In this document: positions 1-64,000 of the stretch, piece after piece | Layout of the letters: each line of letters opens with the position of its first letter | Position numbering within the stretch: the first letter of the stretch is position 1 | NCBI GenBank assembly: GCA_039621445.1 | Contig: CP154954.1 | Location: forward strand, 47,781,847 to 47,845,846 | Direction of reading: 5' to 3' | DNA length: 64,000 nucleotides | From: Euglena gracilis | Lineage: Eukaryota | Notes under the pieces: model-generated | Database searches by the model: none | Told to the model about the DNA's origin: nothing | What the model saw: the letters and a program-made list of their open reading frames with translations, nothing else | Position numbers and translations under genes: made by a program

Positions 1-571
1 AAACTCCCTTGGGAAAAACCCTCTTAGGGCATTTCCCAAAAAAAAGCTCCGTCGGTTCGCACCAAAACCAATGCCCGGCCCTCCCGACCGGACTAGGCAA
101 GGGGATCCCAGTCTGGACCCCCCCGGGGCGTACAAGTGTACCGATCCCCGAGGAGGGTCGCTTTCAATATATTTTTTTCAATCACCCCCCCGGGGGGGGG
201 GTCCTCTGGCTTTCTGGAATCCAAGTGAAAATTGACCACAAACGTGTAAAACAAGGCCAAAATTCTTCAAAAAAAGCCAAAAAAAACTTCCAGCGCCTTT
301 CTTGTTGGATCACTTTTGTGGTAGTTTAGTGGGTTATTTTTGCCCCCCCTCCCCCTAGGAGAGAGGGGGGTCTGGGCCAGAATCCAGCCAGTCACTCTGA
401 AAAAACCAGCCACCCACCCCTCCGGGGGGGGGGGGGTCAGCCAAGTGGCTAAATGTTGGTGACTGGGGTGTCGGTGTCTTCTGAGTTAAAAAGAAACGAC
501 CACTATCCCGGTCGTCCTCTCCTGTTGTTTGTTCGGGGGAAGAGGATGCCAGAGACGGAGTGAGCCGGGGG

Positions 572-3500
572 CTACAGCTTGCACTCCGGAAAGGCCCACT
601 TCCGGATCAGGACGTGGGCGAGCGTGGTGGGCGGCGGCAGGCGGAACGGGCTGCCGTCCGGCCCCGGCAGGCCCCCTTTGTTGCACTACAGCGTCTTGTC
701 TGTTTATGGACGGCGGTGGCCCTGTTTGCCGTGTGGTGAGTGGCCAGGGACCCCCCAACACCAGTGTTCTTGTGTTGCTCCCCCTGGCCCGGTGAGTAAC
801 TCTGGCCCTGGCTGGCCCCCACCCCTGTCACCCCTCACCCCCGCTGCAGCTGTGTGTTTCGGGAGGAGCACCCTCTGTGGTGGGGCGGGATGGCAGCCGT
901 GGGGGGGCCTGGCTACGGCGTACGCCGCCGCGGCGTCCAGAGCCTGCTGCACCTCCGTGCGGGGCACCCCGCCAGGCGATTGCTCAGGTCTCCCGAAGGG
1001 GACTCTGAACCCCTCCCCTCGTCCAGTACCCCCTCCTCCTGCGACCTCCACAAGGGGTCACGAGATCGTTTTCCTGACAAAAGAGGTCATAAGGTCCGTC
1101 CCTCTCCACCGGCTACAGATCGCGACGTCGGGGAACAATGAAGCGTCCCGCCTCGAAATCCGGAAATGGCGGGCAATCCTCGTGCGACATCGGGGGCCAA
1201 CCCGACGCCACCCCTCCCCCCAACCGGTCCATTTGGGGGGAGGCGGATCACCAGCGCCGCTCAGGCAACCGGCTGCCCCCAGCGCGCCTCCTCTATCTCG
1301 TCGCTGGGCACGATGGGCTGGCTCGGGAGCGGCCCCTTTTCCACTGAGCAACAATGAACACACGGCACGATGGAAAACAGAAAGAGAGGGGGTGGCGGAG
1401 GGGCGACGGGGCCGGCCGCGTCCCCCTGGCCGAGGAAGCCGATCATGAGGGAGTTGGGGAACGGCCACGGCTGCGACTGCACGTACTGCGGCCCGCCGGC
1501 CCGCCGAGCGACGGGGCAGGGGGGGGCCCCCGGGGCATTCCTTACCTCTCCTTCTCTTTCCGTGGAACGCAGAGAGTCACTGCACAGGCGCTTTTTTAAA
1601 AAAAAAAGAGGGTAGTGGGCAGGCTTTTGCTTCAAGGCCACGGGGGTCCATGAGCTGGGGATTATCCCTAGCCACTGAAGAAAGCCGCAACCTGGATCCC
1701 CCCGGGGGGGGGTCCCGGGGGTCTGCCCATTGAAGAAAAATATCATCGTCTGGCAATCAGGGAATTTCTTAAGGACCCCCAGGGGGGGGGGGTCCAGCCT
1801 CCGGCTGGCAAAAAGGCTGCTGGCTGAACCCCCCCCCCCCCCTGGGGGCGGGGGGGAGGGGGGGGGGGGGGGCCTGGGGCTGGAGGGGGCTGGGCTCGGC
1901 TGGGTCGGTGAAAACCAAAATTTTCTAACACGTTTTTGCCATTTTCGACATTTTGGTGGATGGAGCTAGATCAAGCTGGGGGCTGTGATGGAGGAAGCTG
2001 TGGTGAGGGGAAAAAATGCAGGGATAGGTGAGCTGGGCAGCCCAGTTGGCTGGCCAGCCTGCGGCCGGCTGGCCCAGCCTTCGGCCGGCTGGCCCGGCCT
2101 CCGGCCGGGCCGGACCCAACTTTATTTCAGTCGACCCCCGGGGGGGGGGCTCCCAGCCCAAATTTGGGCTGCTGGCTGGATTTGGGCCGCTGGCTGGCTG
2201 GCCCCCCCCCGCCGGGGGGGGGGGTAGGGTACCCTCCGGCTTAAGAAATTCCCTGCTGGCGATATGCGCCAAGGAGGAACTGGGGATTTTAACGTGCTTT
2301 TTGGCCGACTTTGTCCAAAAAAAAAATCACACCACACCCAAAAATGCCGAAAACGGGCATGCTTTGCAGGTCTCAGTGGTCGAAAAATTCCCGCGCTCGC
2401 CGGTCACTGGGATTTTTTTTTACAAACCAGGATTTCCACCAGGCAGGTCTCTGCTCAAACCCAGGGGCCCCAAGCGGCCCACCAAACCCCCCGGGGTGCC
2501 GGGCGAGCTCTGGCGCACCGGCCGCAGGGTGCCGGGCAGCACCGGGATGCCGGTCTCCTCCAGCACCTCCCGCGCCACCGCGGCCTCGAGGGTCTCCCCC
2601 GGCTCCACAAAGCCCGCCAGGCAGGACCAGAACGGCCCCAGACAGGCTCCTCCCCCGGGGGTGGGGGGACCTGGGCAGTCCGGGAAGGCCTGGGGGTGGG
2701 GGCTGACCCCTGCACCTCCACTCACGGGGTTTCCGGGACTGGTGTTCAAGAAGGATTAACAGCTGAATTCTCAAAATTCTGTTCGGGTAACTGCTGATTC
2801 GATCCGGAAATCCTCTCCGAGTGGCCATCTTTTTCAACCATGTTGGCCCAGACATTCCAGAACTTCGACTCTTTCACGACCAGGCCAGGGGAGGGGATAA
2901 GTTTGGGTTCTGCCCTGCCTGGGTCGGCGGCGCCAGATCGACTATTTCGAAACCACAGAATTGTGGTGTGTTGAAGGGCGGGGGGGGGGACAGTGTAGGA
3001 GTTCAAAAACAAATCAGTGGAGGGCGGGGGGGGGGGGGGGGGGGCCGAAAGCCGGTCGGCCACCGTCCCCATTCCGCCATTGGCCGCCCCCCACCCAGAC
3101 CCAGCCGACCAACCGCAGGCGGAGGAGCCCCCTGAGCCCCGCCGGGAACTTCCGGTTGTGCCCCGGGCACAGGGGCTGGCCCGGGGGCGGGGGAGGCGGG
3201 GTGAGCCCCTGGGCAGGAGGCAGCGGTCGGCGCCGTCGTGGACCAGCATGATGACGGAGGGGTCCGTGCGTGGGAAGCACACGTTGTGCAGCCCCGTCCG
3301 CGTGGGGCACGCCGCGCCCGTGCACTGCCGCTTGTGCCCCGCGTCTGACGGGCGGGCGGCGAGGGGCCAGCGACGGGGGGGGGGGGGACGAGGGGCGGGA
3401 GCGGCACTTCCGTCGGGCCGGCCCCTTTGCAGCCAAAGCCATCCGACCTGCCCACAAATGAAATGACCTTCTCTTTTCAGATGAACATGCACTCATCGAC

Positions 3501-5683
3501 AATTTGGACGTGGGATGGGTTTGGGACAGGGCCTCTCAAAGATGCAACGCAAACCAAAAAGCAGGCACCAGGGGTTTTCTTAAGGACCCCGTGGGGGGGG
3601 GGGTCCAGCCTCCGGCTGGCAAAAAGGCTGCTGGATGGAAACGAGCCAAAGAAAACACAAGAAAGTCTGCGCGCCAACCAAAGCGACATCAGTGCCGCAA
3701 AACCGTCGATTTGGGGAATGGGGGAGCCATGGCTGGGGGCGATTGGGCCAATGCCCACACAATCAGGGTTCGATGAGGAGGATGTACGGGTCAGCGGGGG
3801 GAGTCCCCCCCCCCTTTGCTGGACGGGAGGGGGGAGGGTCCGACCCACCCCCACCCCACCTGCCTTAAAATCAAACCCTGCACACAACCTCGCGTGACTG
3901 GCCTCCATCAGTGACCGCCTGCTGGCTGGACCCCCAGGGGGCTGGGCTGGGCTGGGTCGATGAAAAAAAAAAACTAGACATTTTTGCCTTTTCGACATTT
4001 TGATGGATGGAGCTAGGTCAAGGCTGGGGGGTTGTGATGGAGGAAGCTGTGATGAGGGGAAAAAATGGGGATAGGAGAGCTGGGCAGCCCAGTTGGCTGT
4101 CCAGCCTGCGGCCGGCTGGCGCGGCCTCTGGCCGGGCTGGACTCACTCGACCCCCCGTCCCAGCTCTAATTTGGGCAGCTGGCTGGATTTGAGCTGCTGG
4201 CTGGCTGGACCCCCCCCCCCCCCCGGGGGATGGGGTACCCTCCGGCTTAAGAAAACCCCTGGCAGGCACTGAACAAATTCAGAAACTGCCAGCATGCCTT
4301 TGGGGCTCTTTGGAAAATGCCAAAGCCTTTGGTTAACTGATACAAGACAACCAGTAAATGAGCAAAAAAAAGCCAAATTGAAAAGACGTCAACCACACAC
4401 CATGTCAGACATTGTCTTTTGAAAAATGCAATAGGAGACCGTCTTCGGTGCAAATCTTTGCCGTGAATCATACGCATACACTCCAGCCATATCTCTCTCA
4501 CGTTCCCCTGACCCCCCCCCCCCATGTGAGAGGGTACCACACACCTATGCTGACAGTCGGCGCCCCGCACAGCGTGCAGAACGGGTTGCGGGCGTTCCAG
4601 TCCAGCAGCGACATCGCGTGGGCGAGGGTGCCGCTGTCCTCGTTGTCCGCCAGGCGGAGGAACAGGACGTCCTGCGGGAACACCGCCTCGGCGGGCCCAG
4701 AGGGGGGGGGGGCAGCCGTGTGGCGGCCGTGGCAACACCCACCGCCAAAAGCCAAGGTCAGTCCTGAAAAACAGCCCATCACGTGCATCGCGATCCGCAG
4801 GGCAACCCATGACAAAATGGTTGGTCTGTGCTATCCTAAAAAAAAAAAAAAACCGTTCACAACCCCGATGCCAAGGATTTCAAATGCCCATCACAGAAAC
4901 AAAGGTACATTCCATCACTTCAATTCTTGTTGCACGCAACAAACCTGTCCACCATAGCTGCCAAAAGACAAGAACACAAACACAATTTTTGTTCCTGTCT
5001 ATTGGTTTTGTTCCCGCCCTGTCTGGGAGGTGAGTTGCCCAAATCACCCCCGTTATACCAACTTCTTTGGCGCATTAACTTCTGACACGTTGCCCCCCCC
5101 TCCTCCCGAGGTGCCGCCCACCCCTGCGTGTGGTCTGTGAGGTCGGCGGGCTGGACGGCGTCGGCAACGGCCAGGGCAAAATGGGGCTCGCCCTGCGCTG
5201 CAAACGGCGGCAGGCAGAGGCATGCCCGGGCCGGAAACAGTGCGGCGAAGGCGTGTGGCTGGCGCAAAAAACCAAACCTACAACAAATTCTTCAAGAAAC
5301 CACAACAAAGTCATGTGTGACATGCGTGCCACACGTGACAAGTGCACAAAAAACACACTAAACGAAAAATAATGATGGAAGGGCGGTGTGGGTTACTGTT
5401 CGCCCGGTTCTGGTTCGCCCCTGGTTCGCCCGGGCCTGGGCCCCAGCAGCACCAGCGGCTGCGGGTTGCCCTCCCGCCTGCCTTGCAGCGCCGCCAGCGG
5501 CAGCCACAGCAGCCGGTGCTCCCCCGGCCCCGCCTTGGTGCACAGCGGGCTGTGCCGGCGGCCCCGCAGCACGAGGCACCGCGCCGCCGGGTGGGCCTCC
5601 GCCGCCGCCACGCGCTCCGCGTCGCTGCGGACGTCGGCGCCGCGGTCCGGGAGGGAGGAGTCGACGTACGCCAGGCCGGTCAT
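572..5683 (-). CDS. NADH pyrophosphatase (NudC/NUDT12-like Nudix hydrolase with zinc ribbon), multi-exon, with putative peroxisomal PTS1
   Basis: Exons in transcript order: ~5440-5683 (MTGLAYVDSSLPDRGADVR...), ~5140-5215, 4545-~4700 (SLLDWNARNPFCTLCGAPT), 3215-3344 (KRQCTGAAC...FPRTDPSVIMLV...RCLL), 3138-3164 (GHNRKFPAG), ~2520-2633 (FWSCLAGFVEPGETLEAAVAREVLEETG, Nudix box), ~1415-1486 (YVQSQPWPFPNSLMIGF, the SQPWPFPxS NADH-pyrophosphatase signature), 915-~970, 572-662 (LPPPTTLAHVLIRKWAFPECKL*). The start codon and some small exons are uncertain. Confidence 0.92.
1759..2255. mobile_element. MITE family A (hAT-like ends)
   Basis: 16-bp TIR CAGGGAATTTCTTAAG...CTTAAGAAATTCCCTG; TSD CTGGCAAT/CTGGCGAT (7/8). 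Confidence 0.9.
3569..4261. mobile_element. MITE family A with nested insertion
   Basis: TIR CAGGGGTTTTCTTAAG...CTTAAGAAAACCCCTG; perfect TSD GCAGGCAC (3561-3568 and 4262-4269). Lies inside GT-AG intron 3345-4544. Confidence 0.93.
3764..3880. mobile_element. Small MITE nested in the family A copy
   Basis: TIR CAGGGTTCGAT...ATCAAACCCTG; TSD CACACAAT/CACACAAC. Confidence 0.8.
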
Positions 5684-7548
5684 GCGTGAACGCTGTGACG
5701 CGCGAGGAGGGCGGCGAGGCGTGACGGGCGGTGTGGTGGTCCGGCTGTCCTCCTGTTGTGGGCGCTCTCGATGTGTCTGGAGGAAAAAACCATTGCCGTC
5801 CCCTGGAGCAGCCCTTGCCAGACGGGAGGGGAAGGGGGACCGTCCACCAACCATGCCAAAAACGGCCGTTCCCACACGACCGGGAGAAGGGGGTGGTGGG
5901 GCTTCTCCGCACTCGTTTCCCACATCGCCAGCCAGGGACACATTCTTCTTTCAGAAACACACACACACACACACACACAACCATTCCCAAACATGAATAC
6001 TTCCTGAGCCCTCCCTGTTGGGTTGTGTCCATTCCCCCAGAATTCTGAGAGGATGAAAATCCTGGACTTGCTGGAAAAGAGTTGCTTGGTTGTTCCCCCC
6101 ACATCGCCGTGTGGAATCGGGGCAGAAATACGCTTGGGCAAGGCGGAGCCAGAAGAAATTGAAATTGCATAAATGCCCCAAATCAACAAACTACGCAAAC
6201 AATGTTGCTTTTGCGAAAAACACATTTTAGCTGAATTTTTCGCTTGTTTGAATCTCCCCCCCCCCAACAAAAAGTGGCGGCCGGACAAGCACTAAAAGGT
6301 CTGTAGTCCCGGCCTAAATAACCAATTGAAATGCAGGTGACACAACACATTGACAATTTGAGTACAGGGGTGGGGAGCCCCACTCCGAAGCGGTGGAAGT
6401 CGGTAGTTCACAATGGGGGGGTTGGGCTGGGAAGATTAGACTACAGCGGCACCGCAAGGTCGAGGCCAAGCCTCGGGGAGTGAGATGGCGGAGGGTGATC
6501 GAGGCAGTGGCAGAAGGCGAGAGATGGCGGGGCAGTCGACAAGGCCGTTGCGCCAGACGAACGGCCGGTCACCCCCAGCCGGATAGAGAGAAGACGTGGT
6601 GTGGAGGTCACAGACAGGGTCCGTGGTACCGTATCTGCTCCCGCCCCACATACAATTCCCAGGACAGCCTCTTGGGGATCGTCAGACAACAAATCCTGAA
6701 AACTAAATCGAACGTCTGAATAAATTTGTTTCGCGCAGAGAAAGCGATGCGGACCAAAATGAAGAACACACTTTCTGTGAGAACCCCAAATCCCCAAATC
6801 CACCTGAGGAATGGATACTCTCGGGAGAAAAATTTTGGCCAAATAAATCCTAAAATGCAATTTGTGGTGCTCGAATGGGGGTGGGTGAGCAGGGGGATTA
6901 TAGCCCCACCCCATCCAGTATTTCCCCCTCACACCAAACCCTGGCAGAGCGACAGGCAGGCCTGGCAGGACGATTGATCGCCACCGGCCAAGGAAGAGGA
7001 GGACCTGTCGGAGTGCCAGGGTGACCTGTTCGGAACGCTGCACGCTGGGGGGGGGGTGAGTTTGCACTTGAGCTTGCCATTGAGAGACTTCGAAAGACGA
7101 CAAGGATCCATTGGTCAAAGGGGCTGAACTGCGCACGGGAAACAGGGCCCTGATGCATTGATAACCGGCGCATTCATCTCTGATAAAATGGTCGGGAAGA
7201 ATTGAGCGATTTCGACCCTCCCCCCTAACTTGCCCTCTGCCCAAGCTTCACTGCTGTCAAATACAGTGCAATGGCTCTGCATCGGAACTGCCACCTTCCA
7301 CGACAGCTTGTCAAAGGTCAGGGTGGGTCCTTTCCATCGGGGCACACACACTCCAAGTAAAATGCGCCGACGTTCCACGTGCATGGGCCGAGCTGCCGGC
7401 ACATGTGGGGGACAATGCTCCGAACCACTGGCACAGCACATTTCCGGACAGCTTGCGTCGGTTCCAATCCGCCCTGGAGGCAGAAGAGGCAGAGGAGGAG
7501 GAGGAAGGGGGACGGATGGGCCAAGGCGACGCTGGTCCTGAGAGGGAC

Positions 7549-7863
7549 CAGGCGGTTTTTTTTTTACCAACCTAAGGGGGGGAGGGGGGTCCGGAGTGCA
7601 CTGGAGTGCCTGCCCAGGCAGGCACTACCCCCCCGGGGGGTTGGATTTCGGCCTGTGCCCAGGAACTTGCCTCAGAAAACAGGCCATTTTCCTTGAAAAT
7701 AGGCCTTTTTTGAGCCTTCCGGCGCCGGAGTGCCTGCTGGGCACTTTTGGCCTAGTGCCCCCCCCCCCCCCCCGGGGGTCGGATTTTGTGCCTTGGAGTG
7801 CCTGCCCAGGCAGCCCCCCCCCCCCCCCCGGGTGGGGTCGGCACCCGACGAAAATACAGCCTG
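7549..7863. mobile_element. MITE family B
   Basis: CAGGCGGTTTTTT...AAAATACAGCCTG; perfect TSD AGAGGGAC. A shorter relative is at 8633-8747. Confidence 0.88.
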
Positions 7864-8423
7864 AGAGGGACAACACCGTAGCCGCTCTGGCGACCAGGTC
7901 TGCGTCAGAGGTTGTCTTGGAACCAGGGGGGTCGGCCCCCACCTACTCACCTATCCCCCTGGGGGCGAGCTGGGGGACCCACTTTTGGAGGTCAAATTTG
8001 GGTCCCGATTTTTTGGAGTTCACACCGAAAACGAAGGAAAAAACCCCCACCACTCCAGGAGTTTAACCCGGCCCAACCCCAGCCTGGATGGAGGTCGGGT
8101 CGGGCCCCCCCCCCCCCCACCCTTCGGGCCACCCACAGGCAGGTCAACCACCCCCAGTGCGGGTGGCGTGTTGGCAATGGGCAGGCACATAACAGCACAC
8201 AACAGTGGTGGGTATTGGGAATTCCTGCTGCTGCGCTACGCAACAGTACCTGATCCCCGAGCAGCAAACATCGGTCCGAGGGGGCACTCTTCGCCTCACA
8301 GGCTGACAACCCCTGCAGGCAAAGGCAGGCCCAGGACGGAAGGCAGTTGGGGTCAGGGTCAGCGTGCAACGGAGGTGACGGCGTGAGGCCCGGGGTACGG
8401 TGTGGGGGGAGAGCGCCGCCCCC

Positions 8424-11400
8424 TCACAGCAGCCCCTTCAGCTCCACGAGGCGGTCCAGCAGCGTGTTGCAGCGGCGGACGAGGCCGCGCCGCGCCGCCT
8501 TGGCGTCCTGCTGCCCGGACTGCAGGTCGCAGCACAGCACCGCGTCGATGCGCTGCAGCAGCAGCCGCTCCACCGCGCCGAACAGCTGCGCGATGGGGGC
8601 AGGCCCCCGGGCGGAGGGCTGAGGGAGGGGGGCAGGCTGTTTTTTTTCCAACCCCGGGGGGGGGTCCGGAGTGCCTGTGAGTGCCTGCCCAGGCAGCCCC
8701 CCCCCCCCCCCCGGGGTGGGGTCGGCACCCAACTAAAATACAGCCTGGAGGGTAACCCGCCATTTCCCAAATAAATGCCACCAAATAAATGTCACACCCC
8801 CGAGGACCAGAAAGTGAAATCCAAAAAAAAAAGTGCGTACCCCCAAAAACAAGGGTTTTCACCATTTTTCACCGAACTGGTGCTGCCCAAATGAATGGTC
8901 CAATAATGTGTGCACCCCGTGCAGGGTTTAGGCTGTACGGCCCTCCCCCCACAGAAGGTGGGGTGGGGGGGTTGTCTACCACCACCCACCAACCACCCAT
9001 AGCGTTTTGGGGATTCCCATTCATCCTGGGGGGGCACTCACACGCTGTATTCCTGTGGGGGACCGCCACATGAATCAATTCTTTGGGATATGCCGCCCCC
9101 CAGCTCCCTTCTCCGCTTTGAGTGAGGGGGAATGCGCGTCCCCTTTGTGCTGACCAACCACATTGGACAGGATTGGGCTGGGCTGGACTGGACCACCCAA
9201 CTGTCGAACGCCCTGGACCCTCATTTGTCCATCACGCGAGTGAGCGGAGCCCCTCACCTTATTATTCATCTCATTTTTTTGGGGGGGTGGGTCATTATGA
9301 TTTACCCTCATTCCTGTTTGCTTTTGTGGAGTCACGCGATTAAGGGTCGTCGCAATCGCTGCTGGAGCCTGGCCTTCGTCCTTGTGGCTCACGTCACCGG
9401 GGGCAGGGCATCGCTCAGTGACCCCTGGGGGGGTCCAGCTCAGAGGCTGGGCGCAAGGCGGTAGACTGGGGGGGGGGGTAGTGGGTAGTCGGCCGACTAG
9501 TCGGCCGACTACCCAATTGGTCCACCGACTAGGCCTAGTCGGTAGCTAGTCGGCGAGACAGGGGGGGGGGGGGTAGTGGGTAGTCGGCCAACTAGTCGGC
9601 CGACTACCCACTCTAATGTACTAACGGGTCAAAACCGCCGACTTTTAAGCCCCCCCCCCCATGAACAAAATCCAATGCAAACTAGTCGGTGGCTAGTCGG
9701 TGGTCATAAAATTGGTCTGTGGCGGGCCCAAATCACCCGGAAATGGTCCGGATGGGTCCAAATAAATGTCTTACGCCTAAATAAACACCCCCAGATGGGA
9801 ATCTTTGGTCAGTGGGGGGTCGGTGGGCCCTTGATGGGGGTCCGGAGGGGTAAAAAACCAATGATGAACAGGGATTACATGAAAATGCTTTAGAAATGAA
9901 ATCTGCAATCTGCATTCTGCATCACGAGAGGCAGAAAACTCCCCCCCCACCCCCATCCGAGCTTCAAATAACAAAATCCCTTCTGTGTTGGCAACATACT
10001 CGGGGGCTAAGTCGTTTTTGTGGCTCACTTTGGCATAGGCGGGGGGGGGGGCTCCCCCACCCCCCGCACCCCCCCCTCAAATAACAAAATCCCTTCTATG
10101 TTGGCAATGGACTTGGAGGGATAATACCTTTTTTTTGTGCAAATTTTGACTTATATTGAAAATTCAATGGGGAGAGGTGTACTTTTGTCAAAAGTGGCCC
10201 AAAATGGACATTTTCCCCCAATTTTTTTGCATATTCAACCCCGATTGGGGGGTTCTGGAGCCATTTGGGTGGGTTTTGACTGGGGTTGAGGTGATGTAGA
10301 CAAAAAAATTTCCCAGGGGGGGGGGCTTAAAAGTCGGCGGTTTTGACCCGTTAGTACATTAGAGTGGGTAGTCGGCCGACTAGTCGGCCGACTACCCAAT
10401 TGGTCCGCCGACTAGTCGGCCGACCAATTAGTCGGCCGACCACCCACTACCCCCCCCCCCCCCAGTCTACCGTTTGGCACTCAGAGGCTGGAACTGACTG
10501 GAAAAAGGCCGCTGGCTGACCCCCCCCCCCCCATAGGCGTCCCCCGGCTGGGGCTGGGCCCGGGGTCGAACCGGATGCCTAAAAGTCGAAACTCCAAAAA
10601 ACCCCCCAAAGCTGCCAATTATGTAAAATTGCAAATAAATCGATTTTTTGATCCAAAATTTCCCTGGCCAGCCCAAATCCGACCCATTTTTGCCCATTTT
10701 GCCCATTTTTGCACCCGAAAGCCATAAATCCGTTACCGTCCAGCCACCCAAAAGGCGGCTTGAAAAAAAAATTGAAACTCGTCGATGGGGGGGGGTCCGG
10801 CGCTGGAAAAAGGCTGCTGGCTGGCTGGAACCCCCCCCCTCCGGGGGATGGGGTCCACTTCGGCTAAGCGGCGCCCAAGCTGGGGGTGAATCCGGCGACG
10901 GTCCGCTCCAGGTCATCCACCTCCGCCTTCAGGTCGTCGATGCGTTGCAGGATGGAGATGGACTTCGTGCTGTACTTCCGCGCGAAGTCCTGCAGCAACC
11001 CAGAGGTGGCCCAGAAGCTGTTTGACTCACTTCCTTCCTGACTGATAACCGAAGGATTATTGGCAGATTGAAGACCCCAAAACTATAAAACAAATTTGCA
11101 TTAATCTTCTGCAAAATCTCAGCTCCAAATCTGCAGCATTCGAGCGGAATGGACATTAGTTTTAGGGCGGTCAGTGGATGGGGGGGAGCTTAAAACGTTG
11201 TGGATGCTCAGGGGAAGGGACAGAGGTGAAAAAAAAGCAGAAGATTGCCATTCAGAAAATATACCATTCACATAAATGTTTTCTGGACTGAATTAATGCA
11301 ATTTTTCCAACAAGATGCAAATGACTTCAATGACCATGAACCTTGCCCAGCAGCCGAACCTCCTGGGGGAAGGAGGTCAGATGAAAGCAAATAAATTTTG

Positions 11401-14400
11401 AGTAAAAAAGGCCGGCAAATTGGCGTGTGAGAAAAAACACTGCAGCCCCCACAATGCGGCAGCCATGGACATCGGCGAGCCGGAATTTTTAATTCCACTA
11501 TTTCCTTTTTCAGGATGGGAGCACCTCCCCCTGTCAACATCCAACCCTTCCCACCTAGAACGATGTGCCTGACACCAGCAATGATATGCACCACATTCAC
11601 GTAGCATGTGACCCACGCCTCCCCTGGCACACCGCAGCGCCCATGCTGGACTCCAACGCCCCCACCTCGCCCGGCGGTGCCTCCGGGGCCTCGAGGGCGT
11701 CCCCCTCCTCGCCGGCCGGCGCGTCTCCCGCGTCCTGGTCGGCCCCCGGCTCGCCGCCCGGGTCCCCCGCCGCGGCCCCGACCTCCTCCGCGGGGGCAGA
11801 GGCGGCCGTGCGGCGCAGGCCGCTCAGGAAGGTGAGCAGCGCTTCCGCGCGCTGCACGAGCTGCCGCCGCTCCGCGCGGGCGTCGTCGCGGCCAGAGCAG
11901 AGGTCGGCGGTGGCGACGGCGTCGATGCTGTGCAGCAGCAGCCGCTCCACCTGTCGGGGGCCGGAGGGGGGCGGCCAGGGGGTGGCCATGCCCAGGAGGT
12001 TGGGGGGCGCTGGCTGGGCTGCCAACCGCCTTGTAGGGGGTTTCGTCGGACAATCATTTGTTTAACACCCAAACAACTGTGTCCCAAATGCAAAGCAGGG
12101 AACCTGAGCGATAAACCAGAACCACATTTCTTTTCAATCTGTCCGAAAAAAGACGTCCCAGCGACATTTCGATTGGCAGCGAACTTTGTCGCCCACCCCG
12201 AAAACTGGGATGGAAGATGGCTGGAATGCAATCAAATCGGAAGAAAAAAGCAGGCAGCCGTAACTGGACCTTGTACTGGTCTCCAGGAGGCTTGAGAAAC
12301 AAACCAAGCCCTGCCAGAGGTACTCGGGCCGCATATGGCAGCCACACCTTGCCAAACAGGGTCGCCAGGTCGTCCCGGGACTCCGGCGTCAGATCCTGGG
12401 CCCGGCGCTCGTAGCCGGCCAGCTCCTGCCCCAGGGTGAGCAGAGTCTCGATGGCGCTGGTGGACCGTGAGCTGTACGAGCACTGGCAGTGCCCCCTGGG
12501 GCAGCCCCGGCTACCTTGTTGCCTCATGGTCCACCACGAGCACACACCTGGGTCCCCCGTGGGAAGGTGGCAACCTGAAAATGATGATTTTGGTGGTTGA
12601 ATTCCGACGCAGGTGTCATTAATTTTGAAATGAAAAAAATCCGACTTGCAATTTCTTTTTGCAAAATTTTCCAAAATGACAATTCAGTGGGTGCTACCTT
12701 TGGTAATAACCTTCCAGCATGAAAAATCAGCCAGCACAGGCCGAAAAGACAACTTCTTTGGCGGAAACTGAAAAATGGGAACCTCACAACCTCGCTGGGG
12801 TATCAAACACAGGTTGAACACGCAAAAGCAGAAAGGGGGCCTGGCTGAGACACTCGACGCTGAGAGCCCTGCGACGATGTGAAAACAATGCACGGTGGTG
12901 GGCAGTCTGATGGTGACACACAGAACCAAACCCTATCAAATCCTGTGGCACGCCTCTGTGACGGGAGGACTCGCTCAGGGCGTCAACGGGGTTTCGTTTC
13001 AATTCGCAGTGGCAGCCAGCCTAAGAAGCCGAATGGGCCAGACCTCGCCCTCTCCCTCCGCCTCCTCCTCCTCCGTGATCTCCTGCTCCGAGGGGGACTT
13101 CGCCGCCAGCGGCTCCTCCGCCCCCTCCTTGGCCCGGCCCGGCTGGGGGCCGGCCGGGGCCTCGCTGGGGCGGGGCGGGTTGCGGCCGGAGTTGGGGGAG
13201 GGCTGGGCGGGGCTGGGGCGGGCCGGTCCGCCGGGGTGGTTGGGGTTTGGGGTGGCGGCGGGCCACCGGCCAGAGCCGGCGGGTGTCGGGGCAGAGGCTT
13301 TTCAGATGATTGTGGCTGTGGCTGCGCATGCATGTGCGTGTGCGTGTGCGTGTGCGTGTGCGTGTGCGTGTGTGTGAGTGCGTGCCAGTGCGTGTGTGAG
13401 CATGCGTGCGTGTGCGTGTGCACGCATGCGTTCGCGCGTGCGTACGTGCATGCACACGTTCATTTGCTGTGTGCTGAGGCTGTGCATGTTTGAGTTTGGT
13501 TGCGCGCGCAAATGGTGGGTGGTGTGGACAGCACCCATTTGTATGAACTCGCCTGTCGGAAATATGCGATGCTGGAGCCGGCATGGAGCCGCGTGAATAG
13601 CGTGCTCCCCTCCACCCCCATCACCTTGGCAAGCCCCTGGCCATCGGCTGCGCAGGGTACGGGCTGGGGCCGGGTGCCGCCCGGGAGGGAGACATCGGCC
13701 CGAAGCCCTGGCCGCGCAGCTGGCACGTGTGGCGCAGCAGCACCAGCCGCTGCTTCAGGATGTCCGCCCGCTGCAGCAGCAGCCGGCGCTGCACCCGCAC
13801 CACCTCCCCGCCCGCGCCCCTCTCACACGCAACGGGAGCCCGGGGGGGAGGTGGGACCGCCATGTGGGACAATGCACAAAGTGGTAGTCTTAAACTGACA
13901 TGTGGTTGGTGGTGGTAGGTAGGTCACCAAATGTCATAATATTCGGTGGCACCAGTAGTGCACCACTTCCAATCTTCCAAAAACCAATCATTCACCTTTT
14001 TGAAAACCAGTCAGTCACTATGGGGGCCACTCTGGAGCTCAGGAAGAAACCGTGAAAAAAAAAGGAGAAAGAATATTCCGACACCTTCGGCGTTGGCTGG
14101 TTCTTTGCTGACCCCCCTCCCTGGGAGGAGGGGTCCGAGCCAAAAACCAATTGGTCACTCTGAAAAAAAAACAAGCCCCCCCCCCCAAGGGGTCCAAGGG
14201 TCAGGGGTGGGGGTCAGGAGTGACCAAGCGATTGTATGGCTGGGATATGTACTTCCATTGCTGAACTGCCTGGCCATTGAAGAACCAACAGGGCTCTGAA
14301 ATATCGGCCGGTGTAATGCACTGACCATCACCAACATACCTGATGGTGGTGATGGTCAACGCTGCCTTGTTGCCTGGCGGGCTGGAGAGGGCCGCGGAGC

Positions 14401-17400
14401 ACCGTACTGGACCCAGAGGTCAGTGGGCCCGAGGGGGTCCAGGTGCAGGCAGGGCAGCCCTGGAGCAAAAAAAAAAAGTCCTTGCTTGTTTACACCATCG
14501 CCCATCCACCCAAAGTGGCAAAAAAATCATTTTTCAGAATTATTTAAAAATATATATAGTATTATATATAGTATTACATAAAAGTATTATGAAAAAATAC
14601 TAAAAAATTATATAGTTTTTTTAGTATTTTCGACTTTTAATTCTCAACCCAGTTCGATCCCCGGAAAGGCCATTGGTGGTCCCTTGGGTCTCAGGGAGGT
14701 TCGCAACAAAAGCAAAAACAGAATCCCGTCCTCATGGACCTCCCTGGGGGCAGGATGATGCCGTCCATCGTCTGCAGCAACGCCTGGATCTCCGGCAGGC
14801 ACTCCGGCGCCAGGCCGCCCTGCAGCTGGTTGACCCGCGCCTCGATGGCCGCCAGGTCCGCCGCCAGCAGCTCCAGCTGCCCCAGCTGCGCGTCCCCCGC
14901 CGGCGGCGGCTGCGGCACGGCGGGGGGGGGGGGCGGTGGAGACGGTGGGGGACGCCTGGCCAGGCCTCGGGAGGGGGGGGGGGCTCCCCCCCCTCCTTCC
15001 CCCTCTCGAGACTCGGGCGGAAATCCCGGGGAGGTGGCGCAACAAGGAGCCCCAACACTGCTATCGGGCACAGATGGCATTGGTGACGGACAATATTGGG
15101 TGAAACCTTTTAAATAGTCCGGAAACAAAAACCACCCTGGCATTCTCGGGCTGCCCAAGGCGACCTCGGCAAGGTTCACAAAATGGGTTGGGAGCATGGC
15201 GTTGGCAGAGGAATAGCATGGCCAGGTTTTATCCGAATTTGGGGGTAGCCACCTTTACCCAAGGCTGGAGGGGGGGATTGGTCTCCTCATCCCCCCCAAT
15301 ACACACAGACAAAGGCGTGCAACGGCACTGGTACGTTCCTGCTGTCTGGCAGTCGTGGCTGTTCTCAAACTGCAAGGCTGGAACCCCCGCTGCCCAGCAA
15401 CCCTTCCGGCACAGCCCACACACACCTGAGCCGGCTGGCGCTGCGGCATCGCCCCCGTCGGGTAGCCGGGCAGCGGCTCCGCGGGCAGCGCGGCGCGGGC
15501 CAGCGAGCCACTGCCGCCCCGGGCCAGGGTGGGCGTGCCGCCGCTGTAGTCCCACTGCCACGGCGGCCGCAGGGCGTCGGGCGGGGGCCACCCACGCGGG
15601 CCGGCCCTTCTTGCGCGTTGGGTCGGCAGGACGACTGGGCGGCCCAACAAAGCCGGGGGGTCATATATGGGGTCATTGGCTACCAGCGGCTTGATGCCAA
15701 CACAAGAGGGGGGGGGGGCACAGGACAGGCAGACCCAACCCGCACCCCGCTGTGCTGTGCTGTTGGTGGGGGGGAGGCAATGGGGGTCCCGAGCCTCCGC
15801 GCGCCGCCCTGGCCGCAGCGGCGGAGTCGTACCGGCCGTCGTGGAACCGGTGGGGGGCTGGGGCCGACCCAAAGCCGGCCCCGACGCCGTGCTGCGGGGC
15901 AGGGAGGGGGAGGCGGAACGAACGTGCCAGGCCAGGGAACGGGGGACCGCACACAGCGGCGAACTGCTGCGGACCTCCCTGCCCGACTGGAAAAAAAATA
16001 CACCCCTGGAGCCTCCAAGAGCTGCTGAAGCTTGTGGTGAGTCTGGTTGAGACATGGCAAAAAAAAGCCTGCCAAAAAAGCCAGAAACCTCAGCTGTGGC
16101 CGCAAAGCAGCGATAACGCGCAGAATCGCAGCGGTCCAGACTTTCGCATCTGAACGCTTGTGGAAGGGCCACCTGGGGGAACTTGGTCCCTGAGAAGCTG
16201 CGGTGCAGCGGGAAGTCGGATCTGGGGGACTGGTCCACATCAGGGTTCGATGTACTCCCTCTTCAGTCCAGGAGGGGGGGGGGGGGGGGGGACACCGCCA
16301 CTCCAAAGCAGTGGCGCGGTGGCGAAACTTTTTTGCCTCCCAAAATCGAAAGATGGCATCGAAAATGCCATCTTGGGCACCTTTTGGGCAAAAATTTGTC
16401 CGAAAAGCCAAAAAAATTGGCGGGAGGTGCCGAAAGGAATAATTGACCTTTTGGGGGGGGGGCAGACATTCATTTAGTGTGGTTCACAAAAGTCGTGTGA
16501 ACCACAAATTTTTTTCTGGTGTCCACAGGTGAACCACAAATTTTTTTTTGGTGTCCACAGGTGAACCACAAAAAAAATTTTGGTGTCCACAGGTGAACCA
16601 CAAAAATTTTTGTGGTGTCCACAAAAAACTTTGTGGTCCACAAAAATTGATTGAGGATCGAAAAAAATAAAACTTACACCTAAAAGCGGATTGATCTTTA
16701 GACACCTCAGCCACATTCTGAGCCTTGGCCCCAGCTCAATCCACGAAGTGTGGCAGTTGGAATTGGACAGATTGCTATCGAGAGTTCTCAAGCAGACATG
16801 CTCTATAGACAACTTACCCAACAAGGATACCATCAAAAAGTTAAGTCCTGGCGTCGATGAAGCGGAATTCCGCTTCATGGAAGCAGAAACACGCGACATT
16901 ATCGTGGGGCTTTGGCATGGCTGTGGACATTGGGAGCGTTCTGGGGCATTGTGGGGTGTCAGTTGAGTGCCTCAGTGCCTGAAAAAGTGCCTGAAAAATC
17001 GGCAATGCCATGTGCTTTGTTTTGAGGTAGGAGCCGGAAAGCCACTTCATTGCTGTGGTGTCAGATCTTCAACTTGACCATTCAATGAAAGACCACATTC
17101 AGTATAGTTTTTCATTCAGAAGGGTAAGTGTCAGCCTCATTCTGGTGTTTGCAGTTTGGCAATATGAGATAATTAAAAGGTAATATGTCAGCCTGAGGAA
17201 GCGGCTAACCGCTTCATATTTGCTCTGTTTTTTTTGCAGGTTTTACACCAATGTCATGTCGAAATGTCCTTCCAAGTGAAGCACGGGGAAGTGAACAGAA
17301 GGTCTGTATCGTTTCGCGTGTTCTACCTTTCGTAACTCGTGCAATTGTCTCCACGTGGTTTGACGTATTTGCATTATACACTTTGGATAATGACATTCAA

Positions 17401-20400
17401 TTTCTGTTCAGTTTGTCCAGTTTTTGTTATCTTTATAAATTTCATAAATGTTAACGTTCTTCGTTGTTATTGGGATTGGAATATCGTTTGGTGATCATTG
17501 TTGATCATTTCAATTCATATCATTTTTTTACGGATTCTTTCAAAGCGTTCAGTTTTCGTTGCACATCTCCTGCTTTTGAAGCGGAATGCAATATTTACCG
17601 ATTCCATTTTTTATTTTTTCTGTGTTTCGTTCCTTCGGGGCCTACGGCAGCAGAAACAACACTTGTTTTTGTCGGTTCCTCCTGTTCATGTGTTTCTTGA
17701 TTGGTTTTGTTGATTTTACCAGAATTCGAAAGTAAATTGGCCTTCTTAGGTCTGTTTTCGACTGTATAGGTCTCCTTTACTGTGAGCCAAACGTCCACCG
17801 AAATTGGCCAAAATCAGAACCTCTTCAAAAAAAAATCGAAAATATGACCCTTTTTTGGAAGTGGTTTTCTGCTTCCTCTTCTGTTTTTAGAGCACCAGAA
17901 TTGTTGGCCGACTTATGCCGCCTGAGTCAAACATGTTCAAAGAAGCTTGCTTCATTGCTGTCGATGAGAAAGAAAATGATGCAAATGTCAGCAGGCGGTG
18001 GGAAATTTTTTGGTGTCCACATGTGAACCACAAATATTACTTTGGTGTCCACAGGTGAACCACAAAATTTTTTTTGGTGTCCACAAATGAACCACAAAAA
18101 TTTTTTTGGTGTCCACAGGTGAACCACAAAAATTTTTGTGGTGTCCACAGTGAACCACAAAATGACAACCTTGGTGTACCACACTAAATGAATGTCTGGG
18201 GGGGGGTCCCAGGTAACCCCCCCAAATAATACCCCCCGGGTATTTTTTTAGCCCGAAGTTCCGGCCCGAGGGGGGGGGGTATAATTTGGGGGGGGGGTAA
18301 TAGCACCCCAAAATTTTCGAAGATTTTCGAAGTCCCGTAGGAGCCAAAATAGCGCCTTTTGACCCCCTTTGGAGTCATTTTTTGTGCTTTCTTATGAAAT
18401 TTACCATTCTTTGGAGGTCAGATGATGCAGAAAAATCGATAGATTTTTTCTGTAATTTGTTGTCAGGTCAAAATCTGGGCCTTCGGCTCCAGATTTGGGA
18501 GGGGGTATTAACCCGGCCCGGTCGCCGAAGTCGGACCCCGAGGGGGGGGATTATTTGGAGGGGGGTGCTATTTGGGGGGGGGTATTATTTGGGGGGAGGG
18601 TTTACCCCAGAAGTCGGTCCGGACTCCCCTGGCAGGGGAGGGGGGGGGACCGAACCCCCCTTCTGGTTCAGGGGGGGGGACACCCCCCCCCTGTGCCCCG
18701 AACACCCTCCTTATGTCGAACCCTGGCCCACATCCGGTGGGTAGTGCGGCCCCCGCAGACGGTCCCCGGGCCACCACTCCCCGCTGGCGGGTCGGTACTC
18801 GGCCCCAATGGCCCTCTCGGACGGAATGCAGAGGGGGACGGAATGCAAGGAAGGGCGGAGACCAATCGCCCGAGACATGCTGAACACTTTCCAAATGCGA
18901 TTGCAGAAGTAAATGTTCTTTCGGTGGGTACTCAACCCGTGGCCTCAAAGCCTCTGTTGCCCCATAAAGTGTCCAACTGACCATCTTTTGAAGGGTGGGT
19001 GGGTGATTCCTTGGAGCGATTGCCGACCGAATGCATGCCCAACTCGTAAATAGATGGCACTGGCTGATGGCAAACCCTGTCAAGGCTGGCTGTGCAGGAA
19101 ATGAAATGAAGGAAATGAAGGGGTGTGAAAACTGTTTACATTGAGTGTTTTAAATGCACATAAATGTTCAACGCCATCTAGCGCTGTCGAATGTCGAAAA
19201 TTCATATTTGTGCGGTGTCTGCAGAGAAGGCCGGATGATGAACATGAAACAACCCCCGAGAAGCACCGTCTTTGCTTTGTGAAAACACACACCACCATTG
19301 GGAGGGTCCATAAAGAGCCACTCCGTCCGCTACTTTTCTGTGTTTCGCGCGGGAGGGCTCGCCCGCAGTGGCGAGGGGGCATTGGCCGTGGACCATCGGC
19401 CGCGCGCCATACTCCTCCGGCGACGGGTACGCGGTCGGAAATTGCCGGCCGGCGTCCGGATCTGTGACGGAAACCCACCGCACTGCAAGGGGGCACAACG
19501 GGGCCTGGCTCCTCTCGTCTCTGGGCACTCTTCCCGCTCCACCGCCACACGGCAGACAGCGTGGGGCACACACACACCGCTGGCGGACCGGCCGGCGGGG
19601 CGGGCGGGCTGGCGGCGGCTGCCGAGGCCCCCCGCCGGGGCGCCGGGGGGCTCGCCGAGGCCCTCGCGCAGCCGCAGGATGGCGGCGTAGAGGTCCTTGC
19701 GGTGCTGCAGAGCGGTGACCCCGAGGGCGCAGCGGATGTCGGTCGGCGTGAGGCGGAGCAGGTCCCGGCCGGTGACGCCTGCGGTATGGGCGACCTGAGC
19801 CGTGGCCTGCTCCCCCCCTCCTACCCGCTGCCGGGCGTTGGGGTTGGGGGGGGGGTCGGAGTCCCCCTTCCCACACACCATGTCAGGCCCCATAAGATCA
19901 TCCATTCTTGAGCACCCACACCCCAACCTTGCTAACCCCTCCCCCCAAAAACTTGACTATTTTCGCCCCCACCTTCTTTCAACTTTGGACACACCAGGTG
20001 TGACACATTTGGGCGGCGGAAGTCAATGAGGTTCAGATGAAGCTGTTTTGATTTCCGCAGATAAAAAAACGTGGGTATGCAGAAACCATTGGGAAAATGG
20101 GTGCCCCAACCCCATTAGCAGAGGAAGCCAAAAACCAGGTCCAGAAACCTGGCATGCCGCCGGGTCCTGTCGGGAGATTTCATGCAGGCAACCTTTGCCC
20201 AAATGACTCCGCTTCCTGGTGGGTCCAGGGGCCAAAACGTCGTTGAACGAACCCCCTCGAAACGGCCCCTCGGAGGTGGTACTAGTGGTACAAGACCTGG
20301 AAGCCTGGGTGGTAAACAAACACAGCTTGATGACCTGGCGGGTGACCTGCCGGCTGCAGACCACAAAAGGCTTCCTCATTGAGCCCCATCCCGGGGGGTT

Positions 20401-20540
20401 CCCCTCCGGTTTGGGCAGACACGCTTGGCGTGGTCCAGTGGGGGGAGCACGCCTTGGGCCTGGAACTGGGGGGCGTAGTCCGCAAAGCCCTGGCGGGCGA
20501 GCCAGTCGCACACGTCGCTGCAGCTCCACGTGTCCACCAT
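8424..20540 (-). CDS. SAM-domain plus three BAG-like domain protein (putative Hsp70 co-chaperone), multi-exon
   Basis: ATG at 20540: MVDTWSCSDVCDWLARQGFADYAPQFQAQG joined to VTGRDLLRLTPTDIRCALGVTALQHRKDLYAAILRL (exon ending 19778) gives a SAM pattern. BAG-like repeat 1: 14750-~14900 + 14401-14444 + ~13725-13806 (LAAIEARV...DGIILHLD...VRVQRRLLLQRAD). Repeat 2: 12348-~12480 + ~11630-11950 (LFGKVERLLLHSIDAV...ARAERRQLVQRAEALL). Repeat 3: 10882-~10995 + 9375-9398 + 8424-8594 (LFGAVERLLLQRIDAV...AKAARRGLVRRCNTLLDRL). Linker exons near 13045-13200, 15460-15900, 18700-18830 and 19340-19470 are not resolved. Confidence 0.75.
9450..10481. mobile_element. Foldback / Mutator-like element with ~200-bp terminal inverted repeats
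   Basis: CGGTAGACTGGGG... and ...CCCCAGTCTACCG ends. Internal inverted block CACTCTAATGTACTAACGGGTCAAAACCGCCGACTTTTAAGCCCC (~9609-9653 vs ~10322-10367). Palindromic TAGTCGGCCGACTA subrepeats. Flanking duplication CAGAGGCTG (9 bp, extendable to 12). Confidence 0.82.
16463..18198. mobile_element. TIR DNA transposon family C with subterminal repeats and decayed internal coding-like sequence
   Basis: TIR CAGACATTCATTTAGTGTGGT...ACCACACTAAATGAATGTCTG, flanked by G8 runs. GGTGTCCACAGGTGAACCACAAA arrays at both ends (16495-16640, 18010-18160). Confidence 0.88.
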
Positions 20541-21220
20541 GGGTGTGAGAGAGACAGGCTGGGGAATGGGGGTTGCAACGCGATGGCGGGGGCGGGAGAG
20601 TGGGGGACAAAGGCTGATGCAGGGTCCCCGAAAATGGCCAAAATCGCGAAATGTGCCAAAAACAGCACCTTTTCAAAAAAAATTTGGCGCCTTCGGCGCC
20701 GAAAAGGGGACCCCTGGGGGGGGGGGGCTCAGCCGGACCCCCCCCCCCGGGCACGACTAAAATAACCCCTGGGCTGACGGCACCGGTCGCAGATGCGGAA
20801 GAAAAGCCGCTTGCAGTGCGTCCCACCCGTCATTTCAATTTCCACAAAAATAAAAATGAGGGTAATTTTTTCGGGGTGAAAAGGCTGCGCACAAAATCTT
20901 CAAATCCTGTGCACACATTTCGAAAAACTTCATTTTACTCCTTGCCTTTATTTGGAAAAGCTTGAAGGACGTTGGATGCACACCCCACCCCACCACCAAC
21001 CAATGCAACCCACCCACAGCTTGTTCCATCTGTCGCCCCCCCCCCCCCAAACAAAAGTGAGCTGATCAACCACCTGCCAGAATGGCACAAATGGGCAAAC
21101 GAGACGCAATCCTCAAGCCCAAAGGATCAGCCGGTGCGGTACACAAGGCATCCGAACATGGAAAGCAGGTGACTGGGGGGGGGTGGACTGGTTTGTTGGG
21201 AGGGGGCATAGAGGTGTAGG

Positions 21221-24200
21221 TAGACTTAGGCGGCGCTAATTGCCCAACCAATTGTTGCGTTTTTTTTGACGTTTGTTGAGTGTTTTAAAAACCCGCCAAA
21301 GAGGGCACAAAATTTTTGGTTAAGAGGGGTGTGTGGCAAAATTTGGGCCAAAATTTTATGTAAATGGTATTGCGCGGTGTTCCGCTTAAACAATTTACAA
21401 TTGTGGGTGAATTGTGTGAGTTGGGGGTATGTTAGAAGTGCTTGAAATGGGTTGAAAAACACTGACTTTGAATGGGTGTGACATGGGCTGTGTTTTCATG
21501 GTTTGTGTTAATAACAGTATTTGAGAAACAAATGAATATTTGAAGTGTACGCGGATAACCACGTAAAACAAAACAAGAGGTGACAGACAACAGAATTAAA
21601 TGTTTAGGCGGATATCCGCGTAGAATAAAACTTGTACGCGGATTACCGCCTAAAAGTGAAAACAAAGCATGGTACACGGATTACCGCCTACCATAATAGT
21701 TGATGACTTGTAGGAGGGAATCCGCCTTCTGTGTGTAACTATGTGATGAGTGTATGGCGACTTGGTGTAGGCGGGAATCCGTCTGGAGTGAATGAGAAAC
21801 AATGGTGGTATCCTAATAGTGTTGCCCCACCCCTCCCCTGTGTTGATCCCGGCATTGGCCAGACGTCCACGCCTGCTGGGGTCTCTGGAATGGGGGACAG
21901 TAACACCAGAACCAATGGTAGCTGGAGAACTCTCTGACGGCGTGCCACCCGATGATATCCTGCCCTCGCCAACGCTCTTGGATAAAAAATGGTGCCTGTC
22001 TAAAAACAGCCCAAAAACAAAAAAAAGCAGAATTAACTAATTTATGGAACTCCGCAGTCGTAGCATCCGGTATGAGCCAAAACCCACAAAAGCTTTCCAC
22101 CACCAACGATTCTGTTTAGGCGGTTAACCGCCTAACCATCGCCACCCATCAATTCAAAAACACCGATGGAAGCCAAATGCATCGGGTCAAACGTCGACCC
22201 AGTGTTGGTTGAGAACGACCAAGCACCTCTGGTCAGCCATGCCCTTGGGCCCAGCATCGCCCAGCATCGCCCAGCATCGCCCAGCATCGCCCAGCATCGC
22301 CTTTGGAGCCCTTGAAGGTGTACCTATAATGCCTGTTGCTTTTGCCGCTCTAGCCCACTTTTGGTTACTTTTGGCCATCTTTGGTTGCTTTTTGACCACT
22401 TTGACCACTTTTGACTGCTTTTTGCCCACATTGACCACTTTTGACTGCTTTTTGACCACTGTTGCCCACATTTGCTGCCTTTTGACCAATTTTGACTGCT
22501 TCTTGACCACTTTTGCTGCTTTTTGCCCACCTTTGCCCATTTCCAACCACCTTTGCAGCTTTTTTGATCACTTTTGATGCTTTTTGACCACTTTGGGCCC
22601 CTTTTGCCTGCTTTTTGACCACTTTTGACAACTTTTGTTGCTTTTCAACCACTTTTGCCCACGTTTGCTACTTTTTGCCCACTTTTGGCCATTGTTGCTG
22701 CTTTTTGATCACTTTCACTTTTTTTTTACCCACTTTTGCTGCTTTTGACCACTTTTGCCCACTTTTTTACCACTTTTGCAGCTTTCTGGCCACTTTTACC
22801 CCACTTTTGCCTGCTTTTTGACCACTTTTTGACCACTTTTGCTGCTTTTGCCGGAGGATGTGGTGCAGGCCTGTGAGATGGCAACATCGAGTGCAAGTTG
22901 CAAGCCTCTTGCCGGTCAGACAAACAAAATCCAAAACAGTTGTTGTGCTGGAGGGTGGAGGGTGGCACCCCATCTTGTCCATCTGCATCTTGTCCAGTAT
23001 CTGCATCTTGTCCAGTATCTGCATCTTGTCCATCAACTGCATCTTGTCCACCATCTGCATGTTGTCCAGTGTCTGCATCCAGTTCATCTTGTCCAGCATC
23101 GGCATCTTGTCCAGTATCTGCATCTTCTCCGGCATCTGCATCTTGTCCAGCATCGGCATCTTGTCCAGCATCTGCGCCTTGTCCATTATCTGTCCAGTAT
23201 TCATCCGTTGGCTGCTGACCAAGCCAAAATAACCACAAAAGCCCAAAAAATGGCCACAAAAAGCCCAAAATTGACCGCAAAAGGCCCCAAAAAGCAACCA
23301 AAATAACCAAAAATTGCCCAAAAACGCCAACAATGTCCACAAAAGATTGTGAAAAATGACCCAAAATCACCGCAAAAAGGCGCAAAATGGCCAAAAATGC
23401 CATAAAATCTGCTCAAAAAGGCCCCAATTAGCCCAATATTTGCCAAAGCAGCGATAAATAGCCCCCCAAATTTGCAAAAAATTGACCCATTATGGCCAAA
23501 AAGGGTGTAAAACTGGAGCTTTGTGGGAAAATTGACCAAAAATAGTTCAATTCTCCAAAATATACAAAAAAAATGCTAGCATCCCCCAGCATCGCCTAGC
23601 ATCGCCCAGCATCGGAACCCCACCTCTGGTCTCCAAAAATCCAGCATCGCCCAGCATCGCCCAGCATCATCAGAGGTGCTTGAGAACGACCGCCTTCTGG
23701 TTTATCCCCCTTCCACACTGCTTCTGACTGTGCATACCACCGTTGCCTCCTCCGGAGGCATGTTGAAGATGAAGAAGAGCCAGAAAAAAAAGAGGTGGTT
23801 TGGGCATTTTGTCTGAAATTCAGCAAAAACGGCAGCTTTTCAAAGAAAAAATGCTGTAAGACTCCTTTAAAAAAAACAATTAAAAAGGCCTTGAATTTTT
23901 CAGAACTTGGAGGACTCCTTCCGAAAACCCCCCAAAATTTTTCGATTGCTGCCACCGACTGCTGAAACAGGCGTCTCTCCGTCCATATCTTGAATCACTT
24001 CTTCGTCAGCCTTCCCCGAACCCTGATTTTAGGCCACCAAAACCGTTGGGTTCCAGGAGGAGGGCTCTGGGAGGTGCTTTTGTTTCTCCTGAGAAATCAA
24101 CCTCAGGTTTTTTGGCTGTTTTTCGGGACAAAATATCACCTTTACCGCAGCTCACCCGGCCTGGCAACTGACAAATGCGTTCCTCTGCTGTCCATGCAGA

Positions 24201-25933
24201 CAACCCCTTCACCACTGGCCAGGGGGAAAATTACCGCCTCCTCACTGGAGAGGAGGGTGTCCACCTCCTGCTCAAATGCCAGGCGGGTTTCCGCCTGCTC
24301 GGGTGCTTGCTGTCCCGCGCAGCAGCCACAACTCCCTTTCAACCTGTCGTGTTTCAAACATTGTGCCGCGGACACCGACCACCGACACCGACACCTCGGG
24401 ACACCAAAATATCACAGACACAACCCATCAGGACAGCTAGAAGCTCCAGGCAGGTTTCCGCCCAAACCACATCTGGGTGGAAACCCGCGCAAAGTAAAAG
24501 CGGAGTAGGCGGATAACCGCCACTGCTACCATTCAATAACGCCTCAAAGCCCTCCTCCCTCTCCCCCAAACTTGTTCATTAACAACTTCAGGTGCTGACC
24601 GAGTTCTGGAGGTCTCAGCGCGTTCCCACTTCCCGCTCCCCCGTGTCATCCACAAACACAAACTCTTCTCATTCTCAAACACTTCTGCGCGGGTTTCTGC
24701 CTGAAAGATCCCCAGCTCACCCACATCATTCAATGCCGTGTGTGCTGCATCCCCACCCCACACAAACACCATCCACCAAACAAAATAAAAATCCAACACA
24801 ACATGCCAACCCATTCTTGGCAGCTGTGCTTGAAGCTTTCTAACGTTTCATCCATTCATGTGCGCGGAGATCCGCCTGCAAACGGTCTTACAAAAACTTC
24901 CAAAAAAAGGCGTGTTCTGTTTCCGCACCGCCTCAAACAAATTTTTTGAGTATCCCTCAGCAGAGGTTGACAGGTGGGAAAAAATGTTCAGTTTTGCGTG
25001 GCCCAGGTGTGTCATCAGCAGGGAACTTGTGCGCTGACAAATTAAAGACACCACACACTCAAACCGCATCCCATTTCAGTTCATCTTTGCCCCAAGCTTC
25101 TCAAAGTTCTTGAACTTGTGATGGCCAGAATGGTGTTGAAGCCTTTCCCAACATCTCTGTTCCGGATTGCAGCACAGGCAACCACGCCCCCCTCCCTCCC
25201 GTGCCTTCCTGCTCCAACTGTCATCCCGCACTGCCAAATGATACGGTGTGGTGCACATCCCAGGAGGAGGGGGATGCTGGGGAGCTTGTAAACCAAACAC
25301 GACACCCGGGACAAGCACACACAGCACACACCTCGTTGCGGAATCATCACTGCTTTACGTGGTAAACCGCCTAACCTCATTTTTAATGTTATTCCCAGTC
25401 CGATCCCCTCCGTAAGGGCAGCATCCCTCTTTCATTAAAACAAAATTTGCGCGGTTTATTGCCTAACACCTCTCTTCCAGAAATTATAGCATCTTTTGGG
25501 CAGTGCTGTCCGTTCACCAATCACTGGACCTCGGGACTCACGAGATGTTCAAAAATGGGCGGGTTGCTTAGGCGGCTGCCTGTTCTTCACCTGCAACACC
25601 GTGCCACCCCCCTCCAGAGGGGGGGTCCGGTAGCATGGCCAAACAACCGGGGCTCCAGAGGCTAGGTGTTCTCCCGCTGTTTTCTGTATTTCAAAATTTC
25701 AGGGCGTTCCAGGGGGGTGTTTTCCAAACCCCCCCCTAAATCGACCATAAATTTTCAAAATCGCCACTTTGTCAAAATGCCCAGAATGGGCCCAAAACGA
25801 CCCAAATTTTCGTACTGGTGTCATCCCCTCAAAATTTTGAGCACAAATCAATGGGTTTTGTAAACGGAAAACCGCGCACCCCAAAAGCACAAAAAATAAA
25901 TAAAAAATTGGGCAATAAGCGCCGCCTAAGATA
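21221..25933. mobile_element. Large decayed TIR element with dispersed GCGG(A/T)T(A/T)ACCGCC palindromic motifs
   Basis: CTTAGGCGGCGCTAATTGCCCAA at the left end and TTGGGCAATAAGCGCCGCCTAAG at the right end. No clean TSD found. Hosts the 22220-23682 element. Confidence 0.65.
22220..23682. mobile_element. MITE family D (CAAGCACC ends)
   Basis: TIR CAAGCACCTCTG...CAGAGGTGCTTG; perfect TSD AGAACGAC. Subterminal CCAGCATCGC repeats and an internal 18-bp TGCATCTTGTCCAGYATC minisatellite. Confidence 0.93.
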
Positions 25934-27052
25934 GAGGGGGGGGGAGACGACGCGCAGTCGGCCTCAGGGAAGGGGGGGGGGAGGGAGGGAGAGAGGAAGG
26001 GAGAGAAGGGTAAGCACAGCACAAAGAAAGTCAACATCAGCGCTTTGCTTGGGAGCGGTCAGCCAACAAAGCGTCAGGACGAGTCGTGTGGCACAGCATC
26101 AGGGGGTCGCTGGCATTAGGCCCCCGGGCTGTCTGAACTTTCCTTGCGTGATGGGGTTTGTACTGAATGAAATAATTTGCTGTTTTTGAAAAAAAATGTT
26201 CAGGTCATTGGACCATGACAAGTGAATTTTCAGCCTGTTTCGTCCAAAATGGCCGCTTTGGCAAAATCATCGCCTACTTGCATTCATTCTCTTCACAAAG
26301 AGTAATTGTTGACGGACCTGGCTATGATCAAGGCGCAGCCAGAGACAAACCACTATCGGTTTCTCGGTCATCCTCACCATGACTGCACATTCTGAAGGTT
26401 CCTGGTGTTTGGTTTATTTCTGGAAAATACCTTGATGGGTTGGACGTGGGAGATCCCCAAACATACCAACGCTCTGCTTGAACCCAATTAGCACCGATGG
26501 GAGATGGGCAGGTCCAGCACTGGCCCATCCCAGGACGGGTTGCATGGCAAAGGCTTGGTGCGCGGGAGGGTCGATCTCCCTCCTGCGCAAATTTGGAACC
26601 AAATGAAAACTGTGAACTAAAAACTGGCACTTCTGGAAAACGGGAAGAGGTGGCGGGGGGATCAGATCCACACCAGGGCGTTGCTTGAGGATCCCCCCGG
26701 GGGGGGTCCAGCTCAGAGGCTGGAAAATTTGGGCTGGTTGGGAAAAGGTTGCTGGCTGACCCCCCCCCCCCCGGGCTCCCGGGTCGGAGCGGAACGTGAC
26801 CCGCGTCAAACCAGGTACCAAGAACTCAAACTGCAAAAATGTCCCAAAAACTGCCAATGCAAAAATAATCGATGTTTTGACCCCAACTTTGTCCTGGCCA
26901 GCCCCTTTCCAATCCATTTTCGCCCATTTTTGACCCGTTTTTTTTTTACCATTTTTGACCTCCGAAAGCAAAAAATGTGCGTTACCGTCTTTGGTCTTTG
27001 GGCGGCTGGAAATAAATACACTTGATGGAAGGGAGGGGTTCGCTGGCTGGAC

Positions 27053-27292
27053 CATGCTTGTGCTTACCGACGGGGGGGGGTGCTATAGGGTGCCTGCCCC
27101 TAGCAGGCACACCCTCCCCGGGGGGGGGTAGGCACACACCCCCCTGCGGGGGGGGGACCCAGAAAATTTTCATTGAAAATGGCCTTTTCCGGGCCCCCGG
27201 CGCCTTCGACGCCGGGGTCGGATCGGGTGCTATGGGGTGCCTGCCCCTAGCACCCCCCCCCCCCGTGGGGCACCCGACTAAGCACAAGCCTG
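27053..27292. mobile_element. MITE (CATGCTTGTGCTTA...TAAGCACAAGCCTG)
   Basis: Imperfect 14-bp TIR; perfect TSD GGCTGGAC. Confidence 0.85.
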
Positions 27293-30053
27293 GGCTGGAC
27301 CCCACCGAGGGGGGGGGGATTTTCTCAAGCAACGCCCTGCCCCCCACCAGGATGGGAATGGGGGGAGGATTGCATGGGGGTTGGCCACGTGGTGTAGCTG
27401 GCCGCGGCCACTGCAATACCACCACCAGCAGTTGCGCCGCGCTACGTCCCTTTAATTTTTTCTCATGCAAGCAAATCAAGTTGGTTCCACGTCCCCACTA
27501 TCTTGGCTGGTGCTCAGCGAACCCAGCCCTGCCAGGGTTAATGCGTACGGGGATCAGAGCAAGGTGCCAAAAGTGCCGAGAGAGGATCCTTTTGCTGAAA
27601 ATCGGCAGGGAGTTTATTCTTTGGGCCTCTTATGGGGTGGTTAACCCCAATTCATCATGAAAATATGCTGACGCGTTGCTGTGGGTCCTATCCTTTGAGA
27701 AAACTCACTGGGGGCATTCGTGTGTAGTCGCGGCCAGCCGCAGCTGCGCGCCACTTCCATGGAAACCCTCCTGGGGGTGGGGGGCGTCACCCACCACCAA
27801 TACCTACCCCCCCCCCCCGGGAAACTGTCACCTGACAGGTTGGCCGGTACCGGGGACCCTGACAGTTTCCCGGGTGGGACCCTGACAGGTTCTCGGGCAT
27901 GACAGTTTCCCAGGGGGGGGGGTAGGTAGGGTTCCTGATTCCCGTTCAGGTGGTCGGCCCGGCCACCTTGCACGTTTCGTTTGGATTGATTTGACTGGAT
28001 TCGAGATCGCATTTGGAGTAGGTGAATGGCATGGTCCTGTCTCGAGCAAGAAAGCCTCAGCCCAAGCAGTCAGTTTTGGGACCTGGTGCCAGCCGACCAA
28101 ACCAATATTCCCTTGATAACGGCCCTTTCAGACCCTGGCACCCAGGGCACCGGGGGTGTGCTCTTGCTCAACCCACCACAAACCCAACCCTCCCCCGGGG
28201 ACGAAAATGCCCAATCCCCTGCCTGGGGGTGCGAAACTCCTTAAAAAAGAGCCTGGCAAATGACGGAAGCCTGCGTTGAGGCAGCCCCTGGTTGACACAT
28301 AATGCAACGGGCGATTACTTTGGAGGGGTCAGGGGGTCTTTGACAGGGAGCAACAACCTGGAAAATTGCGGCTAATCATGACAGGTGGTACCTCGTTGCT
28401 TTAGTATATGACCTCCCTGACTTTTTTTGAGCCCTGGGCTATTGTAGTCAACCCCCCACCCCTCACCCCCAGTTTCACCCCAGGCCTCTGCGGCCAATGT
28501 TGAAGGGGTTTGGCTCAATACTACAAATGCCGATATTTTTCTGCACCCCCCCCCCCAAATTGTGGCTTAAATTTACGTCAAAGATGCAAACAAATGCTTC
28601 AATCGATGGCATGGACAGAAACCACTGCCGGTGCTGCAACCACGCATCCTGCGACATATTGTGAACAAGACGGCGTTTCCTGTATTGGGCCAAAATTTTT
28701 TGGAGAAATTGCCCAAGATGGGATTCAGAGTTGGTCCGGGGGGGGGGTTGGGCTGGCTGGCTGGGTTGGGGCCTCGCACCGACTTAGGCAGTCAAAAAGA
28801 AAGCCCCCCCCCCCCCGCCTGGTGTGTGTGGTGTGGCAGTGGCGGCCCCCTGGCCTGCTCTATGCCAACAGGGGAAGTGTGCTGTCGGTGGGCCCTGGCA
28901 GGGTTTGGCGGGAGGGTGCCTGGTGCGGAAGGGGGGATGAGGCGTTGGACGAGACGTCTTCCTCCCAGGGGTTGATGGAGGGCCAGGTGGGAGGGCTTCC
29001 GGACCCCCCCCCCTCGAGGAGGGGTCGACACCAACCCACCGAGGTAGGGCGAGGGACGAGGGAGGGCCATCCACCTTTTGGGATTCATTGTGGGTTCCAA
29101 AAAAAATTCTTTCGATGCTGTGTGCAAAGCAAAAAAACATGTGTGTGGGGCCAATCAATCCATACTCCTTCGGGGGGATTGGCCATCCACCTGCCCATCT
29201 CCCCCAGGTCACCGATCATTGTAAAAATTGAAATCTCGAACTTCCCAATTGACTATGGATGACCAACACCAACCGATTTCACAAACCCACTGGGGCAGAA
29301 AGGCATTCCACATCGGCCCTTCCGCGTCGGTCGGACCAGGTACTGCCTGGAACCACCAGACGCATGCACCTTGACCCTCCGGCGGATGCCAAACCCTGGG
29401 CTCCGGGTCGCACACGCCGGGGACGGCAGTGGCGGGCCCCCCGCGCAAGACAACGGGGGACGGCGGCTGGGCCGGGAGGCTGGGGGCTCACCGGAAAAAA
29501 CCCATTCAGGGGGGGGGTGGGTTGCATTGTGGCCCAGCGGGGCCGGCTGGGGCCGAAACCGTCAGTGTTCCTTGGGGGGGGGGAGAAGGGTGGGACCACT
29601 GTTGAAGGGGGCAGGTTTGGGCAACAAATGGTGTTCAGTGCCGGGCGCCAAAACAGATAACACGGGAGTCACTCTGGGGTTCCTACGCGATTGCACCAGC
29701 CAGCAACACCATGACCGGGCCAGCTGAACAGCAGAACAGACTTTGGGTCTCCTTTGTTTGCAGAACAGGCCGAGCCCCAGAAGACCAGCAGCCAGACTGC
29801 CATTGGCACACACCCCACACAGGGTTTGGTCAGGACGAACGGTGCCGAACAGGCGTGCTGGGGGGGGGGGACGACGAGTCGGGGCGTGGCAGACTGTGGA
29901 GGCCCGGCGCTGGCTGGTGTGAAAGCAGCTGTGGCCCAAGGCGGGTGTGGGGAAGGGCAGTCGCGAAAGCAACCCCTCCTAAAAAGGCTGTGTATGTGTG
30001 CTTGTGTGCGTGCATATGTGCGCGTGCGTGCGTGCATGAGTGAGCGAGTGTGT

Positions 30054-30099
<46 letters not shown>

Positions 30100-33000
30100 A
30101 CTGTGTCTTGGATGGGAAAGCAACCACAGGGTTGCAAGGGTCGCTTGGGGTTTCCGGAGGCTGTTGGGGCCACCCTGGCACTGATGTGGGCCTGCTCATG
30201 TGCCCCTCCACCTGGACCAAATCAGCCACCGCCGAGCGCAGAGGTCGGGCATGCTTGGAGGCAGCTCAGCATCAAGCGATATCCGGAGCTGGCTCTTTCT
30301 CCACTCGTGGAAGTCACACCTCGGGGGGGGGTCAGCCTGTCTTATAAAGAGACTTCAGAGGCGCTCCTCCAAAGTTTGCCAGAAGCCTGCATGGCCCAAA
30401 CACGTAACCCCCCTGCAGAAAAACCCCCCATTACTATTATTATCGTTACTATTGCTATTACTCAGACGCTCGGATAATATCTTGGGGGGTATTATTTGGG
30501 GGGGGGGCGATTATTTAGATTTTTGCGTCGGAAAACGGGCCCCCTGCAGAAATGCCCTCAAAATGCCCATTTCCCCCAAAATCCCAAAATGACCTATTTT
30601 TTTCAGGACCCTCCTGTCAAGATGACTAGTTTTTTTTTTGCACAGAAAAACTTTCTTCAGAAAAAATGGCAGCTTTCTTGCGTCCTGACAGGTGGAAAAA
30701 AGGTCAGGACGTTCAAAACACCCATGGGGGGCTCTTGTTCGTATTTCTGATCCTATCTGGGATATTACTTGGGGGGGGGGGCTATTATTCGGGGGGGGGG
30801 TCAGCAGCAAAACGAGGCGGACAAGGGCCTTTCCTCGGCTTGCACACAGCAAAACATTGTGTCTCTCCTGAGCAACCCTTTCCAGAGCAAACCACACCCA
30901 CCGCATCAATGGCCAGCCGCACGCTGGTCAGAAAAGCCCAGTGTGGGGGGACAATGTGATGGTGAAGGGAAGGGAGGGGGTGAGGTGGCTGAGGTCAGCA
31001 GCATTTCAACGGCGAGGCCATGGGAATGTTCACAGCCACAGTACAGAGGACACCGGAAGGAGTGAAAAAGCATCAACTCCCACCAACCACGTGCATTCCA
31101 TACACCAACCCCTGGTTGGACATTGATTGGTTTGGTCGCCGAAGCAATCATACCGCTCGGCAATGATACCGATCACCCGCATCGTTGCACGGCGACACTG
31201 CACAATGGCACTACGGCTGAAATGCTGCAGTGCCATCGCCCCTGATTTTCAAGCTTGGAAGGAATGCAGATTTTCCACAAGAAAATTTGTTCCTCCTGCC
31301 TGGCCCAATTACCCCAGGTCCCTGCCGCATCTGACAGGGGGGGGGGGTCGTCATTTAGAGGCCTTGAAGGCGGTCTCCGGATGAATGGCTGCGGGGATAC
31401 TTGAGTGACCATGGGGCTGGGACAGCCCCATCAATCCCCTTCCCCAGACGGTTCACCACAAAGCAGGACGGCGCCAGCAGGGCACAGGGGAGGGCACGCA
31501 ATCGCGGGGGGCTGTGCGGGGCGTGTGTTGGTGAGGGGGTGGGGAGGTAAGCAAAAACAAAGCCTGCAAAACATGTGCAATAAAAATGATGCTGCGCAAA
31601 AAATAAAAATGGAAAACAGGCAATTGGAAGGTTCCCTCGAACTGTCGAATTGAAACAACCACGTTGCCATAACCCGAATGTGGCAAGGTGGTTTTTTTTG
31701 TATCAAGTCCATTGCCCATTGGGAAATCATTTTCTTTCAACAACAGGTGTCCCCCCCACCAGGCGCCTGATGAGGAGGCACCAATGGAAGAAAGAAAGAT
31801 TGAAGTGAGGCAACTGACACTGACGCGCCTTCGGTCCACACAGGCCCCCGAGGGAAGGACGAGAGCTGTACAGCAGGGGGCACCTTGAACCATTCGACGG
31901 GACACAGGAGGGCAAAGCGCTGCACATAGGGATTGCCTCTGTGTGTGCCTCGTGGAGGGCTGGGAAGGTTGGGCCGGCCCCCATCCAGTAAACCACAGCC
32001 CGAAACCTGCGGTGCCCTCCCACCAAGAGCTTCACCACCACCTCCCCGGCTCGGTTAGACCCCCCTCCCACACCTCCGGTCACCCCACCTCCAGATTCCC
32101 CACAGCGGTCACCTCGTGCTTGCCAGCGGTCGATTCCACCTGGTGGTGAGGGTCCTAAGGCTGGGCAGGGGCCAAGGTAGGGTGGGGCCGCTGAGCTCTT
32201 ATCCCTTCAGGGTAAGAGCGAAGCTTAGCCCTGGCGAACCCCCCCCCCCTCGACCCCCCTTAGTTGCACTAAGGATTCTTGTCTGTTTATGGCCGGCGCT
32301 AACTTCGATTCTGGCCCAGTTTGCTGTGTGGTGAGTGGCCAGGGACCCCTTACACCAGTGCTCTGTTGTTGCTCCCCCTGGCCGGGTGAGCAGCTCTGGT
32401 GTAATTCCAGCGCTGTAGGGACATACACTCACCTTGTGTGGTGGTGTGGTTCCCGTGGGTGGGTCTACACCCTTGCGCCCCAGTGCTGCTCTTGCCTCCT
32501 GCCCTCTTCCCACTTTTCTGTGTGGGGGATGCATGGCGCGGGCACAACGCCATGACTTCAAAATTCCAATGTGGCCTCACGGTCCTGCGGCTTAGGTAAA
32601 CCCGGGTCACCAAGTCTCGGCCTTAGGGCGGGTGGCGGGTGGGTAGTGTGCTGCTGGGTACCAGTAGTTCCTTACATACTGGTACCCGCGCTCCATGCCC
32701 TGTCTGGGGTTGGTTTGGGCGGTCCTCTGCCTCGCGGGTGGGTCCCTCTCTGATGGCTTTCCCTTTGGGGTTGGGTTGCTGGGGGGTGCGCTCCTACTAG
32801 GCCGGCGAGCCCGAAGGCCCCCCTGCCATATCCCCCTCGCCCCCCCGCCCCCCCCCCCCCCGGGTCGGGGCCACCAGGAGAACCGACGGATTATCACCAT
32901 GATCCCGGCCCGGTTCTCGGAATTTTTGTTTCAGTCGCAAGATGTCTAGTTTCCGAATCACCTGGGGTTGACCCCCAACTCCCCGCCAGGCCCGAGTTAT

Positions 33001-34779
33001 TCACGCGCGAAGGGGTCTAAACTGGGTAGGATCGGCCCGCCCCCCTTTTTAAGCCCCCCCCCCCTTGGACTCTGCCGGAGGCCTAAATTGAAGCCCTTGG
33101 AACGCCCTATCTACTGGTATTTTGGTTTTCCCGCAACGCCTCGCCGAGCCCGAGATATGGCCGTTTTGTACACTTTTCCCACTGTCCAACTTCGGCGTTT
33201 TCGGGGGGTGGGGGTCAAAAAATGAATGTTTTCAAAATTTCTCGAAAATGATGCAAAGTCAAAGGAAATGTCCGGAGACCTCATTTGAAGCCCTTGGAAT
33301 GCCCCATCTACCGGTATTTCGAATTCCCGCAACTCCCCGCCCAGCCCGAGGTGCGGCCGTTTTTTGGGCCAATTTGGGACATTTTGTACACTTTTTCCAC
33401 TGTCAGACTCAGCCGCTTTCGGCCAAAAAAGTCGAAAAAAATCGAAAAAAAATTGAATTTTTTTTGCCCAAAACCATGTGTTTTTTTGGCTTCCCGGACC
33501 CGGAAAAGGTGTTTTTTTTGAGCCGAAAATGAGCGTTTTTTGACCCGCCAGCGCCACGTTTTTAGCCCGAAACCCATTGACTTTGGGTGGAAAAAAAAAC
33601 CCGAGAGATGAAAATGCAGATGAAAACGGAGCCATTGCACTGAAGAAAAAGGGAACATCAAAAGAGGAAAAATAAATAGGTTTAACTTCAGTTATGTTTA
33701 TTTGTTTCAATTCATGTCGATCACAAGAAAATTTTGGCCTAATTCCTAAATATTCTGCTTTGATTCTTCTATTTCATTTTAATTATGATTTTAAGCTGAA
33801 TTTTGTTAGGGTTGGACAGGATCGAATCACCCTGATTAATTTCGAATCAAATTCATAAATAAAATGAATCAAAGATTCTGAAATAATTAAATAGGAAATA
33901 ATGCAGAAATTTGTTTGATGTCGACCTACGGAATATTTCTAAAAAAATTCTGGATCAAATTCCTATTTGAACCAGAATCACAGATTCTGGTTCTTTATTT
34001 ATGAGTTAAAGCCGACTTTTGGTTGAGGAAATCAGAATGTCGAACTGAAGAAAATTTCGGATCAAATTACTAACAAAAGAATCAGAACCTCAGATTTTGG
34101 ATTAAATAGGAAAATATACCACTGTACCAGTATTTGCTTATATAAATCTATAGTAAAAAAATCTAGATCAAATTCCTATTTCTTTGTCAGTTGTAGAATC
34201 TGAACAATAAATAGTGATCTGTTCTAGAATTTGCTTGTACGAATTCATACTCCGTTCTATAAGCAAATTCTACAACAAACAGCTAATTAATCCGTTTTAG
34301 AGTCTTTCCTAAACAAGAAATAGTCCGTAATACAAGAATTTGCTTATATAAATCTATAATCCGTTACAGTAGAAAATTCTACAACAAATTCATAAATAAT
34401 CCGTATTAGAAAGAAATAAACCAAATAAATAGGAATTTGAACCAGATTTTGATTAAGGTGAATCAGAATGTCGATCCCTAACAAATTTTGGATCAAACAA
34501 CTAATTAATCCCGTATTCCCAATTCCAGATTAAATAGGATTTTCAACCATAATTTTCTATATTCATAGATTTCCAAATCAATAACAAATATTTGGACTTT
34601 TATACTATGTTTTGTTATACCTACATTTAGTAAAAATAATTTTACAAATTCATTTGGATACATATCATGGTACCATACATAATTAAACCATTCATTTTTC
34701 ATTCAAACAATTCAACCTGAAAACCAAATAATTAAATATTTTAACATTATTATTCATTAATTTTTATAGGGGTATTCTG

Positions 34780-35300
34780 GACCACATACTTATATATGTT
34801 TAAATATTATTTATAAAATTAAACGCAACCTTCTTTATTACAATTTAATATTATTCTATCTATATAAATTTATAACCAAAAAACAATAATTATATCATAG
34901 TATCATTATAAACCGACCTCTTTCACAAGGATCTAAACCCAACTCATGTATAGTTTTAAAGGACGAACAATCCATAATCCAAATATTTCTCTACTATAAT
35001 TACATAATGTCATATTATATGTAAATAACATAGTAATACATACAAATCTTATAACCAGATTTTTTACAGAAGTTGGTATAGATATAATACTGGATCACCT
35101 ATAACATCATAAATTCTATTATATTATATATTAATACATATATTATAAGCACATATTTAAAAAATTATAAACCTCCTTTTGGAGGTTGAAAACCGAATAA
35201 ATAATAGATATATTTATTTATATCAGGAGATATATTACAGTCTGTTATCCCTAACGTTTCTTTTATACAATATATTCGTAAACTTAAAAACATAAATCAG
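34780..35300 (-). rRNA. rnl: Mitochondrial-type LSU rRNA 3' region (peptidyl-transferase domain V), NUMT copy
   Basis: Minus strand reads AAAAGAAACGTTAGGGATAACAGA (35241-35264) and GGATTGTTCGTCCTTTAAAACTATACATGAGTTGGGTTTAGATCCTTGTGAAAGAGGTCGGTTT (~34911-34973), matching the universal GGGATAACAG, A-loop and GAGYTGGGTTTAGA motifs. The ends are uncertain. Confidence 0.88.
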
Positions 35301-36076
35301 TATTCGTATTGTCATAATTCTACATATAATAAAGACAATATCTATATTATAATTATAATAATACTATGATATTAAAATATATATAGAAAGGAAGATATTG
35401 AATTTAAGGAAAATGGATAATAATATTTATATGTTAAATAATTGAGATAATAAACAATTAATTTTTTAAATAAATGATAATAAATAAAAAGGCATTATAT
35501 GATATAGTAGGAAATACTAAAAGATTACAATATTATTTTTATATACTAATATTTTATATTAAACATAAAGATTTAATATAACTAAAAAATCTGAATAAAT
35601 TTTATTTATCTAAATATTTTATATACGTACCTATTTATTTATATAAATTTATAATTTGATTAAATATCTATATTAAATATAAAGATCTTGAATAACTAAA
35701 AAATCAGATTTTATTTTTCAATATCATTGTATCATTCTATTTTTTTACATAAATTATTTATACACTAATATTTTATATATAATAATAGGATTTTCAATAA
35801 TCTTCATTTCAAAAATTGAAAAAAACATATATATTTTAGATTTTTGTTTCAGATTTTCGTAGGTCGAAAATCTGTATTATAAATCGTAAATTAATATTAT
35901 ATATTAGCGAGACGTGCTCTCGCTATTGAAAACCTAAGTAACAACCATTCAGGATACCCTCATCACTACCCCTAATTAACCTACATTTTGAAATTTTTAC
36001 TAGCAAATTCCCTAACATAATTAATATTTAATCAAAAATCAATAATTATTGGTAGTGATGTCATCCCAAACTTACG

Positions 36077-36226
36077 CAGGGGTTTTCTTAAGGACCCCCC
36101 GGGGGGGGGGGGTCCAGCCTCCGGCTGGCAAAAAGGCTGCTGGCTGGAAATGAGCTGCTGGCTGGACCCCCGGGGGGATAGGGGGGGGGGAGGGGGGGTC
36201 CGGGCTGGAGGGGGCTGGGCTGGGCT
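36077..36226. mobile_element. Truncated family A MITE (left end only) inside the NUMT
   Basis: CAGGGGTTTTCTTAAGGACCCC...GTCCAGCCTCCGGCTGGCAAAAAGGCTGCTGG matches the starts of the 1759 and 3569 copies. No right TIR. Confidence 0.88.
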
Positions 36227-37214
36227 TTTCTTGCATTAATCGTACCAGAAATATCTATAACAAATTGCTCTTTAGGGACCCCAGAATCTCAGATTCTGGA
36301 TCTGAAAAAAAAAATAGGAATTTGATCCGAAAATTGATTGATTTCTGCTTTCAGATTTTCTCAATCAAAATTCGGTTTATTTTTCTGTTTAATTGGTTTT
36401 CAACCAGAATCACAGATTAATTAATATTTTGTGCAGAATTTTGCTTGATTTCAGCTGAAAATCCTACTCAAGCATTTTTCTGCATTACATCCTATTTAAA
36501 AAAAATCAGAATCTTTGATTATGGTCTAATTAGTATTTTGATGAGAATTTTGTTAGGAGTGGACCTACGGAATCTTCCTAATTAATTTCTCAACAAATTA
36601 CTTTTTAAAATAGAATCAAAGAATCAGAGCAGAATATTTAGGCGTTTGATCCAGATTTTCCTAATACGATTGGACATAAACAAATTCTGGTATTATCGCC
36701 TATTTATTCTGCCTTATTTTCTTCAGTTGATGTTTATGTTCCCTCAATTGACTTTATTTTCCCTCAATTCCTCAAACATCAAATCCCCACGTCGTCAACA
36801 CGCTCCACATGTCCAAGGAAACACTCGAATTTTAATTTGTCAAAAAAAATGGACCAACAACAATTGACACGATCAAGTCATGAGTTGTGCGACGAAAAAA
36901 AAGGTAAATGACCCTTGCACGATGAAGTTAATGCAGAGAAAAAATCAAAACAAAATGAATCCAAACAAAATGAATCTGTTTGAACCCATGCCTCACAGAT
37001 CAAGCTCAAACCTCTCCGCAATTTTGCTCACCATTTCTTTTTGGCTTGTCGTGTTTTGGGGTGTGGGGGGGGCTGGTGAGGGGGGGTGTGGGGGGAATGT
37101 GGGGTGTGGGGGGTGTGGAGGGTGTGGGGGGTGTGGGGGGGTGTGGGGGGTGTGGGGGGGTGTGGGGGATGTGGGGTGCGGGGTGTCGGGGGTGTGGGGG
37201 TGGGGTTCAATTTG

Positions 37215-37610
37215 GGGTCAGAAAAGTCGAAAAAAATCGAAAAAGTTTTTTTTTGCCCAAAACCATGTTTTTTGGCCTCCCGGACCCGGAAAAAATGTTT
37301 TTGAGCCGAAAATGAGCGTTTTTTTGACACCCCCCCCCCCGGCCCCCCGTTCTGGGCCCGAATCCCATGGACTTTGGGTCAAAAACAGGTCAAAAAAGTC
37401 GAAAAAAGTCGAATTTTTTTTGCCCGAAACCGTGTTTTTTGGCCTCCCGGACCCGGAAAAAGTGTTTTTGAGCCGAAAATGAGCGTTTTTTCGACCCCCC
37501 GCCCCCTGTTTTGGGCCTGAAACCAATGGACTGTGGGTCATTTTCGGGTCAAAAAAGTCGAAAAAATGATCGTTTTTTTTGGGTCCCCTGGCCTCCCGTT
37601 TCGGGCACAA
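37215..37610. repeat. Tandem ~160-bp repeat, also present at ~33420-33600
   Basis: AAAAGTCGAAAAAAATCG...CCCGGACCCGGAAAA...GAGCCGAAAATGAGCG units on both sides of the NUMT. Confidence 0.8.
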
Positions 37611-38546
37611 AACCCTTGCATTTCAGTCAAAAGAGCTCCATGGAGTGGGCCGGTTTATATGGGGGGTCAATGAAGGGGTGGGTGCGCTTATTAAGAGCTC
37701 AGCACTATTCAAAACCTGGTTCATGTGCAGGGAGGGCCGGTCGCTGGGTGGGAGAGCCGTGCGTCCAGCAACCCGTGATGGCAGGGCACCCAACCACGGG
37801 GAGGCAGGGTGTTGACGCCAGGCCAGGAGGGGCGGGACCGCAGGGGGTGGTCTGCAGCCACTTCCCCCTCATGGGCACGGTAGGGGGGGCACACCTCCCC
37901 CCACCCAAATAGTGGCCAGGCTAAAATGAGCGGCTTTCGGACTTCCCTTCGCAGGTGTCCAGGCGGATATGTGTGAGGGGGGCTTGGGGGTGGGGAAAGA
38001 AACCCACCCCAAAAGCCGGAACGCCGTCCTCAATTCGAACCATATCGCCGTAGAGTGGGAAGAATCTGGGGCCTAACTCAGGAAAGAGCAACTGCCACAT
38101 CCGACCGTTCCACGCAACAGTCGAGCTAACTTCCTATGGGCACGCTTGCCACACGTGACTGGATGAGCCGGTCGAAGACGGACGCCCTGGCTGTGGATGG
38201 GGTTGCGGTGTCGGTGACGCCTTAGCACGACGTGAGGCGTAGCAGGCTCTCACACGACCGTTGCCAGGGGGTCCCGTCCAACCCCCTCCCCTCCAAGGGG
38301 TCCAGCCATCGAACCTGGGTTGACCCCCTTTGACATGCGGTGCCGGGCTGGGAAGCGAAAGAAGGGTTGCACCTCAATTGAACTCGTGCCGAACTCCTGC
38401 CACCACTACTGGTAGCGAAAAGAATGTCTCTCAGACGATCACCACGTCCTATTTTGCCTAATTAAATTCATTGATGTTATCATTTATATTATTTATTTAA
38501 TTATTAATTTCCCTTCGGAAACACTCTTTGGCTGGAGTACGTTGGA

Positions 38547-38924
38547 TCAACTAGGGTCCAGTCCCGCTGGCGAAAAAAAGACAGATGTCTGGACCCTTGC
38601 CGGGGGAGGGGCCCTCCCGCCTACGAGACACCCTGCCCGCTGCGGCGGGCGGCCACCGAGAGGATCGGGGGTGCGGGGTGGCAGCTGCAGAGCTGCCTGG
38701 AGGTCCCGGCGCCGCAACGGCTTGGGCAGGTACGAGTTCATCCCCGCCGCCCGCAGCCCGGAGCGCCGGAGGAACGCCAGCCGGCCAAAAGCATCGTTAG
38801 GCAACAGTCCGCCCGAACCAGGTTCAACCCGTGTGTATGTCTGCATTTGCGTTACGGAATGAATGCGTTTTGCGTGTGTATGTGTGTGTGGTGCGTTTTG
38901 CGCGTGGTGTGTGTTGTATATGTG

Positions 38925-38968
<44 letters not shown>

Positions 38969-41900
38969 ATGCGCACATGTTGTGTGTGTGGGTCAGTGGA
39001 TGGGTTTTGTTGTGTGTGTGTGTGTGTGTGCGTGCGTGTTGTGTAAGTTGTGTGCGTTGTGTATGGGGGGGTCATGACAGGAAATTGAAGCGGCACACAA
39101 GCCTTCCTTCTTGGATGGTCTGCCGGGCTGGGGACCTATGGGGGCCGACGCCGCGGTCCAGGCCGGTCGCAAGGCACTCCTGCTTTGTGGAGCCGACGCA
39201 GTCTGCCGTGGTGGCCACGATGCGGATGGGCGGCAGCGTTCCGAAGAAGCCGCTGGCAGCCCTGGCGCTCCCCAGCCCACAGCACATGGGACAGGGCCAG
39301 GACTGTAGGGAATGCTGGGTGGGGAGTGGTCGACCCCTCCACCCGGGAGGTGGGGGGGTCGACCCCCCCTACCAGGCATTCGCTTAAGGACCCCGGGGGG
39401 GGGGGTACTGGCTAGCAAATCGGCTAGACACTGGAAAAAGTGGACTGGCTGGCCCCCCCTCCCCCCCGGGGGGGGGGGGGGTCCAGGGGTCCCCCGAACT
39501 GGAAAAAAAATTTTCCTCCAGCACTGCGCGCCGAGGTGGAAATGAGGTTTTTAATAGGTTTTTGGCTGATTTTGTTCCAAAAAATCCCAAAAATGGCCAA
39601 AAATGGGCATTTTGGGCCATTTTTGGGGTCCGAAAAAAATTTTCCGGCGCTTCGCGCCGGTCACTGGAAAAAATTTTCCCACTAGCTAGCCCTGCTAGCA
39701 GACCCCCCCCCCCCGGGGGGGGTCTGCTAGAAATCCCACTAGCCAAATTTGGACTAGCTGCAGTCCAGCCCCCCCCGGGGGGGTACTGCAATCCCTTAAG
39801 CAAATGCCTGCCCCCTACCCACCACAGCACCCACGCAAAGGAAATCCCCCCGGTGCCCCCGGAAATACGGGAAGGCATGGCGGGAGGGGGGGGGGGCTGG
39901 TCGGACGCCCTCACCCACCAGTATGGGGGATGGGGGGTCGACCCCACACACACCGATAGGGTTTGTACAGCCCTGGACGAGGGGGGGGGGTTTCAGCCAG
40001 GCTTCTGCTTAAGGACCCGGGGGGGGGGGTACTGGCTAGCCAATCGGCTAGACACTGGAAAAAATGGACTAGCTGGACCCCCCTCCCCCCCGGGGGGGGG
40101 TCCGGGGTCCCCCGACCTGGAAAAAAAATTTTTCCTCCGGCGCTGCGCGCCGAGGTGGAAATGAGGTTTTTAATAGGGTTTGGGCTGATTTTGTTCCAAA
40201 AATCCTCAAAAAATGGCCAAAAATGGGCATTTCTGGCCATTTTTGGGGGTCCCCAAAAAAATTTCCGGGCTTCGCGCCAGTCACTGGAAATTTTTTTTCC
40301 ACTAGCTAGCCCTGCTAGCAGACCCCCCCCGGGGGTCTGCTAGAAATCCCACTAGCCAAATTTGGACTAGCTGCAGTCCAGCCCCCCCCCCCCGGTGGGT
40401 ACTGCAATCCCTTAAGCAGAAGCCTGGTTCCAGCCTTATGCATCATGTGTGTCCAGTGCAAATACACGTGCTGGCGTATGACTGTGTGGGGGGGGGGTGA
40501 CCAGGAGCGCAGCTGTTGTGTGGGCTGTGCCGTGCCTCGTGTCTCGGGAACGGAGTGCCGGGCCGGCCCTCCTGCTCCATGCGGCGGATGGCGCGCGCGC
40601 ACTCGATGCCGTCCATCACCGGCATGTGGTAGTCCATGAGGATGACCGGGTACCAGGTCGTCTTCAGCCGCTCCAGCACCTGTGGCACAGGGGAAGCGGG
40701 GGAGGTCTGATCGATTTTGCTTCAGGCAGGTGAACTGGCAGACATGAACATGGCAGCAAAGCGAGACGAGGGACCAGCCAGGGGGGCGTAGGAAAAATGA
40801 AATGGGGTTCAGACGGTGGACGCAACCGTTCAGAAGTCCCGAATGCAATAAAATAACAACAAATCTCCTGTGTTATATATGCCCTGTGTGTGATACCCAA
40901 AAGCATGTATGCGGGAGGAGGACCGAGACCCTCCTCAAATTGCCGTTCGAGGCCGTTTGAGGAGGGGTTTTAAGCCCCCACCCTGGGACTTAAAACGTCG
41001 GAGGAGGTTCGACCACCTCCTCCTACGGTTACCCTCCCTTTGGGTAACCCAAAAGAGATTTTCTTTGAAAAAAACAAAATTGGACGTGCCCTGCCTATGC
41101 CGCTGGCGTTTCGACGCGTGACGGATGCGCAGGGGGCTAGGGGGCCGGGGCCCACCTCCTGGCCGTTGGCGCAGAGGTGGCTGCGGTACCCGAGCTGGCG
41201 CAGCTGGAGCTGCATCAGGCTGGCCATCATGATGTTGTCCTCCGCCACCAGCACCTCCAGGTCCTCCGCGGACACCGGCGGGGGGGCGGCCGGCGCGGGC
41301 CGCGGGTACATCCGCCCCAGGCCGCCGTGCGCCGGCGGCCGATGCATTTGAATTTCAGGCGGTTGGGATCAAAAACCAATTTGTCGGACCATTGGTACCA
41401 CGGGGGGGGGGGGTGGAGTGACATCGGAGGCCTTCGGAAAAATTGCATAAAAAATGCTAAAAAATAATTGCAGAAATTGCGGAATTAGTACACATTTCTG
41501 CTGGAGGGGACTTCCAAAAATTCACAAGTTCGGTCATTTTGCAACATAGACATTGGTTTTGAGCCGTTATTCAGATTTTTCTTTTCAACAAAAAAGTCCG
41601 AAAACATGCCCATTCTGCAAATATAAAACTTCTTGGGTGAGAAATCCCAAATGGCAAAATATTGACAACACATTGGTATCAGGTAAAACCTGGTCTAGGA
41701 TGCAAAATTTTCTAAGTTAAATCATTTCCTAGCAGAAATTGGGGAAAAACCTAAAAAAAGGCCCAGGATTTCACAAATTTTGTGAAAAATTGGCAAATGT
41801 TGGCAAACTTGCCACAAAAAAACCAAACAAAAAAGCACCTGGGTTCCCTTGAGAGGTGGGGGAGGTAACAACCTAACCCCCCAATGAACCCCCTACGGTC

Positions 41901-44900
41901 AAGATTTGGGCGGGCTTTGCACATGGAGGGTTTCTTGGGCTGTAGTGACGCTATCTGACACTTTCGAAAGGGGGTTTTTCCAACATGGTCACCAAAACAA
42001 GCCCATTTGGGGTGTCATTTGGGGTTGACATTTGGGTATTCATATTTCAATTTGACGCTCCTTCAGGCATGACTAGGCCAAGAGCCCAATACAGCCCAAT
42101 AGGCTGTCGGTGGAAGACGAACCCATGCACAGCGGACTGCAGGGGACCGGGGGAGGGGAGACGAGCGGGGTGGCGGGCAGGGAGGACCGGGACGGGGTGC
42201 GGGAGGCGAACAAAGGGGAGTTGGTGGGACAGGCAGCCAACACAACACCACGATAAGGCACAGGCAATGCTTTTTTTGTTTGGAAAACTCTTTGGCGGAA
42301 TGCTAAAACAACAACAACAACAACAACAACACCAGCAGCAGCAGCAGCAACAACAACACCAACAACAGCACCAACAACAACAACAACAACAGCAACAACA
42401 AAACCAAGGTTGCACCGATGTTATATCCCCCCCCCCGCAAATATGGACCCACCCTAAATATAGAACACCCTTGAGGTGACAAAATTTCTGGTTGACGAAA
42501 TTTCCGACGAAAAACGAAACCCAACAAAATATACAAGGGCATGGAAATTTGCCCGAATATAGAACCAGGTGATTCCAATTTGGGGGGGTATGTGTTTTGG
42601 GTGGTGCTTATGCGTGGTTGGGGGGGGCAAACTCTTATCTGTGGTTATCCGTAGTTATCCGGAGTTATCTGTTGTTGCAAATGTGGCTTTGTTTTGCTGA
42701 CTGGGAAAATCCATCCAGAAATGGCGGTAACCGATATGACAAAAGATTGATCATAGGTTTCACCTCAAAAATGCTTAAAATGAGGAATGCCATAGAATCA
42801 TAAGGCAACCAAAGGAAACCAGAAAACCAAAACATGCACCCAAAAGCAGCCAGAAGCAGCCAAAAGTGGCCAAAAGTGGTCAAAAGTGCCAAAAGCAGCC
42901 AGAAACGGCCAGAAATGGCCAAATGTGGGCCAAAATATGGCCAAAGGCACCCAGCCAACAGTGACCTGAAGTGGCCAAAAAGTGGCATAAAAGTGAAGTC
43001 GCCCAAAAATTTCAAAAGATGTCCCAAAAACCAACGAAAACCAGTTAAGCAAAAATAATAAAAATAACAATAATAATAAATAATAGCAAAAATCAGCCAA
43101 GTCAGCCAGAAGCCAGAACTGGCCCGAAATGGCCCGAAATGGCAAAAAGTGGGTTAAAATGTCCCAAACTGACCCAAAAAATTGGTGATCGCCATGGGCT
43201 CATCATTGCGGGCCTGAGTGGCCGGGACTTGTGCTGGGGCCACGGTCCGACGGCCTTCGAGGCTGGCCGTCGCCGAAGGGCAGGCCCCCCTCCATCGGGG
43301 CGGACCGCCGGCGGGACGCGAGGGGCAGCGGGGGCAGGGCCGGGGGCAGCTTGAGGCTCCGGTCCAGCCACTGGGCGAGGGTCGAGGTGGGCCGCGGCGC
43401 CGGCACTGACGGGGGGGGGGGGCAGAACACAGGGGGGGGGGCGAGGGAGGCTGAAGAGGGTTGGGGCTCTCGGCGCTGCACCCCGGCCCTGCTGGAGCAC
43501 ACGGCGGCGGGAGAGGGGCGGGGGCAGGCGGAACCGCACCCCGGGGGAGCGTGCACACATGCGGAGCGTACACGCTGTGTGCCGGGGTGTGCACAGGCTC
43601 CGTTTCACCAACCCCGGGGGGGGAGAGGGGGGTGCCTTGTGCGATGGGGTGCCAGGCACACCGCCTGGGGGGGAGGGGGGGAGGGTTTGGCCCCCGGTGC
43701 CTGCCAACCTAGGCAAATTTCCCTTGAAAATGGCCTTCGGCGCTTGGGGGGGGGTACGATTCTGCCCACCCCAAAATCTGACCCTCCCCAGGGGGGTGCT
43801 TGCCCATAGCACCCACCCCCGGCCACCTATGGGCAAGCACCCCCCCCTTTGGGGCTGTACACCTTCCTGCTGGAGAAGGAAAACTTTTGTGTCCTCCAAA
43901 GCTTGCAAAATGATATGGTTGGTTAACCCAGTTGCATTGCACTTATATTTCATTGTGTGTAACTACTGCTAATGTGAAATTGATCCAAAAATGTAATCTG
44001 CAACTTCCACTTGTCTGGTGGTGCTGCTACTTGCCTGTGCAATTGCCCCCCCCAAAAACCGGAAAAAGCAAAATATGCAAAGATACAAATTTTCAAATAT
44101 TGGATTATAAAAACCATATGCAAATTATGCAAATTGCATAATGGTGATTTACAATTGCGACCTGGAACAGACACAAAAAATTCAGTATTTATACTCCCCC
44201 AAATTAGAGCGACCCATTGAGAAATCTCTACAAAGATTTTACATTCTTGATGATGTCTGAGGGGGTAACCGCTAACGGTGGGCTCGCTGATAACAATCCT
44301 TCATTTATGTCGACCTCTGGATTCCCAACCAACCAAAAAATTGGATAACGAACCGTCTGCGTCAAGGGGGTGGGGTGTAAATCCTAACATAGGAGGCAAT
44401 CCTCCAACATGAGACATGGAAAAAATGGCATATTCAGGATAAATTCGGGGTGGGTGTGTTCATGCGTCGTGTGGTGGCATATAATTAGTTACTGTGAACC
44501 TCCTGTGGGTCCACTGCCTGGGCTTGGGCAGGCACGTCACGGAGGCGGCGGTGCGGATGCCGCGGGTGAGGAGCAGCGTGAGGGCCTCGGGGGGCAGCTG
44601 GGCCAGCAGGTCGAAGTCGGTGGTCTCCGTCAGGTCGTCCTCGTCCACGATGACTGCGACTCGCCCGGAGTGGATGCGGGCCGCAGTGGGCAGCCCCTAT
44701 GGGAATGGGTGTAAATGTGAGGCATGAGTGCGTTGTGTGTGTTTTATGTGTGCGTGCGTGTTGTGTGGGTGTGTGTGTGTGTGTGTGTGTGTGTGATGCT
44801 TTGTGTGTTGTGTGCCTTAAATTGCACCTTTGCCAATGAAACTATTGTCTGACAAGAAAAAGACAAATGGTAAGAACAGCGGACAGTTCCTCAAGAAAAG

Positions 44901-46501
44901 CAGGAAAGGTCGACAAAGGCAAATGGGCCACTGGCGGAAGGTGGCAATCCCCGGCGACAACTGGGGACTGGGACTCAAACGTTGAACCCATTCTTCTTTG
45001 CAGGCATTTCTGATGGCAGCACTGTGGATGCATGTCTCTCTCAAGCGTCACGCTAAAAATTGAAGACAGCTTCGCTGTTTTGCCCCAGCCAGGGTTGATT
45101 TCCATTATCATCGGTGGCGTTGCTTTTGGTAGCCCTGGAAGGGGGTGTGTGTGCTTGCTCGAAAGTACTTTTGGGGATCCCCTGACACCTGCAAGGAGCA
45201 CAGCTTCCACACGACGTAGGCGGAGGACAGGGCGGTGCACAGCGACAGCCGGGCCCGGTCGTTGCTCACCACGATGAGGACGACGCAGTTGTGGTACCGC
45301 GTGGGGTCAATGCGCTCCGTGGCCACCGGCGTCAGCGGGATGACGAACGACACCTGCGACGGCCAAAACGAAACACCACCCAAGGCGCACCACACACACG
45401 TGCGCGCACACACACACACAAACATCCAAAAAATTCCTGTGCTTTTGGTGGTATCTAACTTGCAGGGGTTTTCTTAAACACCCTGGGGGGGGGGGAGGGG
45501 GATTCCAGCTGGCTCGAAAGGTTCTGGAAAAAAGCTACTGGTTGGACCCCACCCCCAGGGGGTGGGATGCAGGGAGGGTTCGGCCGTCTGGGAGCTGGAC
45601 CCAAATAGCACCAAAGACTTGGCGGAAAAAGCTAAATTCAGTTGAGATGACATTTTACAGCCAAAAGTCTAAGGTAAAATCCCCAATTCCCATTTTTTTT
45701 TCAAAAAATACTTGGCGATTCGTGCCAATAATTCTTCAAATTACCTCAGCTGCGCCGGGCTGTTCCAGACTTAATTTTGGTGGACCCTGAGGGGGGGGGG
45801 AGGTCAGCAGTCCGGATGCGAGCTGCTGGGTGAAAAAGAAAGTGCTGGTTGGCTGGCTAGACCTAGGGAGGGGTCCCCTTCGACGGAAGAAAACCCCCGT
45901 GGGGACCTCATAGACCGTCACCACATCAACCATCCACGTTAACCACCATGTGGGCTTCTCTGGGGCAGACCTTGGTGCCCACGTTGCTGATGGACTGCTC
46001 TGGCAGTGTGGAGGGGGACTGGATCTGGATGGACCCGTTCATCGCCTCCACGAGTGACTTGGACAGCGTCCGCCCCAGGAGGGGACGGCCATCCCGGTCC
46101 CAGCCCAGACATCCCCCACCGACGCAAGCAGGGCGCTGCATTGCGTCCCGGAGCGACGGCAGACAGGCACGCAGACAAAGAGGGCAGCCTTGATGACGCC
46201 GTGACGTGGCGCTGTCTGGCCCTGACCAAGCCTAAGCCGCAGCCTTCAAACCTCCGCGTGCTGCTTTGGTCCACCTGTGGCGAGCGGCACGCACAAAAAC
46301 ATCGCACGCTCACGCAACACAACTCAACACAACGCAACGCAACGCAACGCAACACAACACAACGCAACGCAACACAACGCAACACAACGCAACGCAACTC
46401 AACACAACGCAACACAACACAACACAACGCAATGCAACACAACGCAACGCAACACAACACAACGCAACACAACACCGCAAAACAACACACACACACAACG
46501 C

Positions 46502-46535
<34 letters not shown>

Positions 46536-49500
46536 TTTGAATTTTTTCTTAGAAGCCTGCGAACCATCTTCCAAAGAGTTCTGTAAACAACGAAAAAAAA
46601 TTCCTGGTCATCATTTTGCCCAGATCTTCCCAAAATTTCCCTTACCCGACAAGAACACATTGAACCCATCAAGCAAAAATTGGAACTCCTCACAATTGTC
46701 TCGCCATGTAATAAATCGGGAGAAGCATGGATGTTTGTGAAGCCCCGAGGGGTTCTGACCCCTCCCAACACAGATGGGGGTGAACGGGATGCACTCTCCC
46801 TCCCACCTCGAAACGATAAGGGGCCGGGGAAATTTTCGGTTGTCTCGACGGTCAAAGGATTACCAGGCCAAATAATTGGAAACCCTTGATTTTTCTTTAA
46901 AAAATATACACCAAAAATGTTTGTTCTTCAAAATTTGACTTTCTTACACGTGGAAAACACCAAAACATCCAAAAATGTGCAATATACACTCAAAAGGGAG
47001 GAATAACAGAGAATTTCCTGGTGCACAGTGCAGGAAGAATTTTTTCCCGCCATTTAGAACATTTTTTTGCCAAGGGGTGGGGTCTAGACCACTCCCTCCC
47101 GCCTAGGGGGGTAAGGTGGCGGGGGGGGGGGGGCTCCGGAACCCCCCCAGATGTCAGGACGGGGTGCCACCCTACCACCCAGAGTACCAACGGGCTTCCC
47201 ACACATCCATGGGGAGAAGAATCACATGCTCTTGGGTTTTTGAGCTCTGCCTATTGCCCATTTGGTGGGGGACATGCCTGGGTGAAAGCCTCGAACACGG
47301 TGCTCAGCTTGGAAGCTGGGATGCCCACGCCATTGTCGATGATGGCGAACACAACGTCGATCGGGTCCGACCCCCCGGGGTCGGAGGCAGACAGCGCCTG
47401 CCCGGACGCGTCGCCCGTCCCGACAGACAGCACCGTGAGGTGGTCGAAGCGGCCGCTGGGGTCCACTGTCCCCCGCACGGCGCTGCGCCAGGGACACACA
47501 ACTCCGCAAAGCAACGTGAAGGGCGAAAATGTGTGCGCTGGGATCAATGAATGAAACCGAACGTGGTTTGGCGGAGACCGGCGGCAACTGCAGCGCCTTG
47601 GCTGCTCGCGGGATGCCGAGCGTGCCGTTGTCGGCGGTGCGCGTGCCCGGGATGCTGCGGAAGGAGTCCTCCCCCAACAGCCGGGCCGAGTTGTGGCGTG
47701 CCCCGCCAGGCAATGGCGCACACCTACACACAGGCGCACCCCCCCTGTCAGGTCAGCGAGTAAAGATGTAGGTGACAGGTGACAGGTCTCTATGGTGACA
47801 GGTCAGCGAATGTGGGGCTCAGGTGACAATCAAGCACCTGTGGTCATCCAGAATCCCAGACCAGTCACGCCCAGTCACGCCCAATCACACAGTCACGCCA
47901 ACAGAAATCCCAGGCATCCCAACTGTAAGGGATAGTTTTTTGGCAACTTTTGCCACTTGTGGCTGCTGTTGGCGGGTTTGGCCACTGTTCGCATTCTTTG
48001 CAACCCTTTGTCCACCTTTGGCCACTCTTGTCCACTTCCTTTTTGCTGCTTTGACTGCTTTTGCCACTTTTTCTGCTGCTTTCAAAAGCAACAAAAAGTG
48101 GTCAAAGACGCCCCAAAATGGCCTTAAAATGTCCAAAGCAGCCCAAAAAAGGTCAAAAGCGACAGAAAAATAAACCAAAAAGCAATCAAAACCATCAAAA
48201 AGTGGCCAAAAATGGCCAAAGCGACTAAAAATGGGAAATGTGGACAAAAATGGCCAGACGTTGGCAAAAGCAGCCAAAAGTGGCCCAAAGCAGGCAAATG
48301 GGCCTAACTGGGGTCCTCAAAGCCAGTCATGCAGTCCCGGCGCTTGGTGACAATTTCCCAGGGAGGACAATTTCCTGGGGGGAGCTAGGAATACATATGT
48401 GCTGTGCCTTGTGGCTGCGTGTGGGGGGGGGGTGAAGGGGTGCACACATATGGGAGGTGCTCGTCGACAAAGACAAAGACAACCGGTGCACCGACCCGTC
48501 ATGGAGTTTGGCAGAGGGGGAAAAGCCAAGTGGGGGGGGGGAGGGTGCTGCTGCCACGCCGCCGCTGCCAGGGCCTGGGCCCAGCCGTGGCGTGGGGACG
48601 CCGCCGCCCTCCGCCAGCGCTGCCAGCGGTGCGTCTGTTTGCTTGGCGGGCCGGGGAACTCGAACGGGTGCCGCCAACGCCCCTGCCCCGCCGTCCAGCC
48701 TGGCCAGCCCCCCCACCCGCCCCACCGCAGTGGTTCAAATGAGGAACCAGGGGTTGACTAAGAAATAGAAATTAGGAATTGGGAAACACCACCAGAACCT
48801 GTCTGGGGGGAGGTGGTCAGGACAGTGGCTCTGGAGGACCGAAGGGGCAGTGGGTTGGGTGGGGGGCGTCTGTGTTGGGTTCCTCGATGCTTCTGTCCAC
48901 GGAGAGGGTGAGTGAGCATCGCCTGTTTCTTTGGGCAGCCCGGAAGCACCTCCTCTCACTGAACAATGTGCATATGTCACCTGAAAATGTGCGCACACGT
49001 GGGCACCAAGACAGGCAGGCAGGCAGGCGGAAAGGTGCAAATTGTTGTGGCAAGCGAGCACACCGCACTGTGGGCCCCATGTCGGCCATTGTATACCGTG
49101 ACGTGCCATCGTCGGGCGTGGCTTTGCTGCAAAGAAAAAGCCAAGGCAAGGGCTTCGCAGCGCTGCAGGACCGGCGGGGGCTAATCGAGGCAGCGAACCA
49201 CGGCTCAATTCGCATGCATATGTTTGTGGTTATGGGGGTTGCCCTTGCCCCCGCCTTCAGCCAAGTTGGCAAGGACAGCTCAACCCCCCCCCCCCCGAAT
49301 AGAAGCCCCCCCCCCCCGAATAGGAGCCCCCCCCCCCCGAATAGTAGCCCCCCCCCTCGGTTTTCGACCAAAATTCCAAATAGTGCCCCCCCCCCCCCCG
49401 TTTGGTAGGCCCCTGCCCGTGGATCTGTCAAATGGGACGGATGGCACTTTGGCTTCTTCAGGCATTGGTTAAAATGAGGGTTGGGTGTTTTTATGTTTCA

Positions 49501-52500
49501 TGATCTAATGCATCCACAAGAGTAACATTTGCAAATTTGACATGGTTTGGAAAGGTAGGACATGTGGACCCACAAAGAATTTTCTTCGATAATTCTCGGA
49601 CCCCTTGGTTTTCGACCACTTTTCCGAATAGTGCCCCCCCCCCCCGAATAGAAGCCCCCCCCTCGGTTTTCGACCAACGTTCCGAATAGAAGGCTTCTAT
49701 TCGGGGGGGGGGTTTAGCCCCCCCCCCCAATTACAAGCCCCATTCCCAATCACCCCCCCCCAAAGCGAACCCACCTCCTGCTCCGGTTTCCCTCCAAAAA
49801 TCCGAATAACAACTGGACCTCCCCCCGCAGGGAGGTCCAGTGCATTCGACCGAAATGCGCCAGAAGTGGAAGGAAAGCTGGCAATGTCTGCCCGAAACCA
49901 GGGTCACTTTGGGGCATCCTTGTAACATCGCCCATCCTCCCAAAACATCAAAAAGCGTGTTTTTTGACTTGAAATTTCGACCCAGTTCGATCCCCGGACC
50001 TGCCTCAGCCGCCCTTTGGCCGAGGTCAAACAGGGGTCCTTAAATTGAAATCTCCCCCTGTGGTTTTCCAAATGTGACCGAATGATAACCCGAGGGGCGG
50101 GGGTTGATTAGGGAAGGCTAGTTAGCATTGGTCAGCCAACTTCCTGGGCGGGACGGGAGTTGACATTTTTTTTTGGGCCACCCACAAAAAACGTGCACTT
50201 TCCCAAAAACGGGAATGGGTAAAGTTCCGGGAGGAAAACTTGGAGGCCAACTCCCTGTGGTTGGCCAGGTTGGGCAGCTAGGGAGGGTTAAATACAATGG
50301 GGGCAATAAACCCCCCGACTTAGAAACACCCCCCCACTTGTGAACCCCCCCCCTTCAGGCCAAACCTGAACATAACCCCCCCCCCCTCACTAGGAAAGAA
50401 AAACGAAAGCCGCCGGGGACGATTTTTTTCGGCCGCAAACCACACAAAAAACTGATTTTTTGGCAACTTTTTTTGACCACTTATAAACCCTCCCCTTTGG
50501 CAGACCAACCAAAGCAGATCCTATAAACCCCGGGGGGTTTAGAAGGGGGGCTAATTATTTGCGCACCCCCAAATGTTGTGGGCGGTACCCAACCCCCCAG
50601 CCCCAGGGCCTCTGCCAGCCTGTCAAGGCTGAGAGAGCAGTGAGTTGGTCAAGGTGACCATTTTGGGCTGAAAATGGCCAAAATTGTGGAAAATAAATTA
50701 TAAAACAATTATAAATATAAAAAAAAACGCAGGTGGAAACAGGGGCATATGAGGCTATGCGGCACGAGGCGGGACACCGGAGGCAGAGGCAGATCTCCCC
50801 ACTGTGGGGTGTGAAGCGGATGGCGTTCTGCAGCAGGTTGACCAGTGTCTGGCGGATCTTCACGGCGTCCCCCAGCACCACCGCCGGCAGGTCGGGCTCG
50901 ACGTGCAGTGACGCCTGTTGGGGAAGGGGATCTGCAGGGGCTTGTTGGAACACATACGGCTTGGCGGCAGAGGAGGAATTGGACCATCACTTCTGACAAG
51001 CTGCTCGACCTCCCCCCTGACTTGACGGATGATTATGGGTAATTTTTCTGAAAAAAATATTTTCTGATTCATCATAATATTCAAATTCAATTTTAAAAAC
51101 TTTAAAAAAGTCAATCTACACATTTATAATCCTTCCGACTTTCTGACTTCATTTACCTATCAATTCATGTATTATTTAACTTTTGGAGTTCTAAGGAGGA
51201 GGCTCTGTGGCCATATGCGCCTCTTCGTCCTGTCAATTTATCTGTCGAATTTCACACGAACTATATTGACCTGCCAGTCCTGCACGTGGGTGTTTGTTTT
51301 GTTGCGAATGGGTGTAGCATGGTGTGTGACTCAGCGCATTGTGTGATGCGCGTGCGTCCATGTGTGTGGCCTGGGGCGGAGGAACCGGCAGGACACCTTC
51401 AGCTTCTTGGCCACCAGCTCGGAGTCCGTGATGGTGAACGCCTCATCCGCCAGCTCCTCCAGGCAGAACGGCGTCAGCTCCAGCACCACCTCGCTCTCCA
51501 TGAGCTGCGCCAGCTGCAGCGCCCCGTTGACGCGGTGCAGCAGCGCCTCCCCGCACAGCTGGCCCCCGGGCGACCCCGGGAAACGACAAACAAACATCAC
51601 GCCACGCGGGTGCGGGTGAAGAGGGTGTGCCGGTTCTGTCGGGGTCTGCCCCTGAATTCTGTGCCGGCTTCCAGCCAATATTGTCCCTCGGCCCAAATCG
51701 GGGCCGTCATCCTCCAATCCAACGAGATTCCACCAATGCAACTCACACCCCAGCGTTATCATCATCTTGAGACAGGGCACCAACCAGGAGGGGCAGGGGG
51801 GGGGTAGCCACCGATAAGAAGAAGACCATCGCACGCCCTCGGGTCAGGGCCAGGCCAACACGGTAAGCAGTTGGGGTGGGGGTGGCCCGGCCGGATGGTG
51901 TGTGCGGACTGCCGCATTGGGTGGTCCGCCAGGGCCTCTTCCAGGAGCTCTGCGTGGCCGATTAGCCCCGCGATGGACGAGGCCTGGGACTCAAAGAGGG
52001 AATGTCACGTCCCCGCCAACTATATCCCCCTCAAAGATCTTGAAAAATTTGCCCAAATAAGGTACCCACCCATATTTTGGTTGGAGGGGCTACGCCGAAA
52101 AACACTTACAATGCAAAATGCACTGAAATAACACAACACAATGCAATACAAGCAAAATGACACAACCTAAAAGCAATCACGCACAACGATCATGTGCAAA
52201 CCGAGGACCCTGTGCCCATCACAGGTACATTGCCAAGGCCTGCCGGGGGTGCGCAGCTCGTGGCTCATGCCCATCAGGAAGTTGGCCTTCATCGTCACCT
52301 CCGCACGGTGCATCTCATGGATGTTTTTGATGGCCCGCAGCAGGCTGGAGTACTTCCCGATGAGCTGCGCCTGTGCCTGGACAGGCAGAGGGGGGAGGGC
52401 ACACCCCGTTTCACGGGGGGGGGGGGCACATCCCAGGGTTGCGGGTCAGCACTCGCGATGGGTGGGGGGGTGGGTGGGTTGGAGCATCGGAGGCTGACCT

Positions 52501-55199
52501 GGAGGTCCTTCAGGAGGGCGGCGGTGCTGGCGATCCACTGCTCTGGCTTGGCATCCGGTAGTCCACAGAATGAGCCCTGCTGCTTCTCTCGGACCTGGGG
52601 GAGGGCGACAACAGCTTGAGTACGACTTCAATGGGTTTCAAGGGGTGGCCATCCGTTTACGGCAGTTGTATTATCGTTCTTGGAAATATGATTTTGCGTT
52701 CTGTGGAACAATCGATTTTTTCTCAGTCATCACATCAAAATGCATACACAACAGGATTTTGTCCCTGCTTTGATGCTTGATTTGGAAGTTGTTGGGAAAA
52801 CTTTGGATAATCACATAATTGCTGCACAGCTACATTTTCGGGCACAATACATCTAACTGTACACACGGCACAAATATTTTTATTTGCAGTTTTCTTGCGT
52901 TTTTTTTTTTACTTTGACAAAATTTGCATTGTTTCGCGCGTTTTTATTATTATATGGTTTTATGTTTTTTTCCTGCCAATTTGCCGATTTTTTACTCGTA
53001 AGTTCTTTCGACTTGGGGAAAAAACCACAAAAGAGGTAGGAGACAGGTTGCTATAACAAAACGTCAGCGGATACAGAAGGTGAAAGACAGTTTCCCAGGG
53101 AGGGTTTGGGTCAGAGGGAAAAATCTCGACATTTTCAATCCCGTTGACAAAAAAAAATGGAAAAGCATCTTTTTTTCACAAGATTGTCACCAGAAGCCTG
53201 AAAAAAATGTTTGCAAATTCTTTTAACCCTCCGAAATGGCCTCTTGGAAAACAAAATATTAAAAACTTTTGAAAAATTTCTTAGGAGACAGGTCAGTGGG
53301 TACAAGGTAGGAGACAAATCCTTCTGAGAAAAACTCAGTGGGTGTGGGAGGACAGTTTTCTGGGTAAGACAGTTTCCCGGGGGGGGTAGCATGCAAATAA
53401 GTGGGGGGGAACCCCCATTCCATGGGTCCCAACTCGCCCCTCCCCCACCGACAATTGTTCCCCGACACCTGGGGAGAGGAGTCACTTTCCACTTTCAAAA
53501 AACCAATCACTTTTCAAAATCCAGTCACCCACTTCCTACCCCCCCTCCCCCCCGGCTGCCCTGGGGGGATTGGTCACTCTGGCCACTCCAGCCAAAATGG
53601 CCCAAAATCAATGAATTCTGAACAAAACCCAAAAAACTTTTTGGAACCTTTGGCGATGGGTGGCCAATTTCAGCCAATCCTGGCGGATCCCCTTCCAAAA
53701 AAAGACACCCCCCTTGAATGGGGTCTGGAGAGAAAATCAAATCAGTCACTCCAAAAAAACCAGTCAGTCACCCCACAGGGGGGGGGGTCGGACACACCTT
53801 AGCAATAATATGGGCCCAACCCACCCATCCAACCCTCCCCCTCCAGTCACCAACCTTAAAACACTCCAATCCCAACTTTGGAAAAACCACAGACTGGCGC
53901 CACACCGTGATGAGGGTCTCCACCACCTCCTCCACTGGCCGGAGAGCAGCAGCAAATGCCCGACCGCAGCCCACCGACCAGTGCAGCAGCCCCAGTGTCA
54001 CGATGACGAAGAACAGCACATACGCTTGGATGGCGGCTGTGAACAAGCACCTGGTGGTCATCCAGAATCCCAGACAAATCACATTCAGTCACGCCCGATC
54101 ACCTCAGTCACGCTCACTCAAACCAGTTGTCACACAGAAATACCAGTGCCAGAAACAGCCAATGTTGGCCAAAAAAATGGCCAAAACGGTCAACTATGTG
54201 TGTATGTATGTATGTATGTATGTATGTATGTATGTATGTATGTATGTATGTATGTATGTATGTATGTATGTATGTATGTATGTATGTATGTATGTATGTA
54301 TGTATGTATGTATGTATGTATGTATGTATGTATGTATGTATGTATGTATGTATGTAGTATGTATATGTATGATGTATGTATGTATGTATGTATGTACGTA
54401 CAAATGTATGTATGTATGTATGTATGTATGTATGTATGTATGTATGTATGTATGTATGTATGTATGTATGTATGTATGTATGTATGTATGTATGTATGTA
54501 TGTATGTATGTATGTATGTATGTATGTATGTATGTATGTATGTATGTATGTATGTATGTATGTATGTATGTATGGTTGTATGTATGTATGTATGTATGCA
54601 TGTATGCATGTACGTATGTATGTATTCATGTATGTATGCATGTTTGCATTCATATATGTGTATGCAATACGTGTACATGTATGTACATGTGTGGGCCATA
54701 CGTGAGTATTTTGGCTGATGTGTGTGGCCATTTGTGGCCACCTGCAGATGTTTTATAGATATTGCATTGTATGTGTTAAATATGTGTGTATATGTATGGA
54801 TGGATGGATGGATGGATGGATGGATGGATGGATGGATGGATGGATGGATGGATGGATGGATGGATGGATGGTGGATGGATGGATGGATGGATGGATGGAT
54901 GGATGGATGGATGGATGGATGGATGGATGGATGGATGGATGTGTGTGTGTGTGTGTGTATGTATGTTTGTTTGTATGTATGTGTGTATCTATGTATGCAT
55001 GCATGCATGTATGCATGTATGTATATATGTATGTATGTATGTATGTAAATGGCTAAAAGCGGATAAAAAAGGGACAAAGGTGGCCAGAATGTGGCCAAAA
55101 GAGGCCAGAAGTGGCCAGATGTGGCGCCCAGTCATTCATAGATGCTTGGCTGTGACTTGGGGGTTGCGGTCCAGACACACAGTCGCGTCGAATCCGCCG
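38547..55199 (-). CDS. Hybrid sensor histidine kinase (TM - HisKA - HATPase_c - degenerate receiver - receiver), multi-exon
   Basis: TM exon 53906-54038 ([19 protein letters not shown]); H box [15 protein letters not shown] (~52245-52376); N box [21 protein letters not shown] (~50775-50914); G1/F box [22 protein letters not shown] (47278-~47480); G2 box [16 protein letters not shown]+[12 protein letters not shown] (46228-46274, 45971-46070); receiver VLVAEDN (41156-~41340), [12 protein letters not shown] (~40563-40679), IVATTAD (39169-~39228), [10 protein letters not shown] (up to 38748). The stop position is taken from the open frame. Confidence 0.93.
39373..39810. mobile_element. MITE family E, copy 1
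   Basis: TIR CAGGCATTCGCTTAAGG...CCTTAAGCAAATGCCTG; perfect TSD CCCCCTAC. Confidence 0.92.
39998..40426. mobile_element. MITE family E, copy 2
   Basis: TIR CAGGCTTCTGCTTAAGG...CCTTAAGCAGAAGCCTG; TSD GTTTCAGC/GTTCCAGC. Internally similar to copy 1. Confidence 0.92.
47831..48346. mobile_element. MITE family D, subfamily 2 (passenger inside an intron)
   Basis: CAAGCACCTGTGGTCATCCAGAATCCCAGAC...GGCGCTTG; perfect TSD GTGACAAT. Confidence 0.88.
54044..55148. mobile_element. MITE family D, subfamily 2, coinciding with a non-canonical intron (54039-55151)
   Basis: CAAGCACCTGGTGGTCATCCAGAATCCCAGAC...AGATGCTTG; TSD GCTGTGAA/GCTGTGAC. Coding sequence abuts both sides. Confidence 0.87.
54195..55045. 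repeat. Compound microsatellite (TATG)n, (GGAT)n and (GT)n
   Basis: Read directly from the sequence. Confidence 0.97.
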
Positions 55200-55764
55200 T
55201 CCCCCAGGTCCCTCTGACCAGGAGGGGTCTACGCTGCGGCTTACCCTCCCAACCCCATTGCTTCAATTTGGGGTTCAGCCGATCCACCCAAGGGGTTGCT
55301 TAAATGTGGGTTTCGCCAAACACGCCGAGGGGTCCCTCAAATTCAGAACAAACGGTCAACAGAAAAATGCCTCTTCTTGTTCAAATAAAGGGAGGAAGAG
55401 ACGCCTCTTGGCCTTTGGAGCAGACATGGCCCCAAAAACCGGCACAGACTCAATAAATTTGGCTATTTTCCCTAAAATTGTGCTATTTTTTGTTTGTTAA
55501 TCTTGCTCCACTTTCATATTTTCTTGTATTTTCCTTCTTTTCTTCGAAATTTCAAGGGTTTGCTTAAATTTGAAATTCTCATTGGTCGCCATGGGGTGCT
55601 AAAATTTTGGGATCCGTTGAATTTGGGTGTCGGTTGGTTCAGGCCCAAGGGTTGCTTAAATCTGCGGGGCCTCCCACGGGGTTTAACAAATATACGGCCT
55701 TTGCACCGATAGGGGGGGGGGGACGGCGTCAGAGTCAGACACGGAGGGGGTCGAGGAGGGCCCT

Positions 55765-58700
55765 GGCTGGTGTAGCACTCTACGGAGGGGGGGACGGCCC
55801 CGAGGGGCTGGTACAGCGTCAGGTTGCCCACCGCCAGGCCGCGCAGGTCGGCGCCGTAGTGCTGGACGATGAGGCTCAGCACGCGGCGTCATGGCCGGCC
55901 CCACCGCGTACTTTGCCCCCGCCCAAGACCCCAATAGCCCCCTTCCTCCCGCCGACCAAACACCTTCGGTCACCCACCCCTTTGGGTCCCGCATCGTTCC
56001 TTCGCCCTGCATCGCCTTTGAGGCCATTGATGGGCCCTTTTTTCTTCTTGGTTTTTATCGCCTGCTTGTCCTCACTTTTGGCCCTTTTGTGCTACTTTTG
56101 GCCACTTTCGGCCATTCATTGCCACCTTCGGCCACCTTTGCTCACTTTTGGCCACGTTTGGCTGATTGATCCGCATCCGCTCCAATGCCAGCATCTCCAC
56201 ATCTTCTTCAGTCGCCGCATCCCTGGATCCACTCCAGCAAGCACATCCCGCGTTTACTCCAGTAGCTGCATCCCCGCATCCGCTCCAGTAGCTGCATCCT
56301 CACACCTGCTCAAGTGCCACATCCCGCATCTGCTGCAGTGGCCGCTCCGGCGGCAATCATCCCGCATACACTCAATACCCGTATCATCGCATCACCGCAT
56401 CTCGTGGTTGAATTCCACACCACACAAAAATGGCACAAAATAATCAACGATCGTCAAAATGGGCAAAAAAAATGACCTAAAGCGGGTCAGAAGTCACCAA
56501 AAAAAAAATGCCAAAAAAAGGACAAAAAAATGGCCAAGAATAACCCGAAGCAGGAGAACGTGGTCAAAGATGACCAAAAGTGGGTAAAAGCAGCCAAAAA
56601 TGGCCAGAAATAGGCAAAAAAAAACAATGGCCGAGAGGTCAACATAGACCAAAAGGGGCCAAAAATGGACAAAAAAAAACAACCCAAAATGGCCAAAAGT
56701 GGCAAAAAGTGGCAAAAATCTCCAAAAGAGGCCAAAATGAACAGCGATGGCCAAACAGCAATGGCCTGAAAAATGCCCGCATCGCCCTGCATCGCTGTGC
56801 ATCGCCCTGCATTGGAACCCCACCTTTGGCCTGCAAAACTACTACATCGCCCTGCGTTGCCCTGCTTCGCCGAAGGTGCTTGCGCTCGACAGGTGCAGAT
56901 GCTACACGATGTTTTCAACAGGGGAGGTACCGGAGCCACACCGAAGGATGGGGTACGTGCCTTTTGGGGAGACGTGGTTCCCTGAGCTGCCCCAATCACC
57001 CTAAAAAATACAAAAAGTGCGAGGTGAAGGTTCAAAAAGTGCAAAAAATTATGATGGGTAAAAAATTCTGTTGTGCAAAAAACACAAATTGTGCAAAAAG
57101 GCAATTAACTTACAACTCCCCCCCGCACAAAACTGATTTCAGTCCAGCGAAAAAGACACTGTTGCCTGAGGAGACTTTGGGTCAGTTTGCACTGTCCCAC
57201 TGGAGAATGCCACAGTTGGCTGCCCATGGCTGCGAACGGAGGTCGAGTGGTCCACCGTCCAATATGTCGGAAACAGGTGGGCGGGTCCACACAGGCCTAC
57301 GAGGGATGCTGCGCTGGGGGCAGTGCTTGGGCTGCTTACCAACATCGAACTCCGGTTGTTTTCGGCTAGCCCCGGGAGGGGGGGTAGCCAGGGCGGTCCT
57401 TACGCAAAAAAAAACCTGTCCCCGTCCCGGCATACAGACAAAATTGAAAAAAAAACTCGAAACCCACATTTTTTGGCGTTTTCGGTTGATGGGCGATGGT
57501 TCAAGGGGGCAAATCACTTTTCCCGAATGAAAAGAAATGGGAAAAAAGAATCCTGTTTCATGAAGGTCACCCTGGGTTTGGCCCCAGATTCTGCTGGCCT
57601 CCACGTCACACAGTTTCCTGGCTTTGCCCGTGGAAAGGGTTGCCTGGGGAAGGAGCCAGAAATTCATCGGCCGCTTCAGCTGGCCGCACGCAAGGTCTCT
57701 TCGTTGTCTGCACTTGTGCTCCCCCCGCCCGCTGGGCAGGGACCAGCAGGGGGAGGAGGCGCTGGGTGAGGGCGACGCTGTCCGCCGACGGCCCGGTCCA
57801 CGCCCCCGCCAGCACCAGCGCCAGCAGCAGGGCGACGAACAGCAGCAGCCGCAGCCCGCTGGCTGCCGCCTTGAACGGCTCCCCGACACCGATGCCTGAC
57901 TGCGGGGCGGCAGGCAGGGGTGTGGTCACAGTTTGGTCACACATAGTCATGCGGCGCAGGGGGGGGGCAAATTAAGATGTACCATGTGGTGGAAGTGCAC
58001 AGTGCCCAGGCTCTGATCCAAGGGCAGGCTGGGGGGGGTTGGATCCAGGAGATCTCCAGTCCAGGAGGGGGGGGGGCGGGACACCCCCCACCTGACAGGC
58101 TTCTTTTCAAGACCCCGGCGGGAGGGAGGGGGTTCGACGTGGGACCCCCCCGGGGGTCTTTTGACTTAAAAAGAAGCCTGCCACCTCTTCTGGGGGTCCC
58201 ACATCCCCCCTGGCACATGCCCCCCTGGGTTGGTCTGCAGGTTGGGGGGGGGTCCGGACCAAGCACCTCTGGTCACCCATGTCCTTGAGCCCAGCATTGC
58301 CCTTAGAGGTGTACCTGTTGTACCCACATTCAGTCAGATACCTCCATCCAATACAGAGCATCCAATACGGCATCTGCATACACTTCATCCACTATTATCC
58401 ACATTTGGTCATCTACCCACTTGTACAACTTTTGGTCGCATTGGACACTTTTGGCCACTTTTGGCTACTTTGCCCGATTTAACCCACCTTTGGCCGCCTT
58501 TGGCTTGCTGCTACTTCCTGATATGCTTCCGATTTTACTGCTGATTGATTGCTTTGGCCCCTTTAAGACCACCATTGGCGGCTAAAGCCAATTTTAGACC
58601 ATTGGCCACAAGCATCTCCCCTTATCCCTTATTTCATTTGGCCAATCCAGCATCTGCATCCACTGCACTAATCCAGTATCTGCATCTTGTCCAATATCTG

Positions 58701-61700
58701 CATCCATTGCACCTTGTCCAATGTTAATGTGTGCATCTTGTCCAGCACCTGCATCTTGTCAATAATCTTAAGCTTGTCCAGTATCTGCATCCGTTGCACC
58801 TTGTCCAGCATCTGCATCTTGTCCAGCATCTGCATCCATTGCATCTTGACTAACATCTGCAACCACTGCATCTTGTCCAATATCTGCATTGAATCTTGCC
58901 TTATCCAATATTCACACTCATCTTATCCAATATTTGCGTCTTGCGTAATGTCTTCATCCATCCAAAATAACCACAAAAACCTAAAATGGACCACAGAAAG
59001 CCCCAAAAAGCAACCAAAATGACCTAAATGGCTTGAAATAACCCGAAATTGTCTAAAAATGCCAACAATGTCAACAAAAGATTGTGAAACATGACCCAAA
59101 ATCACCAAAATTGTGCAAAATGTCCAAAAAATGGCATAAAATCTGCTCATATTGACCAAAATTAGCCCAATACTTGCCAAATAAGCGACAAAGAGCCCCC
59201 AAATTTGCAAAAAAATGATCCAAAATGCACAAGATGAGTGTAAAAATGGAGATTTGTGAGAAAATTATCCAAAAATGGGTTTAATCCTTCAAAAATTGCA
59301 AAAAAAATGCCAGCATCGCCCAGCATCGCCCAGCATCGGAACCCTACCTCTGGTCTCCAAAGATCCAGCATCGCCCAACATCGCCCAGCATCATCAGAGG
59401 TGCTTGGTCCGGACCCCCCTCCAGGGGGGCACCCCCCAACCTAAACCGCTTATGCCCTCTTTGTATCGAAGCCTGGGCACCCCCTCCCCAAGGTCCTTTG
59501 AACCCATACAGGCCCAACATGTGGAGGGGGGGGGCGGACCTTCTGGAGGCGGAGGGCCGGGGGACGGCCCCACAGGCCGCGCACCGCTCGGGCGAGGCGG
59601 GGGGCGTGGGCGACGGTCTGGATGAGCACCGCCAGCTGGTACACGGGCAGCAGCGTGCCGCTGTCCCGGTCGGCCGGGAGCAGCAGCGCCATCTGGACGA
59701 TCAGCACCGCGGCGGCAGGGCCTCCTCGTGGCTCGTGGGGGTGGGGGGGGGGGGAGATGGGGCAGACCAAAACAGTAAACCCCTTGAAGGGAGGGAGGTG
59801 GTCCTTTTTAGGTTTGTCCCGTCCAAGAGGGTCTTTTGAAAGACGCTGAGCACGCGACCCCATGACTCCTCCCTCTGTCCCTGTGGGGGTCGACGTGGGG
59901 GGTTGCCCGGGGATGGGAAGGGTCTCTCCGTGTCTCCACGCTGCTCCCCCACCCTGCCAACCATTTTTTTTAAAAAACAAATCGGCCTGGCATGCACTGA
60001 AGGCGGTCGTTCCAGCAGCCCTGAGGATGCAGGAGGGGGGCGCCCTGGGGGAGGGCCAGGGTGTCGAATCCGAGGGCAAGGCTGTCGGAGAAGCAGAGCC
60101 GCCGCTGCCGCCACCCAAGCCACGCCCCGGCCCCGAAGTCCGTGAGGTGGAGGAGGAAGAGGCCGAGGAAGACGGGCCCAGGGCATGGCCGCGCGGGCCG
60201 CTGGGGTGGGGGTGGGGGTGTTGGTGGGTGTCGTTTCCGAAAGCACTTCGCAGGGGGGGGGCAAATTGGGCAGTGGTCCGAAACAGTCCGGAGCAGTCCG
60301 GAGACGGCCTGACAGGAGGTTTGTACGGAAAAATGCAAGAGAAAAGAAATAAAAATTATGCCGATTAAATGATACATAAAGCGAATGCTAGTGGTCGGTA
60401 CCAGGCAGAAACAAATTCTCATCACTCCCAACACTTCTTTAACAATCTGCCGGAAACCACTGGAGTTCCCTGCTGGTAATTGACATCCTGTTCGATTGCT
60501 AAATTTCTTCATTTATTTTATTCCATTGTCGTGCTGAACTTGTGATAGCCGCAATGTTTGCACCGAGGAGTTGTACAAAGGCAACTTTTGCAGAACGAAA
60601 CTCCGCCAATTCCCCGACGGGTCGTTTCAGGATACCTGCCAACTTCTCATTATCCCAACGGCCCCGCACCTCGCTCACCCGCAGCAAAGGGGCCACCCCC
60701 CGGGCAGCGATGACCACGCCGGGGTGCAGTGGGAGGGCCAGGGTGAGCCAGCTCCACACGACGGACAGCGTCCCCACCGCCCCACTGGCCAGGAGCCAGT
60801 ACCGGGGGCACGCCGTGCACTGCTGGCACAGAGCAACCGGGTGGGCCCAAGGGGAGCGGAACGATTGACACACAACTGCTGTGTGACCACAAGGGACGGC
60901 CGAAAGCAGTCGCCCTGAAAAACATAAAACAATTCCAAACCGATCAAAATATCAAACAAGACGGATGGAAATGTGAAATGGGACTCCAACCCGGTTCGGG
61001 GTTCATCCAAAGGGAAAATGATGCTGCTGATCATTCAAAGGGGTGGAAAATCGTTGCTCTATTGCTGTCCTTCATTTCAGACTCTTCACACAAAGGATAC
61101 TCTTTGCCACGGAGAGTAATGGATACGGGCCTGAACAATGGGATTCGCTTGATGCCGGAGACCTCTTTTGGAGGCACAGATGCATTCGTGAGCTCCCCAC
61201 CACCGTTTCTCTTGAGGGCTGAGGCTGACCCCAATCCCGAGCCCCCCGACGTGCGGGGCCCGGCGTGGCCAACTGTGCCGCAGCTGCTGCACGGCGCCGG
61301 CCGGCCGCCGGGGCCGGGGCTGCTGCTGCAGCAGCTGGTTCAGGGCCTCCGGCGCCTCCTGCAGCGTCGCCATCTTCTGCTCCGCCTGCTCCAGCCCCTG
61401 CCCTGGGGGGGGGGGAAGTGGCGACCCAAAGCGTGGGGAGTCCTGGAGGGCCCTCGGACTCCTGCCCAGGGTTCGTTATAAGGGCAGGTGGGGAGGGGGG
61501 TCTGGACCTGTCTGGCAGGGGGGTTAGGCGGGGCGGGACCCCCCCCACCAACCCCCCCCCCCACCTAAACAATGGTGCCATCTGGGTGACCAAATTCTTT
61601 GCGCCGGGCCGAAAGAATTTGACCCTCAAAAGGGCCAAAAAATGCGATTTTAGGTACATTTGGGGCTCAAATTTGTCAAAAACGCAAAAAACTTTTGCCG

Positions 61701-62872
61701 TGAAGTGCCGGTAGAATATTTGACCTTTTTCAGGGGGGCCAGGTACCCCCCCCCCCCCGCGGGTTGTTCCGGATCCAGGTGGGGGGAGGTGGTTGGAGGT
61801 GGTTCAGACCCCCCCTCCGGTCTGGGAGGGGGGGGAGGTGCACCCTCCACCTAAACCCCGTACGCCCTCCTTATATCAAACCCTGCGAGGTCTGGGGGTC
61901 TGAAATACGCCAGGGATTAAGAAAAGACAGTGACAGGGGGAAGGGGGAGGGCGAGAGGGCTGTTGGTACAGCCTTTTTGAGGCGAGGGGGTCACCCATCT
62001 CCCGTGGGGCAGGGGGGGGGAATATGCAACAGCGCACCTCAAAACATGCAATGCAGAAAAAAGCGAAACAAAAAAGAAAAAATGCAAGTTGCATGAAAAA
62101 AAATCCTTCAGGAGCTCCGGGGCTGCACACCTATCTGCTGGAGAGGAATTAAAAAAAATGTCACCTGCCCCAAAGCGCAAACACAAAACACAAAAAGAAT
62201 GTGGTGCAAACTTGCAAAGTGACATGGTTGGTTTTTTCTAGTTGTGAAATTGTTGAAATTTGACGTACAGATACCCGAAAAAAACGGGAAACACAAAATG
62301 TGGAAAAAATGAAAATATTCGACTTTTCAGAAAAATTCTCATGCAAAAAATGCAAACATATGCTAAAAAATGCAATTTTCAAGATTTTGGATTGTATAAA
62401 AAAATGAAAATTATGAAACTTGCATATATCTCCTGCGTGGGGTCCAACCCCCAGGTCGCCGGAACGGTGGTCCCCTGTGGTGAAATCCCGTTTCCTACTT
62501 CTTTAATTCTCAGGTCAAAAATTCGGCACCCTTGAGACAATTGCCGACAAATTGCCAATGGGTTCGGGAGCACCCGTGGGGCATCAGTGGCAGCCTGGGG
62601 AGGGGGCACACCCAAGGCCTGCGCGGACCGCTGCAGAGTGTCGAGGTCCCGGCAGAACAGCGCCAGCGTCTGCAATGTGGACGTCTGCCCGCCATTGAAA
62701 GGAGAGTCGGACCGTATCGGACTGCAGAGGGAAATGGCGATCGTTGGTGAACACTTCTTGAACGTTCTTGAGGACATGTATGTGTACATGTCCACCGCAA
62801 ATGAATGGAGACATGTACACCCACATACACAACACACACACACACACACAGACGCGCGCACACTGCCACACA

Positions 62873-62959
<87 letters not shown>

Positions 62960-63800
62960 ACACACACACACACGCGCGCGCGCGCACACACACACACAGA
63001 CGACAGACAAATGTGGGTGGGATGGGTGCACGTGCATGACTGACATTGGGTTCATGTCAGACATACACTTAATGTGTTCACAAAGACTTGGTGGACACAA
63101 ATTGTATTTGGAGAACCAAAATGAATACAACAAAACTCTTGTGAACACATGGGAACACACAAAAAAGTTCGTTGAACACAAAAAAATTGATAACATGTAA
63201 AGTGAATAGATTAGATTGCCGCAATGGGTTCTACTCCCCGTGCCGTCTGGTGGTTTTTTTTAAGTCTGGGGCGGGCTAACCAGGCCCCCCCCCACCCCTC
63301 CCCAGGGGAGGGGGATCGAGGAACCAAACTTGAAGAAAAAAAACTTGGTGCCATCCGGGGCGGGAGAAAAGGAAGAAATCGGATCTGCGGAGAGTTAAAA
63401 AAATGTTCATTTGCTTTGACTCAGTAAAATAATTTTTTTATGGTGAACGCATGATACACAGAAAAATTTGGGTGAACACACTAACTGAATGTCTGGTTCA
63501 TGTGTGACGTGCAAAATCAACTGCACATACCTGTTGATGTGGAATTCAGTTTTTCCGGGAGAAGGTAGGAAGGCAGACCTAAAATCCAGGCTGCCCGGGA
63601 TCGCTTCGCTTCGGACGCTGCCCTTCGCCAGGCTGGACTCCGACTTCTGGAGTTCCATCACGGCGTGGGAGTACATTCGGGACAAGGCGGGAGGCTCGCA
63701 GGGAGGGCGGCCTGCCTGGGAGCTGCCCATTTGGTGTCCCTGTGGCCGGGAGGCCCACCTGAACAGAGTGCACCTTGCCGAAAAGCAACCCGGAACGTTT
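55765..63800 (-). CDS. Further hydrophobic/coding exons, probably the N-terminal multi-pass membrane region of the same histidine kinase (gene assignment uncertain)
   Basis: GC3-rich open stretches at ~55765-55885, 57730-57900 (LRLLLFVALLLALVLAGAW), 59570-59720 (VLIVQMALLL...VYQLAVLIQ), 59990-60190, 60678-60830 (YWLLASGAVGTLSVVWSWLTLAL, followed by a GTGAG donor), 61260-61400, 62600-62770 and 63590-63800. All share the kinase strand. Junctions were not fully traced. Confidence 0.55.
58260..59406. mobile_element. MITE family D
   Basis: TIR CAAGCACCTCTG...CAGAGGTGCTTG; perfect TSD GTCCGGAC. Same internal minisatellite as 22220-23682. Confidence 0.93.
62826..62998. repeat. (CA)n microsatellite
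   Basis: Read directly. Others at ~13335-13460, ~30050-30096, ~38880-39030, ~42309-42400 (CAA/CAG) and ~46315-46532 (CAACA/CAACG). Confidence 0.97.
63058..63495. mobile_element. MITE related to family C
   Basis: CAGACATACACTTAATGTGTTCAC...GTGAACACACTAACTGAATGTCTG; perfect TSD GTTCATGT. Confidence 0.87.
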
Positions 63801-64000
63801 GTGGCACTTGCTGTGCTTCTGAATTGAAAGAGGGATGATCCACACACCGAGCCACAACAACCCCCACCCAACAAAAACCACCCACCCGCCCACACACCCA
63901 CTCACCCACACCCACACCCACACCCATTCACCCACACCCACACTCGCAACCCGGCCAGCCTAGCAGCTCCAGCCGGGAGGACTGGTTGAGCTGCTCTTTT

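Follow-up and report, generated by a model that had tools for sequence, protein, structure and literature searches.

The window analysed here is a stretch of 64,000 nucleotides from Euglena gracilis (contig CP154954.1); its intron type, too, points to nuclear DNA of a euglenid, most likely of the genus Euglena. It encodes a NudC-like Nudix hydrolase, a BAG-like protein and a hybrid histidine kinase, and most introns of these genes are nonconventional. The earlier observation that introns following a 3+5 rule lie here beside CA..TG elements with 8-bp TSDs is confirmed (Table 1).

Table 1. Introns and inverted-repeat elements of the window; element positions with TSDs are given in brackets, and (3,5) is the register before the 5' arm and after the 3' arm
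Feature	Positions	Strand	Ends	Helix or TIR	RNA joint or TSD	Remarks
Nonconventional intron	663-914	-	AGC+CAG...CTG+CCGGG	9 bp, (3,5)	662/915, no slide	NudC-like Nudix gene; X21 17 reads, X24 11, contigs in X1 and X3
Nonconventional intron	968-1278	-	GGG+CAG...CTG+GCGGG		966/1278, slide 3	TSD-like 8-mers matched at 6/8
Nonconventional intron	1325-1417	-	CGG...CCG variant	7 bp, diagonal a+b=8	1323/1417, slide 2
Nonconventional intron	1490-2525	-	GCC...GGC	5 bp, diagonal a+b=8	1487/2524, slide 2	hosts nested element 1758-2255
Nonconventional intron	2634-3137	-	GCT+CAG...CTG+GGGCC		2632/3137, slide 1	claimed earlier
Nonconventional intron	3165-3214	-	GCC+CAG...CTG+TGCCC	8 bp	3163/3214, slide 1	50 nt; claimed earlier
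Conventional intron	3345-4544	-	GT...AG		3344/4545	same gene as 663-914; hosts element 3569-4261
Nonconventional intron	4693-5129	-	ACG+CAG...CTG+GGCCC		4692/5130
Nonconventional intron	5206-5441	-	GCC+CAG...CTG+CCGCC		5204/5441
Nonconventional intron	6610-6946	-	TGC+CAG...CTG+TCTGT		6609/6947, no slide	strand from 2 stranded reads only
Nonconventional intron	7901-8318	-	CTG+CAG...CTG+ACGCA		7900/8319, no slide	strand from 1 stranded read
Claimed intron	8595-9374	-	GGC+CAG...CTG+CCCCC	8 bp, (3,5), with G-U	RNA contig piece ends at 8594 (one border)	BAG-like gene
Claimed intron	9399-10881	-	no CAG/CTG at 3+5	1 bp (G-U allowed)		open frame kept
Claimed intron	13807-14400	-	CCG...CGG	5 bp, (3,5), with G-U		rival 6-bp stem on a different diagonal
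Claimed intron	14445-14749	-	CCC+CAG...CTG+CCTGC	5 bp, (3,5), with G-U		flanking 8-mers 7/8, best TSD-like case
Claimed intron	38749-39168	-	CGG...CTG variant	9 bp, (3,5), with G-U		hybrid histidine kinase, receiver domain
Claimed intron	46071-46227	-	GGT+CAG...CTG+GGGCG	5 bp, (3,5), with G-U		kinase ATPase region
Element	1758-2255 (1750-2263)	.		16 bp perfect, CAGGGAATTTCTTAAG	7/8
Element	3569-4261 (3561-4269)	.		16 bp perfect, CAGGGGTTTTCTTAAG	GCAGGCAC, 8/8
Element	3764-3880				7/8	nested in 3569-4261
Element	7549-7863 (7541-7871)	.			AGAGGGAC, 8/8	shorter relative at 8633-8747
Element	16241-18725 (16233-18733)	.		CAGGGTTCGA	7/8
Element	16463-18198			14 bp perfect	poly-G	nested in 16241-18725
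Element	22220-23682 (22212-23690)	.		CAAGCACCTCTG	AGAACGAC, 8/8
Element	27053-27292 (27045-27300)	.	CATGCTTGTGCTTA / CAGGCTTGTGCTTA		GGCTGGAC, 8/8
Element	39373-39810 (39365-39818)	.			CCCCCTAC, 8/8	inside a kinase-gene intron
Element	39998-40426 (39990-40434)	.		17 bp perfect	7/8
Element	46726-47211 (46718-47219)	.	CATGGATGT		GGGAGAAG, 8/8
Element	47831-48346 (47823-48354)	.	CAAGC		GTGACAAT, 8/8
Element	58260-59406 (58252-59414)	.		as in 22220-23682	GTCCGGAC, 8/8
Element	63058-63495 (63050-63503)	.	CAGACAT		GTTCATGT, 8/8

Nonconventional introns and the geometry of their helix

Raw RNA reads (runs X21 and X24) and contigs (X1 and X3) were aligned to positions 1-20000 (15 joints listed, 191 further). 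Among the joints listed, at least 11 introns fall within positions 1-8400, one GT-AG and 10 nonconventional, with borders other than GT/GC-AG in 10/11. The triplets CAG/CTG stand at 3+5 in eight of the 10 RNA-verified nonconventional introns, with CGG/CCG in one (1/10) and GCC/GGC in one (1/10); back-splice joints were not seen among the 15 listed. The preliminary description had named nine 3+5 introns, of which 663-914, 2634-3137 and 3165-3214 were recovered by RNA (7-17 reads each from X21, 9-11 from X24), while the ends and helix of 9399-10881 do not follow the rule. The claimed introns 9399-10881, 13807-14400, 14445-14749, 38749-39168 and 46071-46227 are absent from the joints listed, for which reads were aligned to 1-20000.

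Splicing at the RNA joints gives the NudC-like gene one open frame with a Pfam NUDIX match (E 6.5e-10). Removal of the four claimed introns of the second, BAG-like gene restores open frames there, and in the kinase gene the exon downstream of 38749-39168 aligns with residues 124-144 of a solved histidine kinase receiver (7c1j_A, E 0.24). Exon 11632-11947 of the BAG-like gene had no match in a homology search against longer proteins, Pfam gave no domain in the G2-box ORF or the 39075-39368 ORF, PDB searches with exons 39171-39239 and 45929-46069 gave no match, and Rfam at the gathering threshold gave 0. Since the DNA is GC-rich, neither the motif nor an open frame is specific: the open-frame constraint allowed 660 solutions for a single exon, and prediction from the motif only (5-bp stem plus CAG/CTG) yielded a very long list of false candidates. 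The junction near 52245, already described as a poor fit, indeed fits neither intron type, its frame-keeping solution being a GG..AG intron (51984-52244) with a pyrimidine-rich 3' end.

To describe the geometry, all offset pairs (a,b) before the 5' arm and after the 3' arm were scanned without bias. On the diagonal a+b=8 the outermost stem averages 5.2 bp, compared with at most 2.0 on diagonals 0-7 and 1.5-2.3 on odd diagonals above 8, and the stem on diagonal 8 reaches at least 3 bp in 10/10 RNA-verified nonconventional introns. The sum of the offsets read from transcript junctions, which had been set beforehand as a refutation test, is thus 8 in all 10. In all three nonconventional introns whose junction cannot slide the split is 3+5, and cleavage falls 3 nt upstream of the helix on its 5' side and 5 nt downstream on its 3' side. 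At register (3,5) the conventional intron forms no helix. Two short introns were also folded, with z-scores of -1.6 and -0.1 (not significant); the terminal helix is in the minimum-energy fold of the first only. Introns of the tRNA bulge-helix-bulge type are spliced by an endonuclease and a ligase, with cut sites measured from a helix; a distance from a helix sets the cuts here as well, although the euglenid offsets of 3 and 5 are asymmetric.

A MITE origin for the nonconventional introns of euglenids has already been published, as has their 3+5 rule (PMC3935182, PMC12501133, PMC11282704). The characters described in PMC3935182 and PMC12501133 (non-GT/AG borders, CAG at +4..+6, CTG at -8..-6, a terminal helix) are all seen here with RNA support, and the CGG-CCG and CGG-CTG variants recur, the former described in PMC12501133. 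The introns of the window are further members of the known class, without essential difference. The GCC...GGC ends of 1490-2525 fall outside the CDG/CHG motif of PMC12501133, where the splicing code N3-CDG...CHG-N5-6|R, with a purine preferred at the start of the downstream exon, was tested genetically. The same source puts the nonconventional share at ~72% of E. agilis introns, and release of these introns as circles is stated in it and in PMC11282704.

Free inverted-repeat elements

The 14 CA..TG inverted-repeat elements of the 64-kb window have perfect 8-bp TSDs in nine cases, 7/8 in four and a poly-G TSD in one, which upholds the earlier count of 'at least ten' free elements with 8-bp TSDs. 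A search of the window for the pattern X8-CA..TG-X8 gave 12 matches against 0.1 in 10 dinucleotide shuffles, three of the 12 lying inside a microsatellite. With TIR pairs fixed, a TSD length of 8 was matched eight times (0.18 expected), and under a stricter TSD filter the start dinucleotide CA scored 7 and CT, a palindromic cluster, 5, the other 14 giving 0 or 1 each. The TSDs share the palindromic target consensus GTnnnnAC: with both orientations counted, position 2 is T or position 7 is A in 17/26 half-sites, against a base frequency of ~0.22-0.24. Several families have multiple copies with different TSDs, and many of the elements are located within genes and introns. Element 1758-2255 is 77.5% identical to 3936-4261 over 374 bp. 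The ends are mostly CAG..CTG, with some CAA..TTG or CAT..ATG; five elements have CAA/CAT on at least one arm and four on both. A degenerate TIR of family A matched 20 loci in a metagenome scan, with an inverted partner in 0/20, and these were set aside as chance matches.

Elements of the hAT superfamily (Ac/Ds, hobo, Hermes) have 8-bp TSDs, TIRs starting with CA(G/A), the target nTnnnnAn and the terminus YARNG. Non-autonomous hAT elements and those of the window have the TSD length, the CA start (14/14) and the target (GTnnnnAC here) in common, whereas the full YARNG terminus fits 4/14 only, namely the CAGGG ones. Taken together, the CA ends, 8-bp TSDs and GTnnnnAC target suggest that a hAT-like transposase is encoded outside the window, whose ORF list, read by eye, contains no evident one. 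The elements and their TSDs are seen directly, and from their sequence features we infer that the superfamily is probably hAT-like. In E. gracilis, Merlin elements likewise make 8-bp TSDs, but their TIRs start with GG according to PMC8101967, against CA in every element of the window. GG-start TIR pairs with an 8-bp TSD gave a single match here, and the elements do not have Merlin TIRs. The earlier label 'hAT-type' draws only on TSD length, target consensus and CA start; the 8-bp TSD is shared with Merlin and a transposase was not seen.

Relation of the introns to the elements

Given that 3+5=8, splicing of an exon with a transcribed CAG..CTG element would take out the element together with exactly one TSD copy, giving back the pre-insertion mRNA. 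The arithmetic of the scarless removal proposed earlier is right in this respect, one TSD copy being left; its extension to 'any such transposon' was too wide, because the published code requires C-D-G...C-H-G (PMC12501133) and the CAA..TTG and CAT..ATG families should escape splicing. Excision of an element with intact TSDs was not seen among the 15 joints listed (191 further), which is a silence and not an absence.

Comparison of the stems with the TIRs of the window elements, as the preliminary description had suggested, speaks for a connection. Beyond the CAG, 4/22 intron arms agree with an element TIR in at least 8 of 11 positions, a level reached by only 2.0% of 2447 control CAG sites. 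For 6610-6946 both arms agree with the CAGGGTTCGATG-family TIR at 8/11; for 7901-8318 the two scores against the CAGGGGTTTTCTTA family are 8/11 and 7/11. The 7/8 flanking repeat of the claimed intron 14445-14749 also speaks for the link. The anticipated excess of junction 8-mer identity did not materialize (29/80 at RNA-verified introns of the window against a background of 0.308, z ~1, not significant). Moreover, the GT/AC target consensus is lacking in the intron spacers compared by eye, and intron interiors have no homology to the free elements except for nested insertions. A sum of 8 by itself could also be chance, with odds of roughly 1 in 10 for small offsets. The link of the 3+5 cut to the 8-bp TSD is plausible, only partly supported.

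One alternative is coincidence: the offsets of 3 and 5 would belong to the splicing machinery, the CA..TG elements would be ordinary transposons sharing a CAG end and an 8-bp TSD by chance, and most nonconventional introns would have arisen otherwise. The junction identities just given favour it, as do the TSD matches of 1/8 and 0/8 in 6610-6946 and 7901-8318, the introns with the most TIR-like arms, the GCC/GGC or CGG/CCG ends of two introns, and the short GC-rich helices compared with TIRs of 12-17 bp with a subterminal AT-rich CTTAAGG. We consider it unlikely, though worth keeping in view, given that intron arms resemble element TIRs more closely than do control CAG sites, and that three features come together: termini of CAG/CTG, offsets adding up to exactly 8, and the junction repeats of eight nucleotides published for a new, strain-specific intron of gapC in E. 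agilis (PMC4770533). For those repeats the authors of PMC4770533 proposed double-strand-break repair, so that they would be repair footprints and not TSDs. Repair gives no reason for a length of 8 nt or for abutting CAG/CTG, and in the window genuine elements have TSDs of exactly 8 bp and share a palindromic target; we regard this origin as highly improbable. A 2024 review names CAG/CTG as TIR and calls the junction repeats TSD-like (PMC11282704), and two copies of one TSD would give the Y|R that is reported at both junctions of nonconventional introns (PMC6221363). Our literature search found no paper equating 3+5 with an 8-bp TSD or describing free hAT-like elements.

The order of events could also have been the reverse, with the splicing rule coming first and fitting element families then spreading in genes, mimicking introns without having shaped the rule. 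The density of 14 elements per 64 kb, many within genes or introns, agrees with this, as does the existence of CAA and CAT families, by which a CAG end is not universal in this transposon group. It predicts the same geometry as our main reading, from which the window does not tell it apart, and we hold it to be improbable.

The reading that we favour, with some confidence, is that CAG..CTG elements seed nonconventional introns, that the 3+5 cut equals the 8-bp TSD and that the spacers drift later. A hAT-like transposase encoded elsewhere would mobilize non-autonomous CAG..CTG elements with 8-bp TSDs. In the transcript the ends would pair into a helix usually closed by CAG/CUG, with cuts 3 nt before and 5 nt after, and the elements would thus be born as working nonconventional introns and be a source of new ones. 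As introns age, selection would keep the helix, and the free 3-nt and 5-nt spacers may drift until the TSD is invisible. More tentatively, and here we would not go as far as calling it probable, nonconventional splicing may act on RNA as an excision system that matches a single transposon type, such that a CAG..CTG hAT-like element landing in an exon would at once be a scarless intron.

Proposals of a MITE origin for euglenid nonconventional introns go back to 2014 and left the donor elements unnamed. The window offers candidate donors, with termini as in the introns, 8-bp TSDs and a hAT-like target consensus. If matched excision is true, it would account for nonconventional introns outnumbering conventional ones, and the 3-nt and 5-nt 'spacers' would be decayed TSD halves. 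On the donor hypothesis, young introns should bear 8/8 junction repeats, 5+3 around the cut, slidable junctions should be confined to -5 to +3, and natural elements should be spliced precisely. Introners offer a parallel: these introns of Micromonas, dinoflagellates and Fritillaria are spliceosomal and stem from MITEs, non-autonomous TIR elements that turned into introns and whose TSDs allow them to be removed precisely (PMC11282704). They depend on the spliceosome, with splice sites taken partly from a TSD of 3-5 bp, whereas here an RNA helix measures the cut and the TSD is 8 bp; the borders here are non-canonical, not GT/GC-AG sites created by the element or its TSD. If confirmed, the process would parallel the introner mechanism without the spliceosome.

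RNA-supported introns and the offsets of their helices

RNA evidence (raw reads of runs X21 and X24, contigs of runs X1 and X3) was mapped on positions 1-20000, and the 15 of 206 joints listed define at least 11 introns, all in 1-8400. Run X24 is stranded and the first listed joint is supported by 11 reads versus 0, which indicates a minus-strand gene. Spliced at the RNA joints, the exons of 1-8400 give a single open NudC-like frame, whose Nudix box is matched by Pfam (E 6.5e-10). Introns 663-914, 2634-3137 and 3165-3214, proposed in the preliminary description, were matched by RNA joints at these borders. In gene orientation, the listed joints comprise 10 non-canonical introns and one GT..AG intron; N3-CAG...CTG-N5 is found in 8/10 of the former if an aligner slide of 0-3 nt is allowed. 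The nonconventional, helix-defined intron type is a hallmark of euglenids and suggests a Euglena-like nuclear genome; the DNA of the window is GC-rich and without prokaryotic gene structure.

For the ten RNA-supported non-canonical introns, the longest Watson-Crick stem was determined for each offset pair, a being counted from the 5' cut and b from the 3' cut; aligner slide alters a and b individually while a+b stays constant. On the diagonal a+b=8 the outermost stem averaged 5.2 bp, compared with at most 2.0 bp on diagonals 0-7 and 1.5-2.3 bp on the odd ones above 8, stems on diagonals 10, 12 etc. being the same helix merely further inward. A stem of at least 3 bp lies on diagonal 8 in every intron, with register (3,5) in 3/3 non-slidable ones; the offsets therefore sum to 8. 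Offsets not summing to 8 had been named as a refutation of the 3+5 rule; in this unbiased offset scan the sum was upheld in 10/10 RNA-verified nonconventional introns.

Within intron 663-914, a 146-bp stretch (672-805) has 79% identity to a second locus, 32255-32399, and an RNA-run contig with a loose end at 805 runs on into this copy. Rfam returned no family for this stretch, which may be a small RNA hosted by the intron or a repeat. At long G or C runs (1844-1873, 7758, 16274-16292), hundreds of flanking reads have loose homopolymer ends, and long-range joints occur (1873 to 16271/16272); the apparent cause is reads cross-mapping among the copies of a single repeat family.

Free inverted-repeat elements

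Scanning for X8-CA..TG-X8 (terminal inverted repeat, TIR, of 10 bp, at most 2 mismatches) returned 12 matches versus 0.1 in ten dinucleotide shuffles, with a microsatellite at 54.6-55.0 kb accounting for three of them. When TIR pairs were fixed and flanks permuted, 0.18 matches were expected for a target-site duplication (TSD) of length 8 and 8 were found; TSD-like matches of length 5-7 are internal repeats within repeat families. Under a stricter TSD filter, the 16 classes of start dinucleotide yielded CA 7, CT 5 and 0 or 1 for each remaining class, the CT matches coming from a palindromic cluster at 9.5-10.4 kb. This GGCCGACTAGTCGGCC-type cluster (9489-10423) imitates 8-bp TSDs with CT-start inverted repeats and is probably a separate repeat family. 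Tolerating one TSD mismatch added four elements, plus one with a poly-G TSD, in a scan where 11/23 rows were microsatellite. Long TG/CA and TGTA-type microsatellites, some within introns, lie at 54300-55100 (a source of false TSD matches), 38850-39080 and 13300-13420.

As a result, 14 elements were counted in the window, including the mismatched and poly-G cases, where at least ten had been claimed. They measure 117-2485 bp, with perfect TIRs of up to 17 bp, and group in families whose copies carry different TSDs, a signature of transposition; several lie within introns and two pairs are nested. Considering both orientations, the TSD consensus is GTnnnnAC, 17/26 half-sites having the T of position 2 or the A of position 7. 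An 8-bp TSD, a target of this pattern and a CA(G/A) terminus are features of hAT transposons, and the elements are thus putatively hAT-like. Merlin elements of E. gracilis share the 8-bp TSD, but their termini are GG instead of CA (PMC8101967), which excludes a Merlin identity.

Elsewhere, an AT-rich island (33600-36900; GC 12-37% in 200-bp bins versus ~55-60% around) without a convincing ORF is split by a GC-rich MITE fragment (36069-36226). An organelle-derived insert is one possibility.

Claimed introns in the BAG-like and histidine kinase genes

Six claimed introns are absent from the listed joints, and their helix at (3,5) was measured with G-U pairs allowed.

Introns with RNA joints of distinct border type, and claimed introns with their helix at (3,5)
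Feature	Interval	Gene or strand	Observation
GT..AG intron	3345-4544	minus	RNA joint
N3-CGG...CCG-N5 intron	1325-1417	minus	RNA joint
N3-GCC...GGC-N5 intron	1490-2525	minus	RNA joint
Claimed intron	8595-9374	gene 2 (BAG-like)	8-bp helix
Claimed intron	13807-14400	gene 2	5-bp helix; competing 6-bp stem, other diagonal
Claimed intron	14445-14749	gene 2	5-bp helix
Claimed intron	38749-39168	histidine kinase	9-bp helix
Claimed intron	46071-46227	histidine kinase	5-bp helix; competing 6-bp stem, other diagonal

The sixth, 9399-10881, does not follow the rule, having a 1-bp helix and no CAG/CTG at 3+5. One border of the 8595 intron fits a contig piece ending at 8594. The four gene-2 introns restore open frames with a repeated BAG-like module (weak Pfam matches), but open frames are common in this DNA (660 solutions). 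Between two claimed introns lies a putative 24-nt micro-exon (9375-9398), in agreement with 131 nt of contig between pieces mapped at 8594 and 11632.

Apparently, 38700-52450 (minus strand) is one hybrid histidine kinase gene of at least 14 kb with many small exons. HisKA maps near 52.2 kb and the N-box of the ATPase near 50.8 kb; the G2 box (~46.2 kb) and the receiver (41.3-38.6 kb) follow. Pfam matches are partial. A receiver-domain motif, aligning to 7c1j_A residues 124-144 (E 0.24), opens the exon downstream of the 9-bp-helix intron; the exon upstream of it and the G2-box exon, each searched alone, had no matches. A junction near 52245 had been described as a misfit, and indeed the candidate intron 51984-52244, just past the H box of the kinase, matches neither the GT-AG nor the 3+5 pattern. 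The reading frame is kept if it is taken as GG..AG, its 3' end being rich in pyrimidines, and from its sequence this candidate may be an "intermediate" intron.

Possible relationship between introns and elements

The 3+5 cut arithmetic is exact, removing the element and one TSD copy. The claim that any such transposon would be spliced without a scar is too broad. The published code requires CDG...CHG (PMC12501133), and 5/14 elements carry a CAA or CAT end on at least one arm and should for this reason escape splicing. A purine should also open the acceptor exon; whether it does depends on the TSD and the orientation.

Within the window, evidence for introns descending from such elements is mixed. 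Intron stems resemble the TIRs beyond CAG, as had been proposed for checking, with 4/22 arms at 8/11 or better versus 2.0% of 2447 control CAG sites; best matches average 5.86 versus 4.57 (CAGG sites alone, 5.83 versus 5.22). Both arms of 6610-6946 match one element family and both arms of 7901-8318 another. The other proposed check, junction 8-mer identity, gave 29/80 in ten RNA-verified introns versus a local background of 0.308, which is not significant. In the unverified introns it was 27/48, a value that may reflect their choice by eye. The flanking repeat is 7/8 at 14445-14749 and 6/8 at 968-1278; it is 1/8 and 0/8 in the two introns whose arms come closest to element TIRs. Intron interiors matched free elements of the window only via nested insertions, and no excision of an intact-TSD element was seen among the 15 of 206 joints listed (1-20000).

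The observed pattern is real and clearly exceeds chance; the intron rule itself is already known. CAG at +4..+6, CTG at -8..-6 and a MITE-like origin are described by Milanowski et al. 2014 (PMC3935182), while 3-bp and 5-bp (5-6) spacers proven genetically, CGG-CCG and CGG-CTG variants, the acceptor-exon purine and 84% "slidable" introns are given in PMC12501133. A review terms CAG/CTG a TIR and junction repeats TSD-like (PMC11282704), and a new strain-specific intron with eight-nucleotide junction repeats is read by its authors as break repair (PMC4770533). In the main texts of openly accessible papers, we found no report of spacer sum equalling TSD length, of hAT donors, or of free elements with these ends. 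Together, the free hAT-like elements whose ends match and the 3+5=8 closure refine the published MITE hypothesis in a worthwhile way that can be tested; one strong published datum favours this refinement, but the window's own introns do not yet support it.

Follow-up and report, generated by a model that had tools for sequence, protein, structure and literature searches.

Background

The closest described systems to the element analysed here are the nonconventional introns of euglenids. These introns lack GT-AG borders, and their ends pair from +4 and -6, with a 3-nt spacer at the donor and a 5-nt spacer at the acceptor; a purine opens the next exon, and a direct repeat at the junction makes the intron 'slidable'. 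The splicing code established by the experiments of PMC12501133 has one spacer of 3 nt and another of 5-6 nt, and requires that the following exon open with a purine. According to the same source, 61.2% of the nonconventional introns of E. agilis conform to the CDG-CH'G form of the code, and single substitutions in CAG or CTG abolished splicing. The most conserved letters given in PMC3935182 are CA-TG, at +4,+5 and -7,-6. The introns are stated in PMC11282704 to leave as full-length circular RNA, after the conventional introns have been removed. An origin from MITEs was put forward as a hypothesis in 2013, before any euglenid transposons had been identified (PMC3935182), and the origin was still called unclear in 2025 (PMC12501133). 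It matters because such introns are the majority in at least one Euglena genome, with 71.8% of E. agilis introns being nonconventional (PMC12501133). The preliminary description of the locus had cited pairing of +4..+6 with -8..-6 and the MITE hypothesis as published, and both agree with PMC11282704, PMC12501133 and PMC3935182. We found no published case of a repeat-family member acting as a euglenid nonconventional intron, and PMC12455990 contains no mention of hAT, MITE or TIR.

Introns made by transposons are described for other eukaryotes in PMC11282704. Introners (Micromonas, Aureococcus and others) are MITE-like insertions into exons that are removed together with duplication-derived letters, so that the coding sequence is restored; they bring along or recruit GT/GC-AG sites and depend on the spliceosome for their removal. 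In Fritillaria borealis and Amoebophrya, introns with non-canonical boundaries carry duplications and inverted repeats at the ends, and their removal is ascribed to a modified spliceosome (PMC11282704).

The anatomy of the element brings two further systems into the comparison. MITEs of the hAT type (Ac/Ds, hobo, Hermes) duplicate 8 bp of the target, have short inverted repeats that begin with CA(G/A), and contain subterminal short repeats; G is the fifth terminal letter of the hAT consensus, and the target preference is palindromic, of the nTnnnnAn type. In maize, Ds elements are removed from RNA imprecisely, by way of cryptic spliceosomal sites. A maize Ds behaving as an intron was reportedly described by Giroux et al. 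in 1994.

Anatomy of the element and its host gene

The analysed stretch of 64,000 nt of Euglena gracilis DNA (hereafter, the window) contains on its minus strand a part of a histidine-kinase gene, in which the element, e1, is located. The features of the locus are as follows.

46000..55214, minus strand: part of the histidine-kinase gene, open frame through 14 exon pieces, 13 introns
55156..55185, minus strand: start of the exon upstream of e1, 30 loose contig letters identical to the window
53904..54042, minus strand: downstream exon, predicted membrane helix and kinase linker; RNA contigs reach 54042
54044..55148, no strand assigned: e1, 1105 bp, CAAGCA..TGCTTG ends
54036..54043, no strand assigned: left copy of the target-site duplication of e1, GCTGTGAA
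55149..55156, no strand assigned: right copy of the target-site duplication of e1, GCTGTGAC, its last letter retained in the mRNA
54195..55047, no strand assigned: TATG/GGAT-type microsatellite expansion in e1, about 77% of the element
54039..55151, minus strand: probable intron, in the register fitting the nonconventional layout (AGC, CAA...TTG, TTCAC; the next exon begins with A)

The CAAGCA of e1 begins at 54044 and its TGCTTG closes at 55148. The termini are formed by CAAGCACCT and the reverse complement of CAAGCATCT, a short inverted repeat in which 8 of the first 9 letters match. The first 70 nt at the 5' end are family-specific; e1 also has subterminal repeats of the AGTCACGCC type and, towards the other end, a repeat of the GTGGCCAGAA type. 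The two flanking copies of the duplication agree in 7 of 8 letters, and the only mismatch, the A at 54043, is the last letter of the left copy and is absent from the mRNA in all nine registers compatible with it. Excision of 54039-55151 takes out 1113 nt, that is, the 1105 bp of the element plus the 8 bp of one duplication. The ends, the 8-bp duplication, the location of its mismatch in the intronic part, and the removal of exactly one duplication had all been proposed in the preliminary description, and all of them stand.

The placement of e1 within kinase coding sequence, also proposed there, is borne out by the gene reconstruction. The histidine-kinase gene has six conventional and seven nonconventional introns, and its joined exons keep the frame open over 462 codons. 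The H, N, G1, F and G2 boxes of histidine kinases can be read by eye in the joined translation; the Pfam matches are partial (HisKA, E 0.009; HATPase_c, E 0.003). Among longer proteins searched for the exon beside the e1 junction, none of the 50 candidates matched at E <= 0.001.

The mRNA junction

Two sequencing runs from different studies, X15 and X18, each contain one contig in which 53904-54042 is followed by the 30 letters of 55156-55185, a 30-mer that is unique within the window. Thus 54042 is joined to 55156, as predicted from the DNA, and 1113 nt are absent at the e1 site with the reading frame remaining open. This junction is seen as a contig loose end beside the element, not as a scored joint, in runs whose RNA nature is a guess. 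The contigs extend at least 255 letters past 55156-55185, and the frame permits the upstream exon to continue to about 55214.

The same contigs lack the 12 other introns of the gene (11 listed joints and one implied by contiguous record coordinates), and the DNA run X1 has a depth of 0 at each of the 11 listed joints. In X24, a declared RNA run from which 41 reads aligned, the raw reads back 9 of the 11; this run has virtually no reads at the e1 junction, where the depth of the last bin is 0 to 0.09. The exons flanking e1 are represented by RNA contigs with no listed differences in those pieces. Because the X15 and X18 contigs show the e1 join along with 12 skipped introns, we conclude that the gene is transcribed, that 55156-55185 belongs to an exon, and that splicing does not resort to a GT-AG alternative. 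The preliminary description had named three outcomes that would speak against it, namely GT-AG junctions in cDNA, sequence upstream of e1 that is not exonic, and an untranscribed pseudogene; the contigs show the opposite in each case.

The splice register

The same mRNA is obtained from nine registers in all, 54043-55155 shifted by 0 to -8. None of the nine has GT/GC-AG ends, and the two minus-strand reading frames on either side of the intron are in phase, which confirms the earlier reading of an in-frame join devoid of GT-AG. The register 54039-55151, picked among the nine to fit the rule, has the form N3-CAA..TTG-N5 followed by a purine, A, at the start of the next exon, with CA at +4,+5 and TG at -7,-6. 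In this register, which is the probable one, e1 shares several features with the euglenid nonconventional introns: (i) the absence of GT-AG, (ii) ends that pair from +4 and -6, (iii) a donor spacer of 3 nt and an acceptor spacer of 5 nt, (iv) the purine that opens the next exon, (v) the direct repeat at the junction that makes the intron slidable, and (vi) the presence of conventional introns in the same gene.

The end duplex of the e1 intron comprises 9 bp, +4..+12 with -14..-6, at -12.8 to -15.5 kcal/mol. The position of the pairing fits, and its stability is unexceptional since 69 of 500 shuffles were as stable. The motif pair CAA / TTG is complementary, but the G and C of the CDG / CH'G pair are replaced, which places e1 outside the code as published; the supplementary datasets of PMC12501133 may list CAA-TTG introns. 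A non-slidable intron of the same gene, 47471-47603, likewise has CAA at +4..+6. Nonconventional introns of the kinase gene that would be older show between 1 and 6 duplication-like matches out of 8, where chance would give 2.07. A further difference from the described introns is that e1 is a recognisable multicopy transposon with a near-intact 8-bp duplication; the sources cited above treat such an origin as a hypothesis.

The repeat family and the class of 8-bp duplications

Four further copies of the family, one of them putative, were identified in the window.

47831..48346, no strand assigned: e2, a relative of e1, 516 bp, perfect duplication GTGACAAT
58260..59406, no strand assigned: e3, family copy, 1147 bp, inverted repeat CAAGCACCTCTG matching at 12/12 letters, perfect duplication GTCCGGAC
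22220..23682, no strand assigned: e4, family copy, 1463 bp, the same inverted repeat at 12/12, perfect duplication AGAACGAC
56238..56882, no strand assigned: e5, possible older copy, left end CAAGCACAT, right end CAAGCACCT (minus strand)

The first 70 nt of e1 and e2 are 87% identical. As the preliminary description had stated, e2 is a close relative with an intact duplication and an ordinary passenger. It is nested in the nonconventional intron 47700-48578 of the same kinase gene. The possible copy e5 has internal GGCCAAAA-type repeats, and its flanking 8-mers, read by eye, agree in 5 of 8 letters. The terminal 9-mer CAAGCACCT occurs seven times in the window against 0.62 expected, a number reached in none of 100 shuffles, and six of these occurrences lie at the ends of four elements. 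The family is abundant in the genome: the DNA depth of X1 is about 32,400 in the bin with the e2 terminus and about 170-180 in single-copy bins (about 190-fold), and at least 10 contigs with flanks unlike each other break exactly at 47831. RNA data cover two of the five copies in the window, of which one is an intron and the other is nested in an intron. A metagenome scan with the 22-nt family terminus and an Rfam search of the window both returned no matches.

Elements of this design are not restricted to the family. At least 10 CA..TG inverted-repeat elements in the window are flanked by exact 8-bp duplications. Among 831 CA..TG pairs (inverted repeats of at least 9/10 letters), exact flanking repeats of 5, 6, 7, 8 and 9 letters were found 1, 1, 4, 8 and 0 times, respectively; the test was masked and length-specific, as a shifted-flank control was swamped by microsatellites. 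The control dinucleotides CT..AG and GG..CC gave 5 and 7 exact 8-mers, counts that we tentatively attribute to a CTAGTCGGCC repeat cluster and poly-G. Of 19 candidate elements, 13 have duplications that start with GT or end with AC; the background rate is 10.3%. Continuity of open reading frames over the 'empty sites' of 15 elements was not discriminating: a median of 46 codons was reached in the background, and another frame scored better than the true one of e1.

The e1 family resembles hAT MITEs in its 8-bp duplication, CA(G/A) short inverted repeats and subterminal repeats, and the GT....AC half-sites of those 13 elements recall the palindromic target preference of hAT. It differs from them in having C as the fifth terminal letter of e1; no hAT transposase was found in the window, where 20 ORFs of at least 230 aa matched no Pfam family. 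These features point to a probable hAT affiliation, and the family may instead be P-like.

Proposed explanation and alternatives

We consider it likely that e1 is a MITE that inserted into an exon of the kinase gene and is removed from the RNA, together with one duplication, by the nonconventional machinery. According to this explanation, a non-autonomous cut-and-paste DNA transposon (MITE) that makes an 8-bp duplication would have landed in a coding exon of the histidine-kinase gene. Once transcribed, its short terminal inverted repeats would pair over 9 bp in the pre-mRNA, starting at +4 and ending at -6. The machinery of nonconventional introns would then cut at two points, one lying 3 nt upstream of the 5' repeat and the other 5 nt downstream of the 3' repeat. 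As these two offsets sum to the 8 bp of the duplication, the transcript would lose the element and a single duplication copy, and the pre-insertion frame would be restored.

The same mRNA would be produced by an empty site, and the contigs could thus come from an element-free haplotype or a near-identical paralogue, the e1 allele being an unspliced null. The e1 junction is known only as a contig loose end, and two haplotypes exist at the locus in X1, where one contig at 51404-53205 differs in 18 letters of 1799 nt and both forms occur at some positions; within-species diversity of nonconventional intron positions is also noted in PMC12501133. Such a presence/absence polymorphism is nevertheless unlikely, given that e1 is placed exactly in the layout of the organism's other nonconventional introns and that its sole duplication mismatch lies in the removed copy, the retained copy keeping the ..AC end preferred by the family. 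Moreover, the insertion is not fresh, as indicated by the 87% identity to e2, the large microsatellite and the 7/8 duplication; even so, the RNA contigs agree with the exons on either side. The mRNA probably derives from the allele carrying e1.

With the element present in the transcript, two other readings concern how it is removed and what it is. The conventional spliceosome might excise e1 at non-canonical sites, e.g. AG..AC, considering that the mechanism of nonconventional splicing is called unknown in PMC11282704 and PMC12501133 and that the spliceosomes of Fritillaria and Amoebophrya have adapted to transposon-derived non-canonical introns (PMC11282704). This is very improbable in view of the absence of GT/GC-AG from every register, the pairing of the e1 ends at positions typical of nonconventional introns, and the last 30 letters of the intron, in which no pyrimidine-rich tract is read by eye; cutting by the nonconventional pathway is the better-fitting account. 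Nor is e1 likely to be an old nonconventional intron whose transposon-like ends and flanking repeat arose by chance. Its inverted repeat matches in merely 8/9 letters, and short direct repeats flank 84.4% of E. agilis introns (PMC12501133), but the 70-nt terminus common to e1 and e2, the enrichment of the terminal 9-mer, the perfect 8-bp duplications of the relatives of e1, and the roughly 190-fold depth of the family terminus make such a coincidence hardly credible.

Comparison with transposon-derived introns

Like an introner, e1 is a MITE-like exon insertion whose removal takes duplication-derived letters with it and restores the coding sequence. Unlike introners, it has no canonical sites: neither the element nor its duplication supplies GT/GC-AG. 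The Micromonas introner given as an example in PMC11282704 has a 3-nt duplication, whereas that of e1 has 8 bp, with the offsets fixed at 3 and 5. The introns of Fritillaria borealis and Amoebophrya share with e1 the non-canonical boundaries and the inverted repeats and duplications at the ends; the duplications of Amoebophrya are of 3-5 nt (PMC11282704) versus 8 in e1. Maize Ds provides a parallel for a hAT-type element in an exon that is removed from RNA, and differs in that the removal of e1 is exact.

Implications for euglenid nonconventional introns

The MITE idea itself dates from 2013. What is new is a transposon from a high-copy family that has kept its duplication nearly intact and is missing from an mRNA at the offsets of the experimentally defined code. 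Thus e1 offers a concrete specimen for the hypothesis of a transposon origin of euglenid nonconventional introns and makes this hypothesis testable. It also accounts for the 3/5 asymmetry of the splicing code, whose two spacers add up to one 8-bp duplication. It would also extend the tolerated splicing motif to CAA-TTG. The suggestion of the preliminary description that the family as a whole creates precisely spliced introns is supported by this single element.

A broader reading, to which we give even chances, is that euglenid nonconventional splicing is an RNA-level eraser tuned to one transposon class, that the majority of nonconventional introns descend from such elements by decay, and that the CAAGCACCT family is a recently active intron-maker. 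In elements with CA(G/A)...(C/T)TG ends and 8-bp duplications, the cuts would fall 3 nt ahead of the paired termini and 5 nt beyond them; therefore, any insertion into a transcribed exon would be removed with exactly one duplication.

Probable excision of the element from the host-gene transcript

The host gene of the studied element (e1) is a histidine kinase gene on the minus strand, with partial matches to HisKA and HATPase_c in its ORF fragments. To follow its transcript, data of four runs were mapped over 46000-54190, the stretch beside the e1 microsatellite: a DNA run (X1), two (X15 and X18) of six runs with a small share that are RNA by guess, and a declared RNA run available as raw reads (X24). 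One contig each from X15 (3161 nt) and X18 (3586 nt), which belong to different studies, aligned as a chain of exons with 11 listed joints; a twelfth (52592 to 53904) was obtained from contiguous record coordinates. In the DNA run X1 the depth was 0 at all 11 listed joints, and 9 of the 11 were supported by X24 raw reads; thus, the two contigs represent cDNA. The features at the insertion site are as follows:

Features of the e1 insertion site
54044-55148, element e1, 1105 bp, starting with CAAGCACCT and ending with GATGCTTG
54036-54043, left flank of e1, GCTGTGAA
55149-55156, right flank of e1, GCTGTGAC

The alignment of both contigs extends to 54042, beyond which each has 30 further letters (agreement 1) that are exactly 55156-55185, the sole such site in the window. 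Hence 54042 is joined to 55156, and the 1113 nt missing from the RNA correspond to e1 plus exactly one copy of its 8-bp target-site duplication, as had been predicted from the sequence for both the mRNA junction and the removed segment. X24 coverage is near zero at the exon 53904-54042, so this junction is drawn from the X15 and X18 contigs. The duplication copy kept in RNA ends with AC and the discarded copy with AA, which has drifted from AC.

The same junction could have another source: mRNA from an element-free allele would be identical to that of the spliced e1 allele, and X1 does contain a second haplotype at the host locus, which differs over 1799 nt (51404-53205) by 18 substitutions and 7 gaps, all of them intronic by position. 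No DNA copy of the host gene devoid of introns was found in X1 at the 11 listed joints. At position 47287, four of four runs have G, versus A in the window.

With e1 spliced out as an intron, the exon coordinates from the RNA contigs yield a single open frame of 462 codons across 14 exon pieces, in which the H, N, G1, F, and G2 boxes of histidine kinases were recognised by eye, and a membrane helix is predicted directly downstream of the e1 position. The 13 introns comprise 6 conventional (5 GT-AG and 1 GC-AG) and 7 nonconventional ones. The next intron upstream, ending at 55200-55215 (minus strand), seems by sequence reading to combine CTG at -8..-6 and a purine after the intron with a ..CAG acceptor of the conventional kind, and is possibly a "both-motif" intron.

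Nonconventional layout of the e1 intron

Because of the duplication, 9 cut registers are possible, and none of these mRNA-compatible registers has GT/GC-AG ends, which agrees with the earlier claim that no GT-AG occurs at this junction. The register 54039-55151 reads AGC, CAA...TTG, TTCAC on the coding strand, and the next exon begins with A; complementary trinucleotides thus occupy +4..+6 and -8..-6, with a spacer of 3 nt before the first, one of 5 nt after the second, and then a purine. The same layout has been defined via knock-in experiments (PMC12501133) and is also given in PMC11282704, and the paired ends named in the preliminary description match it. The e1 pair is CAA-TTG rather than the published CDG-CH'G (PMC12501133), and so lies outside the strict code. 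CA at +4,+5 and TG at -7,-6, the most conserved letters of nonconventional introns according to PMC3935182, are present. A possible 9-bp duplex between the intron ends begins precisely at +4 and -6. In energy this duplex does not stand out, as 69 of 500 shuffles reach the same stability. Another nonconventional, non-slidable intron of the host gene (47471-47603, minus strand, 133 nt) has CAA at +4..+6, GTG at -8..-6, and an inverted repeat of 10/12 (CA[A/C]GGCGCTGC), and is spliced despite the unpaired third motif position.

The e1 transposon family

The inverted similarity of the e1 ends is limited to some 9 letters, with 8 matches. TATG/GGAT-type microsatellite makes up ~77% of the interior (54195-55047), and a GTGGCCAGAA-type short repeat is located close to the right end. 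The window has 7 copies of the terminal 9-mer CAAGCACCT versus 0.62 expected (7 reached in 0 of 100 shuffles), and 6 of the 7 copies are placed at the ends of four elements. The relatives of e1 are:

Other family copies in the window
47831-48346, e2, 516 bp, 87% identity to e1 over the first 70 nt, GGCCAAAA-type internal repeats common to both, perfect duplication GTGACAAT as first described
58260-59406, e3, inverted repeat 12/12, perfect 8-bp duplication, CCCAGCATCGCC subterminal repeats
22220-23682, e4, inverted repeat 12/12, perfect 8-bp duplication, CCCAGCATCGCC subterminal repeats
56238-56882, e5, which may be a fifth, older-looking copy

In X1 the summed depth is ~32,400 in the bin with the e2 terminus versus ~170-180 in single-copy bins, where the older nonconventional introns of the host gene lie. 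In the same run, ten contigs with unlike flanks end exactly at 47831. Shorter family copies elsewhere are indicated by several contigs in which 47890 is directly followed by ~48310. Summed RNA-contig depth over the e2 terminus (47644-47917) is ~495 in X15 and ~375 in X18, several-fold above that of the host-gene transcript contig (78 and 127, respectively), so that RNA, too, is rich in family termini. The nonconventional intron 47700-48578 (minus strand), within which e2 is nested, has its own 9/12 inverted repeat and a 6/8 duplication-like match, and looks like an older element harboring a younger one.

CA..TG elements across the window

With tandem repeats masked, 831 CA..TG pairs had inverted repeats matching in 9/10 letters or more. 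Exact flanking repeats of 5, 6, 7, 8, and 9 letters numbered 1, 1, 4, 8, and 0, respectively, and the 8-mer flanks rose to 10 with inverted repeats of at least 8/10 letters. Many elements start with CAGG and end with CCTG.

CA..TG elements with an inverted repeat and an 8-bp duplication, exact or 7/8 (mostly CAGG..CCTG, some nested in each other)
1758-2255
3569-4261
3764-3880
7549-7863
16241-18725
16463-18198
27053-27292
39373-39810
39998-40426
46726-47211, within the conventional intron 46274-47276
63058-63495

Duplications starting with GT or ending with AC were found in 13 of 19 candidates (at most 1 mismatch) versus a 10.3% background, which suggests a palindromic target GTnnnnAC; some few candidates in this set probably paired by chance. 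The palindromic half-site preference, 8-bp length, and CA(G/A) termini presumably recall hAT elements. No transposase was found in the 20 long ORFs of the window.

Some control hits of the duplication scan are attributed to a distinct repeat structure at 9497-10415, a CTAGTCGGCC / GGCCGACTAG inverted-repeat cluster with TCGGCCGA-type flanking repeats. A block at ~33900-36700 has a G+C content of only ~22% versus 50-60% in the rest of the window, carries short dispersed repeats and no internal ORF of at least 90 aa, and has a weak CA..TG pair at its borders (34169-36648; inverted repeat 8/10, flanks 7/8).

Implications for the origin of nonconventional introns

A MITE origin of nonconventional introns, which the preliminary description named as an existing hypothesis, is hypothesised in PMC3935182. 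A 2024 review (PMC11282704) describes these introns as having TIRs and TSD-like repeats, a transposon origin is given as a hypothesis in PMC11170887, and the origin is said in 2025 to remain unclear (PMC12501133). In the openly searchable full texts consulted, we found neither a report of a repeated-family transposon acting as a nonconventional intron nor a connection between the 3 + 5 spacing and an 8-bp duplication.

Six nonconventional introns of the host gene fit the code register, in which they have duplication-like matches of 3, 4, 6, 1, 4, and 7 of 8, with a chance mean of 2.07; in this small sample, the values are consistent with decay of older insertions. The donor spacer of 3 and the acceptor spacer of 5 add up to 8, the length of the duplication. 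In the proposed mechanism, the splicing machinery would measure the 3- and 5-nt distances from the paired element termini; since these fixed distances sum to the duplication, the pre-insertion sequence would be restored for any element of this class.
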